Assembly (NCBI GenBank): GCA_002839765.1
Contig: PGYR01000003.1
Coordinates: 43,388 to 107,387, forward strand
From: Ignavibacteriae bacterium HGW-Ignavibacteriae-4
Lineage (GTDB): Bacteria; Bacteroidota; Ignavibacteria; Kapaibacteriales; UBA2268
Length of the DNA stretch: 64,000 bases
Reading direction: 5' to 3'
Shown here: positions 1 through 64,000 of the stretch, piece by piece
How positions within the stretch are numbered: the first letter of the stretch is position 1
Layout: each line of letters starts with the position of its first letter
The notes under the pieces: model-generated
Told to the model about the DNA's origin: nothing
Seen by the model: the letters and a program-made list of their open reading frames with translations, nothing else
The model's database searches: none
Position numbers and translations under genes: made by a program

Positions 1-947
1 GTACCCAATTCTATCGTGCTTGGTCTTTCTGTAGTAGTTCGTATAGTTATACAATCTATTCCCAAAGCCGTTGTCTCTTCTTGTATTCCACCAGAATCTG
101 TCATTACGAAATCGCAATTTTTCATTAGGTTCAGAAAATCTAAATATCCCAAGGGTTCAGTTATAACTAGATTTTCAATTGATTCTAATTTATTAGTCAA
201 ACCGAAATTCTCTATGTTTTTCTTCGTTCTTGGGTGCATTGGTATTACGACAGTTCTTCGCTTAGATATTAACTCAAATATATCGAGCAAATCATTCATC
301 TGCTCTTTATCATCAACGTTTGAAGGTCTGTGAACAGTTGAGAGTACATAGCCCTTGCTTGTTAATCCCAATCTTTCTAGTACATTATTCCCAGCTAGCT
401 TTTGCAATGCAAAATGCTGCGAATCAATCATTGTATTACCAACGAAATATATATTCTTTTCGGGATAATTTTCATTCAGTAAATTTCTCTGTCCACTTTC
501 TTCAGTAACGAAAGCAATATCACAAATAGAATCCGTAACCAATCTGTTGATTTCCTCGGGCATCTCTCTATCCCCACTACGAAGACCTGACTCTACGTGA
601 GCAACAGGTATATGAAGCTTAACAGCTGTAAGACTACAAGCCACAGTCGAATTTACATCGCCTACAACTATTACCAAATCTGGTTTTTCTTCTTCTAATA
701 TTTTCTCAAACTCGACCATAACTTTGGCTGTTTGCTGAGCATGAGTACCAGAGCCAACACTCATAAAGTGCTTTGGGTGTGGCATTTCCAAATCCTGAAA
801 AAAGGCATCGCTCATATTTTTGTCATAATGCTGTCCCGTATGAACAAGAAAATGCTCTATATTGGGATACTTATCGAATGCTCTGTGAATTGGTGCAACT
901 TTCATAAAATTTGGTCTTGCACCAACCACTGATATTACTTTTTTCAT
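1..947 (-). CDS. wecB: UDP-N-acetylglucosamine 2-epimerase (non-hydrolysing), C-terminal end cut by window edge
   Basis: Absent from the ORF track because it runs off the window. My minus-strand translation from the ATG at 947-945 gives MKKVISVVGARPNFMKVAPIHRAF..HTGQHYD..GDVNSTVAC..HVESGLRSGD..TDSGGIQEE, typical of WecB/MnaA. The ATG overlaps the rfbB stop (ATGA). Confidence 0.85.
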   Translation of the reverse strand, partial: MKKVISVVGARPNFMKVAPIHRAFDKYPNIEHFLVHTGQHYDKNMSDAFFQDLEMPHPKHFMSVGSGTHAQQTAKVMVEFEKILEEEKPDLVIVVGDVNSTVACSLTAVKLHIPVAHVESGLRSGDREMPEEINRLVTDSICDIAFVTEESGQRNLLNENYPEKNIYFVGNTMIDSQHFALQKLAGNNVLERLGLTSKGYVLSTVHRPSNVDDKEQMNDLLDIFELISKRRTVVIPMHPRTKKNIENFGLTNKLESIENLVITEPLGYLDFLNLMKNCDFVMTDSGGIQEETTALGIDCITIRTTTERPSTIELG

Positions 948-1954
948 CTATTGCTGTAATTTGATTTATAATAATCTCTATACTCACCCGAAATAACTCT
1001 TTCCACCCAATCCATATTATCCAAGTACCAGTCTATTGTCAACTTCAATCCATTTTCGAAATCATATTTTGGTGTCCATCCAAGCTCAGAAGAGATTTTA
1101 GTATTATCCATAGCGTATCTCTTATCGTGTCCGGGGCGGTCTTTCACATATTTAATCAGTGATTCTGGCTTATTCAAATAGCTAAGAATCTGCTTAACTA
1201 TTTCTATATTCGGCATTTCGTTCTCTGCACCGATATTATATACTTGCCCTACTCTTCCCTTCTCATATACTTCTAGTATAGCTTGGCAGTGGTCATCTAC
1301 ATATATCCAATCCCTAACGTTCATACCATCACCGTAAACTGGTAAATCTTTATCGCTAAGAGCGTTCATTATCATCAGTGGTATTAGCTTTTCAGGGAAT
1401 TGGTATGGCCCATAATTATTAGAACATCTAGTAATCAAAGCTGGAAAACCAAAAGTCTTATAGTAAGAACGAACGAAATTATCGGCGGCAGTTTTAGATG
1501 CGGAATATGGTGAATTCGGCTTCAAATTCGTTTTCTCTGTGAATTTACCTGTCGCTCCTAGCGAGCCGTAAACTTCGTCAGTCGAAACTTGTAAGTAACG
1601 CTCTACATTATGCTTCTTCGAGTAGTCTAATAAATTAACAGTACCGAATACATTTGTACTAACGAAAGGAGACGAATCCATAATAGAGCGATCTACGTGC
1701 GATTCGGCAGCAAAATTAATTACACCATCGAATTTATGTTCTTCGAATACTTTCCCTAAATCAGCTTTGTTCTCTATATTTCCTTTCACAAAAGTGTGTT
1801 TAGGATTATCTTTGAGAGAAGCAAGGTTCTCCAAATTACCGGCATAAGTCAGTGCGTCGAAACTAACGACTTCGTAGTCGCCTTTCTTTAGCATTAGCTT
1901 TACAAAGCTACTGCCTATGAATCCTGCACTTCCTGTTACTAATATTTTCTTCAT
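944..1954 (-). CDS. rfbB: dTDP-glucose 4,6-dehydratase
   Basis: 336 aa. N-terminal GSAGFIGS Rossmann motif, STDEVYG and YSASK (YxxxK) motifs of extended SDR RfbB. Confidence 0.9.
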   Translation of the reverse strand: MKKILVTGSAGFIGSSFVKLMLKKGDYEVVSFDALTYAGNLENLASLKDNPKHTFVKGNIENKADLGKVFEEHKFDGVINFAAESHVDRSIMDSSPFVSTNVFGTVNLLDYSKKHNVERYLQVSTDEVYGSLGATGKFTEKTNLKPNSPYSASKTAADNFVRSYYKTFGFPALITRCSNNYGPYQFPEKLIPLMIMNALSDKDLPVYGDGMNVRDWIYVDDHCQAILEVYEKGRVGQVYNIGAENEMPNIEIVKQILSYLNKPESLIKYVKDRPGHDKRYAMDNTKISSELGWTPKYDFENGLKLTIDWYLDNMDWVERVISGEYRDYYKSNYSNR

Positions 1955-1963
1955 AGTATATTA

Positions 1964-3508
1964 CTAATTATTGTTTGGTTGAGCGTCCATATTATTTGTT
2001 CTACCGCTTAGTATCATAGTAGCCGCAGCTAATGAAGCAAGTGAATTAGAATAAGTAAGCACAGATACATCTGATCTAATCTCATCTGCTAAGTACGGAT
2101 TGCCAAAATAAACTGTTATAATTGGTTTACCCATTGCTATTTTTTTCATAATAGCGCTTATTTTTTCCGATGTTCCAATATCTCCTACATAAGATCTGCT
2201 TCTATGAAAAACAGCGAATAGAATAATATCAGCATCATCTGTACCAAGTTTCATTTGCTCCAAATCTTCTTCACTTATGTCTTCATTTATATATGCGAAA
2301 TCACAATCATTTTCGAGCGCTTGCTGCATAAAGTTGAAGAACATACTAGCTGGTCCAAAATCATCTTCTTTCTGCAAAAAAGCGAAACCAGCATATTGCA
2401 TACCTTCTTGAATCGGTATAACGTTATTTTCTATTTTAAGTTCAACACTTTCTCGAGCTAGCTCAAGTGCAATTTTCTCATGTTCCATGAAGTGATCTTT
2501 GAAATCATCATCTATTCCTTGAGGGTTCATAGCACCGACGAAATTCAGTTCTTTTTTCAGTTTTCTATATGATTCATTTAGATGTTCTTTTAACTCTGAA
2601 TTCTTAGCTATTTCAGCGGATAATTCTTCAATTGCATCGAATGGATTTTCTGGCATAAGAGCTATATCGCCACCGGCTTCGAAGAACTTAATTGTTGCTT
2701 CTCCGGATTTATAATGATTAGCTATTGATTTCATTTCTAAAGCATCGCTTATTATTAGCCCTTCAAACCCTAGCTTTTCTTTCAGCAATTTAGTTATTAC
2801 ATTATGGGAAAGAGTGGCTGGAATCTTATCTTCATCCATTGCCTTCACCCATAAGTGACCAATCATAATAGATTTGATACCATTTTTGATATTATTAATA
2901 AATGGCTTTAATTCTATTTGAAAGTCTTCACCTGTTTTCTCTAATACTGGCAAATCTAAATGTGAATCAACTTCTGTATCACCATGCCCCGGGAAATGCT
3001 TCCCACAAGCTAAAACTCTTTCGTTTTGTGTAGCTTTCATGTAGTACACAGAGTGCTGAGATACTGTTAGATCATCTTCGCCAAACGCACGAATGTTTAT
3101 TATTGGATTCTTTGGATTTGAGTTTATATCACAAACGGGTGCTAAGTTCCAATCTATACCCAATAGTTTGGCTTCTTTGGCTATGAATTTGGCAGCTATA
3201 CCAGACTTAGTAGGGTCTTCTGTTCTACCTAATGCCATAGCGTGAGGGAAACCAGTTCCACCCAAAAATCGCATAGGAAGACCATACTCCATATCCGCAC
3301 AAAAGATTAGAGGTTGCTCTGCAATTGCTTTCAGTTCCGTAATCATATTTTTTACTTGATTAACTTCACCACCGAATATACAAAAGCCACTAACCCCGTA
3401 TTCTATTAACTTATGGATTATTTTTTTATAATCTTCTTGCTCATAGTAGTAGGGTGTATTCAATCTAGGAATAACACATCTTGCCGCTATTTTTAAATTT
3501 GATTCCAT
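1964..3508 (-). CDS. glycoside hydrolase family 3 protein (NagZ-like beta-hexosaminidase with extra C-terminal domain)
   Basis: 514 aa. Carries the GH3 signature KHFPGHGDTEVDSHLDLP and the ISDALEM motif. Confidence 0.8.
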   Translation of the reverse strand: MESNLKIAARCVIPRLNTPYYYEQEDYKKIIHKLIEYGVSGFCIFGGEVNQVKNMITELKAIAEQPLIFCADMEYGLPMRFLGGTGFPHAMALGRTEDPTKSGIAAKFIAKEAKLLGIDWNLAPVCDINSNPKNPIINIRAFGEDDLTVSQHSVYYMKATQNERVLACGKHFPGHGDTEVDSHLDLPVLEKTGEDFQIELKPFINNIKNGIKSIMIGHLWVKAMDEDKIPATLSHNVITKLLKEKLGFEGLIISDALEMKSIANHYKSGEATIKFFEAGGDIALMPENPFDAIEELSAEIAKNSELKEHLNESYRKLKKELNFVGAMNPQGIDDDFKDHFMEHEKIALELARESVELKIENNVIPIQEGMQYAGFAFLQKEDDFGPASMFFNFMQQALENDCDFAYINEDISEEDLEQMKLGTDDADIILFAVFHRSRSYVGDIGTSEKISAIMKKIAMGKPIITVYFGNPYLADEIRSDVSVLTYSNSLASLAAATMILSGRTNNMDAQPNNN

Positions 3509-3939
3509 TACTTTTCGTAGTTGTTTATCTTTTCTCTTACAAATTCCGGTATAGTTTCCGGCTTTCCATTTTCTGTATCTACATATACTAATATAGACTT
3601 GGCTTCTAGTATCAATATATCAGCCGAGTAAACTTGGTTGACAAACGTAATAGAGCTATCGCCTATTTTGCTAACTTTTGTCAGTACAGTATATCTATCT
3701 GTGAACCGCATAGAGTTATAGTAATCTACTTCGCTATGCACAGTCATTATTGGCATGCGAATAGAAAAAATGCTATTATCTCTAGGCATACCGATATCAA
3801 ATAGATACTGAGTTCTCGCCCATTCCAGCCAATAAAGATAAGCTAGATTATGCACTACATTGAACGAATCTACCTCGCTGAATTTTGCTTCGCCAGTAAA
3901 TTCGTGTCTGAACTCTTCTCTTTTGTACTTCGTTTCCAT
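3508..3939 (-). CDS. acyl-CoA thioesterase (hotdog fold, YbgC/4HBT-like)
   Basis: Length and sequence pattern fit hotdog-fold thioesterases. I start it at METKYK (3939) because the longer track ORF would overlap ltaE by 25 nt. Confidence 0.6.
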   Translation of the reverse strand: METKYKREEFRHEFTGEAKFSEVDSFNVVHNLAYLYWLEWARTQYLFDIGMPRDNSIFSIRMPIMTVHSEVDYYNSMRFTDRYTVLTKVSKIGDSSITFVNQVYSADILILEAKSILVYVDTENGKPETIPEFVREKINNYEK

Positions 3940-3941
3940 AA

Positions 3942-4976
3942 TTACTGAGCTAATAGTAGGACACAATCTGTAGTTAATTTCACAGCTTTTTTAGTCTCTT
4001 GCTCACTTATCTGGAAGTGGAATACAACACGTATTGTGTTCTGCCCTATCTCACTGCAAAGCATTCCTTTTTCTTTCGCTTTTTCTACGAAGTCAGCAGC
4101 TTTGATTTGAGGAGCTAATTTGAAATTCACAATATTTGTCTGAACACGAGTCAAATCAACAGCTATAAGTGGAGATTCCATTACTTTCTGAGCGAAGTAC
4201 TTCGCCTTAACGTGGTCACCTTTTAAGTGCTTTATATGATGCTTAACAGCGTGAAGTCCACCAGCAGCTATGATGCCTGCTTGACGCATTCCACCACCCA
4301 ACATTTTTCTGAATTTTCTACCACGGTTGACATGTTCCCATGTACCAGCTAGTACAGATCCAACTGGAGCACCAAGCCCCTTAGATAAACAAACTGAAAC
4401 AGTATCGAATGGCTCTGCATATTTTTCTAGAGCTATACCTGTCTCAGCGTGAGCGTTCCATAGTCTAGCACCGTCTAAGTGCATTTTTATCTCGTGTTGG
4501 TCAGCTAATTCTTTCACTTGCTGAGTATAAGCTACATCAAGCAAAGTACCACCATGTCTATTATGCGAATTTTCAAGAGTAATCAATGAAGAGCGGGAAT
4601 TATAATAAATATTTGGTCGAATAGCTGCTTCTATATCTTCAATCGCTGGGCTTCCATAATCAGAAGGAATACAACGGCACATAACACCTGAGAATACAGC
4701 TGGAGCACCTGTCTCATAATGGAAAATATGAGCATCAGCATCCATAATTACTTCATGACCGGGTTTAGTATGTAGCTTGATAGCTATTTGATTAGCCATA
4801 ACACCAGAAGGAACAAAAAGTCCAGCTTCTTTACCTAATAGGTTTGAGACGGCTCTCTCTAATTCTTTTACTGTGGGGTCTTCTTTGTAAACGTCGTCTC
4901 CAACCTCAGCTTCTGCCATTGCTTTACGCATTTCGTCGGTTGGTTTTGTTACGGTATCGCTTCTTAAATCAATCAT
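3942..4976 (-). CDS. ltaE: low-specificity L-threonine aldolase
   Basis: 344 aa. The N-terminus [34 protein letters not shown] is the canonical threonine aldolase start. Confidence 0.85.
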
Positions 4977-5063
4977 AATTCTTTTTCTTACATTTAGTTA
5001 AAATATATAACTACAAAGATAAAGAATATGCACGTTAATTTGAATTTTTAGGAGAGTTTGTGG

Positions 5064-5735
5064 TTAATTCAAATATCCAAGAAAGGATTGCCCACCGAGG
5101 GCATAGAAATACTCGCCGGCTAGCATGACTAAACCTACTGAAATAGGAATAGATAAGTTATCGTCTATTCTTATTACTTTAGAAACAGCCTCAACGAATC
5201 CACCGATAGTAGCAGCTATAACACCTGTAATAAGATAACTAAATGGCAAATCGAACAAATTGTAATAGATGAAAATAATAGTTATTGCTGACACTATAAA
5301 AGAAATAGTACCTTCCCAAGATTTATCAAAAAACCCGTGTTTACCGAAACGACGCCCGATAAGTGCAGCACAAATATCTGAGATTATTAGAATAGTAAAA
5401 CCAGTAATCGTAATAATTTTAGGGAATGCTAAGACACAAATAGTAGCCGAAATGAGTACCCAAGTAGCTCCGTTGAAAAAACCTTTGCCTTTCTTTTCAT
5501 GAGGCCTGAGCATCTGACCAAAGTATTTCAACAGTAAATGGATGAAAAATTGAACATTTTTTGATAGTATGTCGAATATTACGAATAAGATAGTAACAGG
5601 AACAAGGACGCTCAACATATTTTCGCGAGTAAAAAATATGTAGCTAATTGGGATAGAAAGAGAAGCTAAATGAATACCTTTTCTTAGAATTTCCTGCTTA
5701 TAACTTATATTGCTTTCATTTGACATACAAAACAA
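5064..5735 (-). CDS. CTP-dependent polyprenol/diacylglycerol kinase-like membrane protein (phosphatidate cytidylyltransferase family)
   Basis: 223 aa, polytopic. The motif AALIGRRFGKH..W.GT is typical of the CTP_transf_1/dolichol kinase family. Confidence 0.6.
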   Translation of the reverse strand: MFCMSNESNISYKQEILRKGIHLASLSIPISYIFFTRENMLSVLVPVTILFVIFDILSKNVQFFIHLLLKYFGQMLRPHEKKGKGFFNGATWVLISATICVLAFPKIITITGFTILIISDICAALIGRRFGKHGFFDKSWEGTISFIVSAITIIFIYYNLFDLPFSYLITGVIAATIGGFVEAVSKVIRIDDNLSIPISVGLVMLAGEYFYALGGQSFLGYLN

Positions 5736-5747
5736 AAATAGAATAAA

Positions 5748-6587
5748 ATGAAAATTAAAAAAAATGCGAATGCAAAAATTAATATTGGTCTAGAGATATT
5801 AAACAAGAGAAGTGATGATTACCATAACCTCAACACTGTTTTTTATTCTCTCCACAATTTGTACGATGAACTTATATTTGAACGAAATGACGAACAAAAA
5901 GTTAATATTCAGTCAAATATACCCGAATTAAATGGAAAAGACAACTTAATATACACAGCAATTCGCAAAATAGAGCGAAAAGTTAATAAGAAAATTGGTG
6001 TGAATATCAATTTGACGAAGAATATCCCAATGGGTGCAGGACTAGGTGGCGGAAGTAGCGATGCTGCTTGTACTATCAACGCCATTGATCAACTCTATGA
6101 ACTTGGGCTCAGCTATAATGACAAATTGATTCTTGCTCAAGCTGTTGGCTCTGATGTGCCATTCTTCTTGCAAGGTGGGGCGGCTATTGGAAGAAGTAGA
6201 GGCGAATCTCTGACGTTCTTTGAGTATGAAATTCCCCTTCAAATTGTGGTCGTATCTCCGAATATACACGTATCTACTCCTGCTGCTTATGGAGAATTGG
6301 ATAGAGATTCAACACCTAGGAATATGGTTGATTATAAAATGATATTGGATAAGTCAAAAGATAATCCTTCACTAATGAGAAGCATGGTATTCAACGAATT
6401 CGAAAAACCGATTTTCGCGAAACATCCTGAAATAAAAGAAATAAAGCAAAAGCTGTACGAACAAGGAGCTATATTCTCACTTATGTCCGGTAGTGGTTCA
6501 TCTGTTTTTGGTATGTTTGAAAGTGGGTTCGACGTAGAAAAATTGAAAAGTATATTCCCCAATTATAAAGTGATAAAAGCGAACTGA
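5748..6587 (+). CDS. ispE: 4-(cytidine 5'-diphospho)-2-C-methyl-D-erythritol kinase
   Basis: 279 aa. GHMP kinase motif PMGAGLGGGSSDAA and an N-terminal KINIGLEI pattern. Confidence 0.85.
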   Translation: MKIKKNANAKINIGLEILNKRSDDYHNLNTVFYSLHNLYDELIFERNDEQKVNIQSNIPELNGKDNLIYTAIRKIERKVNKKIGVNINLTKNIPMGAGLGGGSSDAACTINAIDQLYELGLSYNDKLILAQAVGSDVPFFLQGGAAIGRSRGESLTFFEYEIPLQIVVVSPNIHVSTPAAYGELDRDSTPRNMVDYKMILDKSKDNPSLMRSMVFNEFEKPIFAKHPEIKEIKQKLYEQGAIFSLMSGSGSSVFGMFESGFDVEKLKSIFPNYKVIKAN

Positions 6588-6643
6588 AATTAGAAAATAA
6601 AATAGCACTCAAATATATTTTCACGAGCAAAGATATTAGCTTC

Positions 6644-7768
6644 GTGAAGATAATCAATTTACTGGCGACACTTGGTATTACCATCGGTGTGGCTGCTATT
6701 ATATTTGTCGTGTCTGTTTTGAGTGGATTTCAGGTGATGAACTACGAGCAAATACTCGGCTATGACCCCCACGTTCGGGTGAAGTTAAGCGGTAAAAGTG
6801 ACGTAGATAATTCGCTGATAAACTATGTCCGCGAGTCGAAAGATATGAGGGACTTCGCACTTACCACCGAAAAGAAATCAGCACTTCGTGTGAAAGACAA
6901 TTTCAAAGTGGCTCGCCTACTCTATATCAGCCCTATGAGCGAGAATTATCTTGATGGATTGAACCAATCTCTTCTATTTGGGAAGTTGCAAGCAAACTCG
7001 AAGAACCTAATAATGGGTGCCAAACTAGCCGAAGGGTTGGATATAACTCGAGGAGATGAAGTAGAGCTAATTACACCCGAAGCATTAGAAAAATCAGCAC
7101 GTATGTTCCGACAATTGGATGGCTCAAAATATGTGGTAAGTGGTATATTCTACAGTAGCGTAAAGGACTATGATGAAAAACAGATATATATATATGACAA
7201 TAACCCGATAAAAGACTTCATAGATATAAAGCTAACAGATTACGAATTGACCGATGAATACGTATCGAAGCTTCAAAAATCATACAAGGACTTAGTTATA
7301 TTCACTTGGAAAGATTTGAATTCTGAATTTTATAGGATAATGCAATTCGAGAAAGTAATGACAATAGTCGTTCTATTCCTGATAATACTAATCTCGGCAT
7401 TTAACATACTAGCATCACTATCGATGACCGTAGTGCAGAAGAAAAAGGATATTTCTATACTCCGAACTCTGGGTATGTCAACGAAGCGAATTGTCTCTAT
7501 TTTCAGAAATGAAGGAGTATTCATCGGAGTACTCGGCACATTGCTCGGCACTACTATTGGGCTAATACTAACGTATTTGCAAGACACAGCTGGACTAATT
7601 ATGTTCGGAAAAGGAATAACAATACAATCGGCATTCCCTATCAGTTATGAGTACGAAGTCTATGTAGCAATCGTAGTAGTCTCTTTATTATTATCGTGGG
7701 GGGCAACCTACCTACCTACCAAACGAATATCGAAAATAGATATACTAGAAGGAATAAGGGAAGAGTGA
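6644..7768 (+). CDS. LolC/LolE-family lipoprotein-release ABC permease (FtsX-like)
   Basis: 374 aa. N-terminal TM segment, large periplasmic domain and C-terminal FtsX-type TM bundle. The conserved N-terminal sequence (KLENKIALKYIFTSK) continues upstream of the GVG-free stretch before the GTG at 6644, so the true start may be near 6584 (see findings). Confidence 0.8.
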   Translation: MKIINLLATLGITIGVAAIIFVVSVLSGFQVMNYEQILGYDPHVRVKLSGKSDVDNSLINYVRESKDMRDFALTTEKKSALRVKDNFKVARLLYISPMSENYLDGLNQSLLFGKLQANSKNLIMGAKLAEGLDITRGDEVELITPEALEKSARMFRQLDGSKYVVSGIFYSSVKDYDEKQIYIYDNNPIKDFIDIKLTDYELTDEYVSKLQKSYKDLVIFTWKDLNSEFYRIMQFEKVMTIVVLFLIILISAFNILASLSMTVVQKKKDISILRTLGMSTKRIVSIFRNEGVFIGVLGTLLGTTIGLILTYLQDTAGLIMFGKGITIQSAFPISYEYEVYVAIVVVSLLLSWGATYLPTKRISKIDILEGIREE

Positions 7769-7787
7769 AAGGAGCCGAAGCTCCTTT
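7768..7787. terminator. bidirectional hairpin between convergent genes
   Basis: AAAGGAGC-CGAA-GCTCCTTT, a perfect 8-bp stem between the LolE-like stop and the stop of the 1209-aa protein. Confidence 0.6.
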
Positions 7788-7792
7788 GAGAT

Positions 7793-10700
7793 TTACTTAA
7801 AAATCAAAAACTTCTTGAAATATGAGTTGTCAGGAGTTACTATCATAAATGAATATGTGCCATTGGTGAAATCACTTATGTCTATACTCTTTTTGTAACT
7901 ACCTCTTTTAAAACTACTTTTATCAGAATATAATTCACGACCAAGTAAATCGAATATATGAAAGCTAAATTGCCCTTCTCTCAGTACCTCAAACTCTAGA
8001 TTTACTATTCTGTCAGTTGGGTTAGGATATATATTGATAATCCTTTCTTTCTGCTGATAATCGTATATCCTGTTATTACTATCACTAAGATAAATAACCT
8101 TTATCGCTTCTTCTGTCTTATGTTCACAACCATTAAAGTAGCTTGAACTTGATTCTATAACGATACTGTCGGACTTCGGATAATAAATTATAATATTACT
8201 ATAATTTGAATTTTGCTCGTTGAACTTGGCATTTACTATATCATAATTCCGCTCTATAAACAAAGTATCATCGATTTGATAAGATGAATTGCTTGGGGAT
8301 AAGTTAGGTAGAGATGCACCACTACCTGAGCCAGATGCTTTAAATACGGGGTATATTTTATAAATTGAACTTCCTATAAACTCTCTTATTGAATCTGTTT
8401 CTGAGTAAATCTTATCTTCAATCCTAATTTGTATATTAGTTGAATCACTATAGCTTATATTGCTCTTTAAATGAAAATCGTTTGTTAGATTCAAATTAAA
8501 TGTATCTAGTACTACACAATCCTCAACGGTGGTATAAGACACAACATAATCACCAGATTTAGTTAAAGTAAGATCATCAATATCATTTCCCTGTACTACT
8601 TTTATTTCCTTAGATTCTAAATAACTCAAATCCAAATTATTACATAACGTTGTATCATTAAAAACAATTCTATTTCTTAACTGATTACTATATATAGTGT
8701 CAAACCTAGACTTTTCACATCCATCAGCAAATAGATTTGTAACTGTCTTGATTATGTTAAGTGAATCTAATAAATTCATCTTAACAGCAAACCTAATTAT
8801 TAGTTTTAAATCTTCATCTACCCCATGGACTGTTGACTTCGCAAGGGTATTATTAAGATTAATTTTATATATAGATTCTAAATTTTCTGTTTGACTTAAT
8901 GTCGTTATGTGAACTTCAGGATCAAGTGTATTTTTTATTATTATTGAGTTATTGTAGTTTATAAAGCTCTTAGGTAAATAAAGTTGAATTCTTCCTTCGT
9001 CAATTGAACTAAAATCCTCTTGAGTAATCTCAACATAAAAGAATAGGGAATCTTCATTGCAATAATTATCAGCATAAACATTTACATCAAGGTTGTTATT
9101 ATTTATTGTCAATGTCAAATCTTCTTTCCCTAGATTTCCTTTCTTGTTACTTTCTAATTCTATATCTACTATATATTCTGGGTTGTATCGATAATCGTCA
9201 TTGTAAGTCGCAGTAAAATATATAGTAGAGTCTTTAGTGCCTTCACCGAATACAATTACCTTTCCCTCAGTCTCGAAGTTCAATCTACTATTAGCAACTT
9301 TGACCAATAATGTATCTGCTTCTTCTATTTCTTTTTCTATTTTTATTGGTATATCAATGGTTCCAATATCGCAGAAGTTATAGACGATCTCATTTTTATC
9401 TACACTATAGCTCATTGGTCTAAGTGATATGTCATCTAAAAAATAATAAGCTATATAGCCTGACCCACTTTCATAGACATTTCCAAATATATAAATATAC
9501 TTGTATTCACTTATATCTAAGTTATTAAATACAATATGTTGCCATTCATAACCATGCCTGTAATCTTCAACATCACCAGAATTGTATAAAAGTCGATTAG
9601 AAAGTAACAAATATTCACTCTTTTGTGGAAAGTTAAGAATATCATTATAACAAATTTCTTCTTTTGTAAACATAACATTAAGCGAATCGGTATTTGAAAG
9701 TGCTGTTGAATTAATATCTAATTCTAGAACATATTTCTCGTTTTTATTTAATCCAATTAATTCTTGACTAATTGTTTCAATTGGATATAGATTCTTCCCT
9801 TCTTGTATTTTTTGTTTAATATTCCTACCTGTAAACATCCCTAGAAAAAAGTTATTAGGCTTATCTTTATTACTTCTTTTAACTTCATTTAAAAAAAACT
9901 TTAATAAATTATATATATTTTTTCTATTCTTAGTTGAAAAATATGGATCATATGTAATTGGTAATTCATCTACATTAAGATAGGTATAAAGATCAGGTGA
10001 ATAAGTTAAATTCCATCCAGCTAAAAAAAGACTTGGTTCACAGGGTAAAAAATTATCATCTCGATTGTATAAATATTTATAATCTAAAGTATCTGTAGGA
10101 TCAAGTTTTAATTGACCAATAGAAGTAACTTGTTCGAAGTCACCGTTACAAAGAAGATTTCGGTTGTCTCTTTTACAATCTCCTATACTATTGTTTACAA
10201 TTGGTATGGTGATGCTAACTAAAGCAGGATTGCTGACAAACCCATCTTTGTTTATAGTATAATAATTAAACTGATATGGATTTCTAAATCTTCCAAGGGT
10301 TACAACTAAAGTATCATTTTGAGTGTAGCTTTTTCTATCGAATTTTATCGATTCATTTTCAATAGGTATTATATTAATAATATGTTCATCATTGCTTATT
10401 AGATTTGATACTGGGATTTTTAGAACACTATTTCCAATTACTGATATGGTATCTATAAAGTCATTATTTGTAATTGGTATTTTATAATTAGACAAATCTA
10501 TTATTTGTTGTTCTGTTATTATCGTATCACCCCGAAAAATACCGGTTATACTATATCCTAATGTAGATAATACATACAAGTCTTCGTACATAGGAGTCCT
10601 TTTTATTTGACCTTTGAATATAGATGGCATCATCACAAATTTTTTATCAAGGCAATTAGTGTCCAAGTGGGATATACTAGAACCATTTTGCCAATCGGAA

Positions 10701-11422
10701 GGACTAAAAACTATGGGCAAATCATTAAGATAACTTATAGCACATTCATCTTTGAGTTTGGGAATATAATCTGTTTTGAATGATACTAGGTTGTTTATAT
10801 CAAAGCTAATGAGTTTATTTGTTTGGAATTGTAATCTCGTATCGAATAAACTAAATATTCCTTGTCTATAATTAGTTTCTATGGATTCCCCAAACTTGGT
10901 TATCATAGAGAAGAAACCAAGTGAATGTATATATTCATGGAGAATAATAGAATACAAATCATATTTATTATTATCAAACTCTCCTTCTACAGTATTGAAC
11001 TCATAGTTAGTATTTATAAATAACTCACAATCATAAGTCAAATCATTCGGATTTATATTTGTTGTATTATATTTCTGCCAAACCCGCCCTGTGGTTATTC
11101 CATTTCTGAATAGAAGTATATTTTCGTATTTAGGTACTATGTAAGCAAGAGCAGGTATTTTCTTTTCTATTGTGGTTACTTTTATTCTGATTTGATTATT
11201 GTACTTCGGAGCTATTAGTTGCTCAATATCGCTTATCACTTGAATAACAGTGTTTTCTACACCCTTACTATAAGCGGTTTCATTTTTAAAAAATGTGGTA
11301 GTAGAATCAAATTCTATATTATGAAAATCCTGAGCTGATAAACTAATAGAGATTAGAAATAAAAAGGGTATGCAAGCAAATTTTATTTTAAAAAATCTAT
11401 TTTTCATACTTTCCCAAATCAT
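7793..11422 (-). CDS. large secreted protein with HExxHxxG zinc-protease-like motif and T9SS C-terminal sorting domain
   Basis: 1209 aa with an N-terminal signal/TM segment. Contains the motif SIILHEYIHSLGF. The C-terminal ~80 aa (INIYPNPTDRIVNLEF...GTYSFMIV...) look like a Por/T9SS CTD. Confidence 0.75.
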   Translation of the reverse strand: MIWESMKNRFFKIKFACIPFLFLISISLSAQDFHNIEFDSTTTFFKNETAYSKGVENTVIQVISDIEQLIAPKYNNQIRIKVTTIEKKIPALAYIVPKYENILLFRNGITTGRVWQKYNTTNINPNDLTYDCELFINTNYEFNTVEGEFDNNKYDLYSIILHEYIHSLGFFSMITKFGESIETNYRQGIFSLFDTRLQFQTNKLISFDINNLVSFKTDYIPKLKDECAISYLNDLPIVFSPSDWQNGSSISHLDTNCLDKKFVMMPSIFKGQIKRTPMYEDLYVLSTLGYSITGIFRGDTIITEQQIIDLSNYKIPITNNDFIDTISVIGNSVLKIPVSNLISNDEHIINIIPIENESIKFDRKSYTQNDTLVVTLGRFRNPYQFNYYTINKDGFVSNPALVSITIPIVNNSIGDCKRDNRNLLCNGDFEQVTSIGQLKLDPTDTLDYKYLYNRDDNFLPCEPSLFLAGWNLTYSPDLYTYLNVDELPITYDPYFSTKNRKNIYNLLKFFLNEVKRSNKDKPNNFFLGMFTGRNIKQKIQEGKNLYPIETISQELIGLNKNEKYVLELDINSTALSNTDSLNVMFTKEEICYNDILNFPQKSEYLLLSNRLLYNSGDVEDYRHGYEWQHIVFNNLDISEYKYIYIFGNVYESGSGYIAYYFLDDISLRPMSYSVDKNEIVYNFCDIGTIDIPIKIEKEIEEADTLLVKVANSRLNFETEGKVIVFGEGTKDSTIYFTATYNDDYRYNPEYIVDIELESNKKGNLGKEDLTLTINNNNLDVNVYADNYCNEDSLFFYVEITQEDFSSIDEGRIQLYLPKSFINYNNSIIIKNTLDPEVHITTLSQTENLESIYKINLNNTLAKSTVHGVDEDLKLIIRFAVKMNLLDSLNIIKTVTNLFADGCEKSRFDTIYSNQLRNRIVFNDTTLCNNLDLSYLESKEIKVVQGNDIDDLTLTKSGDYVVSYTTVEDCVVLDTFNLNLTNDFHLKSNISYSDSTNIQIRIEDKIYSETDSIREFIGSSIYKIYPVFKASGSGSGASLPNLSPSNSSYQIDDTLFIERNYDIVNAKFNEQNSNYSNIIIYYPKSDSIVIESSSSYFNGCEHKTEEAIKVIYLSDSNNRIYDYQQKERIINIYPNPTDRIVNLEFEVLREGQFSFHIFDLLGRELYSDKSSFKRGSYKKSIDISDFTNGTYSFMIVTPDNSYFKKFLIFK

Positions 11423-11569
11423 TTAAGTCCTTATTATCCTAATTTAGCGAATAAATCCCATATCCCAAACTTATTTATATTCATTTATTATGTGCTTAAT
11501 CTAAAACTAAATAAACTCTTCACTCACTAGGCTCGTTCAGAGTTTCAAAGGTTATTTTCGGAGGGTGTT

Positions 11570-11974
11570 TTATTCTTGCTCAGGAGCTTCGGTTTCGTCG
11601 GTTGGGTTTTCTGGGGTTTCCATATCTTCATCTATCTCAAAGCGAATGAGTATTCGCTCGCCGTTGGAGGCAACGACTTCTATAGATTCCAGATCACCGT
11701 CTTTTCTGCGGTTTATATATACTTCAGCTTTGCCCGTTGTGTCGCCGGGCTTAGAGATTTCGACAGTGCTAGTGCTGTCCTCTAGGTCTTCGGACTCGAT
11801 GAATGATTTGTCGTACTTCTTGGATTTTGTGTCGAATTTTGGGACAGAAAATGAGCTATCGAAATCCTCTAACTCTAGTGAATTGGATAAATCTTTCGTT
11901 GACAGAAGACTCTCCCCCTCACTCTCGTCCTCGAACTCATTTTCGAATGGATCTATGTTATTAGGATTGCTCAT
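11570..11974 (-). CDS. small highly acidic hypothetical protein
   Basis: 134 aa, D/E/S-rich, with a compact C-terminal segment EVYINRRKDGDLESIEVVASNGERILIRFE. The start overlaps the regulator stop by 14 nt. The two plus-strand ORFs here are antisense shadows. Confidence 0.55.
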   Translation of the reverse strand: MSNPNNIDPFENEFEDESEGESLLSTKDLSNSLELEDFDSSFSVPKFDTKSKKYDKSFIESEDLEDSTSTVEISKPGDTTGKAEVYINRRKDGDLESIEVVASNGERILIRFEIDEDMETPENPTDETEAPEQE

Positions 11975-13412
11975 TTTTCAGTGCTTTGTAGTTTCTAGAA
12001 GTAGCGTCAATGTCTAATTGCTCTAGTCTGTATCTTAGCTTAGCTCGTGATATACCTAGTACTTTTGCAGCTTTTATCTGGTTACCTTTGGTAATCAATA
12101 GAGTCTGATGAATCAAATCCTTTATTATATTACCCATGAATGCACCCTTATCAGATATCTTAAGGAAATGCTCGCCTTCATTTAGGTATATCTCTCTAGG
12201 AGATTCATCTTTATTCTTCGATGCTTTTTTATCCCCTCTGAGGAAGCTTAGTGATTCTTTCGAGATTACATCTTCTTGCTCTAGTAGTACTATCCGTTCT
12301 ATAACGTTAGTTAACTCACGAATATTCCCTTTCCAATGATATTTCTGGAGAATTTGAGCTGCTTCTGGAGTAAATCCTTTTATATCTTTGCCGAATGATT
12401 TGTTGAATTTCTCAACGAAATTAGAAGCAAGTATTAGAATGTCCTCATTTCTCTCTCTTAGTGGCGGCAAAGTGATTGAAGCCACGTTCAGACGGTAGTA
12501 TAAGTCCTCTCTGAACTCATTTTCTTCTACCATCTCTTCCAAATCGCGATTGGTAGCAGCCAAGACTCTAACATCAACTGTTAGTTCTTTCGAGCCACCT
12601 AATCTATAATATTTTTTCTCTTGAAGCACACGTAATAGCTTCACTTGCAAATCTAAGCTCAACTCCCCTACTTCATCTAGCAGTATAGTACCGTGGTTAG
12701 CTTGCTCGAATCGACCTTGTTTTATCTTTTCCGTAGCACCAGTAAATGCACCCTTCTCATAACCAAATAGCTCATTCTCAGCTAGTTCTCTAGGAATAGC
12801 ACCACAGTTTATCGTGATGAATGGGCCTTTTGCACGAGGTGAATTATCGTGTATATGACGAGCCATTAGCTCTTTACCAGTACCCGATTCACCGAGTATA
12901 AGTACAGTAGTATTCTCAGCTTTGGCGAATAATTTACCCATCTCCATAGCTTTTCTAAGACCTTCGGATTTACCGATTATCTCGCTTGGTTTGGATTCGC
13001 TTAATTGCTCAGACAGTATATCAACTTTTCTTCTAAGATCGTGGTTGTCTAATGCTTTTTCTACACTAAGTTCTAATTGCTCTAGGTCTAGTGGCTTTAC
13101 AATGAAATCCTCTGCACCTAGCTTCATAGCTCGGACAGCCATCTTGATATCAGAGAACGCTGTCATCATAATAACAGGCATTTTGAAACCTTCATTACGA
13201 AGAGTTTCTAGTATATCTAGTCCATTAGCATGACCAAGGAAAATGTCTAACAGCACCAAATCTGGACCCAAGGAACCAATCTCTTCTAGTGCTATTTTTG
13301 CATCATTATATACTTGTATATTAGTATATGATTCAGATAAAATATCGCTAACTGTATCACTTACCAGCTTATCGTCTTCTATTATTGCTATTGTATAATT
13401 CTTTTGTGCCAT
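11961..13412 (-). CDS. sigma-54-dependent response regulator (NtrC/Fis family)
   Basis: 483 aa. REC domain, AAA+ domain with GESGTGKE Walker A and the GAFTGA loop (YEKGAFTGATEK), and a C-terminal Fis-type HTH. Confidence 0.9.
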   Translation of the reverse strand: MAQKNYTIAIIEDDKLVSDTVSDILSESYTNIQVYNDAKIALEEIGSLGPDLVLLDIFLGHANGLDILETLRNEGFKMPVIMMTAFSDIKMAVRAMKLGAEDFIVKPLDLEQLELSVEKALDNHDLRRKVDILSEQLSESKPSEIIGKSEGLRKAMEMGKLFAKAENTTVLILGESGTGKELMARHIHDNSPRAKGPFITINCGAIPRELAENELFGYEKGAFTGATEKIKQGRFEQANHGTILLDEVGELSLDLQVKLLRVLQEKKYYRLGGSKELTVDVRVLAATNRDLEEMVEENEFREDLYYRLNVASITLPPLRERNEDILILASNFVEKFNKSFGKDIKGFTPEAAQILQKYHWKGNIRELTNVIERIVLLEQEDVISKESLSFLRGDKKASKNKDESPREIYLNEGEHFLKISDKGAFMGNIIKDLIHQTLLITKGNQIKAAKVLGISRAKLRYRLEQLDIDATSRNYKALKNEQS

Positions 13413-13467
13413 CTTTTAATATTTTATTTGAAATTCGATTGTAAATTTAATAAATTTATTTTGCTTA

Positions 13468-14577
13468 TTATAATATAGGTAGCTTAACGTAGAAACAAGT
13501 ACCTTCGTTCAGATTACTCTCTACATCTATCACTCCATTATGTTGGTGCAATATTCTTTGAGTTATAGGTAAACCTAAACCTGTACCTTCGGTTTTACGA
13601 GTGAAGAACGGATTGAATATTTTCTGTAAATCCTCTGCTTGGATACCACATCCTGTATCTTTCACAGAAGTAATTACATAATTAGTCTCACTAGCTTTTA
13701 TTCCCATTTCCACATAAGTAGAGATTGTGATAGTCCCTTTATCTTTTATAGCATCACTTGCATTAGTTAGCAAATTGATAAATACTTGCTGAATTTGCTT
13801 AGCATCGGCAGCTGTATCAGGGAGATTATCATCTAATTCAACTCTGATTTCTATATCTTTTCTTTTGATAACTGGCTTCACCATATCTAGTGCACTCGGG
13901 ATAATCTTGTTGACATTAAGTCTTTCTACTCTAGGCACAGCTGGTCTAGAGAAATTCAAAGTTAGTTCGACTATTCTTGATATTCTCTCTGCGCCAGAGA
14001 TTGCATTTTTTATGTAGTTGTAATTTTTATTTTCTTCGCCAAGATTTCTCTTCATTAACTGCAAATTGAGATTAATAGCAGCCAATGGATTTCTAATCTC
14101 GTGGGCTACGCCTGCACTAAGTTGACCGAGCAAAACTAATTTATCGGCTTGCACCATCTTATCAGTCAGAGCGTGTTGTTCGCTAACGTCTCGAGCAATT
14201 GCGTAGATTAGATCTGTATCATAATGTCTGAAAAATCTAGCACTGACTTCGACCATCAAATTTGGGTTATTTGGAGTATCAATTGATAACTCACTCAGTA
14301 CAACGGGTGAAGATGACTTTTTAAGCAGCTTGAATATTCTTCTAAACTGGGGCATTGCGGCTCCAACAAGTTCATTTTTTGGAATACCCAACAATGTAGC
14401 AGCATAGTCATTAGCATCAAGAACATCCCATGCGTCCGGTTGAACTATAAATACAGCATCAGTAGCATTGTCAAAAAATGATTTGTACCAGAGTAGTTTC
14501 TGTTCGAGTTTATCAATTTTATTAATTAACTCTTCTGTCTCAGCGTACCCTCTTTCGATTTCGAAGTCTTTTCCCAT
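13468..14577 (-). CDS. PAS-domain sensor histidine kinase
   Basis: 369 aa. H-box AHEIRNPL, N-box and G-box (GTGLGLPI). No TM segment, so probably cytoplasmic. Confidence 0.85.
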   Translation of the reverse strand: MGKDFEIERGYAETEELINKIDKLEQKLLWYKSFFDNATDAVFIVQPDAWDVLDANDYAATLLGIPKNELVGAAMPQFRRIFKLLKKSSSPVVLSELSIDTPNNPNLMVEVSARFFRHYDTDLIYAIARDVSEQHALTDKMVQADKLVLLGQLSAGVAHEIRNPLAAINLNLQLMKRNLGEENKNYNYIKNAISGAERISRIVELTLNFSRPAVPRVERLNVNKIIPSALDMVKPVIKRKDIEIRVELDDNLPDTAADAKQIQQVFINLLTNASDAIKDKGTITISTYVEMGIKASETNYVITSVKDTGCGIQAEDLQKIFNPFFTRKTEGTGLGLPITQRILHQHNGVIDVESNLNEGTCFYVKLPIL

Positions 14578-14637
14578 TAGAAAGCATAATCTAGTTTATT
14601 TATTTTGCAATGTATGACATTTTCTAATGAAAATCAA

Positions 14638-16794
14638 TTATTTTTTCTTTGTGGAGTCCGCAGGCATCGTCTCTATTTCTATCGGTTTTTGGTCTGGAGG
14701 TAACTCTGATTCGGGCTCATCTGAGTTAAATAGGTTAAGTGGGTTGATCTTATCAAAATCAATACTGTTTAGCATTTCTAAAGGTTTTGCAAGTAAATCA
14801 CTACCTTGATTAATTACACTGCTAGGATTACTAATGAGGTTTTCCGAATTAATTAGATTATTTTGTTCTAAACCATTATTAATACTTTGAGAAGTATTAT
14901 CAGGAAGACCTTTGATCACATTGGGAACTTTCTGAACAAACTTTGACTTATAAGCTAGAGAGTCAGGCAATTTCTCGCCACTACGAAGACTCTTTAATTG
15001 AGCAAGCGGAAGCATCATTTCTAATGCATATTCTGAGGTAGGGTACTTTTCTATAAGTAAATCATAATAATAGATAGCGCTATCTAAATTAACCAAATCT
15101 CTCTCAAATATCCATCCAATATTATATAATGAACGAGGAGCTAGTTTATGCTTAGGAAATCTCTGATATGCACTATAAAACTGCTTTACAGCAAATGGGT
15201 ACTCTTTTATTTTTTTCAATTTCATACCCGAAGCAAATAATTCCTGAACAGTATCTACAATAAATTCATCAGTGAATCCAAGGATTTTCATTGCATCGCG
15301 ACCATAATCGGTCATGGCATAATTATCAGCTACAGCTTCGTATAATGAGTCCGATTTATACGCATCATCTTCTCTAATTACTCTAGCATAAGAGTATAGG
15401 AAACGAGAAGTTTCACTCATATTCTTAGGAGAAACGTTATATGATTTTTCATAGTAAAACTTTACGGAATCAATATTGCCTAATTCTTCATGAATACGAC
15501 CAGCTTCAAAATACAACAGAGCTGTGCTGTACATTATAGTGTCATTGTTTATACCAGTAGTATCACTTTCAATTCTTTTTAGATAATCATCTGCACTTTT
15601 AATCTTATATCTTAGCTCTGATAGAGCTTTGAACATATAGCTAGATTGTTTGAAAACTGGAGTTCTTTGGTTTCTAGCTTTTGAAAAGTATTGTTGTGCT
15701 TTGAAGTAATTTTTACTTTTATAGAAATCCATACCCCTCTCAAAACTATATGTATTAATCAACATATTGTTAACATAAGTAGTGTCAGAGTGATTTTCCA
15801 TGAACTCTAATTTTTCTTCATCATCGGCTTTCATTCTCTTTTCTGTCAATCTTCCAGAGTATGTATAGCCCATCCATTCTTCGAATTTGGAATCTTCTTC
15901 TAAGTATGTTAAGAGCTTATTAGATCTCTCGAAGTTTTTTACCCTTGCACTACTTTGTGCCTCATATAGATATGATTCGAACAAGCCTTCATAAGTAGGA
16001 GAGTAGTTTCTAACTTTAGCAAATTCATTAGCCGCTTTCTCGAATTCTCCGATTCTATATAGTAACGCTCCTAGTTCCAATTGCCACTTTGCAGCTAATT
16101 CCGCGTTTTCCGATTGGGCTACCGCTTGTCTATACGGACGTAATGCTTCTTCTTTATCACCCTCGTAAAGGGATAATTCAGCTTGTAATCGAAACGCTTC
16201 AGAAAGGATATCATATCTTTTCTTTTGCCAAGCAATATCTACAGTACGGGAAAGCATTATCTTTCCAGTATAGAAATTTCGTTGGATAAGTGAGTTTTTT
16301 GCGAATAGTAAGTGAGCGTCAGGTGAGAAATCACTATTAGGATATTTATCTACTAGTTCACTACACTTAATCTCAGAGGGTCTCCATTCTTCTTGATAGA
16401 AGAACGATTTTGCCATCAAGAAAATAGCACCTTCTACATAGTCAGTTTTGCTCTTATGAGCTAATATTTTAGATCCTTTTATAATAATAGAGTCGAGCTT
16501 TGTTTCTACTGCTTGTCTTTGTCTCTGAGTTATTATTAGGTCCTTCATAAAAGGTGGAGGGCCTAACGAATAGTCCTCTCTTTCTTTCAGATTGGGATCT
16601 GGAACGTAGATTTGAATCTCTCGAACATCAAATGCCATAAAGTCGAACTCATCCTCCGCCTTTTCCATCAATCTTTCCATGTTATAGTAAGTATTGAAGT
16701 AAGTCGTAAAATTATCAAAAGTCTGACACCCTACTAAGAAAAGTAAAGTAAACATACTTATAATTGATGCTTTATGTATCTTCTTTTTGTTCAT
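14638..16794 (-). CDS. tetratricopeptide-repeat lipoprotein
   Basis: 718 aa. Lipoprotein signal (LFLVGCQ) and many TPR-like repeats (Y..A......G....A...F). Abuts the BatA-like gene with no gap. Confidence 0.7.
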   Translation of the reverse strand: MNKKKIHKASIISMFTLLFLVGCQTFDNFTTYFNTYYNMERLMEKAEDEFDFMAFDVREIQIYVPDPNLKEREDYSLGPPPFMKDLIITQRQRQAVETKLDSIIIKGSKILAHKSKTDYVEGAIFLMAKSFFYQEEWRPSEIKCSELVDKYPNSDFSPDAHLLFAKNSLIQRNFYTGKIMLSRTVDIAWQKKRYDILSEAFRLQAELSLYEGDKEEALRPYRQAVAQSENAELAAKWQLELGALLYRIGEFEKAANEFAKVRNYSPTYEGLFESYLYEAQSSARVKNFERSNKLLTYLEEDSKFEEWMGYTYSGRLTEKRMKADDEEKLEFMENHSDTTYVNNMLINTYSFERGMDFYKSKNYFKAQQYFSKARNQRTPVFKQSSYMFKALSELRYKIKSADDYLKRIESDTTGINNDTIMYSTALLYFEAGRIHEELGNIDSVKFYYEKSYNVSPKNMSETSRFLYSYARVIREDDAYKSDSLYEAVADNYAMTDYGRDAMKILGFTDEFIVDTVQELFASGMKLKKIKEYPFAVKQFYSAYQRFPKHKLAPRSLYNIGWIFERDLVNLDSAIYYYDLLIEKYPTSEYALEMMLPLAQLKSLRSGEKLPDSLAYKSKFVQKVPNVIKGLPDNTSQSINNGLEQNNLINSENLISNPSSVINQGSDLLAKPLEMLNSIDFDKINPLNLFNSDEPESELPPDQKPIEIETMPADSTKKK

Positions 16795-18867
16795 TTATTC
16801 TATATTTTTTGTAGCTTTCTGTACTAGCAGTTCTGCTAATCCACAGAGCAAAGCAAGTGCCAAGAAGAGCTGCCAAAGTTCGGTACCCAGTTTCGCTCTC
16901 TGAATGCTTTCTACTATGTTTCTATCATCTTCTAATATACTGATATTATCCGAATTAATCCCAATTTTAGACATTTTTTCTATAAAAACCCCGTCATCCA
17001 TTGCTTTCAAATCTGATTCAGATTTACTTGGATTTATACTATAGTACGCAACAACTTGTTGATTGTTGTTCTTTACTAAATAATTACCAAATTGAGATTT
17101 ATCATCAATGGGAAGTATGTAATTGTTACCTGATTTACTAGCATCAGCAAACTTCTCAGTTCCATCTGGAGTTAGAATATTGAATTTAGTACTTCCTGCA
17201 AGTTCTTCATTTACTATCAAAGTACTTTGATTAACTTGATTAGATAAAGTTCCATCATAACTAGAATTCAAATACGTAACTGATTTATATAGTAGTGAAG
17301 GAAAAATACTAAGTACTTGAAAATCACTCCAATCAGTTGATACAGGTACCGAAAAATAGAATAATGAACTATTAGCAATATCGAATTGGCTAAGGAAATT
17401 ACCCGATTGTGTTTCTATTATTGGACGACCATTTTGGGAAGGAACTTCAACTTTAATCTTTGGTGATTCTACTTCTTTCTGATTAGCAGTCTCCCCTTTG
17501 AATACTCCACTGAAAATTGGGTGAAGTTTATCCACTTTAGTAAATTCAGCTGGATTGACATCATATCGTGAAACAGCCTTTACGTTAACTCCAATCATTG
17601 ATGAGTTAGTCATAAAGTCAGTCAAATTTTCCTTAGGTGCGAAAAGTATTATTTTAGCATTATTAGATTGTAGCTTAGCAATATCTGACAAATCTTGTTT
17701 AGTCAAACTATTTTTTGCGACTATCAAAACTTTCTCTTGACCTGCACTATAACCGTTAATATCTTGAACAAACTGATAACCTGATATAGCATTGAACTCT
17801 TTCATATTGCTCAAGATAGCATCGAAGAAAATATTTGCTGATTCGGATACAACCGTCACAAATGGCTGTTTAGGTATATTGATTGCGAAATAGTAATTAT
17901 TATCTGGAAGTAACTCATCACTTTCTAGCTGTAACTCAGCTTTTACAATGCCTGTACTATTATAAGGAGCTGATATAACTGTACTTTTCAGCTCACCAGG
18001 AGCAATATCTATAGTCTTCTGAGCTACTTTTTTATCATTATAGACAAGACTAATTAAATTGTCTGTGAATTTCTTATTACTATGATTTTTCAAGAATACT
18101 TCTAGTTCTATAGGTCTATCTTTTTGTATAATTGAGCTGACTACTTTGACAGAATCTATACTAAGGTTGCTAAATTCCTTCTTTGAAGTTCTACCTACAT
18201 TTGCAACTAGAAACGAAACATTATTCTTAAAGTATTTATTTGTATCTACTTCAGCCATTAAGTTCACTTGCATATCAGAAACTAGATATACAAACTTATT
18301 TAGATTAATAGCTTCTGTCATCATTATAGAAGCAAACTTCAGGTTAGTATTTAGATTAGCTTTCTCTGTCCCAATCAATACTTCATCAATACTCTTATTA
18401 AGTAAATCTTTGTTAGTTGACCAAGCGTAAGAGCGTAGAGGTCTTTCGCTAGAAAGTGGCATAACGAGAGCTTGGTCGCCCTCTTTCATAGAGTTGATCA
18501 GAGTACTAGCTATTTTCTTTGATTGTCTTAATCGGTTTCCATTCTCATCAGATACATCCATACTGTATGAATTATCAATTAGAATAATCATACTCGTATT
18601 AGAATACTCCGTAAAACCGGGTAGTGAACTTTGGATAGTAGGACGAGAAAATGCCAAAACAGCAAATATAATTAGTAAAGTTCGTAACAGTAATAGTAAC
18701 CACTGCTTTATCTTTAGCTTCTTTATACTTGATTTTTGTAGTTCTTTGAGGAATTTCAGAGTAGAAAACTCGATAGTCTTTTGCTTTCTAAGATTAATTA
18801 GATGCAAAATAATAGGTATCGAAGCGGCTGCTAGTCCAAATAGTACAAATGGGTTTAAAAAATTCAT
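16795..18867 (-). CDS. BatA-domain (aerotolerance N-terminal domain) membrane protein
   Basis: 690 aa. The N-terminus MNFLNPFVLFGLAAASIPIILHLINLRKQ is the typical BatA N-terminal domain. A TM segment lies at the C-terminus. Confidence 0.7.
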   Translation of the reverse strand: MNFLNPFVLFGLAAASIPIILHLINLRKQKTIEFSTLKFLKELQKSSIKKLKIKQWLLLLLRTLLIIFAVLAFSRPTIQSSLPGFTEYSNTSMIILIDNSYSMDVSDENGNRLRQSKKIASTLINSMKEGDQALVMPLSSERPLRSYAWSTNKDLLNKSIDEVLIGTEKANLNTNLKFASIMMTEAINLNKFVYLVSDMQVNLMAEVDTNKYFKNNVSFLVANVGRTSKKEFSNLSIDSVKVVSSIIQKDRPIELEVFLKNHSNKKFTDNLISLVYNDKKVAQKTIDIAPGELKSTVISAPYNSTGIVKAELQLESDELLPDNNYYFAINIPKQPFVTVVSESANIFFDAILSNMKEFNAISGYQFVQDINGYSAGQEKVLIVAKNSLTKQDLSDIAKLQSNNAKIILFAPKENLTDFMTNSSMIGVNVKAVSRYDVNPAEFTKVDKLHPIFSGVFKGETANQKEVESPKIKVEVPSQNGRPIIETQSGNFLSQFDIANSSLFYFSVPVSTDWSDFQVLSIFPSLLYKSVTYLNSSYDGTLSNQVNQSTLIVNEELAGSTKFNILTPDGTEKFADASKSGNNYILPIDDKSQFGNYLVKNNNQQVVAYYSINPSKSESDLKAMDDGVFIEKMSKIGINSDNISILEDDRNIVESIQRAKLGTELWQLFLALALLCGLAELLVQKATKNIE

Positions 18868-18883
18868 TAATCTTTTATTCTAT

Positions 18884-19690
18884 TTAACGTAATCCAACTA
18901 GCTTTCTTAACGCACTAATTTCATTTTTGTTCAACTGGCGGTATTCTCCACGAGCCATACCTGCATTCGAAATACAGCCATAAGATTTACGATCAAGTTT
19001 TTTAACAAAATAACCGAACTTTTCGAATATCCTTCTAATTTCTCTGTTCTTACCCTCGTGCATAGACATCGTTAGATTATCACCATGTTTGGGATCTATG
19101 AATATCTCGCAAGGAGCAGTAATATCACCATCTAGATCAACACCACCATTAGCAATTAATCTAGCGTGAGGCATCTCAAGTTTCTTATCCAACCTAACTT
19201 TATAAACACGCTCTATTTCATAACTTGGGTGAGTTAACCTATTAGCCAACTCTCCATCATTCGTCATTATTAAAGCGCCAGTCGAGTTTCTGTCTAGTCT
19301 TCCTACAGGATAAACTCTACGTCTAACATGGACGATATCCATTACAGTCTTTCGTTTGAATTGATCTTCGGTAGTAGTAATCGTGTCTTTCGGTTTGTTA
19401 AGGACATAGTAAACATTCTTCTCTTCGTAACCGACAGAGTCTCCATCAACTCTGACGTTATCGCCCTTTCTGACCTTTGTACCATGTTCAGTTACTATTT
19501 TACCACCAACTGTAACTCTGCCTGCTTCGATTAGCTCGTCAGCTTTACGTCGTGATGTGTAACCAGCATCAGATATAAATTTATTCAGACGGACTGTTTG
19601 ATCCAACATGTCTATCTTTTTTTCTTTCTTGAATTGTTTTGTCTCTTTACCTAATCTTTTCGGTTTAGGTTTTGCTCTTTCGTGTTTCAT
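18884..19690 (-). CDS. rluB: 23S rRNA pseudouridine synthase (RluB/RsuA family)
   Basis: 268 aa. Lys-rich N-terminus, S4 domain (RLNKFISDAGYTSRRKADELI) and catalytic GRLDRNSTG motif. Confidence 0.85.
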   Translation of the reverse strand: MKHERAKPKPKRLGKETKQFKKEKKIDMLDQTVRLNKFISDAGYTSRRKADELIEAGRVTVGGKIVTEHGTKVRKGDNVRVDGDSVGYEEKNVYYVLNKPKDTITTTEDQFKRKTVMDIVHVRRRVYPVGRLDRNSTGALIMTNDGELANRLTHPSYEIERVYKVRLDKKLEMPHARLIANGGVDLDGDITAPCEIFIDPKHGDNLTMSMHEGKNREIRRIFEKFGYFVKKLDRKSYGCISNAGMARGEYRQLNKNEISALRKLVGLR

Positions 19691-19732
19691 AGTACTAATA
19701 TAATTTTTGAATCTGTAAACGTATTAAAAACA

Positions 19733-19768
19733 AAAATAGCTTTAAAAATCGAATTTTAAAGCTATTTT
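19733..19768 (-). terminator. rho-independent-type hairpin downstream of the NSS operon
   Basis: AAAATAGCTTTAAAA-ATCGAA-TTTTAAAGCTATTTT, a perfect 15-bp stem lying 28 nt past the small-subunit stop. Confidence 0.65.
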
Positions 19769-19795
19769 ATTAAATATATTAAAGTTATCGATTAA

Positions 19796-19921
19796 TTAAT
19801 CGTCTTCTTCGTAACTAATCTTATCAGTTAGGATTTTCTTCATAGTTGAAACTACCATCCATATTACAAAACCCCATCCAAGTCCCATAAATATAAATGC
19901 TTCTATAGTTATATGTTCCAT
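19796..19921 (-). CDS. 41-aa membrane peptide, putative NSS-transporter small subunit (MetS-like)
   Basis: Not in the ORF track (<60 aa). My translation is MEHITIEAFIFMGLGWGFVIWMVVSTMKKILTDKISYEEDD, with one TM helix. The ATG overlaps the transporter stop (TAATG). A conserved paralog sits at 21855-21980. Confidence 0.75.
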   Translation of the reverse strand: MEHITIEAFIFMGLGWGFVIWMVVSTMKKILTDKISYEEDD

Positions 19922-21492
19922 TACTTACCCCCCTCTATTTCTTCTTGTGTATAAGGTTTACCATTATTTCGTTTCCACGCTAACCATATCATACCACATA
20001 GCGACATAAATATGGCTGTCATGAATGCTCTAGCTCCCCATCTATATGCTATATCTGCATCTTTTGCATTTTCCATCAGAAGTGTAGGTATCGCATCTTG
20101 ATAAGTCCAGAAAATTAGTATAAATATTAAATATGTTGGCGTTACATATTTGATAATGTAATAGAATATCTTAGGTATTTTGATATCCGAGCCACGATTA
20201 ATTTCTTCCCAACCTTTATCCATTCCAAATATCCATGCGAATAGAATAACTTCGAAAAGTGAAATAATAACTAGCCCAAATGTACCAGCCCAGTAATCCA
20301 TTTCCTCTAAGAAGCCATGATCTAAGTATAAGAATACGAAGTGAACTCCAATGAAAATCAATATACCAACTGCAACTGTCGCTTTTTTCAAATCAAATCT
20401 AAATTGCTCTTGCAAAAAGGATATGAGTGGTTGTGCCATTGCAACTGAGGAAGTAACCCCAGCTATAAACAGCAAAAAGAACCAAATAAAGCTAAGTACA
20501 TTACCGAATGGTATTTCTGTGAAAACAGACGCCATAGCAATAATACCAAGGTCAAATGCTCCACCCTCTGCTATTGTTTGAGTCATAGCCAAACCAAAGA
20601 AAGCAGTTGCAATTGGAATAGCAATCATACTACCAAGAACTACTTCACTAAACTCATTGATACCAGCTGTAGCCAATCCACTTAGTGCGATATCATCATC
20701 TTTGTCTAAGTAGCTAGCATAGGCCTGCAAAGTTCCCATCCCTACACTCAAGGTGAAGAACACCTGCCCCGCTGCGGCTAGCCATATTTTGGAATTCCCG
20801 AGGAGTTCAAAATTTGGTTCCCAGATATAATTAATCCCTACAAAAGCACTGAAGTCAGGTAATTCTGGATTCGGTGTACCCAAAAAGAATACCCACACAA
20901 CTAAAACTATCCCAAAACCTATTAATAACGGTACTGCTATGGTTGCAAATTTCTCAATACCACCCGATATACCTTTTGAAAGTATATAGAAATTAACGGC
21001 TAAAGTAATTAATAAGAATATATAAGCAGGCCATTGTGAGTCAAAGTACCCCTCGCCTATCCCTTGATAGGAGTAGAGGAAGGTTTTCATACTATCTAGA
21101 GTGTGAAAGTCATTGAATGTACCAATTAAGGAGAAAAAACTAAACCCGAGCGTCCATGATATAATATAAACATAATATATCATGACTAGGGTTGAGATAA
21201 GGATACCAATGGCACCGAAGTACTTTGCGACTTTATTTTTGGTAAGAGTATCGAACATACCTGGTAAACTACCATGTCCGTACTGCCCGCCTCTTCGTCC
21301 TATCGACCACTCGACCCACATTAGTGGGATTGCTAGTAAAATAAATGCAGTGAAATATGGTATCATAAATGCCCCACCACCATTCTGTGCAGCTTGTACT
21401 GGGAATCTCAAGAAGTTCCCCAACCCAACAGCATTACCTGCCATAGCAAATATTAATCCTAACCTACTGTTCCAATGCTCTCTTTCAGCCAT
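19921..21492 (-). CDS. sodium-dependent neurotransmitter:sodium symporter (NSS/SNF) family transporter, copy 1
   Basis: N-terminal REHWNSRLGLIFAMAGNAVGLGNFLRFP is the NSS signature. Polytopic. The ATG at 21492 is preferred over the TTG at 21501. Confidence 0.9.
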   Translation of the reverse strand: MAEREHWNSRLGLIFAMAGNAVGLGNFLRFPVQAAQNGGGAFMIPYFTAFILLAIPLMWVEWSIGRRGGQYGHGSLPGMFDTLTKNKVAKYFGAIGILISTLVMIYYVYIISWTLGFSFFSLIGTFNDFHTLDSMKTFLYSYQGIGEGYFDSQWPAYIFLLITLAVNFYILSKGISGGIEKFATIAVPLLIGFGIVLVVWVFFLGTPNPELPDFSAFVGINYIWEPNFELLGNSKIWLAAAGQVFFTLSVGMGTLQAYASYLDKDDDIALSGLATAGINEFSEVVLGSMIAIPIATAFFGLAMTQTIAEGGAFDLGIIAMASVFTEIPFGNVLSFIWFFLLFIAGVTSSVAMAQPLISFLQEQFRFDLKKATVAVGILIFIGVHFVFLYLDHGFLEEMDYWAGTFGLVIISLFEVILFAWIFGMDKGWEEINRGSDIKIPKIFYYIIKYVTPTYLIFILIFWTYQDAIPTLLMENAKDADIAYRWGARAFMTAIFMSLCGMIWLAWKRNNGKPYTQEEIEGGK

Positions 21493-21854
21493 ACTCTCCA
21501 AGATATTTTTATCTAATAAATAATTATTCGCGAAATAAAAACTTGAATCATAACATATAATAAGTAAAGAATAAATGTTAAAATTTTCTACTTCGCAATT
21601 CTTAATTCCTGAAGATAAAATAAATATATGACTATAAAAAAGAAATAACTAAATTGTTATTGATAATTAGCAAATACTGGAGAGACTAAGGCTCTTGTTT
21701 TAATGAAGTTGGCAAAGTTATTCTTTTTTATTTTGTACTTTGCAGAATTCTAACTTGTCCAACGGCGTATAGTTACAGAGCAGAGAACTCTGCAACTAAT
21801 TCGCATATTAAATTTCAAGATTTTTAGTAATGTCATTAAATTGAGATGATAGTA

Positions 21855-21980
21855 TTAATCATCTTCCTCATAACTAATCTTACTAGTTAAGATTTTCTTC
21901 ATCGGATATATAACTAGGAGTAGCACAAACGCCCAACCTAGCCCCATAAAGATTAGTGCTTCTGTAGATACTTGTTCCAT
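21855..21980 (-). CDS. 41-aa membrane peptide, putative NSS-transporter small subunit (MetS-like), copy 2
   Basis: My translation is MEQVSTEALIFMGLGWAFVLLLVIYPMKKILTSKISYEEDD. It has the same TAATG overlap with the upstream transporter. Confidence 0.75.
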   Translation of the reverse strand: MEQVSTEALIFMGLGWAFVLLLVIYPMKKILTSKISYEEDD

Positions 21981-23551
21981 TATTTACCTCCTTCTATTTC
22001 ATCTTGAGTGAATGCTTTTCCGTTATTACGCTTCCAAGCTAACCATATCATACTAATAAACGAAATCAATATTACGACTATAAATACTCTAGCCCCCAAT
22101 CTGTAGATAATTTCAGATTCTTTCACACCTTTAAATAATAAAATAGGTATAGCGCTATCAAAAGTCCAGAATGCAAGTATAAAGATTAAGTATGCTGGTG
22201 TTACATACTTTATTATATAGTAAAAAATTCGAGGTATTTTAATATCTGACCCTCTACTGAGCTCTTCCCATCCTTTCTTCATACCAAATACCCAAGCAAA
22301 TAAAATCACTTCGGCTAATGATACAACCACGAGGGCAAAAGTTCCTACCCAATAATCTAACTCATCTAAGAATCCATGTTCGAAGAATAAGAATACAAAA
22401 TGAACCCCTAGCAACATAAGAATACCAACAGTAATAGTGGATTTTTTCCTGTTGAATCTAAATTGCTCTTGTAAAAAGGAAATCAGAGGTTGTGCCATAG
22501 CAACTGAAGATGTTACACCGGCAACAAATAGCAGAATAAACCAAATAAAGCTCAGAATAGAACCAAATGGAATATCAGTAAATACTGATGCCATAGCCAC
22601 AATACCCAAGTTAAATGCTCCACCGGCAGCAATATCTTGAGTCATAGCAAGACCGAAGAAAGCAGTTGCTATCGGTATAGCAATCATACCGCCTATAATA
22701 ACCTCACTAAACTCATTAATACCAGCAGTAGCCAAACCGCTAAGAATAATATCATCATCTTTTTTGAGATAACTTGCATAAGCTTGAAGTGTACCCATAC
22801 CAACGCTTAAAGTGAAAAATACCTGCCCCGCGGCGGCTAACCATATATTGGAAGTAGTTAACAATGAGAAATCGGGTTTCCATATATAGTCTATACCAAC
22901 AAAAGTACTAAACTCTGGCTTCGTCGGATCAGGTGTACCTAAAAAGAAAACCCAAACAACTAGTAATAATCCAAACCCAATAAGCGTTGGTATTGCAATA
23001 GTTGCGAATTTTTCTATACCACCAGAGATTCCTTTAGAAAGTATATAGAAATTTATACCCAGAGTTATCATTAGGAAGAAATATGCCGGCCATTGTGAGG
23101 TGAAATATCCCGCACCGTTACCTTGATAAGAGTAGAGGAAAGTTTTCATAGTTTCTATATCGTGGATACCATCGAAAGTACCGATGATTGAAAAGAAACT
23201 GAAACCCAATGTCCATGATATAATATAGACATAATATACCATAACTAAAAATGAAATCAGAAGCCCTAAAGCCCCAATGTATTTGGCAACTTTGTTTTGG
23301 GTAAGAGTGTCGAACATACCAGGTAAACTACCGTGTCCGTACTGCCCACCCCTACGGCCTATTGACCACTCGACCCACATTAGAGGAATTCCGAGGAGAA
23401 GAAAGGCAATGAAATAGGGTATCATAAACGCCCCGCCACCATTCTGTGCAGCCTGTACGGGAAATCTCAAGAAATTCCCTAGCCCGACAGCATTACCTGC
23501 CATAGCAAAAATTAGACCTAACCTATTATTCCAATGCTCTCTTTCTGCCAT
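21980..23551 (-). CDS. sodium-dependent NSS/SNF family transporter, copy 2
   Basis: Close paralog of copy 1 along its whole length. The ATG at 23551 (MAEREHW) is preferred over the upstream TTG. Confidence 0.9.
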   Translation of the reverse strand: MAEREHWNNRLGLIFAMAGNAVGLGNFLRFPVQAAQNGGGAFMIPYFIAFLLLGIPLMWVEWSIGRRGGQYGHGSLPGMFDTLTQNKVAKYIGALGLLISFLVMVYYVYIISWTLGFSFFSIIGTFDGIHDIETMKTFLYSYQGNGAGYFTSQWPAYFFLMITLGINFYILSKGISGGIEKFATIAIPTLIGFGLLLVVWVFFLGTPDPTKPEFSTFVGIDYIWKPDFSLLTTSNIWLAAAGQVFFTLSVGMGTLQAYASYLKKDDDIILSGLATAGINEFSEVIIGGMIAIPIATAFFGLAMTQDIAAGGAFNLGIVAMASVFTDIPFGSILSFIWFILLFVAGVTSSVAMAQPLISFLQEQFRFNRKKSTITVGILMLLGVHFVFLFFEHGFLDELDYWVGTFALVVVSLAEVILFAWVFGMKKGWEELSRGSDIKIPRIFYYIIKYVTPAYLIFILAFWTFDSAIPILLFKGVKESEIIYRLGARVFIVVILISFISMIWLAWKRNNGKAFTQDEIEGGK

Positions 23552-23773
23552 ATTCCCCGTATTCCTTTTTATTAACAAAAATAATAATGTACGAAGTAAG
23601 AATTTGAATTAAATCACATTTTACTTAAATTATGATATCGTAAAGAGTAATTTTTACATTTCTTAATTTTTCTATAATAAATTTCTACTTGGTAAAAATT
23701 TATTGGATAAAGATAAAGTAAAAATTCAACAAACAAAACAGAAATTTTAAAATCACAATAGGATAGTTTAAAT

Positions 23774-24456
23774 ATGTTAGGATTCTTAAAATCTAATATT
23801 CTAAGCAAGTTCGTAGTGGCTATAACTGGTATAATCTTGGTGGGATTCATTATAGGTCATACCTTGGGTAATCTGCTTATATTCGCAGGCCCAGAGGCAC
23901 TCAACACTTACGCAATAGGATTAAGAGATCTAGGCCCAACTCTTTGGGTAGTTAGGATAGTACTGATAATAGCAGCTATTTTACACGTAATAACAACTAT
24001 TAATTTAGTACGTCAGAATAAGAAAATTGCTTCTGGTTACAAAGTAAGTAACTATAAAGCATCTACTTTTTCTGCGAGATTCATGGGATACGCAGGTTTG
24101 ACAATTTTGTTCTTCGTGCTATATCACCTAGCTCATTTCACACTTGGGTTCGTTGATGCTAGTACATTTAATATGGAAGCAACATTGGAGAATGGAAGAG
24201 TAGTACATGATGTTTATTCTATGGTTGTTATTGGGTTTAGAAATGTTATTGTGTCGCTATTTTACATATTAGCTGTATCGTTTTTAGGTTTACACTTAAA
24301 GCATGGTATTCATAGTATGTTCCAATCATTAGGAATACATGGTAAAAAATTCACTCCAATGATTCAGAAAGTAGCTGCAATTGTAGCTTTAATAATAGTA
24401 ATTTCTTTAATCTCAATACCAATAAGTATAATGTTAGGAATAGTTGGAGGTCAAGT

Positions 24457-24460
<4 letters not shown>
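23774..24460 (+). CDS. sdhC: succinate dehydrogenase/fumarate reductase cytochrome b subunit (b558 type)
   Basis: 228 aa with 5 predicted TM helices and conserved His residues. Overlaps sdhA by 4 nt (ATGA). Confidence 0.85.
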
Positions 24461-26370
<1,910 letters not shown>

Positions 26371-26389
26371 CAATTAAGGAGAATAGAAA

Positions 26390-27142
26390 ATGAATTTAAA
26401 ACTTCATATTTGGCGTCAGAAGAACAATAAAGCAGCAGGAGCTTTCGAGCAGTATGCTGTTAGCGATATTTCTGAAGATATGTCATTTCTTGAAATGCTA
26501 GACGTTCTTAACGAAGATTTGATAGTAGGTGGCAAAGACCCAGTAGCATTCGATCACGATTGCCGTGAGGGTATTTGTGGAGCTTGCTCTATGACTATCA
26601 ACGGTAACCCACATGGTCCTGAGAAAGCGACTACAGCTTGCCAACTTCACATGAGAAAATTCAACGATGGACAAGAGATATACATAGAGCCATTCAAAAA
26701 CAAATCATTCCCAGTTATAAGGGATTTGGTTGTGGACAGAAGCGCCCTAGACAGAATCATAGAGTCAGGTGGATATATAAGTATCAAAACTGGTTCGGCA
26801 CCAGACGCTAATGATATAGCTGTACCAAAGGCAAAATCAGATGTAGCTATGGATGCTGCGGCTTGTATAGGTTGCGGTGCGTGTGTGGCGGCTTGCCCTA
26901 ACGGAGCAGCTATGCTATTCACTTCTGCCAAATTGAAGCACCTAAACGTGCTACCACAAGGACAAGCAGAGAAGAAAAAGCGTACAATAGCAATGGTAGA
27001 ACAAATGGACAAAGAAGGATTTGGCTCATGTACTAATCACTACGAATGTGAGGCGGCATGTCCTAAGTCAATATCTGTTGAGTTCATATCAGAGATGAAT
27101 TTCGAATATGCAAAAGCAAGAGCAACTGCATACAGAGACTAA
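26390..27142 (+). CDS. sdhB: succinate dehydrogenase/fumarate reductase iron-sulfur subunit
   Basis: 250 aa. Three Cys clusters: [21 protein letters not shown] and [12 protein letters not shown]. Confidence 0.95.
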
Positions 27143-27230
27143 GCACTAGTACATAGATTATATTCTAAAAAGACCTCGGACATTGTTCGAGGTTTTTTGT
27201 GGGGTAGTGTGAGGATTTTCTTATATTTGG
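27143..27230 (+). repeat. cassette junction module copy 1 (terminator hairpin + promoter-like box)
   Basis: ACATAGATTATATTCTAAAAAGACCTCGGACATTGTTCGAGGTTTTTTGTGGGGTAGTGTGAGGATTTTCTTATATTTGG. Hairpin at 27172-27192, T-tract at 27193-27198, TTTG at 27196-27199 and TATATTTG at 27222-27229. Confidence 0.9.
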
Positions 27231-27258
27231 ATTGATTTAACTAACTAGATGACACGAT

Positions 27259-27918
27259 ATGAGAATAATATTACTTCTTGGAATTCTAACATTATTAGGA
27301 TTTAAAGATAATTCTGTCCCTACTAACCCTTCTTTTGAAGAGCAATTTCAAATATTTAGAGATTTGGAGTTCGAACTAAATGAGGGTACTGACAAAACTG
27401 ATCTTGCAAGATGGGAAGAACAGGAGTTTTTAGATGAACCGTTTTCATTAATGTATCTGACATTTGGACAAACTCTTGAACGTGAACCTTGGACACCTTT
27501 AAGTGATAAGTGTTGGGATTTTGATACTGAAGCCATTTATGATAATGGATCTTATATAGAAATTATAAAAAATCTTGAAAGAATTACAAGAGGTGAATTA
27601 GTTTTTGAAGATGTAAAAGATTATGTAAATATAGAAGAGAAGAAAGCGTGGGTATCATTTTCATTGGGTAGTGAAAATTACAAATGGAACTTGAAGATTG
27701 ATGATGACTGGGTTGACACAGATTTATTTATAAAAATTGTGGAATTGACAGATAAAGTCAAGTCAAAAGGTAGATACACATATTTTGATGCAAAAGGCCA
27801 AAATTCAGTGATTGGATATGAGACACTAGAGAGTTTAAGAGGGATAAGATATAAAACTGGTTTGAAAATAGAATGGTTAAATAAAAACTTAGAAAAAACA
27901 ATTGAATACAGATACTAA
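27259..27918 (+). CDS. hypothetical secreted protein (cassette 1)
   Basis: 219 aa with an N-terminal signal-like segment and no motif I recognise. Its last ~15 nt (ATACAGATACTAAGC) nearly match the end of sdhB (ATACAGAGACTAAGC). Confidence 0.65.
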   Translation: MRIILLLGILTLLGFKDNSVPTNPSFEEQFQIFRDLEFELNEGTDKTDLARWEEQEFLDEPFSLMYLTFGQTLEREPWTPLSDKCWDFDTEAIYDNGSYIEIIKNLERITRGELVFEDVKDYVNIEEKKAWVSFSLGSENYKWNLKIDDDWVDTDLFIKIVELTDKVKSKGRYTYFDAKGQNSVIGYETLESLRGIRYKTGLKIEWLNKNLEKTIEYRY

Positions 27919-27990
27919 GCTCAGTAACATAGATTATATTTTTACAAAGACCTCGGGTTATGTTCGAGTTTTTTTTGTGGGGTAGAGTGA
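27919..27990 (+). repeat. cassette junction module copy 2
   Basis: AACATAGATTATATTTTTACAAAGACCTCGGGTTATGTTCGAGTTTTTTTTGTGGGGTAGAGTGA. Confidence 0.9.
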
Positions 27991-28092
27991 AACAAGTTGA
28001 ATATTAAAGTATGAATTTATCTTTGAAATAATATAGGACAGATTACTATATTAATTATTCCAATAATACTATTTATCAATATTTATAGACCT

Positions 28093-29166
28093 ATGAGCAA
28101 ATCTCTTTCAAACACAAAATTCTATTCACAAGTCGTTGATTTATTACAATCCGCAAAACAGCAAGTTGTTCGAACTGTTAACCAGACTATGGTTATTACC
28201 TATTTTGAGATAGGAAGAATGTTAGTCGAAGAAGAACAAAATGGCAATGAACGTGCTGAATATGGGAAAAAGGTTGTCAAAGAACTGTCGAAACTATTGA
28301 CTTTAAATTTTGGGAAGGGATTCTCCGTTAGGAATATTGAACAAATGAGACAATTTTATATTGTTTATTCAATACCGCAGACAGTGTCTGCGGTATTGAA
28401 AGATGGGAAATCGCAGACGGTGTCTGCGGTATTTGAAAGTATGAATTCCGAGACACTGTCTCAAAAATTCAACTTAAGTTGGTCCCATTACCTAAAACTA
28501 ATGAGAATTGATGATGAAAATGAAAGGAAGTTCTATGAAATAGAAGCACATAAGAACAACTGGAGTGTAAGAGAGTTTCAACGTCAATATGACTCAGCAT
28601 TATATACAAGATTGGTATTGAGTAGAGATAAAGATAAGGTTCTTGAATTATCGGAGAAAGGGTTAATACTCGAAAAGCCAAAAGATGCAATAAAAGACCC
28701 ATATATACTTGAATTTCTAGGTTTACCAGAGCATTCGAATTATTCAGAGAGTGAACTTGAGCAAGAGTTAATTAATAAACTTGAGAATTTTTTACTAGAA
28801 TTGGGCAACGGTTTTACATTTGTAGCAAGACAAAAACGAATCTCCTTCGAAGAAAAGCATTTTAGAATTGATTTGGTTTTCTATAATCGAATTCTAAATT
28901 GTTTCGTTCTAATAGATCTAAAAATTGGAGAACTAAAGCATCAGGATCTTGGGCAGATGCAAATGTACGTAAATTACTATGACCGAGAGATAAAGCTTGA
29001 TAACGAGAATAAAACGATTGGAATTGTTCTCTGTAAAGATAAAAGTAACTCCGTTGTTGAATATACTCTACCAGAGCACAATGAAAATATTTTTGCAAGT
29101 AAGTACCAAACCGTACTACCAAGTAAGGAAGAGTTGAAATTAATTATTAACGAACAGGAAAAGTGA
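28093..29166 (+). CDS. YhcG-like PD-(D/E)XK nuclease domain protein (DUF1016 family)
   Basis: 357 aa. N-terminus (QVV.TVN..MV..YF.IGR.L) and C-terminal core (IDLVFYNR..NCFVLIDLKIGELKHQDLGQMQMYVNYY) match the DUF1016/YhcG pattern. Confidence 0.75.
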   Translation: MSKSLSNTKFYSQVVDLLQSAKQQVVRTVNQTMVITYFEIGRMLVEEEQNGNERAEYGKKVVKELSKLLTLNFGKGFSVRNIEQMRQFYIVYSIPQTVSAVLKDGKSQTVSAVFESMNSETLSQKFNLSWSHYLKLMRIDDENERKFYEIEAHKNNWSVREFQRQYDSALYTRLVLSRDKDKVLELSEKGLILEKPKDAIKDPYILEFLGLPEHSNYSESELEQELINKLENFLLELGNGFTFVARQKRISFEEKHFRIDLVFYNRILNCFVLIDLKIGELKHQDLGQMQMYVNYYDREIKLDNENKTIGIVLCKDKSNSVVEYTLPEHNENIFASKYQTVLPSKEELKLIINEQEK

Positions 29167-29234
29167 GACTAGTAGAAACGACCTAGATTATATTTTTAAA
29201 AAGACCTCAGATTATGTTCGAGGTCTTTTTTGTA
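29167..29234 (+). repeat. cassette junction module copy 3
   Basis: GACTAGTAGAAACGACCTAGATTATATTTTTAAAAAGACCTCAGATTATGTTCGAGGTCTTTTTTGTA. Confidence 0.9.
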
Positions 29235-29351
29235 TTTAAAATAAAAAATTCTATAAATAGCCCGGATTTTGATATATTCCTATAAATGGGCAGCATAATA
29301 TAATTTTTCTGCTGTTGGATAATCAAAAATAGATAGTCTCAATTGGGAAAT

Positions 29352-29858
29352 ATGAAAGAAGAAATACAAAATTATCGGAATAATATTCAGGAATTTATTT
29401 CCACCGTGATAAATAAAAGGTTAGACAGAATTTCATTTCTTCTTGATTTAAATCCAACTTTCGAATTAGATGATGTTCCATTTCAGTTCAAATATGCTCA
29501 CTCAATTTGTTTTCATATAGAAGAAATAAATTATTTACTCAGTACATCACAAACATCTTTAGGGATTGAAACATTTTGGATTAAACAAATTCATAACCTA
29601 GATGATATAGGGAAATCAGACTTCACAGCAGAAATTAATGAACGAATTGAAAAGATTGAAGTAAAAGAAGGTATAGAGCCTTATTACTACAAAATCGAAA
29701 TTGAGACAGAAAAGAAGAAATGGTGGTTTATTGCTGGTGAAATATACGATACACACAAAGGAAAACTTGACTACAAGTTTAATGATGAAATGATCCTTGC
29801 TTTTAGCAATCTTCTGGAAGTAAATAAATATGAAGAAATAATAAATGACATAAAATAA
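29352..29858 (+). CDS. hypothetical cytoplasmic protein (cassette 3)
   Basis: About 168 aa from the ATG at 29352. No recognisable motif and no signal peptide. Confidence 0.6.
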   Translation: MKEEIQNYRNNIQEFISTVINKRLDRISFLLDLNPTFELDDVPFQFKYAHSICFHIEEINYLLSTSQTSLGIETFWIKQIHNLDDIGKSDFTAEINERIEKIEVKEGIEPYYYKIEIETEKKKWWFIAGEIYDTHKGKLDYKFNDEMILAFSNLLEVNKYEEIINDIK

Positions 29859-29870
29859 AACATACACAGG

Positions 29871-29940
29871 CTACGCTCTAACAACATAGATTATATTTTT
29901 AAAAAGACCTCGGGCATTGTTCGAGGTTTTTTTTGTGTGT
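29871..29940 (+). repeat. cassette junction module copy 4
   Basis: CTACGCTCTAACAACATAGATTATATTTTTAAAAAGACCTCGGGCATTGTTCGAGGTTTTTTTTGTGTGT. Confidence 0.9.
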
Positions 29941-30037
29941 ATTTCAACCTTTTATTATAAACGTTCGTATGTATTTAAATGCTAGCAATAATTTCTAACT
30001 AAGAAATAACTATCCTTATAAATATCAAAATACAAAT

Positions 30038-30847
30038 ATGCTTAATACTATAAAAACCAGAACTTTTTTACTGCTTGTAATATTTATTTTTACTCTCATA
30101 AGTTGTACAAATAAAAACAAGTCAAGTGAATCAAACTCAAAAACTAAAATCGAAGAGAAAGTAAAAAAGATATTATTCGTAGTGACAAGTCATAACGAAA
30201 AAGGGAACACAGGAAAAAAGACAGGATACTATCTAGGAGAAGTATCTCATCCGTGGGAAGTATTACATTCTGCTGGATATGAAATAGATTTTGTTAGTCC
30301 AAAAGGAGGTAAAGCACCTGTAGATGCTTTTGATATGGATGATTCTATAAATAAAAAGTTTTGGGATAATGACTTATATCGCAATAAGATTGAAAATACA
30401 AAAAAGCCAAATGAAGTAAATCCTGATGATTATATAGCAATTCATTTTGCAGGAGGTCACGGAGCTATGTGGGATTTTGCAGACAATAAAGAAATTGCAA
30501 AAATAGCAACTAAGATTTATGAAAATAATGGTATCGTAAGTGCTGTATGCCACGGCCCAGCAGGACTTGTAAATATTAAATTGAGCAATGGATCCTACCT
30601 AGTAGACGGTAAGAAAATAAACTCATTTACAAATGAAGAAGAAGTAAAAGTAAAACTAGAAAATGTAGTTCCATTTATGTTAGAAGATAAATTAAAGGAG
30701 CGAGGTGCTATATTTGAGAAGACTACACCATTTAATGAGTACGTGGTTGTAGATCAACGATTAGTTACAGGTCAGAATCCACAATCAGCGGGTAAAGTTG
30801 GTATTGCTACTTTAAATGAATTACAAAAATTAAAAAGAAGTCACTAA
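30038..30847 (+). CDS. DJ-1/PfpI-family (type 1 glutamine amidotransferase-like) lipoprotein
   Basis: 269 aa. Lipobox (LISCTN), nucleophile elbow AVCHGPAGL and a GGHG motif. Confidence 0.75.
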   Translation: MLNTIKTRTFLLLVIFIFTLISCTNKNKSSESNSKTKIEEKVKKILFVVTSHNEKGNTGKKTGYYLGEVSHPWEVLHSAGYEIDFVSPKGGKAPVDAFDMDDSINKKFWDNDLYRNKIENTKKPNEVNPDDYIAIHFAGGHGAMWDFADNKEIAKIATKIYENNGIVSAVCHGPAGLVNIKLSNGSYLVDGKKINSFTNEEEVKVKLENVVPFMLEDKLKERGAIFEKTTPFNEYVVVDQRLVTGQNPQSAGKVGIATLNELQKLKRSH

Positions 30848-31246
30848 ATGCCTGGTGAAACTAATTTATCAGTACTAATAAAAGGAATGACGCCAAAACT
30901 TAATGCAGGAGAATATGTCTTTTCCACAGTAAAAGATATTAGTATAATTGACCGAAAAGATACCATCTGTGAGTTTAAAGAAAAGGAAGGAACAACTATA
31001 ATAATTGGGAAAGAGATAGCAGACAGGCTAAACTTGAATTATGAATATATTGCTTCTTGGATTACACTTATGATTCACTCTTCTCTTGATGCTGTAGGTT
31101 TAACAGCAATTATTTCAAAGGAACTAGCAAAAATTGACATTAGCTGCAACGTAATTGCTGGGTATTATCATGACCATATCTTCGTTGATAAAAAAGACTC
31201 AGCCAAAGCAATTAAAATTTTGATGGAATTATCTAACAATTACTAG
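30848..31246 (+). CDS. ACT-domain-containing protein
   Basis: 132 aa. The pattern [22 protein letters not shown] fits small ACT-domain proteins. Starts directly after the DJ-1 stop (TAAATG). Confidence 0.55.
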
Positions 31247-31436
31247 AAAACTGCTGCTAAGAGACATGCTCCCTTTAGATTAGCCAAAGTATTTTTTGTA
31301 ATACAAGTTCACCTATAGGCTTTATCTTTATAGCAATGTATAATTAGGTTAATGCAACTCTTTCGCTTCCTAATTACTACAGATATATTGCCCCCTGGGG
31401 CATTTCTAGGAAAATAAAAGATTACTTTTTATGAAT

Positions 31437-31566
31437 AGCCGCGTAGTGGCTTAATATCTGTAGCTTATTGAATAATAGATATACACCTGCCCCGTAGGGG
31501 TAATATTCAACTATTTTTTGCGCCTGGACTCTTCGGACACTTCGTGTCCTCTGAGTGACGAAATTT
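31437..31566 (+). repeat. multi-hairpin repeat family B, copy 1
   Basis: 130 nt that align with 37181-37310. Shared blocks are ATATCTGTAGC, CTGCCCCGTAGG, TATTCAA and CCTGGACT.TTCGGACACTT.GTGTCCTCTGAGTGAC. Includes the perfect hairpin GGACAC-TTC-GTGTCC. Confidence 0.85.
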
Positions 31567-31570
31567 GATT

Positions 31571-31670
31571 ACTAAGACTAACCATAACGACCTAGATTTT
31601 AATTTTAAACGACCTCGGACTATGTTCGAGGTTTTTTTGTGGGGTAATGGGAGGAATTTTGTATATTTGG
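31571..31670 (+). repeat. cassette junction module copy 5
   Basis: ACTAAGACTAACCATAACGACCTAGATTTTAATTTTAAACGACCTCGGACTATGTTCGAGGTTTTTTTGTGGGGTAATGGGAGGAATTTTGTATATTTGG. Confidence 0.9.
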
Positions 31671-31825
31671 AGAGTTGTGCATCAATGTTAATATACAACT
31701 AAAACCAATCTATAAATATATTTAATTATGGCCGAAGGTTTTTGAAATAAAAATTGTCTAATCTATCGAACCTTTAAAATTATTAAAGATTAATCTATAA
31801 AATTTATAATTAAATAAATAACAAA

Positions 31826-33511
31826 ATGAAAAAGATTACAATTGTCATAATTTTATTGACAAGCATGTATAATGCTAATGCTCAATACAATAACCTTTGG
31901 ATACCGGATACCTTATCTGGGACAGTTTTCAATTTGATGTTGCAAGACACATTTGCACAATTTCGTCCTGGCAATCAAACCATAACTGCTGGAATAAATA
32001 ACAGTAATTTTTGGGGGCCAACTTTGATATTTCAAAAAGGTGAAACTGTCCACATGAACGTACAAAACAATCTAAATGATAGTACCACGCTACACTGGCA
32101 CGGATTGCATTTGCCAGCGGTAATGGATGGTGGACCACATCAAGTAATACCACCAAACGCAGTATGGCAGCCATATTGGGAGGTTAAAAACAATGCCGCA
32201 ACATTTTGGTATCACCCTCATTTACATGAAATGACTACAGAACAAATGACGGCAGGACTTGGTGGCTTTATAATAGTCAGAGATCCAGAAGAAGCGGCGC
32301 TACCTTTACCAAGAACTTATGGTGTGGATGATTTCCCTTTGGCGATTACAGATAGACGATTTCAATCGAACAATCAGTTTGATGTAACTAACTATACTGA
32401 TTCACTCATGGTGAATGGTGTATTGAGTCCTCAATTAGGTGTTCCTGCACAAGTAGTTCGATTCAGGATGTTGAATACTTCTCCACAACGAACTTACAAT
32501 TTAGGTTTCTCAGATTCACGAACTTTCTTCGTGATAGCATCTGATGGAGGTTTATTGGATAATCCGGTACCGCTCACTCGTTATCTTCTATCTCCCGGTG
32601 AACGGGTGGAAGTGTTGGTTGATTTTGGTGGCCAGCAGAATCAAACGGTTGATCTAAAAGCATACAATAGTTCACTTGCTTCTGATATTTCCGGTGCTCC
32701 TGTCACCCATCCACCAACTGATGCGTTAAACGGGAAAAACTTTAATGTTTTGCGTTTTAATATTCTAGCTCCAATAACGGATGGCATAACTTCCATACCC
32801 TCAAACTTAATAAAAAATGTATTAATAGATCCCAATTCTTCTAATATAACTCGTACAATAACATTTGTAGATGGATTTTTAAATGGCTTTCCAAATACCT
32901 CCTTCGATGGAGTTCAATTTAAATTGAACTTTATTAATAAAACAGTTCCTTATAACAATACTGAGATTTGGAAACTAGTGAATAATTCAAATCTCGCTCA
33001 TTCATTTCATATACATGATGTACAGTTCAATGTTATCAGCCGTTCAGGCAGTACGACAACTTTGCAGGCGTACGACAAAGGATGGAAAGACAACATTTTG
33101 GTTCGAGCTGGTGAAACACTCAGCTTCATTGCAAAATTTGAAGATTATTCTGATGCAACTCATCCATTTATGTACCATTGCCACATGTCTGTACATGAAG
33201 ATGAAGGTATGATGGGGCAGTTTGTAGTAGCAAACACCTCCGATGTAAATTCTATTGAAATTACTGATTATCAGTTTAGCATTTATCCGAATCCATCGAA
33301 AGAAAAAATATTTGTAAAATTCAGTGACCCAAATCAATCTGCATATTATATCAGAATTACTGATGCTTTAGGTAGAACTATGCTAATGCTCCCACAGCCA
33401 GAATTGAACAATGGAATTGATATCAGTACATTTACGAAAGGAATATATACAATCCAATTAACAGACAACAACACTAAACAAACTTTAAGCAAAACATTTA
33501 TAAAGGAATAA
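31826..33511 (+). CDS. multicopper oxidase with T9SS C-terminal sorting domain, copy 1
   Basis: 561 aa with a signal peptide. Copper-site motifs HWHGLH, WYHPHLH, HIHD and YHCHMSVHEDEGMMGQF. CTD is FSIYPNPSKEKIFVKF...GIYTIQL. Confidence 0.9.
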   Translation: MKKITIVIILLTSMYNANAQYNNLWIPDTLSGTVFNLMLQDTFAQFRPGNQTITAGINNSNFWGPTLIFQKGETVHMNVQNNLNDSTTLHWHGLHLPAVMDGGPHQVIPPNAVWQPYWEVKNNAATFWYHPHLHEMTTEQMTAGLGGFIIVRDPEEAALPLPRTYGVDDFPLAITDRRFQSNNQFDVTNYTDSLMVNGVLSPQLGVPAQVVRFRMLNTSPQRTYNLGFSDSRTFFVIASDGGLLDNPVPLTRYLLSPGERVEVLVDFGGQQNQTVDLKAYNSSLASDISGAPVTHPPTDALNGKNFNVLRFNILAPITDGITSIPSNLIKNVLIDPNSSNITRTITFVDGFLNGFPNTSFDGVQFKLNFINKTVPYNNTEIWKLVNNSNLAHSFHIHDVQFNVISRSGSTTTLQAYDKGWKDNILVRAGETLSFIAKFEDYSDATHPFMYHCHMSVHEDEGMMGQFVVANTSDVNSIEITDYQFSIYPNPSKEKIFVKFSDPNQSAYYIRITDALGRTMLMLPQPELNNGIDISTFTKGIYTIQLTDNNTKQTLSKTFIKE

Positions 33512-33520
33512 ATAAACAGA

Positions 33521-35218
33521 ATGAAAAACATCTACATACTTATTATTTTACTATCAAGCATTTTTAGTTTAAATGCACAATACAATAACCTCTGGATACC
33601 GGACACACTTTCAGGTACTACTTTTGATTTGGCAATAAAAGACACCTTTGCTCAAATAGTAAGTACGGGAAACCAAACCATTACTGGTGGCATCAATGGA
33701 AAGTTTTGGGGCCCTACTTTGTTTATGAACAAAGGGGATGTAGTACAAATGAACGTTACTAATAATTTAAACGATACTACAACATTGCATTGGCATGGAA
33801 TGCACCTACCGGCAGTGATGGATGGCGGACCACACCAGATAATACCACCGGGTACCGTATGGAGACCTTATTGGAAAGTATCAAATGATGCAGCCACCTA
33901 TTGGTATCATCCGCATTTGCATGAAATGACGGAAGAGCAAATGATAAAAGGAATAGGTGGTTTGATTATCATAAGAGATTCCGTTGAAAGTGCCTTACCA
34001 TTACCGAGAAAATATGGAATAGATGATATACCATTAGTGTTAACAGATAGAGATTTCAATTCAGCAAATCAGATGCCCATTCTACCTTATGGTGATAGTG
34101 CCATGGTAAATATGACATTGAGGCCACAATATACGATTCCATCTCAAGTAGTAAGGTTTAGGTTTTTAAATGGTGCCGTAGAGCGTAGTTTCAATTTAGG
34201 ATTTAGCGACAACCGGACATTTTATGTTATTACCAGTGATGGTGGTTTATTGTCGGCACCTGTGCCATTAACAAGATATACTATTCATGCTGGTGAACGA
34301 ATTGAAATTCTAGTTGACTGCAATGGACAAAGTGGTACAAGTGTAGATTTAAAAGCATATAATTCCACTCTGTCACAGACTACTCCCGGTGGTGATATAT
34401 TACCACCTAATACCATTTTTGTCAATGCGTTGGCAAGGAAAGATTTCAATCTTCTACATCTGAATATAGGTGAACAAACGACAAGTCCAATCACTGACAT
34501 TCCAAATGCTTTAAGAACAGTAACTCCAATACCAGCCGGTAATGCAAACATAACACGTAACTTAACCATTGCAGATGGACCGAATCAAGGCGCATCCGGC
34601 GTATTATTTTTGTTAAATAATAAAGTATTTGACATTAATCAACTTGATTATACTGTTCCATTAGGTAATACAGAAATATGGCAGATCACCAACTCGGGTA
34701 ATTTTGGACATCCATTCCATATACATGATGTGCAGTTCAATATTCTTTCTATAAATGGCTCTGCTCCTGACGCTACACATGCGGGTTGGAAAGATGTAGT
34801 TTATGTCCCGTCTAATACTGTGGTAAAATTCATTGCAAAGTTTGAAGATTATGCCGATTCACTTCATCCTTTTATGTTTCATTGTCATATTTCACTCCAT
34901 GAGGATGACGGAATGATGGGACAATTTGTAGTAGTAGGTAATACATCAGGAATAGGTAATATTGAAAAACCTGTACCGCAATTTTCCGTGTATCCAAATC
35001 CTGCGACTGAGGGCGTTTACATAAAAATGAATGAGGAAAATGCAGAGATATATTACATTAAAATCATGGACGAATTAGGAAGAACTATTCTGATGTTACC
35101 ACGACCTGATATTTCAAAAGGAATTGATGTAAGTAACTTTGCAAGTGGCGTCTATCATTTGATACTAACGGATGAAATAAATAAAAAAACTAATTCCAAA
35201 ACCTTTATAATAAAATAG
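33521..35218 (+). CDS. multicopper oxidase with T9SS C-terminal sorting domain, copy 2
   Basis: 565 aa tandem paralog of the previous gene with the same copper motifs (HWHGMH, FHCHISLHEDDGMMGQF) and a CTD. Confidence 0.9.
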   Translation: MKNIYILIILLSSIFSLNAQYNNLWIPDTLSGTTFDLAIKDTFAQIVSTGNQTITGGINGKFWGPTLFMNKGDVVQMNVTNNLNDTTTLHWHGMHLPAVMDGGPHQIIPPGTVWRPYWKVSNDAATYWYHPHLHEMTEEQMIKGIGGLIIIRDSVESALPLPRKYGIDDIPLVLTDRDFNSANQMPILPYGDSAMVNMTLRPQYTIPSQVVRFRFLNGAVERSFNLGFSDNRTFYVITSDGGLLSAPVPLTRYTIHAGERIEILVDCNGQSGTSVDLKAYNSTLSQTTPGGDILPPNTIFVNALARKDFNLLHLNIGEQTTSPITDIPNALRTVTPIPAGNANITRNLTIADGPNQGASGVLFLLNNKVFDINQLDYTVPLGNTEIWQITNSGNFGHPFHIHDVQFNILSINGSAPDATHAGWKDVVYVPSNTVVKFIAKFEDYADSLHPFMFHCHISLHEDDGMMGQFVVVGNTSGIGNIEKPVPQFSVYPNPATEGVYIKMNEENAEIYYIKIMDELGRTILMLPRPDISKGIDVSNFASGVYHLILTDEINKKTNSKTFIIK

Positions 35219-35224
35219 AACACT

Positions 35225-35842
35225 ATGAAAAACTTATTAAATAAAAGCATTTCCTTAATAATACTATTGCCAATTTGTATGCTCTTTTTTAGTTTCAAAC
35301 CAATTCCAACGAATTCTATCTCAGATTTTTCTTTAAAAAATGTAGACGGGAAAATGGTTTCTACAACAGATTACATGGATGCAAAAGGGTTTATTATAAT
35401 ATTTACATGCAATCATTGTCCATTTGCAAAATTGTATTCAGAACGATTGAACGACTTGAATACTAAATATTCTAAATTGAATGTACCAGTTTTTGCAATC
35501 AATTCAATGGATGAATTATTATACAAAGAGGAATCATTCGAAATGATGCAACAAAAAGCGAAAAAAGATAAATTCAATTATCCCTACTTACATGATGCTG
35601 ATCAAAAGATAGGGCAATTATTTGGTACAGAACACCCCCCCACCGCCTATGTGATATGGAAACAGGATGCAGAATGGGTCGTAAAATATACTGGATCAAT
35701 AGATGACAATGGCGAACAGCCTGATATAGCAAATCCTTTTGTCGCAAATGCCGTGGATGACCTACTTGAAGGAAAACAAGTTTCAAATCCATTTACTGAA
35801 TCTTTTGGATGCCGTATATTCTACAGAGCTCCTAAAGAATAA
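35225..35842 (+). CDS. thioredoxin-fold (redoxin/AhpC-TSA-like) protein
   Basis: 205 aa with a signal/TM segment and the CxxC motif FTCNHCPFAK. Confidence 0.7.
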   Translation: MKNLLNKSISLIILLPICMLFFSFKPIPTNSISDFSLKNVDGKMVSTTDYMDAKGFIIIFTCNHCPFAKLYSERLNDLNTKYSKLNVPVFAINSMDELLYKEESFEMMQQKAKKDKFNYPYLHDADQKIGQLFGTEHPPTAYVIWKQDAEWVVKYTGSIDDNGEQPDIANPFVANAVDDLLEGKQVSNPFTESFGCRIFYRAPKE

Positions 35843-35866
35843 TTATAATTAAATTTCAGTTTTGGT

Positions 35867-35926
35867 ACATATATACTAATATTTGAAAAGACCTCGGACA
35901 TTGTTCGAGGTTTTTTGTATATTTGG
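35867..35926 (+). repeat. cassette junction module copy 6 (short form)
   Basis: ACATATATACTAATATTTGAAAAGACCTCGGACATTGTTCGAGGTTTTTTGTATATTTGG. The TATATTTG box at 35918-35925 follows the T-tract directly. Confidence 0.9.
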
Positions 35927-35994
35927 GAAGTTAGGTGTAGCTAAACGAACGAACTGGATTCCTAATACTTTAATTTAATTTATTAGATTTACAA

Positions 35995-36663
35995 ATGAAA
36001 CAAATTCACAGATTTACATTTATACTATTAATTTTTGTTGCTTGTATATCTTGTAGCAAAGGAAAAGATGGCTCTAATGAAAAAGAGTATATCTTTTTTC
36101 TTCACAATAAATTCTTAGAGGAAAACCCCGAAAGTACATTTTCAAAAGAATACAATGTAAAAGTAGAATACAATGAAATTTTGGAATCATTTAGAAAAGA
36201 TGGGTTTATAGTATTTAGTGAAAAAAGACAACCTCAAACCATCGTAATAGATTATGCTAAAAAAGTCGTTTTACAAATTGATAGTTTAATATTAAGCGGA
36301 ATTAAGCCCGAACAAATTACGGTTATTGGAACTTCTAAAGGAGGATACATAGCACAATTTGTATCAACTTATGCACAGAATCCTGAATTAAATTTTGTAT
36401 TTATTGGTTGTTTTCAAAAATCAGATATTGAAGAAATTCGTGAGATAAATTTTTGTGGCAATATCCTTACAATTTACGACAAATCTGACTATTACGGTGT
36501 ATCGGCAATTGATAGGAAAGAAACATCAAAGTTAAAGGTTAGTCGATTTAAAGAAATTGAACTTAACACAGGTTTAAGACATGGTTTTTTGTATGTTGCC
36601 TCTGATAAATGGCTAAAACCATGTAAAATGTGGGCAAAAAGAAACTATGAATTGGCAGAGTAA
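35995..36663 (+). CDS. alpha/beta-hydrolase-like lipoprotein
   Basis: 222 aa. Lipobox (VACISCS) and GxSxG elbow (GTSKGG). Confidence 0.6.
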   Translation: MKQIHRFTFILLIFVACISCSKGKDGSNEKEYIFFLHNKFLEENPESTFSKEYNVKVEYNEILESFRKDGFIVFSEKRQPQTIVIDYAKKVVLQIDSLILSGIKPEQITVIGTSKGGYIAQFVSTYAQNPELNFVFIGCFQKSDIEEIREINFCGNILTIYDKSDYYGVSAIDRKETSKLKVSRFKEIELNTGLRHGFLYVASDKWLKPCKMWAKRNYELAE

Positions 36664-36700
36664 TTTGTAATTAAGCAAGGCAAGGTTTAGTTTGGTTTTT

Positions 36701-36768
36701 ATTAAATAACTTCGGGCCTTGTTCGAGTTTTTTTGTGAGGTCTAGTATGAGGTTTTTCGTATATTTGG
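36701..36768 (+). repeat. cassette junction module copy 7 (degenerate hairpin)
   Basis: ATTAAATAACTTCGGGCCTTGTTCGAGTTTTTTTGTGAGGTCTAGTATGAGGTTTTTCGTATATTTGG. TATATTTG lies at 36760-36767. Confidence 0.8.
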
Positions 36769-36820
36769 TGTAATAACTAAATGAAAAGAGTTGTATTGGA
36801 AACAGTGGTTAAGAGAAGAA

Positions 36821-37162
36821 ATGATGATAGATTATAACGGAAAGATATTCAGACCCATTGTGAATTCAGAAAATGGTGAAACATCTAGCGAAACTGTTTT
36901 TAAATATAATCAGACGGGAAACATTCTGACATCTGAATATTCTGGTGGTAAGATAAAAATGGGGCATCTAATAGGAATTGTAGATGAAAATGGGAATATA
37001 GATATGCGTTACCATCAAGTAAATAATAGAAACGAAATTATGACTGGGATTTGTAAATCAAGACCTGAATTTCTTGAAAATGGAAAAATCCGACTTCACG
37101 AAAGTTGGGAATGGACATCAGGAGACAAATCGAAAGGGCAATCCATAATAGAAGAACAATAA
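36821..37162 (+). CDS. small conserved hypothetical protein
   Basis: About 113 aa from MMIDYNGKIFRPIVNSENGETS. From memory, it resembles a small family in Bacteroidota with no established function. The upstream TTG start in the track is unlikely. Confidence 0.6.
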   Translation: MMIDYNGKIFRPIVNSENGETSSETVFKYNQTGNILTSEYSGGKIKMGHLIGIVDENGNIDMRYHQVNNRNEIMTGICKSRPEFLENGKIRLHESWEWTSGDKSKGQSIIEEQ

Positions 37163-37180
37163 AAGCTAAAACCTAATAAT

Positions 37181-37310
37181 AAGCTGTGTAGTGACTTATA
37201 TCTGTAGCCGTGGGATGACATAGTAAATTACTGCCCCGTAGGCTGTATATTCAATCCTATTGAGCTACCTGGACTATTCGGACACTTAGTGTCCTCTGAG
37301 TGACATAATT
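37181..37310 (+). repeat. multi-hairpin repeat family B, copy 2
   Basis: Aligns with 31437-31566 and contains GGACAC-TTA-GTGTCC. Confidence 0.85.
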
Positions 37311-37330
37311 TCCTCCCTCCAATCCCCCAG

Positions 37331-37352
37331 CTCTGACATAGATTATTCTTTA
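37331..37352 (+). repeat. junction module, partial left arm only
   Basis: CTCTGACATAGATTATTCTTTA matches the left part of the module (CTCTAACAACATAGATTATATTTT). No hairpin follows. Confidence 0.6.
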
Positions 37353-37493
37353 TTGAGATTATTCGGTTAGAGAGAACATATTAGAATCTTATAACAAACC
37401 AAAAAGTATACAAGATTCGAATTTATGTATAAATCATTTGTATTCATTACACTTAGTTTTGTATAATTCTTTTCAATAAATAGGAAAATAAAG

Positions 37494-38447
37494 ATGAATA
37501 CTAATAATTATGGCAAAGATGGATGGACACCAGAGTTGATGAACTCTCAGAGTGGTAAAACATTCGTTATAACTGGAACTACTAGTGGTACTGGATTCGA
37601 AGCAGCTAGAATACTATTATCGAAGGGGGCTAAAGTTGTAATGCTAAACAGAAATGTTAAAAAATCAGAAGAAACAATTAAAACGTTACAACAACAACTT
37701 GGTAATAAAATAGACGTTTCTTATATTCAGATGGATTTAGCAGAACAAGCATCTGTAAAGAATGCGGCTGAAGAAGTACTTAAATGTATTACTCACATCG
37801 ATGCTCTTATTTGTAATGCTGCTATAGCACAAGTACCAACTCAAAACATAACTAGAGATGGTTGGGAGAGTCAAATAGGAGTGAATCACTTCGGGCATTT
37901 TACTTTGCAAGCATTATTATATCCTATTATAGAAAAATCTAAAGGTCGAATAGTAACAGTAGGATCTATGGGGTACAATATGGGGATTAAAACAATCAAA
38001 TTTGACGATTTGAATTGGGATAAAGATTATACAGGGAACAATGCTTATAGCCAAAGTAAATTAGCTCAGATTATGTCTGTTTATGAATTACAGAATCGAT
38101 TGGAGAAAGTTGGTAAGTCTGATGTTAAAATATATGCATGTCACCCAGGTTCATCTAGAACTTCTCTAATCGATACTAGCGGTAGTTTAATGATGAGATT
38201 AATGTTCGGATTGATGAAATTGTCTCCCTTTACACAATCAGCTGAAAAAGGTGCGTACCCCCAATTGATGTGCGCTACTGAAGAGAAACTTGATCAAAAA
38301 GGATTTTATGGTCCAACAGGAAGAAGTTACTGGACTGGCCCAGTAGGAGCACATCACTTAGAACTTCATGCTAAAGATAAAACTGTATCTAAAAGATTAT
38401 GGGATTTATCTGAAAAAGAAACAGGTTTAAAGTGGAATTTTAATTAA
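37494..38447 (+). CDS. short-chain dehydrogenase/reductase family oxidoreductase
   Basis: 317 aa. TGTTSGTG (TGxxxGxG), NAA and YSQSK (YxxxK) motifs. Confidence 0.85.
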   Translation: MNTNNYGKDGWTPELMNSQSGKTFVITGTTSGTGFEAARILLSKGAKVVMLNRNVKKSEETIKTLQQQLGNKIDVSYIQMDLAEQASVKNAAEEVLKCITHIDALICNAAIAQVPTQNITRDGWESQIGVNHFGHFTLQALLYPIIEKSKGRIVTVGSMGYNMGIKTIKFDDLNWDKDYTGNNAYSQSKLAQIMSVYELQNRLEKVGKSDVKIYACHPGSSRTSLIDTSGSLMMRLMFGLMKLSPFTQSAEKGAYPQLMCATEEKLDQKGFYGPTGRSYWTGPVGAHHLELHAKDKTVSKRLWDLSEKETGLKWNFN

Positions 38448-38476
38448 TTTGTTGAATAAATAAAAGAAAAGAAAAT

Positions 38477-38986
38477 ATGGAAATATTAAAAATAGCAACT
38501 GATTGGGCAAAAGCAGAAGTCTTTTCAACTCAATTTTTTATACTGTTTGGTTTTATATTTGTTTTGTCAAGCGTTGGGTTTTGGCAACTAGGGAAAACTG
38601 ATATTGCTAAGGCATATATAACACCTACTCTTGTAGCAGGTATATTACTTTTGATAATAGGATTCGGATTATTTTTCACAAATAAATCGAGAGTTAAAGA
38701 ATTCGAAATAGCATACACAAATGATGCTTCAGCTTTTGTTGAATCTGAACTCAAAAGAGTGGAAAGTACTCTGAATGAATATCAAACTATCGTTTTTAAG
38801 ATTATACCATTTATAATTACCGTAGCTGCCTTACTAATTATATTTTTAGATACTCCGACTTGGAGAGCAATAAGTATCACTACGATTGCAATGCTTGTCA
38901 TAATTTTATTGATAGACGGTACGGCCCATTCTAGAATAGAAGCCTATAATAAACAATTGTTAGTTATTGAAAAAAAAGACAGATAA
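38477..38986 (+). CDS. hypothetical membrane protein
   Basis: 169 aa with about 4 hydrophobic helices and no recognisable motif. Confidence 0.6.
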   Translation: MEILKIATDWAKAEVFSTQFFILFGFIFVLSSVGFWQLGKTDIAKAYITPTLVAGILLLIIGFGLFFTNKSRVKEFEIAYTNDASAFVESELKRVESTLNEYQTIVFKIIPFIITVAALLIIFLDTPTWRAISITTIAMLVIILLIDGTAHSRIEAYNKQLLVIEKKDR

Positions 38987-38987
38987 T

Positions 38988-39899
38988 ATGAAACACTTCA
39001 AGACTTTATCAGAATATTTCGAGTACATGGAACTACCAAGGCCTGAGCATCCTATGCTAAGTGTAATGTCAGCGTACGGTGATAGTTTTCTTACATGCCC
39101 TAAAGAAAGTTCACCTCCTATTTCAAATGATTGCTATTCCATAAGTCTCAAAAAGATTATCAAAGGTAATCTGAATTATGGAAGAACAAAATATGATTTT
39201 ACAAATGGAGCATTGATTTTTTTGGCTCCCAGACAAGTTGTGCAATGGGACAGTAGTGTAATTTTTGAACAAAAAGGTTTTTCAATTAACTTTCATGAAG
39301 ATTTTCTCAAAGGGACTGAGTTAACTCGACAAATCAACAAATATGGTTTTTTCTCTTACACAGCAAATGAGGCCTTACATCTATCACCCAAAGAAGAGAA
39401 ACTATTAGAATCAATTGTTCAGAATATAGAAATAGAATACCATAACAACCAAGATGAATTTAGTAAAGATATTATTATTTCTCAGCTAAGCACCCTTTTA
39501 AAATATGCTAACCGATTTTACGAAAGACAATTTATTAACCGTAAAGAGCTATCAAATGATTTACTAGAGCAATTCAATAAGCAACTTGAAATCTATTTTG
39601 AATCAGGTCAATTAGAACAAAATGGAATTCCTAGTATAGAACAATTGGCTAACAAAATGTCTGTTTCTCAGCGATATCTAAGTGACACATTAAAGTTAGA
39701 AACTGGTAAGACCACAACAGAACACCTGCAACTATATTTGATTGATATCGCGAAAGATATATTGCTAAAGCCAAATAAAAGTATATCTGAAGTTGCTTAT
39801 GAATTAGGTTTCGATTACCCTCAATATTTTTCAAGATTATTCAAAAAGAAAGAAGGTCTAAGTCCTTCAGAATACAGAGAACAGTATAAAATGAATTGA
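38988..39899 (+). CDS. AraC-family transcriptional regulator
   Basis: C-terminal double HTH (SIEQLANKMSVSQRYLSDTLK...EVAYELGFDYPQYFSRLFKKKEGLSPSEYR). The ATG at 38988 is preferred because it begins just after the previous stop. Confidence 0.85.
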   Translation: MKHFKTLSEYFEYMELPRPEHPMLSVMSAYGDSFLTCPKESSPPISNDCYSISLKKIIKGNLNYGRTKYDFTNGALIFLAPRQVVQWDSSVIFEQKGFSINFHEDFLKGTELTRQINKYGFFSYTANEALHLSPKEEKLLESIVQNIEIEYHNNQDEFSKDIIISQLSTLLKYANRFYERQFINRKELSNDLLEQFNKQLEIYFESGQLEQNGIPSIEQLANKMSVSQRYLSDTLKLETGKTTTEHLQLYLIDIAKDILLKPNKSISEVAYELGFDYPQYFSRLFKKKEGLSPSEYREQYKMN

Positions 39900-39926
39900 T
39901 TATACAAATCAGAATAAGCTAGGAAG

Positions 39927-39990
39927 ACATTATTGAATTAAATCTATTTTGTGAAGACCTCGGACTATATTCGAGGTTTTTTGTGTGTGT
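39927..39990 (+). repeat. cassette junction module copy 9
   Basis: ACATTATTGAATTAAATCTATTTTGTGAAGACCTCGGACTATATTCGAGGTTTTTTGTGTGTGT. A TATTTTTG box follows at 40015-40022. Confidence 0.85.
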
Positions 39991-40121
39991 TTAGTATTTT
40001 TAAATGAATTGTCGTATTTTTGGATTATAATAAGTAATGACTAGATATATGATAATTCGTATAGTTAGAAAGTTAGCTGCAACCCTAACTAACCTCAAAT
40101 CACCATAGACTAACTTTGACA

Positions 40122-42644
40122 ATGCCTGCAAATAATTTCGACATATTAGGTTTGACAAACGAGCAGGTAATTCTTGCAAGGGAAAGATTTGGACAAAATA
40201 AATTAGACTATAAAAAAGAAAACAACTTCTTAGACACCCTAAAACGCATTGGCAAAGAACCAATGACAATATTATTATTGGTAGCAGCTTCCATCTATTT
40301 TATCAGCGGCGAAACTGGGGATGGAGCATTTCTTGTTGTTGCTATCATATTCATCACCTCAATTTCATTATATCAGGATTCTAGAAGCAGAAATGCTTTA
40401 GAAAGACTGAAGGACTTTTCACAGCCCTATTGTAAAGTTATCCGCAATGGAAACATACAAGAAATAAAAAGCAAAGATTTGGTATATGGTGACAGTCTGA
40501 TTGTAGAAGAGGGAACATTAATTACAGCAGACGGCATAATTGTTCATTCAAATGATTTCTCAGTAAACGAATCGATACTCACTGGTGAATCATTTGCTGT
40601 TTTTAAAGATAAGAGCAAAGAAGATAATTATATCTATAGTGGCACTACTGTCGCCAGTGGTTTAGCTATTGCCACAATAACAGATATTGGTAACGAAACT
40701 AAATTAGGTAGAATTGGAACTAGTTTAGAAAGTATCAGTGAAGAAAAAACACCATTAGAAATTCAAATTGCAAATTTCGTAAAGAAGATGGCAATAGCAG
40801 GAGTTGTAGTTTTTGTAATTGTTTGGGCAATCAATTATTGGCATTCTCAGAATTTATTGAATAGCTTGTTACAGTCGCTTACATTGGCCATGAGTATTTT
40901 ACCTGAAGAAATTCCAGTTGCTTTTACAACTTTTATGGCTTTGGGTGCATGGCGTTTAATGAAAATGGGTATTGTGGTAAAACAAATGAAAACTGTTGAA
41001 ACATTAGGTAGTGCCACTGTTATTTGTACCGATAAGACAGGAACAATTACAGAAAATAAAATGAGTTTGGTAAAACTTTTTTTGCTATCTTCAAATAAAA
41101 TATCTCATACCAACGACCAATTAACAGAGGATGAAAAAGAACTTATAGAATTGGGAATGTGGGCAAGCGAACCTATTCCGTTTGACCCAATGGAAGTAGC
41201 ACTTCATCAAACCTATAAAGAAATGGTACATTCTGATGAACGACCCAATTACAAACTTATACATGAATACCCATTAGGTGGCAAACCACCAATGATGACA
41301 CATATATTTGAGGACGATAAAGGCAACCGAATTATAGCAGCAAAAGGTGCACCCGAAAAATTGATGAATGTTTCAAACCTAACAGAAACCGAAAAACAAC
41401 AAATAAATGAGGCTATTCAGCTTTTAGCAATTGATGGTTATAGAGTGCTGGGAGTAGGTGAATCAAACTTTACAAGTGACAATTACCCTGTAAAACAACA
41501 AGATTTGCCATTTAAATTTAAAGGCATTATTGCCTTTTATGACCCACCAAAAAAGAACATTAAAAAAGTATTAGAAGATTTTTATAACGCTGGTATCGAT
41601 ATAAAAATTATAACAGGTGATAATGCGGCTACTACCACAGCCATTGCAAAACAAATTGGATTTAGGGGTTATGAAAATAGTATTACAGGTGATCAGCTGA
41701 TGAAATTAGATGAGGCTGCTTTACAAACATGTGTTGCGAATACTGCTATTTTTACCCGTATGTTTCCCGAAGCTAAATTAAAAATCATTAATGCATTAAA
41801 ATCCAACAATCAAATTGTAGCAATGACGGGCGATGGCGTGAATGACGGACCAGCCTTAAAAGCTGCACACATTGGCATTGCTATGGGTAAAAAAGGGACG
41901 GAAATAGCTAAACAAGCTGCCTCATTGATTTTATTAGAAGATGATCTATCTAAAATGGTTGATGCAATAGCAATGGGAAGAAAAATATATACTAACCTAA
42001 AAAAAGCAATACAATACATTATATCTATACACATCCCAATAATCCTAACTGTATTTATTCCTTTAGCTTTAGGATGGATTTACCCCAACATTTTTTCTCC
42101 AATCCATATTATCTTTTTAGAACTAATAATGGGACCAACTTGTTCTATTATTTACGAAAATGAACCAATAGAAAAGAATACAATGTTACGGAAACCGAAG
42201 GCATTGACAACTACATTTTTTGATTGGAAAGAACTATCCATAAGTATAGTACAAGGTTTAATGATAACGGTTGGGACTTTATTCGTTTACCAATATTCAG
42301 TTATTAATGGTTACGACGAGGCACTCGTAAGGACAATGACTTTTACAGTTTTGATAGCAGCAAATATTTTCCTAACTTTAGTAAACCGCTCATTTTATTA
42401 TTCTATATTAACTACTTTGAAGTATAAGAACAATATGGTTTTATTTATAATTTTTATAACAATCGCAATTGTAGGACTAATCATTTATGTAAGCCCATTG
42501 ACAACTTTTTTTAATTTTGAGACCTTGAATTTAGCTCAATTATTAATATGTATTTCCATTGGTTTTATTACAGTAATTTGGTTTGAAATTACAAAACTAA
42601 TTAAAAGGGTAAAAACCAATACAGGGCTAAAGGTAAACAGCTAA
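40122..42644 (+). CDS. cation-transporting P-type ATPase (type II, Ca2+/Mg2+-like)
   Basis: About 840 aa. Motifs TGES, phosphorylation site CTDKTGTITENKM, and hinge MTGDGVNDGPALK. Has an N-terminal cation-ATPase-N pattern. No CPC or heavy-metal-binding motif, so not a Cu/Zn P1B pump. Confidence 0.9.
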   Translation: MPANNFDILGLTNEQVILARERFGQNKLDYKKENNFLDTLKRIGKEPMTILLLVAASIYFISGETGDGAFLVVAIIFITSISLYQDSRSRNALERLKDFSQPYCKVIRNGNIQEIKSKDLVYGDSLIVEEGTLITADGIIVHSNDFSVNESILTGESFAVFKDKSKEDNYIYSGTTVASGLAIATITDIGNETKLGRIGTSLESISEEKTPLEIQIANFVKKMAIAGVVVFVIVWAINYWHSQNLLNSLLQSLTLAMSILPEEIPVAFTTFMALGAWRLMKMGIVVKQMKTVETLGSATVICTDKTGTITENKMSLVKLFLLSSNKISHTNDQLTEDEKELIELGMWASEPIPFDPMEVALHQTYKEMVHSDERPNYKLIHEYPLGGKPPMMTHIFEDDKGNRIIAAKGAPEKLMNVSNLTETEKQQINEAIQLLAIDGYRVLGVGESNFTSDNYPVKQQDLPFKFKGIIAFYDPPKKNIKKVLEDFYNAGIDIKIITGDNAATTTAIAKQIGFRGYENSITGDQLMKLDEAALQTCVANTAIFTRMFPEAKLKIINALKSNNQIVAMTGDGVNDGPALKAAHIGIAMGKKGTEIAKQAASLILLEDDLSKMVDAIAMGRKIYTNLKKAIQYIISIHIPIILTVFIPLALGWIYPNIFSPIHIIFLELIMGPTCSIIYENEPIEKNTMLRKPKALTTTFFDWKELSISIVQGLMITVGTLFVYQYSVINGYDEALVRTMTFTVLIAANIFLTLVNRSFYYSILTTLKYKNNMVLFIIFITIAIVGLIIYVSPLTTFFNFETLNLAQLLICISIGFITVIWFEITKLIKRVKTNTGLKVNS

Positions 42645-42782
42645 CTCCTAAAACTCTCTCTATGGATATGTTGCTCAGATCCTCCTTTATCGAAATTTAA
42701 AATACGAGTCGAAATTTATTTCAACATCGATGGTTGCTGTTACAAGTCAAAGTACTTCGCTCAGGTATCATAATTTGAGACC

Positions 42783-42943
42783 CTACAAACTCACCCTCGG
42801 CAGCGATAGCTTATACTTTATCGAGATGATTCGGATAGCTAAAATAAAAAGTGTTGGAATAACTTGGAGTAGCCATGGAGGTGCGTAGAGATACCACTGT
42901 ACCACAATTTGAATCCAACAGCTATGACAGCAGAAGCATATAT
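42783..42943 (-). pseudogene. 3' fragment of a TRIC/UPF0126-family gene (frameshifted, 5'-truncated)
   Basis: Aligns by eye with the 3' end of the intact gene at 46369-46530. Compare AAACTCACCCTCGGCAGCGATAGCTTATACTTTATCGAGATGATTCGGATAGC with AAACTCACCCTCGGAAGTGATAGCTTATACTTAATCGATATTATTCGAATAGC. One frame gives PTLFILAIRIISIKYKLSLPRVSL* against the intact PTVFIFAIRIISIKYKLSLPRVSL*. The upstream part lies in another frame. Confidence 0.85.
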
Positions 42944-42947
42944 TTTA

Positions 42948-42989
42948 TTCAAATATACTGAAGCAAGAGCAACTGCATACACAGACTAA
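42948..42989 (+). pseudogene. duplicated 3' end (~40 nt) of sdhB
   Basis: AATATACTGAAGCAAGAGCAACTGCATACACAGACTAAGC compared with the sdhB end AATATGCAAAAGCAAGAGCAACTGCATACAGAGACTAAGC (27103-27144). It is followed by a junction module, as at sdhB. Confidence 0.85.
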
Positions 42990-43080
42990 GCTCTAACAAC
43001 ATAGATTATATTTTTAAAAAAACCTCGGATATTGTTCGAGGTTTTTTTGTGGGTTTAGAGTGAGGATTTTCTTATATTTG
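42990..43080 (+). repeat. cassette junction module copy 10
   Basis: CTCTAACAACATAGATTATATTTTTAAAAAAACCTCGGATATTGTTCGAGGTTTTTTTGTGGGTTTAGAGTGAGGATTTTCTTATATTTG. This is the copy most similar to copy 1. Confidence 0.9.
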
Positions 43081-43122
43081 AGTGGTTATAAAAACATTTG
43101 ACAAAAAAATAAACAAACAACA

Positions 43123-43668
43123 ATGAGAAATAAACTAATTTTTTTAATATTCCCCTTTTTAGGTTTTTTGATTAGCTGTGGTAGTGGACAACTTAAAACA
43201 ACCGAAATGAATAATGATGAAGCCATCATAATCGCTCGTGCATTTATAAAAAATAATGGAGAAAATATAAATACGAAGTGGAATTTTCTCTGGAATGAAA
43301 GACTATGGGGGAATAATGCTGTTTGGGTTGAAAAAGACGGATATGTATTTATGAAATTACCAAAAGGAAAACATTTTATCTCCCTACTTCAATACAATGA
43401 ATATCAAAAAAATATTCCTGACAATTATTTAACTGTAGATTTAGAACCCAACAAAATATATTATATTGGAGATTTGACTTTTAACTGGAATATCAATAAG
43501 AATGATGTTGCAAGAACTGGTATTGTCGGAGCCGTTTTGGACGCAGAAAAAAATGATAATAAAATTCAAGTTGACCTAACTGACAATTATGAAAACATGG
43601 TCAAGGTATTCAACGAAAAATATGGGAATTCAAAACCGGTGGAAAAGCAATTAATCCGAATTGAATAA
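43123..43668 (+). CDS. hypothetical lipoprotein
   Basis: 181 aa with a lipobox (FLISCGS) and no recognisable domain. Confidence 0.6.
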   Translation: MRNKLIFLIFPFLGFLISCGSGQLKTTEMNNDEAIIIARAFIKNNGENINTKWNFLWNERLWGNNAVWVEKDGYVFMKLPKGKHFISLLQYNEYQKNIPDNYLTVDLEPNKIYYIGDLTFNWNINKNDVARTGIVGAVLDAEKNDNKIQVDLTDNYENMVKVFNEKYGNSKPVEKQLIRIE

Positions 43669-43685
43669 ATAAAAGATCGTTTAAA

Positions 43686-43768
43686 GTGAATATCTCTTAA
43701 AAAGACCTCGGACAATGTTCGAGGTTTTTTTGTGGGGAACAAATAGGAATTAGTTTTCGTATAAGTCG
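43686..43768 (+). repeat. cassette junction module copy 11
   Basis: GTGAATATCTCTTAAAAAGACCTCGGACAATGTTCGAGGTTTTTTTGTGGGGAACAAATAGGAATTAGTTTTCGTATAAG. Confidence 0.9.
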
Positions 43769-43813
43769 ATAGTGAAGTCCATTTTAGTAAACTAAAACAA
43801 ATATAGAACCTAC

Positions 43814-44434
43814 ATGAAAAAGAAAATCATTATTATCAGTATTAGTATTGCATTGATGGCAATTGTCTATTTGGCTATTAATTGGAAATCATTGTTGCTA
43901 AATATGGCAGGTTTTCAACAACCTAAAATTGAAAATACTGAAACTATTAAATCTTGGGATGGTTTAAAAACAAAGCAAGATATGCTTTTAGTCGCATCCA
44001 CAAAAGCAAATTTCAATTACCTTCAAGAAAATATCGGAGTACCAGGGATAATGGTGTTTAACAAAGAAGGTTATCTAATTATAAGTAATAGAGGTGAAGG
44101 GTGTCAAATCACTGCAAGGGATAAACTAAAAGATCTGGGGAAAAAAGAATTTTCTAAGTCTAACAGTAAGGATATTGGATTTTCAAATATTAATGACTTT
44201 TTAGACCGGGTTTCAAATATTAATAAAGCTGAATTGAAGAATGAAATTGGTTATGATTATACTGTGGTATATACATGGGCAAAATATTTACCAGAAAAAT
44301 CAATTGAAATGATGGAAGCAGTTAACTCTGGATTAAAAAGAAATAAAGCAAAAGTATTACTACTTTCTCTAAATCTTGATTATATTGATAAATGGACTAG
44401 TGGTCAAGTAGGTGATAAAATAGATTTAGACTGA
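43814..44434 (+). CDS. hypothetical membrane-anchored protein
   Basis: 206 aa with an N-terminal TM anchor and no recognisable motif. Confidence 0.6.
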   Translation: MKKKIIIISISIALMAIVYLAINWKSLLLNMAGFQQPKIENTETIKSWDGLKTKQDMLLVASTKANFNYLQENIGVPGIMVFNKEGYLIISNRGEGCQITARDKLKDLGKKEFSKSNSKDIGFSNINDFLDRVSNINKAELKNEIGYDYTVVYTWAKYLPEKSIEMMEAVNSGLKRNKAKVLLLSLNLDYIDKWTSGQVGDKIDLD

Positions 44435-44461
44435 TGTAAGCTAGAGCCACTGCATAAAGTA

Positions 44462-44540
44462 AACTTTATTTTTTAAAAGACCTCGGACAATGTTCGAGGT
44501 TTTTTTGTGGGGGATTTGAAAGGAATTTTGTTACTTTGTT
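44462..44540 (+). repeat. cassette junction module copy 12
   Basis: AACTTTATTTTTTAAAAGACCTCGGACAATGTTCGAGGTTTTTTTGTGGGGGATTTGAAAGGAATTTTGTTACTTTGTTG. Confidence 0.9.
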
Positions 44541-44581
44541 GGTTTAACAGTTATTTAATTACATCAAAAGAACCAAACAAT

Positions 44582-44986
44582 ATGGCACAAAAAGAAATTA
44601 ACTTAAGTACTGAAGTTTCTAACTTATTAGATGAAATAAACCACCCATTTAGAAATGAGATTGAAATTTTGCGACTTTGTATATTGAATGCAAATAACGA
44701 TTTGAAAGAGAATATAAAATGGAATGGTCCAAACTATTGTTTTGACAATGAAGACAGAATCACAATGAGAGTTCAACCACCTACTAAACAAGTGCAATTG
44801 ATTTTTCATATAGGAGCTAAAAAGCAGGAACAACCGAAGAATAAACTAATTGAAAATAAAAGCAAACTGTTAGTTTGGAAAGAAAATGACAGAGCCATTA
44901 TAACTTTTAAAAGTTTGAATGATATCGAAGGTGCAATAGAAGAATTGTCAATAATTGTAAATGAATGGATAAGTAACACGAAGTAA
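44582..44986 (+). CDS. DUF1801-like (YdhG-like) small protein
   Basis: About 134 aa from MAQKEINL. The pattern HP....I..LR..I......L.E.IKWN.PNY resembles DUF1801. The longer track ORF would start inside the repeat. Confidence 0.55.
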   Translation: MAQKEINLSTEVSNLLDEINHPFRNEIEILRLCILNANNDLKENIKWNGPNYCFDNEDRITMRVQPPTKQVQLIFHIGAKKQEQPKNKLIENKSKLLVWKENDRAIITFKSLNDIEGAIEELSIIVNEWISNTK

Positions 44987-45153
44987 GGGGTAAATTTGTT
45001 CATATAATTGATGTTGAAGGTAAAAAAGTTGAACTATGGGAAGAGATATATTAAAGCGAAAGTACAACCTAATTTTTTTTTGCACTTCAATAAAATTTTC
45101 TTGTCTATTTTTGTCATAAATATTATTTTTGTCAACAATAATATCTGAAAATT

Positions 45154-45660
45154 ATGCCAACATTAATTAACCCTAATTCTTTGATTTATCAAACGGATAA
45201 TACGGCTCTTGATGAATTCAAATTGAAAACATTAGTACCTAGATTGGGAAAGTATTGCAATTCCAACCAAATGATTTTCGATATAAGACTACTCGAACCA
45301 GGTAAATATTCATTCCCTTATCACTTTCATAGAAATGCTGAAGAACTAATTATGATCATCTCAGGTTCACTTACTTTGAGAACTGAAGATGGATTGAAAA
45401 TAATTAAATCTGGGGAGTTAGTCTTCTTCGAGATAGGACCATCAGGAGCTCATCAGTTCTATAATCATGAGCAAACTTCTTGTATATATCTAGATATAAA
45501 GACCACTCAAGGGATTGATGTTGTTGAGTACCCCGATTCTGGGAAAGTAAATATAACGCCATTAAACATGATATATGAGATTGGGTCTCAAGTTAATTAT
45601 AATCAAGGAGAATCAAATATTAGTTCTATATGGGAAAATTTAAAAAAAGAACACAGCTAG
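45154..45660 (+). CDS. cupin-domain protein
   Basis: 168 aa. Cupin motifs (PYHFHRNAEELIMIISG ... GPSGAHQFYN). Confidence 0.7.
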   Translation: MPTLINPNSLIYQTDNTALDEFKLKTLVPRLGKYCNSNQMIFDIRLLEPGKYSFPYHFHRNAEELIMIISGSLTLRTEDGLKIIKSGELVFFEIGPSGAHQFYNHEQTSCIYLDIKTTQGIDVVEYPDSGKVNITPLNMIYEIGSQVNYNQGESNISSIWENLKKEHS

Positions 45661-45748
45661 AATAAGCTACGAAAAATGGTTAAACTCAATTTGTTTTTCT
45701 GAACATAATTTAAATAATATGTAATACTTATTTGGAAATAGATCCGAA

Positions 45749-46309
45749 ATGAAAAATATAGTTTTTGCTTTACTTTTTATATCTACTTTTTTAAACGTTT
45801 TAGCACAAAAGAATCCGGAAGATAGTAATTTTGAAGTGGAGATAGATCCTATCGCTTTTGCATTGCAAGGATATTCATTTCATGGTATATATCTTAATTC
45901 CAGAATTAGGACTGACCTTGGTGTTTTTGGGATTATGCAGCCTGTTGGTTTTAATGGTAATGAAGGTTTCCAAATAAAAACTCAAGGAGTAGGCGTCAAA
46001 GTAAATTACTTGCTAACTGAAAATGAAACTTGGTTTACGGGGATTGGATTGGGATATTCTACTAATCGAATAAACTTGCTTGAAAGTAGTGAGGTACAAA
46101 ACCAGAAAATTATCGGTATTGGTGCTCACCTAGGTTATCGTTGGTTTATGTTCGAAAATGCTTCAAATGCTTTACGTAACCTATATTTAGCACCATGGTT
46201 TAGCATTGACTATAATATACCAATTAATGACGTATCATTCGAGACAAAGAATTATAATCAACAAATTATTTCATTTTTTCCAACGATTCATATAGGTTAT
46301 AAAATTTAG
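45749..46309 (+). CDS. small outer-membrane beta-barrel protein (hypothetical)
   Basis: 186 aa. Signal peptide, alternating hydrophobic beta-strand pattern and a C-terminal aromatic region (IHIGYKI). Confidence 0.55.
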   Translation: MKNIVFALLFISTFLNVLAQKNPEDSNFEVEIDPIAFALQGYSFHGIYLNSRIRTDLGVFGIMQPVGFNGNEGFQIKTQGVGVKVNYLLTENETWFTGIGLGYSTNRINLLESSEVQNQKIIGIGAHLGYRWFMFENASNALRNLYLAPWFSIDYNIPINDVSFETKNYNQQIISFFPTIHIGYKI

Positions 46310-46345
46310 TTGAACTTATAGAGTTCAACATAGACTATTATTAGC
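46309..46345 (+). repeat. hairpin plus partial junction-module left arm
   Basis: GTTGAAC-TTATAGA-GTTCAAC followed by ATAGACTATTATT. Together CAACATAGACTATTATT resembles the module left arm CAACATAGATTATATTT. Confidence 0.5.
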
Positions 46346-46368
46346 AATCCTCTGGGTGTCACAAGAAT

Positions 46369-46974
46369 TTATAAACTCACCCTCGGAAGTGATAGCTTAT
46401 ACTTAATCGATATTATTCGAATAGCGAATATGAAGACAGTCGGTACTCCATAAAGCAACCAAGTAGGTGCACCTATATATTGCAGTGATATATAGATGAA
46501 CGCACCAGCTAGACACGCGGATGCATATATCTCCTTTCTGAAAACCAGTGGTATCTGGTTAGTCATCATATCTCTGATTATCCCACCGAAGACAGCCGTT
46601 ACTAATCCGAAGAAAATAGCTATGAATGGGCTCACCCCAAAGTCAATTGCCTTTTGTGTACCCAATATAGCCGACAAGCTAATACCAAGAGTATCGAATA
46701 GGAAGAAAGTCTGCTTTAGTATCAGAATTCTTTTTTTGAGTAGGAAAGTAAATCCCAAACCTGCCATTATAACTACTACGAACCAAGGATTTTCCATCCA
46801 GAATAGTGGGTGACACCCGAGAAGCAAATCACGGACAGTTCCACCGCCTACGGCAGTAACAAAGGTAACAAATGAAATACCGAACATATCGTACTTCTTT
46901 TGGATAGACGATAGAGCAGCACTAATAGAGAAAACGAATACGCTAATCAAAGCGAGAATAGATAATAATTCCAT
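46369..46974 (-). CDS. trimeric intracellular cation channel (TRIC/UPF0126, YadS-like) family membrane protein
   Basis: 201 aa. Two internal repeats, each with the glycine motif (GGGTVRDLLLG and FGGIIRDMM). Confidence 0.8.
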   Translation of the reverse strand: MELLSILALISVFVFSISAALSSIQKKYDMFGISFVTFVTAVGGGTVRDLLLGCHPLFWMENPWFVVVIMAGLGFTFLLKKRILILKQTFFLFDTLGISLSAILGTQKAIDFGVSPFIAIFFGLVTAVFGGIIRDMMTNQIPLVFRKEIYASACLAGAFIYISLQYIGAPTWLLYGVPTVFIFAIRIISIKYKLSLPRVSL

Positions 46975-47299
46975 TTCAACAAAAACAATTTAGATTTTTT
47001 CAGATAAACAAATATTGACGACTACGGGAGAATAGGTTATGCGGTATTAGCGCATAGAAATATGGTGATGCATAATACTCTGCTTGAGCATAGGCATATA
47101 CCACATCTGAGGCATTCGATTAGCCTTTGAGATGTAATTATTGGTCAATATGTTTGTTGTTTTTGTCATGTAATTTTAAAACGGGGTTCAAAATTGAATT
47201 CAAAATTATTCTGTTGAGATTTAATTTCCAAGCATTATTTCTAAAAAAAGAACTAATGATTAAGTAAATTGATTTTTTCTAATATGAAAGACAGAAATA

Positions 47300-47926
47300 A
47301 TGTTTGAAAGTTTACACAGTTTAGATGCTGCCATAGAGTTCCTCTCTCATTTAGAGTGGTATTGGGTACTCGGCTTTGCTTTTTTCATCACTATGCTCGA
47401 GAATATCTTCCCTCCCTCACCGAGTGATTCGGTGCTGGTGTTTATGGGGTCACTCATTGCACTTGGTACTATTGGGTTTGTTCCATTGCTGTTATTAGCT
47501 ACTGCTGGATCATTAGCAGGGTTTATGATTATGTTCTATCTGGGAAGTAAGTTCGGTCATGGAGTTGTAGAATCTAACAAAATGCCATTCATCAACCAAA
47601 AAAGCTTAGAAAAACCTGAAGAATGGTTCAGGAAATGGGGCTATTATTTAATTATAGCTAATCGCTTTTTATCTGGTACAAGAGCCGTTATCTCCTTTTT
47701 TGCGGGTATGTCCGACCTTAATTTCAAAAAAACAGTAATACTTTCAGCAATCAGTGCATTGATTTGGAATAGTATACTGATATATCTCGGTGTTGTTTTC
47801 GGCAATAACTTTGAGTCGATATTAGAATATCTAGCTCTCTATGGCAAGATTATCTTCCCTATAATAGCTCTGGTTATTGTTGTGTTTCTTATCAAGAAGT
47901 ATTGGTGGGATAAGCGGAGTAAGTAG
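47300..47926 (+). CDS. DedA-family (VTT/SNARE-associated domain) membrane protein
   Basis: 208 aa. The E..FPP.PSD..L and NRF..G.R motifs are typical of DedA. Confidence 0.8.
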   Translation: MFESLHSLDAAIEFLSHLEWYWVLGFAFFITMLENIFPPSPSDSVLVFMGSLIALGTIGFVPLLLLATAGSLAGFMIMFYLGSKFGHGVVESNKMPFINQKSLEKPEEWFRKWGYYLIIANRFLSGTRAVISFFAGMSDLNFKKTVILSAISALIWNSILIYLGVVFGNNFESILEYLALYGKIIFPIIALVIVVFLIKKYWWDKRSK

Positions 47927-48496
47927 ATGACGAATAAATCAACCGCTTCCCTCGCCCTTCTCCTAATCGACCTACAAAAAGGATTCGAGGATGAGGAATA
48001 TTGGGGTGGCAATAGAAACAACAAGAATGCTGAAGCAAATTGTAAGCTCTTGCTAAATAAATGGCGTGAGTTGGAATTACCAATTTACCACATCAGACAT
48101 AGCTCAACTAACCACGAATCGCCCTTACATAAATCTAAATCTGGGTTCGGCTACATTGAAGGTTTGGAGCCAACGACTGAAGAAAGAGAAATCATAAAAT
48201 CTGTCAATAGTGCGTTCATCGGTACAGATTTGGATGAGCAATTAAAAAGCAATGGAATTAGCTCGCTTGTAATAGCGGGGTTAACGACTAATCATTGTGT
48301 ATCTACCACTGTTCGTATGGCTGGGAATCTCGGGTATAATACTAGACTAGTTTCAGATGCGACAGCTACTTTTGATAGAATTGGTGTTAATGGCGTGAAG
48401 TTCGATTCGGAGTTAATCCACCAAACGACTCTTGCAAATCTGAATGGCGAGTTTGCTGAAGTCTTGACTACTAGAGTTTTAGTTGAGGAGTTGTGA
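47927..48496 (+). CDS. cysteine hydrolase (isochorismatase family)
   Basis: 189 aa. LLLIDLQ.GF, a conserved Lys, and the GLTTNHCV catalytic Cys motif. Starts directly after the DedA stop. Confidence 0.8.
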   Translation: MTNKSTASLALLLIDLQKGFEDEEYWGGNRNNKNAEANCKLLLNKWRELELPIYHIRHSSTNHESPLHKSKSGFGYIEGLEPTTEEREIIKSVNSAFIGTDLDEQLKSNGISSLVIAGLTTNHCVSTTVRMAGNLGYNTRLVSDATATFDRIGVNGVKFDSELIHQTTLANLNGEFAEVLTTRVLVEEL

Positions 48497-48504
48497 ATAA
48501 TCAC

Positions 48505-48597
48505 GTCACTCTGAACGCAGTGAAGAGTCTAGGCAATACGTCCCTACTCCAATCAAATCCCGAATATCCTGGATCCTTCACTCCGCTCAGGATAGAC
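48505..48597. repeat. long palindromic intergenic element (family C)
   Basis: GTCACTCTGAACGCAGTGAAGAGTC ... GGATCCTTCACTCCGCTCAGGATAGAC. The arms are imperfect reverse complements about 40 nt apart. The arm motif is related to the GTCACTCAGAGG...GAAGAGTCCAGG block on the minus strand of family B. Confidence 0.75.
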
Positions 48598-48673
48598 GAG
48601 CTTAAATAAGGATGATTCTTACTCTCCCATCTCCCCCATTTGCTTCTTCCCTATTTCTTAATTAGATTTGTAT

Positions 48674-48763
48674 TCCCGTTGGAGGTGCTGACCAAATAGT
48701 TTGGTCGGCTGAGATAAAACTCCTTGCACCTGATCAGGTTAGTACCTGCGTAGGAAAACGGTG
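48674..48763 (+). promoter_or_regulatory. TPP (THI-box) riboswitch
   Basis: CCGTTGGAGGTGCTGACC...GGTCGGCTGAGATAAAACTCCTTGCACCTGATCAGGTTAGTACCTGCGTAGGAAAACGG. It shows the conserved GGTGC, CTGAGA, ACCTGATC and GCGTAGGAA blocks and P1 pairing CCGTT/AACGG. It lies about 95 nt upstream of a TonB-dependent receptor. Confidence 0.9.
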
Positions 48764-48857
48764 GAATATACCCACGTTTACAATCTACTAAGCATTTTGC
48801 TCATCAGGGCTCTGACGGATTTAATTAATTTATTAATAAATCTTTGTAGGGCTAATT

Positions 48858-51221
48858 ATGTTAAAAAAGCTAATTTTACTTGGCTTCGTCTGTACCGTTT
48901 TCAACCTTAGGGCGGACGATAAAGACACCATCAGAACGTATCAAGCACCGTCTATCACGGTGACTTCGACTAAGGCAAAGGAAAGGCAGTCGCCAGTTCC
49001 TTTCTCCGAAATAACCGAGGCAGATATTAAGAAGACCACTTCAAATATCGATTTGCCGAATCTTCTACAATCTATGCCGTCTATTTATACTTTCACAGAA
49101 AATGGAAATGGTATTGGCTATACTAATCTGCGGTTGCGTGGATTCGATCAAAGACGTATTTCTGTACTAGTGAATGGAATTCCACAAAACGACCCAGAAG
49201 ACCACAATGTTTATTTCATCAATCTATCTGATTTGCAAGAGAGTTTGGGAGAGGTACAAGTACAGCGTGGTGCTGGGCTAGCTAACTACGGAGCGGCAGC
49301 CATAGCTGGGAGCATTAACCTAACTACTACAGCATTCATCAACAATCCGGGTATTCGACTTTACGCTGGGAATGGGTTCCAAGAGTTCAGCGGCAGCGAT
49401 ATAATCAAGACTAATACGAACAAATTAAAGTTAGAGTATTCTTCAGGTTTGGTGAATGAGAAATATGCTTTCTACGGGAAAATGAGCCAAATAAACTCCG
49501 AAGGATATAGAGACCAATCTTTTGCATATCTCAATAGCTACTTTCTAACAGCTATTAGGTTTGACGAGAAACTAAAAACTCAGGTTAATATCTATGGAAG
49601 TTCACAAAGAGACGGGCTATCTTATATAGGTTTACCAAAGGATTACATTACTGACCCAGTTAAGCGTAGAGAGAACTACAGCTATTGGGAACACGGAAAA
49701 GATGGACGAGAATTCGCATGGGGTGCTACTACTAGAGCTCAAGAAATAGAAGAATTTAGCTCGCCACATATAGAGTTACTAAACGATTGGTACATAACTG
49801 ATAATCTGACTTTCAAATCATCTCTCTACTATTTCGAGGGTAACGGATACTTCGATTATTCTGGTACTGATTATACTGACTCATCGAGCTATGGATTTGA
49901 TAAGGTTTACCCTGGTGCTACTAGTCCAGGCAATCCGTTAATAAGAGCGTGGGTAGGCAATAAACAAGGTGGATGGATTCCTCGTATAGTTTGGGAGACA
50001 GAGGGTAACGTACTGACAACTGGTGCCGAGATTCGTATTCATCAATCTGACCATTGGGGCAAATTACAGTTTGCCGAGAATCTACCAGAGGGATATGACC
50101 CAGATTACAAATTCTACGAATATGATGGTTTTAGAGATATATTCTCAGCATTCGCTCGTAACCAATATCAAATAAATGAAGATTTGATGGTAAGTGGTGA
50201 AACGCAACTAGTATATCACTCATATCGCATCGCTAATGACAAATTCGCTGGTATAGTTAACCCATACACCAATACGGAAGGAGTAGCTACTACGGGCAGT
50301 AATAACCTATTCAACGTCGAGTATTTATTCTTGAACCCGAGAGTGGGTATTAACTGGAATTACAGTCCTGAGCAAAACGTATATCTTTCGGCAGCATATA
50401 CACAAAGAGAGCCGCGAATGAAGAACCTATATAATGCTAGTGAGGCATGGTCAGGTGCTAAACCACAGTTCAGAAGAGTACCAATCGGCAATGAAGCTTT
50501 CGGGTATGATTTCTCTAGTCCTTTTGTAAAGCCAGAGAAGATGTTGAACATAGAAACTGGATGGAATTATATCTCAGAGACTTATAATTTATCAGGGAAT
50601 ATCTATGTGATGGATTTGCGTGATGAGTTAGTAAAAAGCGGTCAGTTAGACCAGTTCGGTGCACCAATAGATGGAAATGCAGAGCAGACTTTGCACTATG
50701 GAATAGAACTCGAAGCTGGTGTAAAAGCATTTGACAATAGCAATGGACGATTGGATTTATATGCTAACGGAACTTTCAGCCAGAATAAAATCGTAACTTA
50801 TAATTTCGCATTGAAAGACGGAACAACAATCGCTTTAGACGGTAACAGAATAGCGGGTTTCCCTGATATAATGAGTGCTTTCACTCTAAACTATAAGATA
50901 AGTGAATTTAATTTCCTGCTATCAGCTAACTATGTTGGTAGTTTTGCAACTGATAATTTTGGTGATTTACTAACTACTAACGCAAGTGTAAAAACTAATC
51001 TTGGTGGTGGCTACTATGCAGACAATAAGGTAGATTCTTACTACTTTATGAATGCAAATCTATCATACAACTTTCGTGATTTTATGGGTACACAGGGGAT
51101 AAGAGTTCATTTACAGATTAATAACTTGACGAATAATCTATATGCAGCAGCTGGCGAAGGTGGTCAGTTCTTCGGTGGTGCAGAGCGTAACTTCTTCATA
51201 GGAGCGGAGCTTTCGTTCTAA
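48858..51221 (+). CDS. TonB-dependent outer-membrane receptor (probable thiamine/thiamine-precursor uptake)
   Basis: 787 aa. Signal peptide, plug domain (NLRLRGFDQRRISVLVNGIPQNDPEDH) and a C-terminal beta-barrel ending in F. The substrate is inferred from the upstream TPP riboswitch. Confidence 0.85.
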   Translation: MLKKLILLGFVCTVFNLRADDKDTIRTYQAPSITVTSTKAKERQSPVPFSEITEADIKKTTSNIDLPNLLQSMPSIYTFTENGNGIGYTNLRLRGFDQRRISVLVNGIPQNDPEDHNVYFINLSDLQESLGEVQVQRGAGLANYGAAAIAGSINLTTTAFINNPGIRLYAGNGFQEFSGSDIIKTNTNKLKLEYSSGLVNEKYAFYGKMSQINSEGYRDQSFAYLNSYFLTAIRFDEKLKTQVNIYGSSQRDGLSYIGLPKDYITDPVKRRENYSYWEHGKDGREFAWGATTRAQEIEEFSSPHIELLNDWYITDNLTFKSSLYYFEGNGYFDYSGTDYTDSSSYGFDKVYPGATSPGNPLIRAWVGNKQGGWIPRIVWETEGNVLTTGAEIRIHQSDHWGKLQFAENLPEGYDPDYKFYEYDGFRDIFSAFARNQYQINEDLMVSGETQLVYHSYRIANDKFAGIVNPYTNTEGVATTGSNNLFNVEYLFLNPRVGINWNYSPEQNVYLSAAYTQREPRMKNLYNASEAWSGAKPQFRRVPIGNEAFGYDFSSPFVKPEKMLNIETGWNYISETYNLSGNIYVMDLRDELVKSGQLDQFGAPIDGNAEQTLHYGIELEAGVKAFDNSNGRLDLYANGTFSQNKIVTYNFALKDGTTIALDGNRIAGFPDIMSAFTLNYKISEFNFLLSANYVGSFATDNFGDLLTTNASVKTNLGGGYYADNKVDSYYFMNANLSYNFRDFMGTQGIRVHLQINNLTNNLYAAAGEGGQFFGGAERNFFIGAELSF

Positions 51222-51260
51222 GGATTATTGGACGAATGTGATAGTATTTAGTTAATTAGT

Positions 51261-51297
51261 AACGGCTTACTCTTAATTGGCTGAGCCGTTTTGTTTT
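51261..51297 (+). terminator. hairpin + T-tract after the TonB receptor
   Basis: AACGGCT-(16 nt)-AGCCGTT followed by TTGTTTT. Confidence 0.5.
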
Positions 51298-51364
51298 GAT
51301 ATAACCAACTTATTTATTAAATTTGGTATCATTCTTCCTATATCAATAGCAAAGGCGGTTATTT

Positions 51365-51943
51365 ATGAAGTACATATTGATAATAGCAATACTCACAATG
51401 AGTGCCTTTGCTAAGCCATACTTTAGGATGACCGATTTTAAATATGAAGTGAAGTATGTAAATACCGAAGGACCAGAATCCATAGAATTACATAGTGTTG
51501 CTAATCGATTTGATAAAGAAGACTCAATCCAATGGGTCTTTAAAGAATATAAGATTACATATTTAGACCAAGTTTACTGCATACAAGATTCGAATATGGT
51601 TATGGTCACTTCGCCTAAAAGAGGTGTATTCGCTGCCGCTGAAAATGTACCCAATCCTCAAATTAATTATCCTCCGACAATTGGCGATTCTATATATGTT
51701 GAGCAAACATTATCTAATAGTAAAACTATGAAGGGTTATCTGAAAATTACAGATACTTTAAAGCATGGGAAAAACACAAATAATAATGACGTTTGGAAAA
51801 TTGAGGCGTATAATCTAGATGACGATAAGTACTCAGCTATATACTATTACAACGAGATAAATGGCTTTGTTTATCTAAATTATAAGTTAAATGACAAAGA
51901 AATAGAAATGGATTTATCGACAATCATTTATCATGAATTTTAA
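51365..51943 (+). CDS. secreted hypothetical protein, tandem paralog 1
   Basis: 192 aa with signal peptide MKYILIIAILTMSAFA. Shares FRMTDFKYEVKY, VMVTSPKRGVFAA, PNPQI.YPPTIGDSIYVEQ, KTMKGYLK and KYSA.YYY with paralogs 2 and 3. Confidence 0.75.
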   Translation: MKYILIIAILTMSAFAKPYFRMTDFKYEVKYVNTEGPESIELHSVANRFDKEDSIQWVFKEYKITYLDQVYCIQDSNMVMVTSPKRGVFAAAENVPNPQINYPPTIGDSIYVEQTLSNSKTMKGYLKITDTLKHGKNTNNNDVWKIEAYNLDDDKYSAIYYYNEINGFVYLNYKLNDKEIEMDLSTIIYHEF

Positions 51944-51966
51944 GTGATTTGAGGAGTGAAAGGATA

Positions 51967-52587
51967 ATGAAATACATTCTAATAGTAGCACTACTAACTA
52001 TGAGTACCTTTGCTAAGCCATACTTTAGGATGACCGATTTTAAATATGAAGTGAAGTACACCAATGCCCAAGGCTACGAAACCATCGAACTGCATAGTGT
52101 TGAGAATAGAAGGGCTGATAAAATGGACTCTGTTCAGTGGGTATTCAAAGAATATAAAATCACATATTTAGACCAGGCATATTGCATACAAGATTCAAGT
52201 TTGGTGATGGTGACTTCGCCCAAAAGAGGGGTATTCGCAGCAACTGAATATGTACCCAATCCTCAAATCAAATATCCACCGACTATTGGCGATTCGATAT
52301 ATGTAGAACAGCCAACTTCTAACGGTAAAACGATGAGGGGCTATCTTAAAGTAAGGGGCAAGATTCAACACGGAAACGATACGAAAGAAGCTGATAAATG
52401 GGTAATAGAAGCATATAATATTGATAACAAAAAATACAGTGCTGTATATTATTATTCTATGAAAATCGGATTTGTTTATTTGGATTACAAACTTGATGAT
52501 ATAGGAATAGTAATGAATCTAACAACATATTTATATTCAATTCATGTTAATGAGATGGATTGGTTTCCAGAGGCTTTTGTGGAGTGA
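51967..52587 (+). CDS. secreted hypothetical protein, tandem paralog 2
   Basis: Starts at MKYILIVALLTMSTFA (ATG at 51967, preceded by AGGAGTGAAAGGA). Colinear with paralog 1. Confidence 0.75.
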   Translation: MKYILIVALLTMSTFAKPYFRMTDFKYEVKYTNAQGYETIELHSVENRRADKMDSVQWVFKEYKITYLDQAYCIQDSSLVMVTSPKRGVFAATEYVPNPQIKYPPTIGDSIYVEQPTSNGKTMRGYLKVRGKIQHGNDTKEADKWVIEAYNIDNKKYSAVYYYSMKIGFVYLDYKLDDIGIVMNLTTYLYSIHVNEMDWFPEAFVE

Positions 52588-52594
52588 AGCAATT

Positions 52595-53218
52595 ATGAAA
52601 TATATAATATTAATTATTTTAGCAGCTATTGGTTGCAACGCAAACCCTTATTTCAACTCTAATGATTTTCAATTTGAGATAAAATATACTAATGCAAATG
52701 GTGCTGCAAGGATTGAGTTACATAGTTCTGAAAATAGATGCACAAATAATCTAGATTCTATTGACTGGGTTTATTTCGAGCATAATCTTATTTTCTACCA
52801 ACCAAGATATTGTGTCCAAGACTCAGCAGGGGTTATGGTAACATCGCCTAATAGAGGGGTATTCGCTGAGACAGAAAATATACCAAACCCACAGGTAAAA
52901 TTCCCAATAACTATTGGTGATTCTATATATGTAGAGCAATCACTGTCAAATGGCAAAACGATGAAGGGTTATCTTAAAGTAATAGAGGAGCTAGAATATG
53001 GTAGATACCTTAATGAAATCACATACGCTTGGAAAATAGAAGCATATAATCTAAATGATGAAAAATACTCTGCTGTATATTATTATAATGAGAGAAATGG
53101 CTTCGTTTTTTTCAGCTATAAATTAGATGATGTAGGAATTGAAATGAAGAATGATCTTATTTCAGTAAGACATTGTACTGATAAAAATGGAGTGCGAATT
53201 AAGGAGACTAGAGAATAA
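52595..53218 (+). CDS. hypothetical lipoprotein, tandem paralog 3
   Basis: Starts at MKYIILIILAAIGCNA (ATG at 52595). It has a lipobox Cys that paralogs 1 and 2 lack, and the same conserved blocks. Confidence 0.75.
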   Translation: MKYIILIILAAIGCNANPYFNSNDFQFEIKYTNANGAARIELHSSENRCTNNLDSIDWVYFEHNLIFYQPRYCVQDSAGVMVTSPNRGVFAETENIPNPQVKFPITIGDSIYVEQSLSNGKTMKGYLKVIEELEYGRYLNEITYAWKIEAYNLNDEKYSAVYYYNERNGFVFFSYKLDDVGIEMKNDLISVRHCTDKNGVRIKETRE

Positions 53219-53235
53219 TTACCGTTCTCAAATAT

Positions 53236-53961
53236 CTACATAAACTTACGTTTTGTTTTTATTAATCTAAAGCGAATATCATCATAAAACAGACTAATTA
53301 GTAAAGTAACAGCTGCAAATATCAAAACGTTGAATTTTAAATCAAAAGTAGAGTACAGAATACCTGCCACAATACCACCAAGAAAGAAAAAGGAAATTAT
53401 ATATAAACGGAGTTTTATCGTTCGTTTGATTTTAACTTTATCGGGATGGGTTTCGGGGAAAAACAATTGTGAAAGCTCTATTCCTAAATCTGTAAAAAGA
53501 CCCGTAAGGTGAGTCGTTCTCACTACTGCTTTTGATATTTTGCTAACGAATGAGTTCTGCACCCCCATAGCAAATAGCAAGACACAAGCAATTAAGTCTG
53601 GGTAATTCAACTCAAGAAAATCACTAGCAATAGCGATAGTCAATAGCAAAACTATTTCAATAAGAGTAGGAAGTACATATACATTAAGTTTCTTATTAGC
53701 TCTATACTTTTCAATAAGAAAGCTGGAAGTAAATGAGCCAAATAGAAATGAGAAAATATATAGGAAGTATATAGTCCCTTTCCAAAATTCAAAATTAGCA
53801 ACATCATTTATAAAAAGTGCAAAATGCCCTGTTACATTAGTAGTAAGTTGTTTTATTGCTAAAAAGCCAGTTACATTGACCATTCCAGCAACAAAAGAAA
53901 GGACTGTAGCTATTTGCAGATTATGCTCAAAGGTTCTGCTTTTACCTTGATGTCTAAACAT
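53236..53961 (-). CDS. YoaK-like (DUF1275) membrane protein
   Basis: 241 aa, polytopic. The TTNVTGH and RTTHLTGLFTDLG motifs are typical of DUF1275. Confidence 0.75.
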   Translation of the reverse strand: MFRHQGKSRTFEHNLQIATVLSFVAGMVNVTGFLAIKQLTTNVTGHFALFINDVANFEFWKGTIYFLYIFSFLFGSFTSSFLIEKYRANKKLNVYVLPTLIEIVLLLTIAIASDFLELNYPDLIACVLLFAMGVQNSFVSKISKAVVRTTHLTGLFTDLGIELSQLFFPETHPDKVKIKRTIKLRLYIISFFFLGGIVAGILYSTFDLKFNVLIFAAVTLLISLFYDDIRFRLIKTKRKFM

Positions 53962-54081
53962 TAGGTGTACATTTTATTTAATTTTAGAAAAGATTAAAGC
54001 GATAATGCAAATTTACGGACAATATTTAACAAAGGAGAAAGCAAGGTCATTTTCTCTAAACTTTGAACTTGTAAGAAATCC

Positions 54082-54630
54082 TTACAAGTTCATATACTCA
54101 TCTTTTGTCATGCGATAGTGTAGGCTATCTCTGTATTCGCCTTTGAAAAAATACTCTTGTTTGAGATTTCCCTCTAGTATCATACCATTTTTTTCAAGCA
54201 CTTTGCCAGATACATCGTTTCCATCAAAACAAGTTGCAAAGATTTTATTAAGTTTCACTTCTTCGAATCCAAATTTGAGTATAGCTGCAACCGCTTCTGT
54301 AGCTATTCCTTTTCCCCAATATGGCTCAGCAATCCAGTAACCAATTTCGGCTTTATTGTGCTCAGTTTCCAATCTCATACCTATCTCCCCTATTAGCTCA
54401 TTCTCGTCATTCTGGGTGATGGTGAAGATAAACCTATTCTTATTCTTGAATCCTTCGAGTACTGTATTCATACGAGCAATAGCATCTTCTTCTAAGTAAG
54501 GAAAGGGATACCCGAAGACTTTGTCAGACACATTTTTGTTACTTGCGTACTTCATTAGATTAGGCAAATCCGTGAGTTCCATTCTCCTGAGTATCAATCG
54601 TTCTGTAATTAAGGTTGGGTGTTGGGTCAT
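54082..54630 (-). CDS. GNAT-family N-acetyltransferase (RimJ/RimL-like)
   Basis: 182 aa. The TERLILRR start, WGKGIATEA (Q/RxxGxG/A-like acetyl-CoA loop) and overall pattern fit RimJ-type GNATs. Confidence 0.8.
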   Translation of the reverse strand: MTQHPTLITERLILRRMELTDLPNLMKYASNKNVSDKVFGYPFPYLEEDAIARMNTVLEGFKNKNRFIFTITQNDENELIGEIGMRLETEHNKAEIGYWIAEPYWGKGIATEAVAAILKFGFEEVKLNKIFATCFDGNDVSGKVLEKNGMILEGNLKQEYFFKGEYRDSLHYRMTKDEYMNL

Positions 54631-54643
54631 GGTTTTATTGCCA

Positions 54644-54961
54644 TTATTTCTTCTTTAAATAAAGATAATTTTCTGTCTTATAAGCAATATAGTAAATAGA
54701 AAATAAAATTTTCCATTCAGCAGCATTTGAACCTAAAATGAATTCTTGAGTCTCATTCTTTCTAATATCTATTTTCAATGGTTTGGTTTTACACCAATCA
54801 ATTTTAACATAAATTTCGTTTATACCAGCATCAAGTTCAAAGTTTTTAGTTTCACCTTCGGCTAAAGAATCAACTTCTTTTTTATTGATAAAAATACTAA
54901 TCGACCTTAGTTTATTAGCAAATTGCTTAGTCCTGGTAATTTTAATGTTTCCTTTTTCCAT
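54644..54961 (-). CDS. hypothetical small protein
   Basis: 105 aa with one C-terminal hydrophobic segment. Tightly packed in the minus-strand string. Confidence 0.5.
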   Translation of the reverse strand: MEKGNIKITRTKQFANKLRSISIFINKKEVDSLAEGETKNFELDAGINEIYVKIDWCKTKPLKIDIRKNETQEFILGSNAAEWKILFSIYYIAYKTENYLYLKKK

Positions 54962-54964
54962 GTC

Positions 54965-55351
54965 TTACACTTCTTCTTCGATAAAATCAATATAACATAA
55001 ATCACAAATCATTTCACCCTCATGAGTATAACAAATATCACCATTTCTAACACCACTAAAACAAATATCGCAATGTTCATGAGTCCAGCCATTCTTTATA
55101 ATGTCAAATTTGGTTTTGTTATATACTTGACCATAAAATAAGTGGGTAATTCCGCCTTCTTTATCAATTAAGGCATCTTTTGAAGTCCATATTTCTTTTG
55201 TCCAATTAAATTGTTTGAACCATGGAATATCCTCCATGATTTTAGCAGAATTAAATTCTCTCTTTGTTTTTGTTATTATTGAATCTGATTTCATAATCTT
55301 TCTTTTGAACTCTTTCCATAATGGAAATAGTTGGTTTTTTATACAATCCAT
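54965..55351 (-). CDS. hypothetical protein with C-terminal Cys/His cluster
   Basis: 128 aa. HEHCDIC...CYTHEGEMICDLCY suggests a zinc-ribbon-like site. Confidence 0.5.
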   Translation of the reverse strand: MDCIKNQLFPLWKEFKRKIMKSDSIITKTKREFNSAKIMEDIPWFKQFNWTKEIWTSKDALIDKEGGITHLFYGQVYNKTKFDIIKNGWTHEHCDICFSGVRNGDICYTHEGEMICDLCYIDFIEEEV

Positions 55352-55357
55352 GTTCGC

Positions 55358-55888
55358 TTAGTGCATACAGCCAAAATCAACTTTCCCTTCAAAAATAAAA
55401 GCATTTTTAGAATATTGTTTGATTTTTCTCAACATACTTTCAGATGTTAGTTTGTCGCTACTTATCATAACTACTAATGCTATTGTTTTGGCTTCTAATC
55501 TCAAGTTTGCTTCTTTGTAATAATCTAAATACTCTAAACTGATATAATCACTTGAGTACCTCCTTGGGAAATAATCTCCTGCATATATTTCGTCCTCATC
55601 ATCTTCAGGCAAGCAAATTAAGTCTTTATCACTATCGTATGTTCTGCCTAAGGTATCAATTTTCAAATTAAACTTCGAGCTAATTTTACGCATTAGTTTG
55701 TTGAGCTCAGTGTAATTATATGATGTATCAGCTACAACTATATATACTTTTTGAAGAGTTGATATATTATCATACTGTTCATTTTCTTTTGAATTTAGAG
55801 AACTAAACTGTATAATAAATCCAATAATAAATACTAGTATTTTCATTACTTCTACTACGATTGTTATATATATATTTTTTTCTTTCAT
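55358..55888 (-). CDS. hypothetical secreted/membrane-anchored protein
   Basis: 176 aa with an N-terminal hydrophobic segment and no recognisable motif. Confidence 0.5.
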   Translation of the reverse strand: MKEKNIYITIVVEVMKILVFIIGFIIQFSSLNSKENEQYDNISTLQKVYIVVADTSYNYTELNKLMRKISSKFNLKIDTLGRTYDSDKDLICLPEDDEDEIYAGDYFPRRYSSDYISLEYLDYYKEANLRLEAKTIALVVMISSDKLTSESMLRKIKQYSKNAFIFEGKVDFGCMH

Positions 55889-55918
55889 TGGAGTAATTTA
55901 ATAATTTATAATGAATCA

Positions 55919-56557
55919 CTATGGTAAATATGGCTGTTCATTTTCTTTATCAAAGTATCTGTGTTTTATTACTCTATATTGTTTTTCTGTTAATAGCAAG
56001 ACTGCTAAATCATTATCGTCATAAAGTAAATAAAATTTTTCTTTAATTCCTTCAATTAGCATTAACTCGTTAACCTTCTTAAAAAAGTTTCTTGCTCCTG
56101 AATCCCAAAAAGTATCCTTTTCCATCTCTTCTTTCGTATATAACTTAATCTTCTCGTCATTTATAAAAATGTCATTTGAATTCTCATAATCTTCAGCAGT
56201 TCTAACATTCAAATCGAAATTTCGTTTTGCTAGAATTTTCTGCAATTTTGGCAGAAAGAAATCAAAACCAAATTCAGCAAGTTCCTCCGCATCAATTTGT
56301 ACTATTCTATGATTTTCCTCTTCATAAATATTAAAAGAGTTTATCAATTTTGATCTTAATTCATCCAAATTAAAAGAATCTGCAAAATCTAAAAATCCAT
56401 TATCTATTAATTGTGTTCCAAGTTTTTTATTTAGTTTTTCTATTTTTCTTCCCCACTTTTCATAAATGAAGTTAGTAAGAAAAATTAAAATCCCAATAAT
56501 TAATCCTAAGAAAATATAATATTCCATTTTATTCTCTGATTTTTTCATTTCTGCCAA
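55919..56557 (-). CDS. hypothetical membrane-anchored protein
   Basis: 212 aa with one N-terminal TM helix (YYIFLGLIIGILIFLTNFI) and an acidic soluble domain. Confidence 0.5.
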   Translation of the reverse strand: MAEMKKSENKMEYYIFLGLIIGILIFLTNFIYEKWGRKIEKLNKKLGTQLIDNGFLDFADSFNLDELRSKLINSFNIYEEENHRIVQIDAEELAEFGFDFFLPKLQKILAKRNFDLNVRTAEDYENSNDIFINDEKIKLYTKEEMEKDTFWDSGARNFFKKVNELMLIEGIKEKFYLLYDDNDLAVLLLTEKQYRVIKHRYFDKENEQPYLP

Positions 56558-56581
56558 TATAATATATAAGCCTCCACCCCC

Positions 56582-57664
56582 CTACTTATCGTATGGGCGA
56601 CCCTTAATTTTTATTATAGTGTAGCCGTCTTGCAAGGTTGATAGTTCACGAAGGTCTTCTTCGTTAGTTACTATTTCTACGTTGGCATCTATAGCATCTT
56701 TGGAGCCAGCTATTTTTATATTATTCGGGAATATTATTCGCTTGTTGAATAGCTTAGATTTTATCAGGCTACTATCTTTCTCGATTACCGCCGGTAGATA
56801 TTCCGCTATATCATCCTTATACTCTTGGTTTAGTACTTCGTCGTGTATGTATGTATCTGCAAAAGTACGAGGAGAAATATCATTCTCCCCTGTATTTTGA
56901 GTAAATTCATAGTCCAATAGATTGAGCATATCTGTTTTATTATTCAACTCCAATACATTATCCAAGATGAATTTCTCCGTCTCATTGTAGAATCTACGAG
57001 ATTGTATTTTCGGGTTCATCTCAGTAGTGAATCCGAGGAAATCACGATAGAAATACTCTGCAAGAGATGACTCTGGACGGAATTGCTGATCGAATATGAA
57101 CGCTCCCCATAAATTATTCGGGAATTCAAACTCAGTGAAATCCTCTTTTTGTGGCTCATTGTACTCGAAAAGAACACCGAATTTAAAGAATTTTTTTGAT
57201 GGACTTAGGAACACATCTTCTATTAGATTAATTTCATTGTTTTTGAATGACATCGCGTCGTGCATTTCTGCTTTTATCGCTACTATTACTTTCTTATCAG
57301 TACGGTCGGTCTTTCCTTGCACTACTATCAGATAGCCGCCGGGGATAGCGCCACTTTTCATAGACTCAGCCATTAGCTGTGCCATTTTACCTGTGTATTC
57401 CATAAATCTCTGCTCATTGCTATCGTGCAAATCCTTAGCGTAACCGAAAAAGCCAGACTCTGAGCTGTCTTCCACTGCCAATTGGAAGTATTTGGAAGAC
57501 GATGCTGCATCGTACAATCTATCTTGTATAGTCTGTACAGTTTGTGGTGATACTTCTACCAAATGGTCAGCGACCAATGTGTTACCCGAATCTGTATCTT
57601 TAGTTTTTGGGATTATTTTATGTACTACTATTCTATCAAAATTTACATCAAAAAAGTTAATCAT
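56582..57664 (-). CDS. nucleoid-associated protein, NdpA/YejK-like (tentative)
   Basis: 360 aa. The N-terminal pattern (F...I.RIVVHKI), the mid-region IPGGYLIVV and FLGF resemble the 37-kDa nucleoid-associated protein family. Assigned from memory of that family only. The start overlaps the upstream GT9 gene by 8 nt. Confidence 0.5.
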   Translation of the reverse strand: MINFFDVNFDRIVVHKIIPKTKDTDSGNTLVADHLVEVSPQTVQTIQDRLYDAASSSKYFQLAVEDSSESGFFGYAKDLHDSNEQRFMEYTGKMAQLMAESMKSGAIPGGYLIVVQGKTDRTDKKVIVAIKAEMHDAMSFKNNEINLIEDVFLSPSKKFFKFGVLFEYNEPQKEDFTEFEFPNNLWGAFIFDQQFRPESSLAEYFYRDFLGFTTEMNPKIQSRRFYNETEKFILDNVLELNNKTDMLNLLDYEFTQNTGENDISPRTFADTYIHDEVLNQEYKDDIAEYLPAVIEKDSSLIKSKLFNKRIIFPNNIKIAGSKDAIDANVEIVTNEEDLRELSTLQDGYTIIKIKGRPYDK

Positions 57665-58718
57665 TTATTTCCTCTATTATTTGTTTTAATGCTGCTAATA
57701 CATCGGTGATTTTTATCAATCCCAATGTTTCCTTATCTGAAATTTTCAATACTTTGCTATGTTTGCTTCGTGGTTCCCACGGCATACCCACATTTGGTTT
57801 ATTACTATACGTATATAAAGCGACGCAGGGTATATCCAAAGCGGAACAAAGATGCACCACAGAAGTATCGGGTGTTAGTACTATATCACAAGTGCTAATC
57901 ATAGCTGTGAACTGTTCGAAAGATCTGACAAACGGAGCCGCAATATTTGGGACAATCCCTGTTATCTCATTCAGCTGCTTTTCATTGCTTTTGGTTGTGA
58001 AGACCTTGACTTCCAGTTTATCTTGTAGTGAATCTAGTGCCTTCAGAAAACCTATATAATTGCCTGTGCCCCAGTTTTTGGAATCATCGGAGCCAGAAAG
58101 ATTAATACCCAATCTCATTTTTTTAGATTTTTCACCAAGTAATTCGGTTGCTTTTTCTCGACTTTCATCACTCAATTCAAACGACAATGATTCTTCGTTC
58201 AACTCACTTCCTGCGAAAGGCAAAAGTAATGAATTTAATCTTTCTATAATATGATTTTCAATCTTGTTCGGCAATTTAACTAAATGCGAATACACTTTTC
58301 TATTCTTCTTATCAAATCCCAGCTTTGCTTTTGCTATTGTAAATCGTGTCAATATTGAAGATGTACTGGAAGCATTATCCAATAAATCTATCACAATATC
58401 ATATTGTTGCTTTCTTATTTCACTAAGTATTTTGAGGTATGCTAGCATACCTTTCTCTAAAACATAAACCTGATTTATACTTTCTTTAATAGCGAACTGT
58501 GCTGATTTATTCCTGTGGCTAAGTACAATATCAATTTGTGAATCTGGTAGAATAGCTCTTAGCTTTTTAAGAAAAGCAATCGAAACTAATACATCGCCGA
58601 TTCTATCTTGGCGTAGTATAAGAACCTTCTTTGGATTTTGGAAATCATCTAACGTTCTCGTTACTAACATTGGGTTATCTTTGCGTTCAGTTAGCTTTCT
58701 AATGAGTGATTTGAGCAT
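57657..58718 (-). CDS. glycosyltransferase family 9 (heptosyltransferase-like)
   Basis: 353 aa. The ILILRQDRIGDVLVS N-terminal motif and C-terminal TPDTSVVHLCSAL motif are typical of GT9. Confidence 0.8.
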   Translation of the reverse strand: MLKSLIRKLTERKDNPMLVTRTLDDFQNPKKVLILRQDRIGDVLVSIAFLKKLRAILPDSQIDIVLSHRNKSAQFAIKESINQVYVLEKGMLAYLKILSEIRKQQYDIVIDLLDNASSTSSILTRFTIAKAKLGFDKKNRKVYSHLVKLPNKIENHIIERLNSLLLPFAGSELNEESLSFELSDESREKATELLGEKSKKMRLGINLSGSDDSKNWGTGNYIGFLKALDSLQDKLEVKVFTTKSNEKQLNEITGIVPNIAAPFVRSFEQFTAMISTCDIVLTPDTSVVHLCSALDIPCVALYTYSNKPNVGMPWEPRSKHSKVLKISDKETLGLIKITDVLAALKQIIEEIND

Positions 58719-58722
58719 AGTA

Positions 58723-59667
58723 TTATTTGCCCTTCACTAATATATAATTCTTGAACCCACCGATGCTTCTACCACCTAACACTTTATTTTCGAGAAAGGA
58801 GAGCACTCTATATTTGAAACGCTCGTGCTTGTGCGAATCTCTATTTGGGTTTGGTTCACCGCTATATTGTAACCGATCTTTCCAATTCATTCTGGCAATC
58901 ATTTCTTTCATCACAGCAGGGTGAGTGTCATCAAAAACATCACATTTCTGCAAAGGTCCATAATCGAAATCAACTGACTTTTCTATGAATTTTTTTTCTG
59001 TGTCCTCATTACCCCAATAGGCAGTATTCATCACTTTTTGTTTCGTCCGCATTAACTGTGGCGGGCGAACCCATCCATAGTGATATATCTCGGCATCTAC
59101 TCTTGCAACTTTTAGTTTGTGGGTATTATCCTGATTTACATTCTTTGGTTTTTCGAATCGGCGGAAAGATTGTGCATCAACCCACGAGCGAATATCTGGT
59201 CTATTTCTAATAATTCGAATTTCATTTGGGTACCAAGCGTGACTTTGATTGTAATGCTCATAATCACCCCAGAAGTGTTTGTATTTGAAGAGCAGTCCAT
59301 CTACCTCATTATCATCTAATAACTGCTCACATCGCTTCTTAATCACTTCTAAATACTTTTCGTGAACCACTTCGTCTGCTTGCAAATAGAAACACCAATC
59401 ACCAGAACATTGGCTGAGAGCAAGGTTTGTCTCGGCAGCATATATAGTACCTCCTGACCATTTCTCTGTATCCCAAATTGTATCTATTATCTTTATTTTT
59501 GGCGAATTAATAGAAGCTATTATATCACGTGTGTGGTCATCTTCATCACCTTTACCAATAGCAATAACAAACTCATCGCAAATCGGTAGAATAGACTCTA
59601 TCGACTCCCGAAAAGGATAATATAGCTTTTCGCCATTACGGACGAATGTGAATCCACTAATTTTCAT
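58723..59667 (-). CDS. glycosyltransferase (GT2-like)
   Basis: 314 aa. MKISGFTFVRNG...YP..ESI.SILP.CDEFV and a DE(V/x) acidic motif (LQADEVVHE) fit GT2-like proteins found in LPS/glycan clusters. Confidence 0.65.
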   Translation of the reverse strand: MKISGFTFVRNGEKLYYPFRESIESILPICDEFVIAIGKGDEDDHTRDIIASINSPKIKIIDTIWDTEKWSGGTIYAAETNLALSQCSGDWCFYLQADEVVHEKYLEVIKKRCEQLLDDNEVDGLLFKYKHFWGDYEHYNQSHAWYPNEIRIIRNRPDIRSWVDAQSFRRFEKPKNVNQDNTHKLKVARVDAEIYHYGWVRPPQLMRTKQKVMNTAYWGNEDTEKKFIEKSVDFDYGPLQKCDVFDDTHPAVMKEMIARMNWKDRLQYSGEPNPNRDSHKHERFKYRVLSFLENKVLGGRSIGGFKNYILVKGK

Positions 59668-59699
59668 TTACTCAGTAACCAATTTTTCGTATATGTCCA

Positions 59700-60821
59700 T
59701 TAACTAAATTTTTTATACACTTCTACTGTCTCTTTTGCAGCATTTGACCAACTGAAATCCCTTGCTCGTTTTATACTTGCGTATTTAAGTTTGGTATGTA
59801 ATTCACTATCTGTTATTATTCTGTTCATCGCATCGAACAACTCATCAACACTATTCGGATCAACTAATACAGCAGCATCTCCTGCTACTTCTGGTAAACA
59901 AGAAGTCGTCGAGGTTATAACAGGTGCTCCACATTGCATAGCCTCAATTATTGGCAATCCGAATCCTTCAAAAAAAGATGGAAAGACGAATACTTTACAT
60001 TTATTGTAGAACTGAATAAGGTCTTCTATATCTAATCCTTTCAAATGATATATATTATCTGAATCGTTTTGTAATATATGATTATCTAAACCAACTAAAT
60101 CTTTATCTCTGCCATTAGCAACGAGTACTAATTTAAATTTTTCTCTAATATCTTCATTTAATTTAGAATAAGCAGATACTATTCTTTCAATATTTTTTCT
60201 TTCCTCATAACGTCCCACATAAAGTAAGAATTCCTTTTCAGGTAGATTGTATTTATCATACAAATCAAAATCTTTATTAGTTATTCTAAATATTGGGTTT
60301 GCTGCTTCATAGATTACATTTATTCTATCTTCTTCATAATCATAGTATTTGAGGATATCCTCTTTTACATTCTGAGTGGGTACTATCACTGCTCTTGAAT
60401 ATTCAAGTGTATCATCAATACATTTTTTAAAAAAGTCTCTATCGACAGCACAATCATAGTATAGCGGAAATAAATCATGAATCGTAGTAATAGAGTTTTC
60501 AATCTTGGGAAATCCAAAAGAATGAGTGAAGTGAATCAAATCCATCTGTTTAGCAATTCTTTTGTAAGTTAGCTCATCGTAGATCTTAACCATCGGCCTT
60601 CCAATATTTCCAATTATTTGGTCATGTGGAAGTATATTAAGAACATTCAAATTTGGCTTACTTCCTAAGTATTTTAATATTTTATCTTTCCGGTTGAATG
60701 AGGTAATTAAATTGAGATTTATATCTGGAAATTGGTTCAAAACACCAGAGATAATCTCTCTGGAATATGTTTCTATGCCACTTCTTCCAAATAAAATCTT
60801 TGCGTTATATGCTATTTTCAT
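59700..60821 (-). CDS. glycosyltransferase family 4 (GT-B, group 1)
   Basis: 373 aa. C-terminal motif FPSFFEGFGLPIIEAMQCGAPVI (EX7E). Confidence 0.85.
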   Translation of the reverse strand: MKIAYNAKILFGRSGIETYSREIISGVLNQFPDINLNLITSFNRKDKILKYLGSKPNLNVLNILPHDQIIGNIGRPMVKIYDELTYKRIAKQMDLIHFTHSFGFPKIENSITTIHDLFPLYYDCAVDRDFFKKCIDDTLEYSRAVIVPTQNVKEDILKYYDYEEDRINVIYEAANPIFRITNKDFDLYDKYNLPEKEFLLYVGRYEERKNIERIVSAYSKLNEDIREKFKLVLVANGRDKDLVGLDNHILQNDSDNIYHLKGLDIEDLIQFYNKCKVFVFPSFFEGFGLPIIEAMQCGAPVITSTTSCLPEVAGDAAVLVDPNSVDELFDAMNRIITDSELHTKLKYASIKRARDFSWSNAAKETVEVYKKFS

Positions 60822-61909
60822 TTTAACTCCCTCTCAAAATCTAAAAATCCTTTAACTACATCCTCGGTAGCTATATTTTCAATCGGCTCTCTAGCTTTAG
60901 TCCTAACATAGGCAAACTTGACTCCATAAGGCAACCATTCCTCAACGTGAGACGACAGCAAGCTATAAATAAGAAAAACAGGTATCTGTGTAGCAGAAGC
61001 AATATGTACAATAGATGTATCGGGGGTGAATACAATCGTAGATTGATTGATAATTGCTGCTACTTGTGTTAAGCTCATAGAATCGAACACCACTACTCTA
61101 TCGCTCTCTACTTTGTCTCTTATTTCTTCTGCTTTTTGTTGTTCATTAGGAGCTGAAATAATAATAATATTATACTCAGTTAAATCGTTTATTATTCTTC
61201 TAAGTATCTCAACATTCTTTTCAGTTGAAAATGTTCTATAATCATTGCCTGATGAAATATTATATACTATAAATGGAGTCAACTCACTTGTCTTTGTATC
61301 AGCATACTTAGAATCTTCTATACTAATACTCATCTTGTTTTCAATTAGATGATCATAGCTTTTTAATCCAAAGATATCTGCAATAAATTTACACTGTAAC
61401 TCCAGCATTGTTATCTTTTTTCGATGCTCATGAAGTGGTACTTGCATATTGAAAAGAGCAGAATAGATATCTCGTCTTTTATCATGTTCGATTACTGCTT
61501 TTACAGTTTTTCTATTACCAGCAATATTAGCAATTAAACCCGCCTTTGTAGTATCGTTCAAGACTAATGAGAGAACAAGATCATAATCATTTTTTCTAAT
61601 TCTTGCAGCCTGTACTAATGATTTAAAAAAACCAATTGGCTGAACATATTTATTTCTAATAATAGACTCGGAATCTAAAATACTTATATTTCGAGTAGAA
61701 GCAATTATATCTATATTTGATTCTGGTAGTATTTTTTTTAGCATTCTTATAACTGGTAATGTCACTATCATATCTCCAATAGCGTCATACCTAAGTACTA
61801 GGACATTAGTAATTTCAATTTTATTCAAAGGTGCACTTATATTATTATTTCTAAATATAATCCTAAAAATAGAATAGAAAAACTTTTTAAAAAGCATCTC
61901 AATTTTCAT
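60818..61909 (-). CDS. glycosyltransferase family 9 (heptosyltransferase-like), second copy
   Basis: 363 aa. Motifs VLVLRYDAIGDMIVTLP and TPDTSIVHIASA. Overlaps the GT4 gene by 4 nt. Confidence 0.8.
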   Translation of the reverse strand: MKIEMLFKKFFYSIFRIIFRNNNISAPLNKIEITNVLVLRYDAIGDMIVTLPVIRMLKKILPESNIDIIASTRNISILDSESIIRNKYVQPIGFFKSLVQAARIRKNDYDLVLSLVLNDTTKAGLIANIAGNRKTVKAVIEHDKRRDIYSALFNMQVPLHEHRKKITMLELQCKFIADIFGLKSYDHLIENKMSISIEDSKYADTKTSELTPFIVYNISSGNDYRTFSTEKNVEILRRIINDLTEYNIIIISAPNEQQKAEEIRDKVESDRVVVFDSMSLTQVAAIINQSTIVFTPDTSIVHIASATQIPVFLIYSLLSSHVEEWLPYGVKFAYVRTKAREPIENIATEDVVKGFLDFERELK

Positions 61910-62114
61910 TATATCTGAATATTATTCATAAAACTTTCTAGCAACCAAACACCATTTATTTTACTATTTCCCTATTAATCACTTGATAAATAGCTATTAT
62001 GTAATTAACTTTAATAATCGTAATATATGCATTTGACAATTATAGTTAAGAAGCATTTGCGAAACAATAATACAGAATATAATAATATAAATTAGATATT
62101 CCATATTTAAAATT

Positions 62115-62681
62115 ATGAACGAACTTTTAGAACTCGATAAACAGATATTTACATTTATTAACTCTGGTTTGGCAAACCCTGTTACTGACTTTCTGATGCC
62201 ATATATCACGGAGTTTAAAGTTTGGCTACCACTCTATATACTGGGAATAATTTATCTGCTATATAGATTTAGACTCAAAGGTTTATACATATTAGGTATT
62301 CTATTGTTAACCGTTGGTTTATGCGATTTGTTAAATGCACAGATACTTAAAGAATACTTCGTCCGTGTACGTCCATGTCATACTTTAGATGGTGTTAACC
62401 TTCTGATACATTGCGGTGGTGGTCTGAGCTTCCCATCTAATCATGCAGTTAATAATTTTGCTGCAGCAACAGTTCTTAGTTCATATTTCATGAGGAAAAA
62501 AGTAATATTCTTTTTTCTTGCTTCGTTGGTAGCTTTATCAAGAGTGTTTGTAGGCGTTCATTATTTTGCTGATATAACAGCTGGGGCAATAGAAGGTATA
62601 TTAATAGGCAGTCTAATAGTATTTCTATTCAAACAATTTAAGTATGATGCTAAAGTAGTGGAGAGTATTAGAATCAACTAA
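62115..62681 (+). CDS. PAP2-family phosphatase (membrane)
   Basis: 188 aa. PAP2 motifs (R)VRP, SFPSNHA and SRVFVGVHYFADI. Confidence 0.85.
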   Translation: MNELLELDKQIFTFINSGLANPVTDFLMPYITEFKVWLPLYILGIIYLLYRFRLKGLYILGILLLTVGLCDLLNAQILKEYFVRVRPCHTLDGVNLLIHCGGGLSFPSNHAVNNFAAATVLSSYFMRKKVIFFFLASLVALSRVFVGVHYFADITAGAIEGILIGSLIVFLFKQFKYDAKVVESIRIN

Positions 62682-63366
62682 TATTAGTCAGTCCGTCGGG
62701 TTTCATTTCGTATCTAATCGGTGCTATTGCAGCAAATTCTTTACTATGAGTAGCTGTAAGAATCGTTGTCCCAAATTCCTTATTAATCCTTATAAATAAT
62801 TCTGAGATAATTTCTGAATTACGTGAATCCAGATTACCAGTAGGTTCATCAGCAATTAGTATTTTTGGATCATTTATTATTGCTCTAGCTATCGCTACTC
62901 TTTGCTGCTCACCGCCAGACATTTTCTTTGGTTTGTAACTCGCTCTATTAGATATACCTACAAATTCAAGTAACTCTTTTGCTTTAGCCTCATAATCCTT
63001 TTTCTTAGTATTAGCAATCATAGCTGGAATCATCACATTTTCTAATGCTGTGAACTCAGGTAACAAATGATGAAATTGGAATATAAATCCAAGTTTAGAA
63101 TTTCTGAAATTATTCAATTTGGATTCATTGCAGTTGAGTAAATCTAGTTCCATATTGTAGTCAGAGTAATGAAGTGAACCAGTGGTAGGAGTATCAATTG
63201 AACCGATAATATGAAGTAAAGTACTTTTACCAACACCAGATGCACCTACAATAGATACAATCTGATTAGACTCTAAGTTCAAAGATAAATCCTTGAAAAC
63301 AGTAAGGCTATCCGAATTCGGATTAGTGTAAGTCTTTGATATATTTTGAATATTATATTTAATCAT
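62674..63366 (-). CDS. lolD: lipoprotein-release-type ABC transporter ATP-binding protein
   Basis: 230 aa. Walker A GASGVGKST, signature MSGGEQQRVAIARA and Walker B ILIADEPTGNLD. Confidence 0.85.
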   Translation of the reverse strand: MIKYNIQNISKTYTNPNSDSLTVFKDLSLNLESNQIVSIVGASGVGKSTLLHIIGSIDTPTTGSLHYSDYNMELDLLNCNESKLNNFRNSKLGFIFQFHHLLPEFTALENVMIPAMIANTKKKDYEAKAKELLEFVGISNRASYKPKKMSGGEQQRVAIARAIINDPKILIADEPTGNLDSRNSEIISELFIRINKEFGTTILTATHSKEFAAIAPIRYEMKPDGLTNIS

Positions 63367-63393
63367 AAAAAAAGGCGTCCATAAAGAACGCCC
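63365..63393 (-). terminator. hairpin + U-tract downstream of rplQ
   Basis: On the minus strand, GGCGTTCTTTATGGACGCC is followed by TTTTTTT. It sits between the rplQ stop and the lolD start. Confidence 0.55.
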
Positions 63394-63423
63394 AAATATA
63401 GGAATATTTTCTATAAAAAGATA

Positions 63424-64000
63424 TTAGTCTTTCTTTTCTTCTTCTGAATCTGTAGATTCTTCAGCAGTTGGCTCTTCTTCAACTTCTTCAGTAGTTTCAG
63501 TTGCTTCTGGAGTTTCTTCTACTACTTCATCAGTAGTTTCAGTAACTTCTGGAATTGCTTCTACAGTATCTACTGTTTCTTCTTCAGCTACTGGTTCTGC
63601 TACTTTTTCTTCTTTTGCAATTTCAGTTACTGCAGGAGCTACTTTAGGAGTAGATGCTTTTGCATTTGTTGCCTTTTTCTTCTTAGGTTTTTCAGCAGCG
63701 CCATCTTGTGGATTTGACCAATCAACTAATTCGATAAGAGCAACTTCAGCAGAGTCACCTCTACGAGTTCCTAACTTAATTATTCTTGTGTAACCACCTT
63801 CTCTATCAGCAACTACTGGAGCTATAGAGTCGAACAGTTCTTGTAGAACATCTTTTCTTTTTAATTCACGAGCAACTATACGTCTAGTGTGAATATCGAT
63901 AGTTTGACCATCAGGTAAACTGCCATTTTGTTCATTAACTAGAGCATGTCTAGCTTTAGAAATCAATTTTTCTGCGTAAGGTCTTAAAGCTTTTGCTTTT
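63424..64000 (-). CDS. rplQ: 50S ribosomal protein L17 with long acidic C-terminal extension, N-terminus beyond window
   Basis: The reading frame stays open to the window edge ([19 protein letters not shown]...[15 protein letters not shown], the L17 core). The track ORF starting at MISKARHA is an internal Met. Confidence 0.9.

Follow-up and report, generated by a model that had tools for sequence, protein, structure and literature searches.

What kind of element fills the ~19 kb between sdhB and a convergent TRIC-family gene in the source genome, and how do its units arrive there? The interval holds 19 plausible genes (27259-46309) in about 12 units of 0.7-4.3 kb, and an ORF check placed all 19 on the plus strand, as the initial annotation of the window (the whole 64-kb stretch of DNA analysed) had stated. 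The cargo comprises metabolic, stress, resistance, secreted-enzyme and orphan genes, and Pfam agrees with the heterogeneous list given before. With 11 plus-strand copies of one repeat module between these genes, the co-oriented, repeat-delimited, heterogeneous cassette array beside a housekeeping operon is real. A separate Logan assembly of another run contains the first three cassettes in identical order; the array is, therefore, not an assembly artefact. It is a hypervariable island of gene cassettes, specific to one lineage (a clade of Kapaibacterium-like Bacteroidota at genus level), and extends from the sdhCAB operon to the convergent TRIC gene (Table 1). The architecture proposed by the initial annotation stands; the module, however, is not an independent element, and the array belongs neither to the integrons/CALINs nor to the rAID-1 clusters.

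Table 1 Features of the sdhB-TRIC interval (window coordinates)
Feature	Position	Strand	Remarks
sdhB (succinate dehydrogenase Fe-S subunit)	26390..27142	+	Pfam Fer2_3/Fer4; fixed upstream anchor
Primary full-length module	27096..27232	+	Layout also 3' of sdhB in nine module-bearing relatives
Module copy 1, hairpin core	27161-27206	+	Repeat finding, nhmmer
Cargo units 1-4	from 27259	+	219 aa; YhcG nuclease; 171 aa; DJ-1+ACT
Module copy 2, hairpin core	27938..27984	+	Repeat family D14, nhmmer
Module copy 3	29192..29237	+	Upstream of 171-aa cassette, family F2; nhmmer
Module copy 4	29895..29941	+	Short sdhB remnant CATACACAGGCTACGC; repeat finding, nhmmer
Junction J1: internal copy of TRIC-proximal non-coding element	31436..31567	+	Followed directly by sdhB remnant and module copy 5
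Module copy 5	31601..31647	+	Hairpin and full promoter; nhmmer
Cargo units 5-8	array interior	+	Two T9SS multicopper oxidases+AhpC/TSA; 222 aa; avidin-like 123 aa; SDR+169 aa+AraC
Module copy 6	35879..35921	+	Hairpin 3' arm joined directly to promoter -7 box
Module copy 7	36698..36743	+	Most diverged, AACTTCGG...; repeat finding, nhmmer, folding
Junction J2: second TRIC-proximal element copy and hairpin-less partial module	37181..37366	+	Upstream of SDR/169-aa/AraC cassette
Module copy 8	39946..39990	+	Right boundary of SDR-AraC cassette
TRIC gene 3'-end pseudogene fragment	42781..42947	-	About 55 codons, one frameshift; repeat family D13
Module copy 9, full-length internal	42948..43080	+	Hairpin core 43010-43056, promoter 43046-43080
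Module copy 10	43694..43739	+	nhmmer
Module copy 11	44468..44513	+	Synteny breakpoint with closest relative; nhmmer
Cargo units 9-12	to 46309	+	P-type ATPase; 181 aa; 206 aa; DUF1801+cupin+186 aa
Array terminus	46328..46360	+	Spacer-motif remnant ACATAGACTATTATTAG, then TRIC-proximal element tail CCTCTGGGTGTCAC
TRIC-family gene (PF03458 Gly_transporter)	46369..46974	-	Pfam; convergent, fixed downstream anchor

Composition and origin of the repeat module

Repeat finding and nhmmer located the hairpin core AAAAGACCTCGGnnnTGTTCGAGGTTTTTTTGTGGGG in 11 copies, all on the plus strand within 27161-44513, and two partial copies lie at 37336-37366 (hairpin-less) and 46328-46344; the array terminus ends 8 nt before the TRIC stop. 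These numbers are those reported before, as is the confinement of the module to the array: repeat finding and a consensus scan gave 0 copies of a comparable hairpin module in the other 45 kb of the window. At up to three mismatches a 33-nt consensus matched six times in the window and never in 100 shuffles, and the spacer word CATAGAYTAT occurs six times in the window, always on the plus strand and only in the array.

The copies hold the last ~45 nt of sdhB, the spacer ACATAGATTATATTTT, the intrinsic terminator of sdhCAB and a Bacteroidota-type TTTG/TAnnTTTG promoter, and in this respect the initial annotation has to be corrected. In the primary module the left boundary, AATTT/TTCGAATATGC (27096-27111), is followed by the last ~14 sdhB codons with the stop at 27140-27142, a variable stretch of 10 nt, the spacer ACATAGATTATATT, the terminator hairpin (27167-27199) and a TTTG-N22-TATATTTG promoter (27196-27229). 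The full-length internal copy 9 starts at TTCAAATATAC and is 88% identical to 27101-27148; the ORF at 27259-27918 takes its C terminus and stop from a decayed full-length sdhB remnant (27877-27924). Since the sdhB tail has homologs in outgroup sequences, it is native. The module is a duplicated sdhB 3' coding end together with the terminator and the downstream promoter, which is an att-like target duplication. A small MITE-like element of 133 nt with the ends TTCGAATAT...ATATTTGGA, inserted between pre-existing genes, is hardly credible. Both boundaries are indeed defined, and the ends form a weak inverted repeat (7 of 9), but the left part belongs to the native coding sequence of sdhB and is conserved in outgroups, the copies are restricted to a single locus and all point the same way, what varies from genome to genome is the genes between them, and target-site duplications were not seen.

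By folding, every copy has the A-tract, 8-bp stem, triloop and U-tract of a strong terminator (dG -19 to -27 kcal/mol, z -3.7 to -4.4). Downstream of the hairpin follows a TTTG-N22-TAnnTTTG box, exact in three copies and nearly matched in further ones; its -33 TTTG forms the last part of the terminator T-tract, and the same promoter motif is also present immediately upstream of a TPP riboswitch. The module thus ends the upstream unit with a predicted terminator and sets a predicted promoter before the next one, so that each cassette is predicted to be insulated and self-expressed. This agrees with the description of the repeat as terminator plus TAnnTTTG promoter and as not attC-like, with activity predicted from the folds and box matches. 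A true integron array without integrase (CALIN), with the hairpins as attC sites, is very improbable. Co-oriented small heterogeneous cassettes, one structured repeat each and the absence of an integrase nearby would fit a CALIN, but the repeat has neither the R''/R' boxes (RYYYAAC...GTTRRRY) nor extrahelical bases nor a bipartite attC stem; instead it has a perfect 8-bp stem with a triloop between A and T tracts and includes part of the adjacent sdhB gene. Integron cassettes typically lack a promoter of their own and are served by one Pc promoter, whereas every cassette here has its own predicted promoter and terminator. No attC or attI belongs to the array, and no intI was found in the 64-kb window.

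Turnover of the interval among related genomes

Contrary to a constant interval, the 11 related genomes examined have 11 different sdhB-TRIC intervals, of 3.7 to over 19 kb, with different gene content in each. The sdhB proteins of the array-bearing relatives are 90-98% identical, and in six of the genomes (L002, L006, L022, L023, L026, L031) the TRIC gene follows next downstream of the array; outgroups at 73-74% sdhB identity have no array. With its closest relative (94% identical at the nucleotide level) the window has only the TRIC-proximal 1.9 kb in common: the stretch from 44467 to TRIC is common to L004/L031 at 96%, and all sequence upstream differs. Homology with L006 stops at 39992, by module copy 8, and five mapped synteny breakpoints fall within about 10 nt of a hairpin. 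Cassette families recur in several relatives at different positions; family F2, for example, forms the first unit in L016 and L020, the second in L012 and the third in the window. Comparison thus shows that units have been gained, lost and re-ordered between related genomes, with breakpoints at the hairpins and turnover apparently greatest near sdhB. A TAAGCTC signature is common to the internal sdhB remnants of different genomes and missing from the primary copies, which argues that modules travel with cassettes.

These comparisons also dispose of the idea that the hairpin is simply the common intrinsic terminator of the species at the ends of ordinary operons, with ordinary resident genes around it. 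The fold is that of a canonical terminator, and similar hairpins were met singly in three unrelated bacteria (L009-L011). However, in six related species genomes matched by a scan of public collections the exact module pattern is present only on sdhB/TRIC contigs, it is missing outside the array in the 64 kb, its copies share sdhB remnants and spacer, and every relative differs in gene content. The module is locus-specific, and we regard this explanation as refuted. The pattern was not found in viral contigs, plasmids or phages.

Junctions and the proposed route of entry

Sequence from the far flank is also found inside the array. The TRIC-proximal element, whose native position beside the TRIC stop is visible in L022 and L023, recurs at J1 and at J2 (37181-37312, before the partial module), and at the third junction, J3, the TRIC pseudogene fragment directly abuts the full-length internal module at 42948, with a TTTC(T)GAA microhomology. 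A 52-aa ORF (42730-42888) overlying this fragment is spurious as a gene. Given these internal copies of TRIC-side sequence, at least part of the array is made of whole sdhB-to-TRIC segments, and the TRIC-side junctions resemble the outcome of a duplication or Campbell insertion of entire intervals more than that of precise cassette excision. On the sdhB side, the breakpoints of five internal copies of full length, whose upstream partners are unrelated, and of the J1-type junctions, common to the window, L007 and L008, lie within 8 nt, at TTCGAATATGC (start range 27096-27103); upstream of this point there is no significant homology. The palindrome at this boundary is short and could be of chance origin.

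The best explanation overall, to which we give a probability of about 0.5, is an att-like cassette island with an sdhB-tail repeat, in which DNA enters by recombination at the modules. New DNA would arrive as circular or segmental molecules with a module of their own and be joined to the array by recombination with a module already present; every entry would duplicate the module and shift older units towards TRIC. The catalyst may be a site-specific recombinase encoded elsewhere in the genome, which is the least certain step; it would act at or near the site TGAAT-TTCGAAT-ATGCA of the sdhB tail, at the invariant hairpin, or at both, and later shuffling between modules might be due to the same enzyme or to RecA. 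The specificity for one locus, with all 11 copies inside 19 kb and none in the remaining 45 kb, supports this reading, as do the sdhB origin of the module, the narrow range of the sdhB-side breakpoints, the cassette turnover, the predicted terminator and promoter, and the outgroups without an array. So does the stem ACCTCGG/TTCGAGG, which hardly varies among 39 copies taken from 10 genomes, whereas the flanks decay; covariation in the hairpin was not significant, so that the hairpin is at most a candidate for sequence-specific recognition. Counting against this reading are the TRIC-side sequence in the internal junctions, the different lengths of the homologous flanks with many eroded remnants, the lack of a gradient of remnant decay along the array, and L026, with a variable, gene-filled interval without any module. 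A further point against it is that no recombinase or transposase was detected in about 60 cargo ORFs from 11 arrays or in the whole window; for integrase and transposase in the window this had been noted before.

An explanation without a dedicated enzyme is possible rather than probable. The array would have arisen by illegitimate, microhomology-mediated tandem duplication, or else by Campbell-type insertion of whole intervals, from the sdhB 3' end to the TRIC 3' end, that came from other strains. Units would then be added, deleted and shuffled by RecA-dependent unequal recombination and allelic replacement between modules of 35-135 nt, which would be retained only for their useful terminator and promoter. 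This would account for TRIC-side sequence joined to sdhB remnants (31436-31570, 37181-37366, 42781-42948), the microhomology at J3, the unequal module flanks and the failure to find a recombinase, and a founder junction spread by descent is expected to recur as the J1-type junction does. Moreover, L026 shows that the interval can be a hotspot in the absence of modules, the last ~120 nt of sdhB have raised conservation at synonymous sites, which a recombination anchor would be expected to have, and the stem contains G-U wobble pairs, in keeping with selection on an RNA terminator. On the other hand, random joins should scatter, whereas the sdhB-side breakpoints of at least five copies with unrelated partners lie within 8 nt; module copies that are 63-93% identical over short lengths are a poor substrate for RecA; strict co-orientation and a stem conserved far above its flanks are left unexplained; and a source of circularised incoming DNA is not obvious.

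Relation to known cassette systems

Chromosomal integrons and CALINs share with the island co-oriented small unrelated cassettes with one structured repeat each, content that differs between close relatives, with turnover apparently greatest at the proximal end, and an adaptive cargo profile (resistance, stress, toxin (ParE), orphan genes). Unlike in integrons, the repeat duplicates the 3' end of a neighbouring housekeeping gene and internal junctions hold far-flank (TRIC) sequence. In the minimal mobile elements of Neisseria and in 'additive' flexible genomic islands, variable genes lie between two conserved chromosomal genes and are exchanged among relatives, possibly by homologous recombination only. 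They are not known to have internal repeated modules or tandem growth; here, the flank itself is multiplied inside the island.

In tycheposons, partial copies of the target gene are scattered in islands and newer elements push older ones inward (10.1101/2020.12.28.424599). Like the tycheposon islands of Prochlorococcus, the island has a conserved-gene anchor, scattered partial target copies and mostly units without integrase, and older units would be displaced inward as new ones arrive. The target of tycheposons is a tRNA, whereas here it is a protein-coding gene tail with its terminator; the units are much smaller, the repeat holds a promoter, and an integrase-bearing member was not seen in 11 arrays. 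CIMEs are integrase-less and form by accretion at gene 3' ends (PMC5704250). They and ICESt1/ICESt3 at fda resemble the island in the missing integrase, the att repeats with the end of a protein-coding target gene and the tandem accumulation (PMC5704250). Accretion of the ICESt1/ICESt3 type involves few large decayed ICE/IME elements and a known integrase family (PMC5704250); in contrast, we find up to 11 or more tiny units with zero mobility genes and a 133-nt repeat with a regulatory function. Both precedents, tycheposons and CIMEs, support accretion in an att-like manner.

The rAID-1 clusters of Bacteroidales, recombinase-associated orphan-immunity arrays, are defined by a 5' XerD-like recombinase (10.1101/471110). 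The same phylum Bacteroidota, co-oriented small genes, repetitive intergenic motifs, a slightly lower GC content and an integron-like look would suit an array of this type, but the 5' gene is sdhB, no recombinase is present, the repeat derives from sdhB and the cargo consists of metabolic, stress, resistance and secreted-enzyme genes and not of immunity genes; the resemblance put forward earlier does not extend to kinship, and the chance that this is an rAID-1 array is minute. "Integron-like" is a description of the architecture and does not imply a mechanism. In our best reading, the locus is an att-like tandem-accretion island of expression-ready cassettes, integron-like in function and neither an integron nor an rAID-1 cluster.

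The repeat-delimited array and its surroundings

Gene calls and Pfam place 19 plausible genes, all on the plus strand, between sdhB (26390-27142, plus strand) and the convergent TRIC/Gly_transporter gene (46369-46974, minus strand). They are separated by 11 copies of a hairpin core, AAAAGACCTCGGnnnTGTTCGAGGTTTTTTTGTGGGG, which repeat finding and nhmmer located on the plus strand throughout, at a spacing of 683-4279 nt; two partial copies lack the hairpin (Table). With up to three mismatches allowed, a 33-nt consensus gave six matches in the window and none in shuffled sequences. The other 45 kb of the window contain nothing similar to the hairpin consensus, and the spacer word CATAGAYTAT (n = 6) is confined to the array and to its plus strand. 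GC content of the array is slightly lower (30-34% vs 34-39%), and Pfam shows the cargo to be heterogeneous. The initial annotation had described just this: 19 co-oriented genes of unrelated function, 11 hairpin copies plus two partial ones, and a module seen nowhere else in the 64 kb. The repeat-delimited cassette array is thus confirmed as an observation. Its first three cassettes were reproduced by an independent assembly from another sequencing run; exact-protein look-ups of the window cassettes returned only the same strain in another run, and no alternative contexts.

One cassette carries two tandem paralogous genes for T9SS multicopper oxidases (561 and 565 aa) with no module in between; the duplication is internal to the cassette (repeat families D12, D19). 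Tandem repetition is also seen outside the array. Two SNF-family transporter genes, ~71-75% identical in nucleotides and each with a 41-aa ORF behind it in the gene calls, form a ~2.06-kb tandem duplication; this transporter is single copy in some relatives (L023, L025, L032; L numbers denote sequences retrieved for comparison). Three tandem paralogous genes (192, 212 and 224 aa; families D1, D7, D9) follow each other with a period of ~605-630 nt, and the one copy scanned had no Pfam match. Tandem repeats of ~42 nt within a minus-strand ORF point to a putative repetitive low-complexity protein.

Coordinates of the features discussed (window positions unless a relative is named)
Feature	Position	Remark
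SNF-family transporter duplication	19795-23578	
Full-length module, primary copy	27096/27101-27232	~133 nt
sdhB-TRIC interval, window	27143-46368	19.2 kb
Orphan ORF, first cassette	27259-27918	219 aa
Decayed sdhB remnant ending this ORF	27877-27924	
Multicopper oxidase gene pair	31826-35218	
TRIC-proximal element	31436-31567, 37181-37312	~130 nt
TRIC-proximal element, relatives	L007 3226-3413; L022 6332-6391; L023 14425-14457	
Partial module copies	37336-37366; 46328-46344	no hairpin
TRIC pseudogene fragment	42781-42947	55 codons
Possible sdhB-tail-to-TRIC-flank segments	27143-31567, 31570-37312, 37313-42947, 42948-46368	
Homology breakpoints	27930, 29165-29200, 39992, both sides of 44467	
Promoter box and riboswitch region	48639-48773	
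TPP riboswitch	48671-48773	RF00059, 70.5 bits
TonB-dependent receptor gene	48858-51221	
Tandem paralogous genes	51365-53218	copy scanned: 51365-51943
Minus-strand repetitive ORF	63424-63966	repeats 63428-63640
Interval, L023		3.7 kb; GajB/UvrD-like helicase + 183-aa ORF; single module
Interval, L031 (closest relative)		4.8 kb; 656 aa + 192 aa / DUF1801, cupin, 186 aa
Interval, L026	2301-7182	4.9 kb; seven genes; different sdhB terminator, no module
Rifampin ADP-ribosyltransferase gene	L007 74-511	PF12120, E 4.5e-44

The module, a duplicate of the sdhCAB operon end

Reading of the intergenic regions and alignment of the copies established that the module duplicates the sdhCAB operon's end and is not an element in its own right. 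At full length it begins with the final ~45 nt of the sdhB CDS, stop codon included, and continues with ~10 nt that vary, a spacer that is conserved (ACATAGATTATATTTT), the hairpin and GTGGGG...GAGGATTTTCTTATATTTGG. The sdhB-tail amino acids align with the C-termini of outgroup SdhB proteins; hence, the tail is native sequence and the module copies derive from sdhB, not the reverse. A MITE-like nature of the module is rejected or nearly so.

On folding, the hairpin shows an 8-bp stem with a triloop, set between an A-tract and a U-tract (dG -19 to -27 kcal/mol, z ~-4), and is predicted to be a canonical intrinsic terminator. All 39 aligned copies have a perfect A-tract/ACCTCGGAC/triloop/GTTCGAGGT/T-tract hairpin. 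Its stem is almost invariant across these copies, which come from 10 genomes; loop and closing pair vary (C-G, U-G, U-A), and covariation in this set was not significant. The T-tract ends in TTTG, and TAnnTTTG comes 22 nt later. Sigma-A promoters of Bacteroidota have TTTG at -33 and TAnnTTTG at -7, ~19-22 nt apart. By its sequence the module therefore has the predicted features of both an intrinsic terminator and a Bacteroidota sigma-A promoter, and the terminator and promoter-like box proposed initially are borne out by folding and motif match. The same TTTG-N-TAnnTTTG arrangement stands directly before the TPP riboswitch upstream of a TonB-dependent receptor gene, ending exactly one base short of the riboswitch start; this promoter type is, thus, evidently used in this genome. 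The riboswitch, which lies outside the array, was the only Rfam match in the window at gathering threshold. Permissive matches inside the array are sub-threshold noise, and a known RNA family for the module was discarded.

sdhB 3' remnants are found upstream of most hairpins. Five full-length internal copies (two each in L002 and L008, one at 42948 in the window) have unrelated upstream sequences, and all begin within a few nucleotides of TTCGAATATGC (27096-27103). Upstream of this boundary they match sdhB no better than shuffled sequences do. Direct reading of the boundary site reveals an imperfect inverted repeat, TGAAT-TTCGAAT-ATGCA. In the remaining copies the sdhB remnants are shorter, eroded or absent. 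Internal remnants across genomes have TAAGCTC after the stop codon in common, whereas primary copies have TAAGCAC or TAATCGG; the internal modules are therefore a family travelling with the cassettes and were not recopied from each genome's own sdhB. In nine relatives, identity at third codon positions reaches 0.89-0.92 over the final ~120 nt of sdhB (27020-27142) vs 0.58-0.80 in mid-gene; this conservation may be meaningful, and is only suggestive since the 5' end (first 135 nt) is also high. A decayed sdhB remnant supplies the final codons and the stop of the orphan ORF in the first cassette (..GAATACAGATACTAA vs ..GCATACAGAGACTAA at the end of sdhB).

We ran a pattern that recovers 8 of the 11 window copies against GTDB genomes, one for each species. 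It located the module in six related MAGs, only on contigs bearing sdhB or TRIC and with 1-3 exact matches to a cluster; three single look-alike hairpins in unrelated Flavobacterium, Zunongwangia and Vibrio had no module flanks. This distribution refutes the reading, raised by the initial annotation as a counter-explanation, that the repeat is an ordinary species-wide terminator. A metagenome scan added two further arrays. Viral contigs, plasmids and phages gave no match, and a viral, plasmid or phage origin was dropped.

Turnover of the interval and its internal junctions

sdhB and TRIC are present as anchors in all of 11 genomes whose SdhB proteins are 90-98% identical, and the content between them differs in all 11. 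The initial annotation would have been refuted by an interval identical in gene content and order in all related genomes, which is not the case. Its length exceeds 10 kb in several relatives besides the window. An empty site (attB only), which accretion islands leave in some relatives, was seen in none of the clade members examined; L023, with a single module and two genes, is the smallest in the Table. In outgroup Kapabacteria (SdhB 73-74% identical), a different convergent gene directly follows sdhB, with an unrelated terminator.

Cassettes recur in different positions and combinations. Counted in units, a 171-aa family stands first in L016 and L020, second in L012 and third in the window; an SDR/169 aa/AraC cassette is shared by the window, L006 and L026; DUF6920 plus a 241-aa partner occurs in L016 and L006, L002 having the DUF6920 gene without this partner; and TPR plus C11 peptidase is found in L025, L022 and L007. 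The gene-filled interval of L026 (SdhB 90% identical) has SDR, AraC and a 171-aa gene in an order unlike that of the window. Relatives also carry catalase-peroxidase, T9SS peptidases of the C11 type and of the C13 type (the latter encoded on the minus strand), glyoxalase, ParE, Arr, DUFs and many orphans. The Arr-type rifampin ADP-ribosyltransferase of L007 is a resistance gene in a cassette context in an environmental Bacteroidota MAG. The ~660-aa first-cassette proteins of L001 and L004, considered as a pair, are unrelated to each other.

The closest relative, a Candidatus Kapaibacterium MAG (SdhB 98% identical in amino acids, 94% in nucleotides), shares only the TRIC-proximal 1.9 kb with the window, at 96% identity; in place of the window's 17.3 kb on the sdhB side it has 2.7 kb of other genes. 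Homology breakpoints were mapped at five points, each ~10 nt or less from a hairpin. We conclude firmly that the feature is a lineage-specific hypervariable cassette island, and that its delimiting repeat is an att-like duplicate of the insertion target, doubling as a putative terminator-promoter adaptor.

A conserved non-coding element (AGCCGCGTAGTGGCTTAATATCTGTAGC ... CTGCCCCGTAGGGG ... GGACACTTCGTGTCCTCTGAGTGAC, with three small hairpins) adjoins the TRIC stop, its native place, in L022 and L023. Two copies of it lie inside the window array, and behind each comes a partial module or an sdhB remnant. Rfam gave no match to the element. A structured RNA was rejected (no compensatory changes among three copies; z-scores -0.4 to -1.7), as was a decayed piece of sdhB or TRIC (similarity not significant vs shuffles). 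Further along, a TRIC pseudogene fragment abuts the full-length sdhB remnant at 42948, where TTTC(T)GAA microhomology links both parent sequences. These TRIC-side copies amount to at least three internal junctions of TRIC side to sdhB side, and the array can be read as four concatenated segments, each running from an sdhB tail to a TRIC flank. Circularisation by restriction-ligation at the TTCGAA (BstBI-type) palindrome of the boundary was dismissed: 31 sites in the window vs 22 expected is not unusual, and other support is missing.

Known systems and possible mechanisms

As stated initially, no integrase or transposase is apparent: the window ORFs scanned (19 cargo, 20 flanking) have no Phage_integrase or other recombinase domain, and ~60 cargo ORFs of 11 arrays include no integrase, transposase or relaxase. 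Searches of Pfam, NCBIfam, PADLOC and PDB sequences for a hidden recombinase among cargo and orphans returned nothing relevant. The 28-nt XerC/XerD dif consensus has no match in or near any module at up to six mismatches, and an IMEX or pdif-module array dependent on Xer was rejected. The window has no tRNA or tmRNA gene, and these were rejected as integration site.

The suggested likeness to chromosomal integrons or CALINs holds for the architecture, i.e. small adaptive cassettes with one structured repeat each and strain-level variability, but not for membership. attC sites are imperfect inverted repeats of 57-141 nt with R''-L''/L'-R' boxes (RYYYAAC ... GTTRRRY) and extrahelical bases; judged by features, the 39 module hairpins have neither an R-box consensus nor bulged bases and, as had been noted, are not attC-like. 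A complete integron has IntI with adjacent attI and Pc, whereas here sdhB takes the 5' position, no IntI is among the scanned ORFs and the cassettes bear promoters. Integron cassettes move as circles through site-specific recombination at the repeat; for the cassettes here, the synteny breakpoints at hairpins are indirect evidence only. A true integron or CALIN is therefore rejected, or very nearly. The proposed resemblance to the orphan-immunity arrays of Bacteroidales does not extend to membership. rAID-1 clusters require a tyrosine recombinase at the 5' position that resembles XerD, with 44% or more identity to BF9343_RS08045, and neither the window nor the 11 arrays have a recombinase; membership is close to excluded. 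rAID-1 has at least two co-oriented low-GC downstream genes for orphan immunity proteins. The genes here are co-oriented and slightly lower in GC, but, orphan ORFs apart, cargo of recognisable family comprises metabolic, stress, resistance or secreted-enzyme genes. In att-site accretion islands (CIME/tycheposon), units are flanked by direct repeats with the 3' end of the target gene, as they are here; a cognate integrase, to be expected on at least some members or in the genome, was not found in the 11 arrays or the 64-kb window. By its architecture the locus is best classed as an integron-like cassette island of the tandem-accretion kind. We regard it as a real and unusual feature, of which, or of a comparable system in Kapaibacteria, the literature searched gave no description.

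How are the cassettes gained? We favour, at a probability of about 0.5, tandem accretion driven by a recombinase. A site-specific recombinase encoded elsewhere would integrate circular units at the module, with the sdhB-tail site, the hairpin or both as its point of action. Arguments for this are sdhB-side boundaries that cluster, a stem that is almost invariant, breakpoints that fall at hairpins, the shared orientation of the units and turnover on the proximal side. Precedents are tycheposon islands with scattered partial tRNAs (10.1101/2020.12.28.424599) and CIME accretion at gene 3' ends (PMC5704250). Alternatively, no dedicated enzyme is involved: whole intervals would be duplicated by microhomology or inserted Campbell-like, followed by RecA recombination between modules. 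TRIC-side junctions inside the array, microhomology at the junction, variable module flanks and the complete absence of recombinases from the scanned window ORFs and 11 arrays speak for this possible, if somewhat doubtful, account, as does the L026 interval, which is variable though module-less. Going beyond recombinase-driven accretion, it is tempting to speculate that the island is a platform for gene capture in Bacteroidota that has so far gone unrecognised, a counterpart of the integron in function whose site combines terminator, promoter and housekeeping-gene tail and whose recombinase is distant or of an unrecognised type; we consider this unlikely. Because the site would fuse a terminator to a promoter, captured genes would arrive insulated and expressed.

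If a dedicated enzyme moves the cassettes, the problem that integrons solve would have been solved a second time, by independent evolution, in a phylum where classical integrons are rare. The design principle would differ usefully in that a terminator and a promoter come with, or are supplied to, every captured gene, making expression independent of the distance from one promoter. If no enzyme is involved, the locus would be an unusually clear natural case of a housekeeping terminator region multiplied into landing pads, turning one intergenic spacer into a flexible island of 4-19 kb. The 133-nt module is also a compact, portable terminator-promoter part (predicted) for Bacteroidota engineering. 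The cargo, with rifampin ADP-ribosyltransferase, P-type ATPase, multicopper oxidases, catalase-peroxidase, T9SS proteases, YhcG nuclease and a GajB-like helicase, fits a store for niche adaptation in the poorly known environmental Kapaibacteria.

Follow-up and report, generated by a model that had tools for sequence, protein, structure and literature searches.

Campbell-type insertion and tandem duplication both leave a novel joint in which one end of a segment is fused to the other, and such joints are textbook recombination. [quoted passage not shown] Sequential displacement arrays, in turn, have been attributed to homology-facilitated illegitimate recombination (PMC5361080). There is little documentation of how such hotspots acquire additional genes and do not just exchange them. 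Here we analyze a 64-kb stretch of DNA (the window) in which a variable interval lies between the core genes sdhB and TRIC, and in which a joint at 42.8-43.1 kb fuses a fragment of one of these genes to a fragment of the other.

The logic of this locus appears, by analogy, closest to that of the sequential displacement arrays of Rhs C-terminal regions and Vibrio T6SS effector-immunity genes (PMC5361080). As in the Rhs and Vibrio cholerae T6SS arrays, a conserved upstream gene is the homologous anchor, entry is beside this anchor with older material shifted downstream and no integrase, and displaced units retain a short copy of the anchor 3' end. Unlike in those arrays, the anchor here is a housekeeping respiratory gene, the cargo is miscellaneous instead of toxin/immunity pairs, the anchor remnant has a recurrent fixed start, and remnants of the far-side gene (TRIC) are also kept, with whole fillings concatenated. 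tRNA-linked islands and tycheposons (bioRxiv 10.1101/2020.12.28.424599) share with our locus units separated by partial 3' copies of the target gene, newcomers that push older units inward, and tandem junctions. Our locus differs in that its target codes for a protein, its repeat carries a terminator along with a promoter-like motif, its joint contains a piece of the opposite flanking gene, and the hotspots examined hold no integrase or integrase remnant.

The integrase-less hotspots of Oliveira et al. (PMC5635113) likewise consist of a variable interval between two conserved core genes, with fast turnover among relatives and no mobility genes; however, a double crossover merely replaces the content of such an interval, whereas the scars at the locus described here stem from additions, for which a single crossover or an illegitimate joint is required. 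Integron arrays resemble it in their one-directional single-gene cassettes with a conserved, imperfectly palindromic element between them. Yet here each unit has its own terminator and promoter-like motif, whereas attC sites mostly lack a promoter, and the element comes from the 3' end of the neighbouring gene and differs between clades. With no adjacent intI and no R''/R' core sites or attC cores (RYYYAAC / GTTRRRY) flanking the hairpin, as read directly from the module sequences, the array is not an integron. Finally, the joint resembles the product of Campbell insertion or tandem duplication in that the right end of a segment is fused to its left end between flanking direct repeats of ~130 nt, but the two copies are entirely different in content and the repeats are just 87% identical.

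Results

The sdhB-TRIC interval is a hotspot with lineage-specific fillings

The left core gene, sdhB (26390-27142, plus strand), is a 250-aa ORF for the iron-sulfur subunit of succinate dehydrogenase/fumarate reductase (PDB homologue 9lay_B, E 6e-106), and the right core gene is an intact TRIC-family gene (46369-46974, minus strand; Pfam PF03458). We scanned species-representative genomes with the TRIC protein and obtained eight related loci, all in metagenome-assembled genomes labelled Candidatus Kapaibacterium, Ignavibacteriota, Chlorobiota or Bacteroidota, and a metagenome scan with the hairpin pattern described below added L014 and L022/L024. The conserved order is sdhC, sdhA, sdhB, a variable filling, TRIC (convergent) and a VTT-domain gene, and sdhCAB-filling-TRIC synteny was found in L004, L007, L008, L009, L014 and L022/L024. 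The content of the filling differs per lineage, as does its size (L004, 4.8 kb; L007, 3.4 kb; L008, 1.9 kb; L009, 3.8 kb). The window has a filling of 19.2 kb, with a G+C content below that of the flanks and with ~20 unrelated accessory genes, every one on the sdhB strand. In Candidatus Kapaibacterium, horizontal gene transfer thus has a hotspot between sdhB and TRIC.

The sequences on both sides of the joint (27.2-42.8 kb and 43.1-46.3 kb) have zero genes in common. The original prediction took them for two alternative fillings of the same hotspot, now in tandem, and loci that carry the right-hand array type only, or left-array genes beside an intact TRIC, do exist. The near-identical loci L004 and L032 carry the right-hand array type only (sdhB, module, two unrelated genes, module, DUF1801, cupin, g45749, TRIC), and colinearity between L004 and the window holds up to 27230 and resumes at 44467. 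L011 carries the left-array genes SDR, g38477 and AraC; behind them lie a module, a single further gene and, 1.5 kb away, an intact TRIC. The tandem arrangement is thereby supported, but 27.1-42.8 kb is not a single filling, as shown below. SDR, g38477 and AraC are 81-89% identical at the amino acid level between the window and L011, and their divergence is about that of the core flanks, so some of the left array may have descended vertically instead of arriving with the TRIC fragment at the joint. The joint itself was absent from all other related hotspot loci examined.

The joint fuses the TRIC 3' end to the sdhB 3' end

On its left side, the joint is preceded by a 5'-truncated 3' fragment of a TRIC-family gene, hereafter t' (42783-42944, minus strand). 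We performed tblastn with the intact TRIC protein against the whole window, and aa 154-201 aligned to 42932-42786 on the minus strand with 65% identity (E 1.2e-13); the homology continues in another frame (IYASAVIAVGF, aa ~147-158) to ~42944, giving a reading of ~55 codons with one frameshift and zero stop codons. The part of t' nearest the joint is TRIC-like by itself (E 1e-5 to 1.5e-4). On the right side lies a plus-strand element (42948-43086) composed of s', which is the last 42 nt of sdhB including the stop codon (42948-42989, 37/42 identical), followed by a hairpin and a promoter-like motif; it is copy 10 of the module characterized below and the right copy of a direct repeat. blastn aligned 42948-43080 to 27101-27229, behind the real sdhB, with 87.2% identity over 133 nt (E 3.5e-38), and the longest exact match between the two is 21 nt. 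These alignments bear out the frameshifted TRIC copy proposed at 42783-42943, the sdhB tail with its stop codon, and the ~130-nt direct repeat predicted at 27103-27230 versus 42948-43080, with coordinates right to a few bases. The further claim that copy 10 most resembles copy 1 holds for the top score, but copy 4 (29861-29933) is nearer over a 73-nt core (93%).

TRIC homology stops at 42944 and sdhB homology begins at 42948, leaving a joint (42945-42947) of 0-3 nt whose origin is uncertain. At this position sdhB reads AATTTCGAAT and the plus strand of TRIC reads CCTTTCTGAA; the TTTC(N)GAA in both parents is compatible with microhomology-mediated joining. The joint thus links the distal end of the variable interval (TRIC 3') to its proximal end (sdhB 3'), which is the novel-joint topology that had been proposed. 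It had also been described as joining internal points of the two genes, and here the topology stands but the sdhB point is not arbitrary, as it recurs at nt 712-716. Of all joints in the window array, the one at 42.9 kb is the best preserved; it is a genuine recombination scar, without function.

The joint is authentic, and its loss is probably infrequent

The repeats in the region and the metagenomic source of the assembly raise the alternative that the joint is an assembly chimera, fusing the hotspot versions of two strains. The same ATPase, joint and next gene are spanned by two further assemblies from other samples and assemblers: L002 (JGI 3300038334, a 195-kb scaffold) and L003 (ENA ERZ27239242, a 154-kb MEGAHIT contig). 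Over the 14.3 kb aligned around the joint, L002 and L003 differ from the window by one SNP, and the N-runs of L002 are distant from the joint. Moreover, exact repeats are no longer than 21 nt, well under assembler k-mer sizes, which disfavors mis-assembly through repeats, and t' and s' both differ from the intact genes, so that mis-joined intact TRIC and sdhB loci cannot yield the sequence of the joint. A chimeric assembly, named as a possible artefact in the original prediction, is contradicted by the identical junction in L002 and L003 and is very unlikely.

We also searched for contigs encoding g43123, g27259 or g45749, and these showed either the full arrangement or a different, L004-type lineage and nothing else; no deletion or one-array variant of this strain was found among them. 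The 15.8 kb between the direct repeats had been suggested to be losable by repeat recombination. Such a loss is possible but probably infrequent, since the repeats agree at 87% of positions and share no exact stretch longer than 21 nt, and no deletion variant appeared among the flanking-cassette contigs.

The TRIC fragment is chimeric and partly foreign-looking

Comparison of t' with TRIC alleles revealed two unequal parts. The 57 nt by the stop codon (42783-42839) are L005-like, with 54/57 positions identical to the L005 TRIC, whereas the 105 nt by the joint (42840-42944) are ~60% identical to any sampled TRIC allele, and the break in identity to L005 within t' is pronounced (Fisher p 9e-7). 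The joint-proximal part has p-distances of 0.39-0.46 to the resident clade and 0.35-0.38 to distant clades, as large as between-clade TRIC distances. A parallel gradient is seen in s', which matches sdhB at 13/17 positions beside the joint and then at 24/25. These alignments show t' to be a chimera whose joint-proximal 105 nt look like an allele of an unsampled TRIC lineage, and this part does not look like a decayed copy of the resident TRIC. Such gradients in t' and s' are expected if both fragments later served as crossover sites for replacement.

A search with the full TRIC protein returned five close alleles, P0001-P0005, and none of these matched the joint-proximal part better than ~62%. 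The contexts of the TRIC alleles in L025 and L029 revealed no donor, and a protein search with a 56-aa reconstruction of t' gave no match, with no indexed words shared. We also considered the ATPase beside t' as a donor tracer and rejected it: it is 82-88% identical across many Bacteroidota families and is uninformative, as its best match sits in an unrelated context.

These data bear on the alternative of an in-place tandem duplication whose limits are the sdhB tail and the TRIC 3' end and which arose through unequal sister-chromosome exchange at the TTTC/GAA microhomology, followed by complete turnover of content in one or both copies through later replacement recombination. The topology would be identical, replacement through crossovers in t' and s' would also give the freshness gradients, and the SDR-to-AraC genes look vertically inherited relative to L011. 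However, a resident relic should be nearest its own clade, and the distances given above point the other way; t' has acquired a single frameshift and no stop codon despite ~40% divergence; the arrays have no genes in common; and the joint, missing from every other related hotspot locus examined, would have had to be lost many times independently. We consider an in-place duplication unlikely, and a recent one is specifically argued against by the chimeric nature of t'. The original prediction of either tandem duplication or Campbell insertion holds in its topology, while recent duplication of the resident segment is disfavored by the t' chimera and by the lack of shared genes. The identical topology would also result by a third route, in which linear DNA enters through homology-facilitated illegitimate recombination.

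The left array contains older joints of the same kind

We annotated the array with Pfam and with nhmmer profile matches to the module, and found that it divides into successive fillings. The first, F1 (27235-31566, plus strand), carries g27259, a YhcG-type nuclease, g29343, DJ-1/PfpI and ACT genes, with module copies at 27895, 29165 and 29861. Its end is formed by rep2a (31437-31566), a 130-nt copy of the TRIC-downstream flank. The second, F2 (31675-37400, plus strand), carries two multicopper oxidases, an AhpC-like gene, g35995 and an avidin-like gene, with module copies at 35866 and 36702; a second 130-nt element, rep2b (37182-37311), lies near its end, and F2 terminates in an old TRIC 3' remnant, t'' (37338-37400). 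The third, F3 (37401-42782, plus strand), holds SDR, g38477, AraC, module copy 8 (39910-40023) and a P-type Ca2+-ATPase. The fourth, F4 (43123-46309, plus strand), lies beyond the 42.9-kb joint and holds g43123, a module at 43695, g43814, a module at 44438, DUF1801, cupin and g45749, being colinear with L004 from 44467 rightwards.

The rep2 element is native flank from just downstream of TRIC: its 3' part abuts the intact TRIC stop codon in L024, and its 5' part lies 60-80 nt from the TRIC stop in L006 and L007. At ~31.57 kb, rep2a is directly followed by the last ~8 nt of sdhB (AAGACTAA) and module copy 5 (31570-31674, plus strand), forming an older joint of TRIC flank to sdhB module. At ~37.34-37.40 kb, rep2b is followed by t'', in which the last ~20 codons of TRIC survive in decayed form (blastn E 9e-4 in the window); t'' in turn is joined to the sequence upstream of SDR. 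An orthologous joint is present in L011, where t'' is better preserved (L011rc 5874-5925, E 2e-5). In L005, a rep2 fragment is joined to sdhB nt 714. The left array (27.1-42.8 kb) thus holds at least two older end-to-start joints. Given these further joints, and as each filling ends in TRIC-side sequence, the window array comprises no fewer than four stacked fillings. The breakpoints on the TRIC side vary, falling at codon ~147, at codon ~180, at the stop codon and inside the flank.

An sdhB-derived module separates the cassettes

The full module consists of an sdhB tail, a terminator-like hairpin and the motif TATATTTG. Copy 1, which is the left copy of the direct repeat (27101-27234, plus strand; nhmmer 130 bits), comprises the last 42 nt of sdhB, the hairpin AAAAAGACCTCGG..TTCGAGGTTTTTT and this motif. 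The motif fits TAnnTTTG, the Bacteroidetes -7 consensus, which every module carries, and its promoter function is presumed from this fit. Hairpins of the module family were called terminator-like (e.g., 29901-29933 and 35886-35916), and their arms, which form 12-13-bp inverted repeats, are conserved while the loops are variable. The nhmmer profile identified 11 module copies in the window, spanning 27101 to 44531, and every copy, here and in relatives, lies between sdhB and TRIC on the sdhB strand. The profile search found no modules elsewhere in the 64-kb window or in the flanks of relatives, and a 1.2-Mb Kapabacteria contig had three exact matches to the hairpin pattern, 3/3 in the hotspot. 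A dispersed repeat (REP/MITE) or a mobile terminator element was ruled out, the copies being confined to the hotspot, and no module was detected in viral or extrachromosomal contigs. Rfam at gathering thresholds found no known RNA family in the module or in rep2. The sole Rfam match is a TPP riboswitch elsewhere.

Traces of the sdhB tail, of various lengths, occur in 8/10 internal window modules, indicating that the module family derives from the sdhB 3' end; such remnants were also found in modules of L005, L006, L011, L014 and L024. The cassette g43814 and a cassette of L014 are each placed between identical hairpins. In a distant clade, L009 equals L008 plus one cassette (an ABC1 kinase) behind sdhB, and beside this cassette lies a second copy of the terminator hairpin native to that clade, which is a different one. 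Copying of the sdhB terminator is hence a general feature that tracks local homology and not one specific site.

The sdhB breakpoint recurs at nt 712-716

Internal copies of the sdhB tail that differ in their left neighbour start at nt 712-716 in at least three independent cases. Those at nt 712-714 are preceded by the TRIC fragment of the window, by the rep2 fragment of L005 and by the stop codon of a 187-aa ORF of L005, and a fourth left neighbour, the upstream region of a large minus-strand gene (L006, L011, L014 and L024), meets sdhB at ~nt 715. No significant sdhB homology was found upstream of nt 712-716 in the internal copies. An upstream extension in L005 was hinted at by gapped alignment and rejected, as shuffle tests were not significant. 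There are no longer tails, and several copies are shorter, starting at nt ~724-745. The boundary coincides with a TTCGAA palindrome (nt 712-717); an origin from a restriction site was considered and discarded, TTCGAA being neither avoided nor rare in the window (31 found vs 21 expected). The clustering at nt 712-716 is the main observation that misfits random illegitimate joining.

One way to account for so fixed a boundary is a dedicated site-specific system encoded elsewhere (integron-like or Xer-like), for which the module hairpin or the sdhB TTCGAA would be the attachment site. The TRIC/sdhB joint would then be an aberrant excision using a TRIC pseudo-site, and TRIC reads TTTCTGAA at the joint position. 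The conserved hairpin arms with variable loops, and the identical hairpins around g43814 and the L014 cassette, would also fit such a system. Against it, no integrase or transposase was detected among 40 window ORFs or 5 scanned cargo ORFs of relatives; the shorter tails make the boundary graded and not precise; the distant clade duplicates a different hairpin; TTCGAA is common; and no integron-type core sites lie beside the hairpin. A system of this kind seems quite improbable.

Taken further, the ~135-nt module might be the working recombination site of a Kapabacteria cassette system that is integrase-free or uses an unknown recombinase, an analogue of integrons with joint-bearing circles cycling in and out of the locus. 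The flanking core-gene fragments (TRIC and sdhB) would act as attachment sites, and a defined site of cleavage or processing would lie at sdhB nt 712-716. We regard this reading as doubtful.

Discussion

The reading that we favor, with a probability of roughly 55%, is the repeated addition of foreign hotspot segments, each by one homologous and one non-homologous exchange, whether of Campbell type or through homology-facilitated illegitimate recombination. Under this model, a whole hotspot filling from another lineage would have been added in tandem to the resident filling instead of replacing it, and would have reached from the last ~42 nt of sdhB, with the terminator/promoter module, into the 3' end of TRIC. 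The homologous exchange would have taken place where donor and recipient are alike, in the sdhB tail/module or at the TRIC 3' end, and the non-homologous joint would have formed at the short TTTC/GAA microhomology. The incoming DNA might have been either a circularized segment entering by a single crossover or a linear molecule captured by homology-facilitated illegitimate recombination. Repeated several times, such additions would produce the stack of at least four fillings. Later double-crossover replacements apparently used both gene fragments as landing pads, which would leave each fragment fresh far from the joint and old or foreign beside it. The anatomy of the locus, its recurrence in independent assemblies, the alternative fillings of relatives, the further joints, the chimeric t' and the lack of a nearby recombinase are direct observations; how the DNA recombined, where it came from and in which order are what we infer from these patterns.

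Import is favored over in-place duplication by the unrelated arrays, the foreign-looking core of t' and the lack of this joint in the further related hotspots that were examined. Several observations fit the import model less well: the sdhB breakpoint recurs in at least three independent joints, no donor lineage was found for the joint-proximal TRIC allele, the SDR-to-AraC genes have diverged from L011 to about the same extent as the core flanks, and neither a circular form nor a deletion product (the latter sought among the flanking-cassette contigs) nor another intermediate was observed.

The locus preserves legible scars of additive events, in which fragments of both flanking core genes were fused, and this several times. 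The value of the joint at 42.9 kb lies in being a record of additive, apparently recombinase-independent island growth. If the recurrent sdhB breakpoint is enzymatic, it would point to an undescribed targeting mechanism. The locus offers a concrete, PCR-testable model of integrase-independent island growth in a little-studied, uncultured lineage.

Cassettes bracketed by matching hairpins

Each full module of the hotspot combines an sdhB tail, a terminator-like hairpin and a promoter-like motif. The hairpins of the two modules bracketing cassette g43814 (43697-43730 and 44467-44500) are identical, including the loop ACAATG, whereas the hairpin loops vary among the other module copies. One cassette in the related locus L014 is likewise bracketed by identical hairpins (10319 and 11124). 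Together, these two cassettes suggest that the target hairpin is duplicated upon cassette insertion. In the distant Kapabacteria clade of loci L008 and L009, the terminator hairpin has a different, clade-specific sequence (CCCTCAC..GTGAGGG). There, a single ABC1 kinase cassette lies behind sdhB in L009, between two hairpin copies (reverse complement, 6262-6307 and 8090-8135), and L008, without this cassette, carries a single copy (reverse complement, 8150-8260).

Gene content of the hotspot and its surroundings

The cassette ORF at 27259-27918 (plus strand) reads into a diverged sdhB-tail remnant that supplies its stop codon, and ends in ...EYRY* compared with ...AYRD* in sdhB. Two tandem paralogous multicopper oxidases (31826-33511 and 33521-35218, plus strand), both carrying a C-terminal T9SS sorting domain, are followed by an AhpC/thioredoxin-like gene. 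Adjoining the truncated TRIC fragment is a P-type Ca2+-ATPase gene (40122-42644, plus strand), whose product has 82-88% amino acid identity to proteins found across many different Bacteroidota families (matches in Saprospiraceae, Chitinophagaceae, Polaribacter, Algoriphagus and Flavobacterium); judged by these matches, the gene looks like a case of wide, recent transfer.

The roughly 130-nt element rep2 contains three small hairpins, GCCACGTAGTGGC, CCCCGTAGGGG and GGACACTTCGTGTCC, and occurs at 31437-31566 and 37182-37311, as well as in the related loci L024 (6329-6390) and L006 (reverse complement, 7082-7110). Its native location in relatives is the flank downstream of TRIC; candidate roles are a TRIC 3' UTR or a REP-like element.

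Outside the hotspot, a TPP riboswitch (48671-48773, plus strand; Rfam RF00059, 70.5 bits) precedes a TonB-dependent receptor gene (48858-51221). The window also holds two pairs of neighbouring paralogues, one encoding small unknown proteins (51365-51943 and 51949-52587; ~81% nucleotide identity over ~385 nt) and the other SNF-family sodium symporters (19921-21501 and 21980-23578).

Short-array and long-array lineages

The short-array lineage, with only the right-hand type of filling (L004-type), was assembled as L032 from ENA ERZ27247358; the window's own lineage, with the long array, was assembled as L003 and L034 from ENA ERZ27239242. The accession numbers of these samples lie close together, a hint that the two lineages may coexist.
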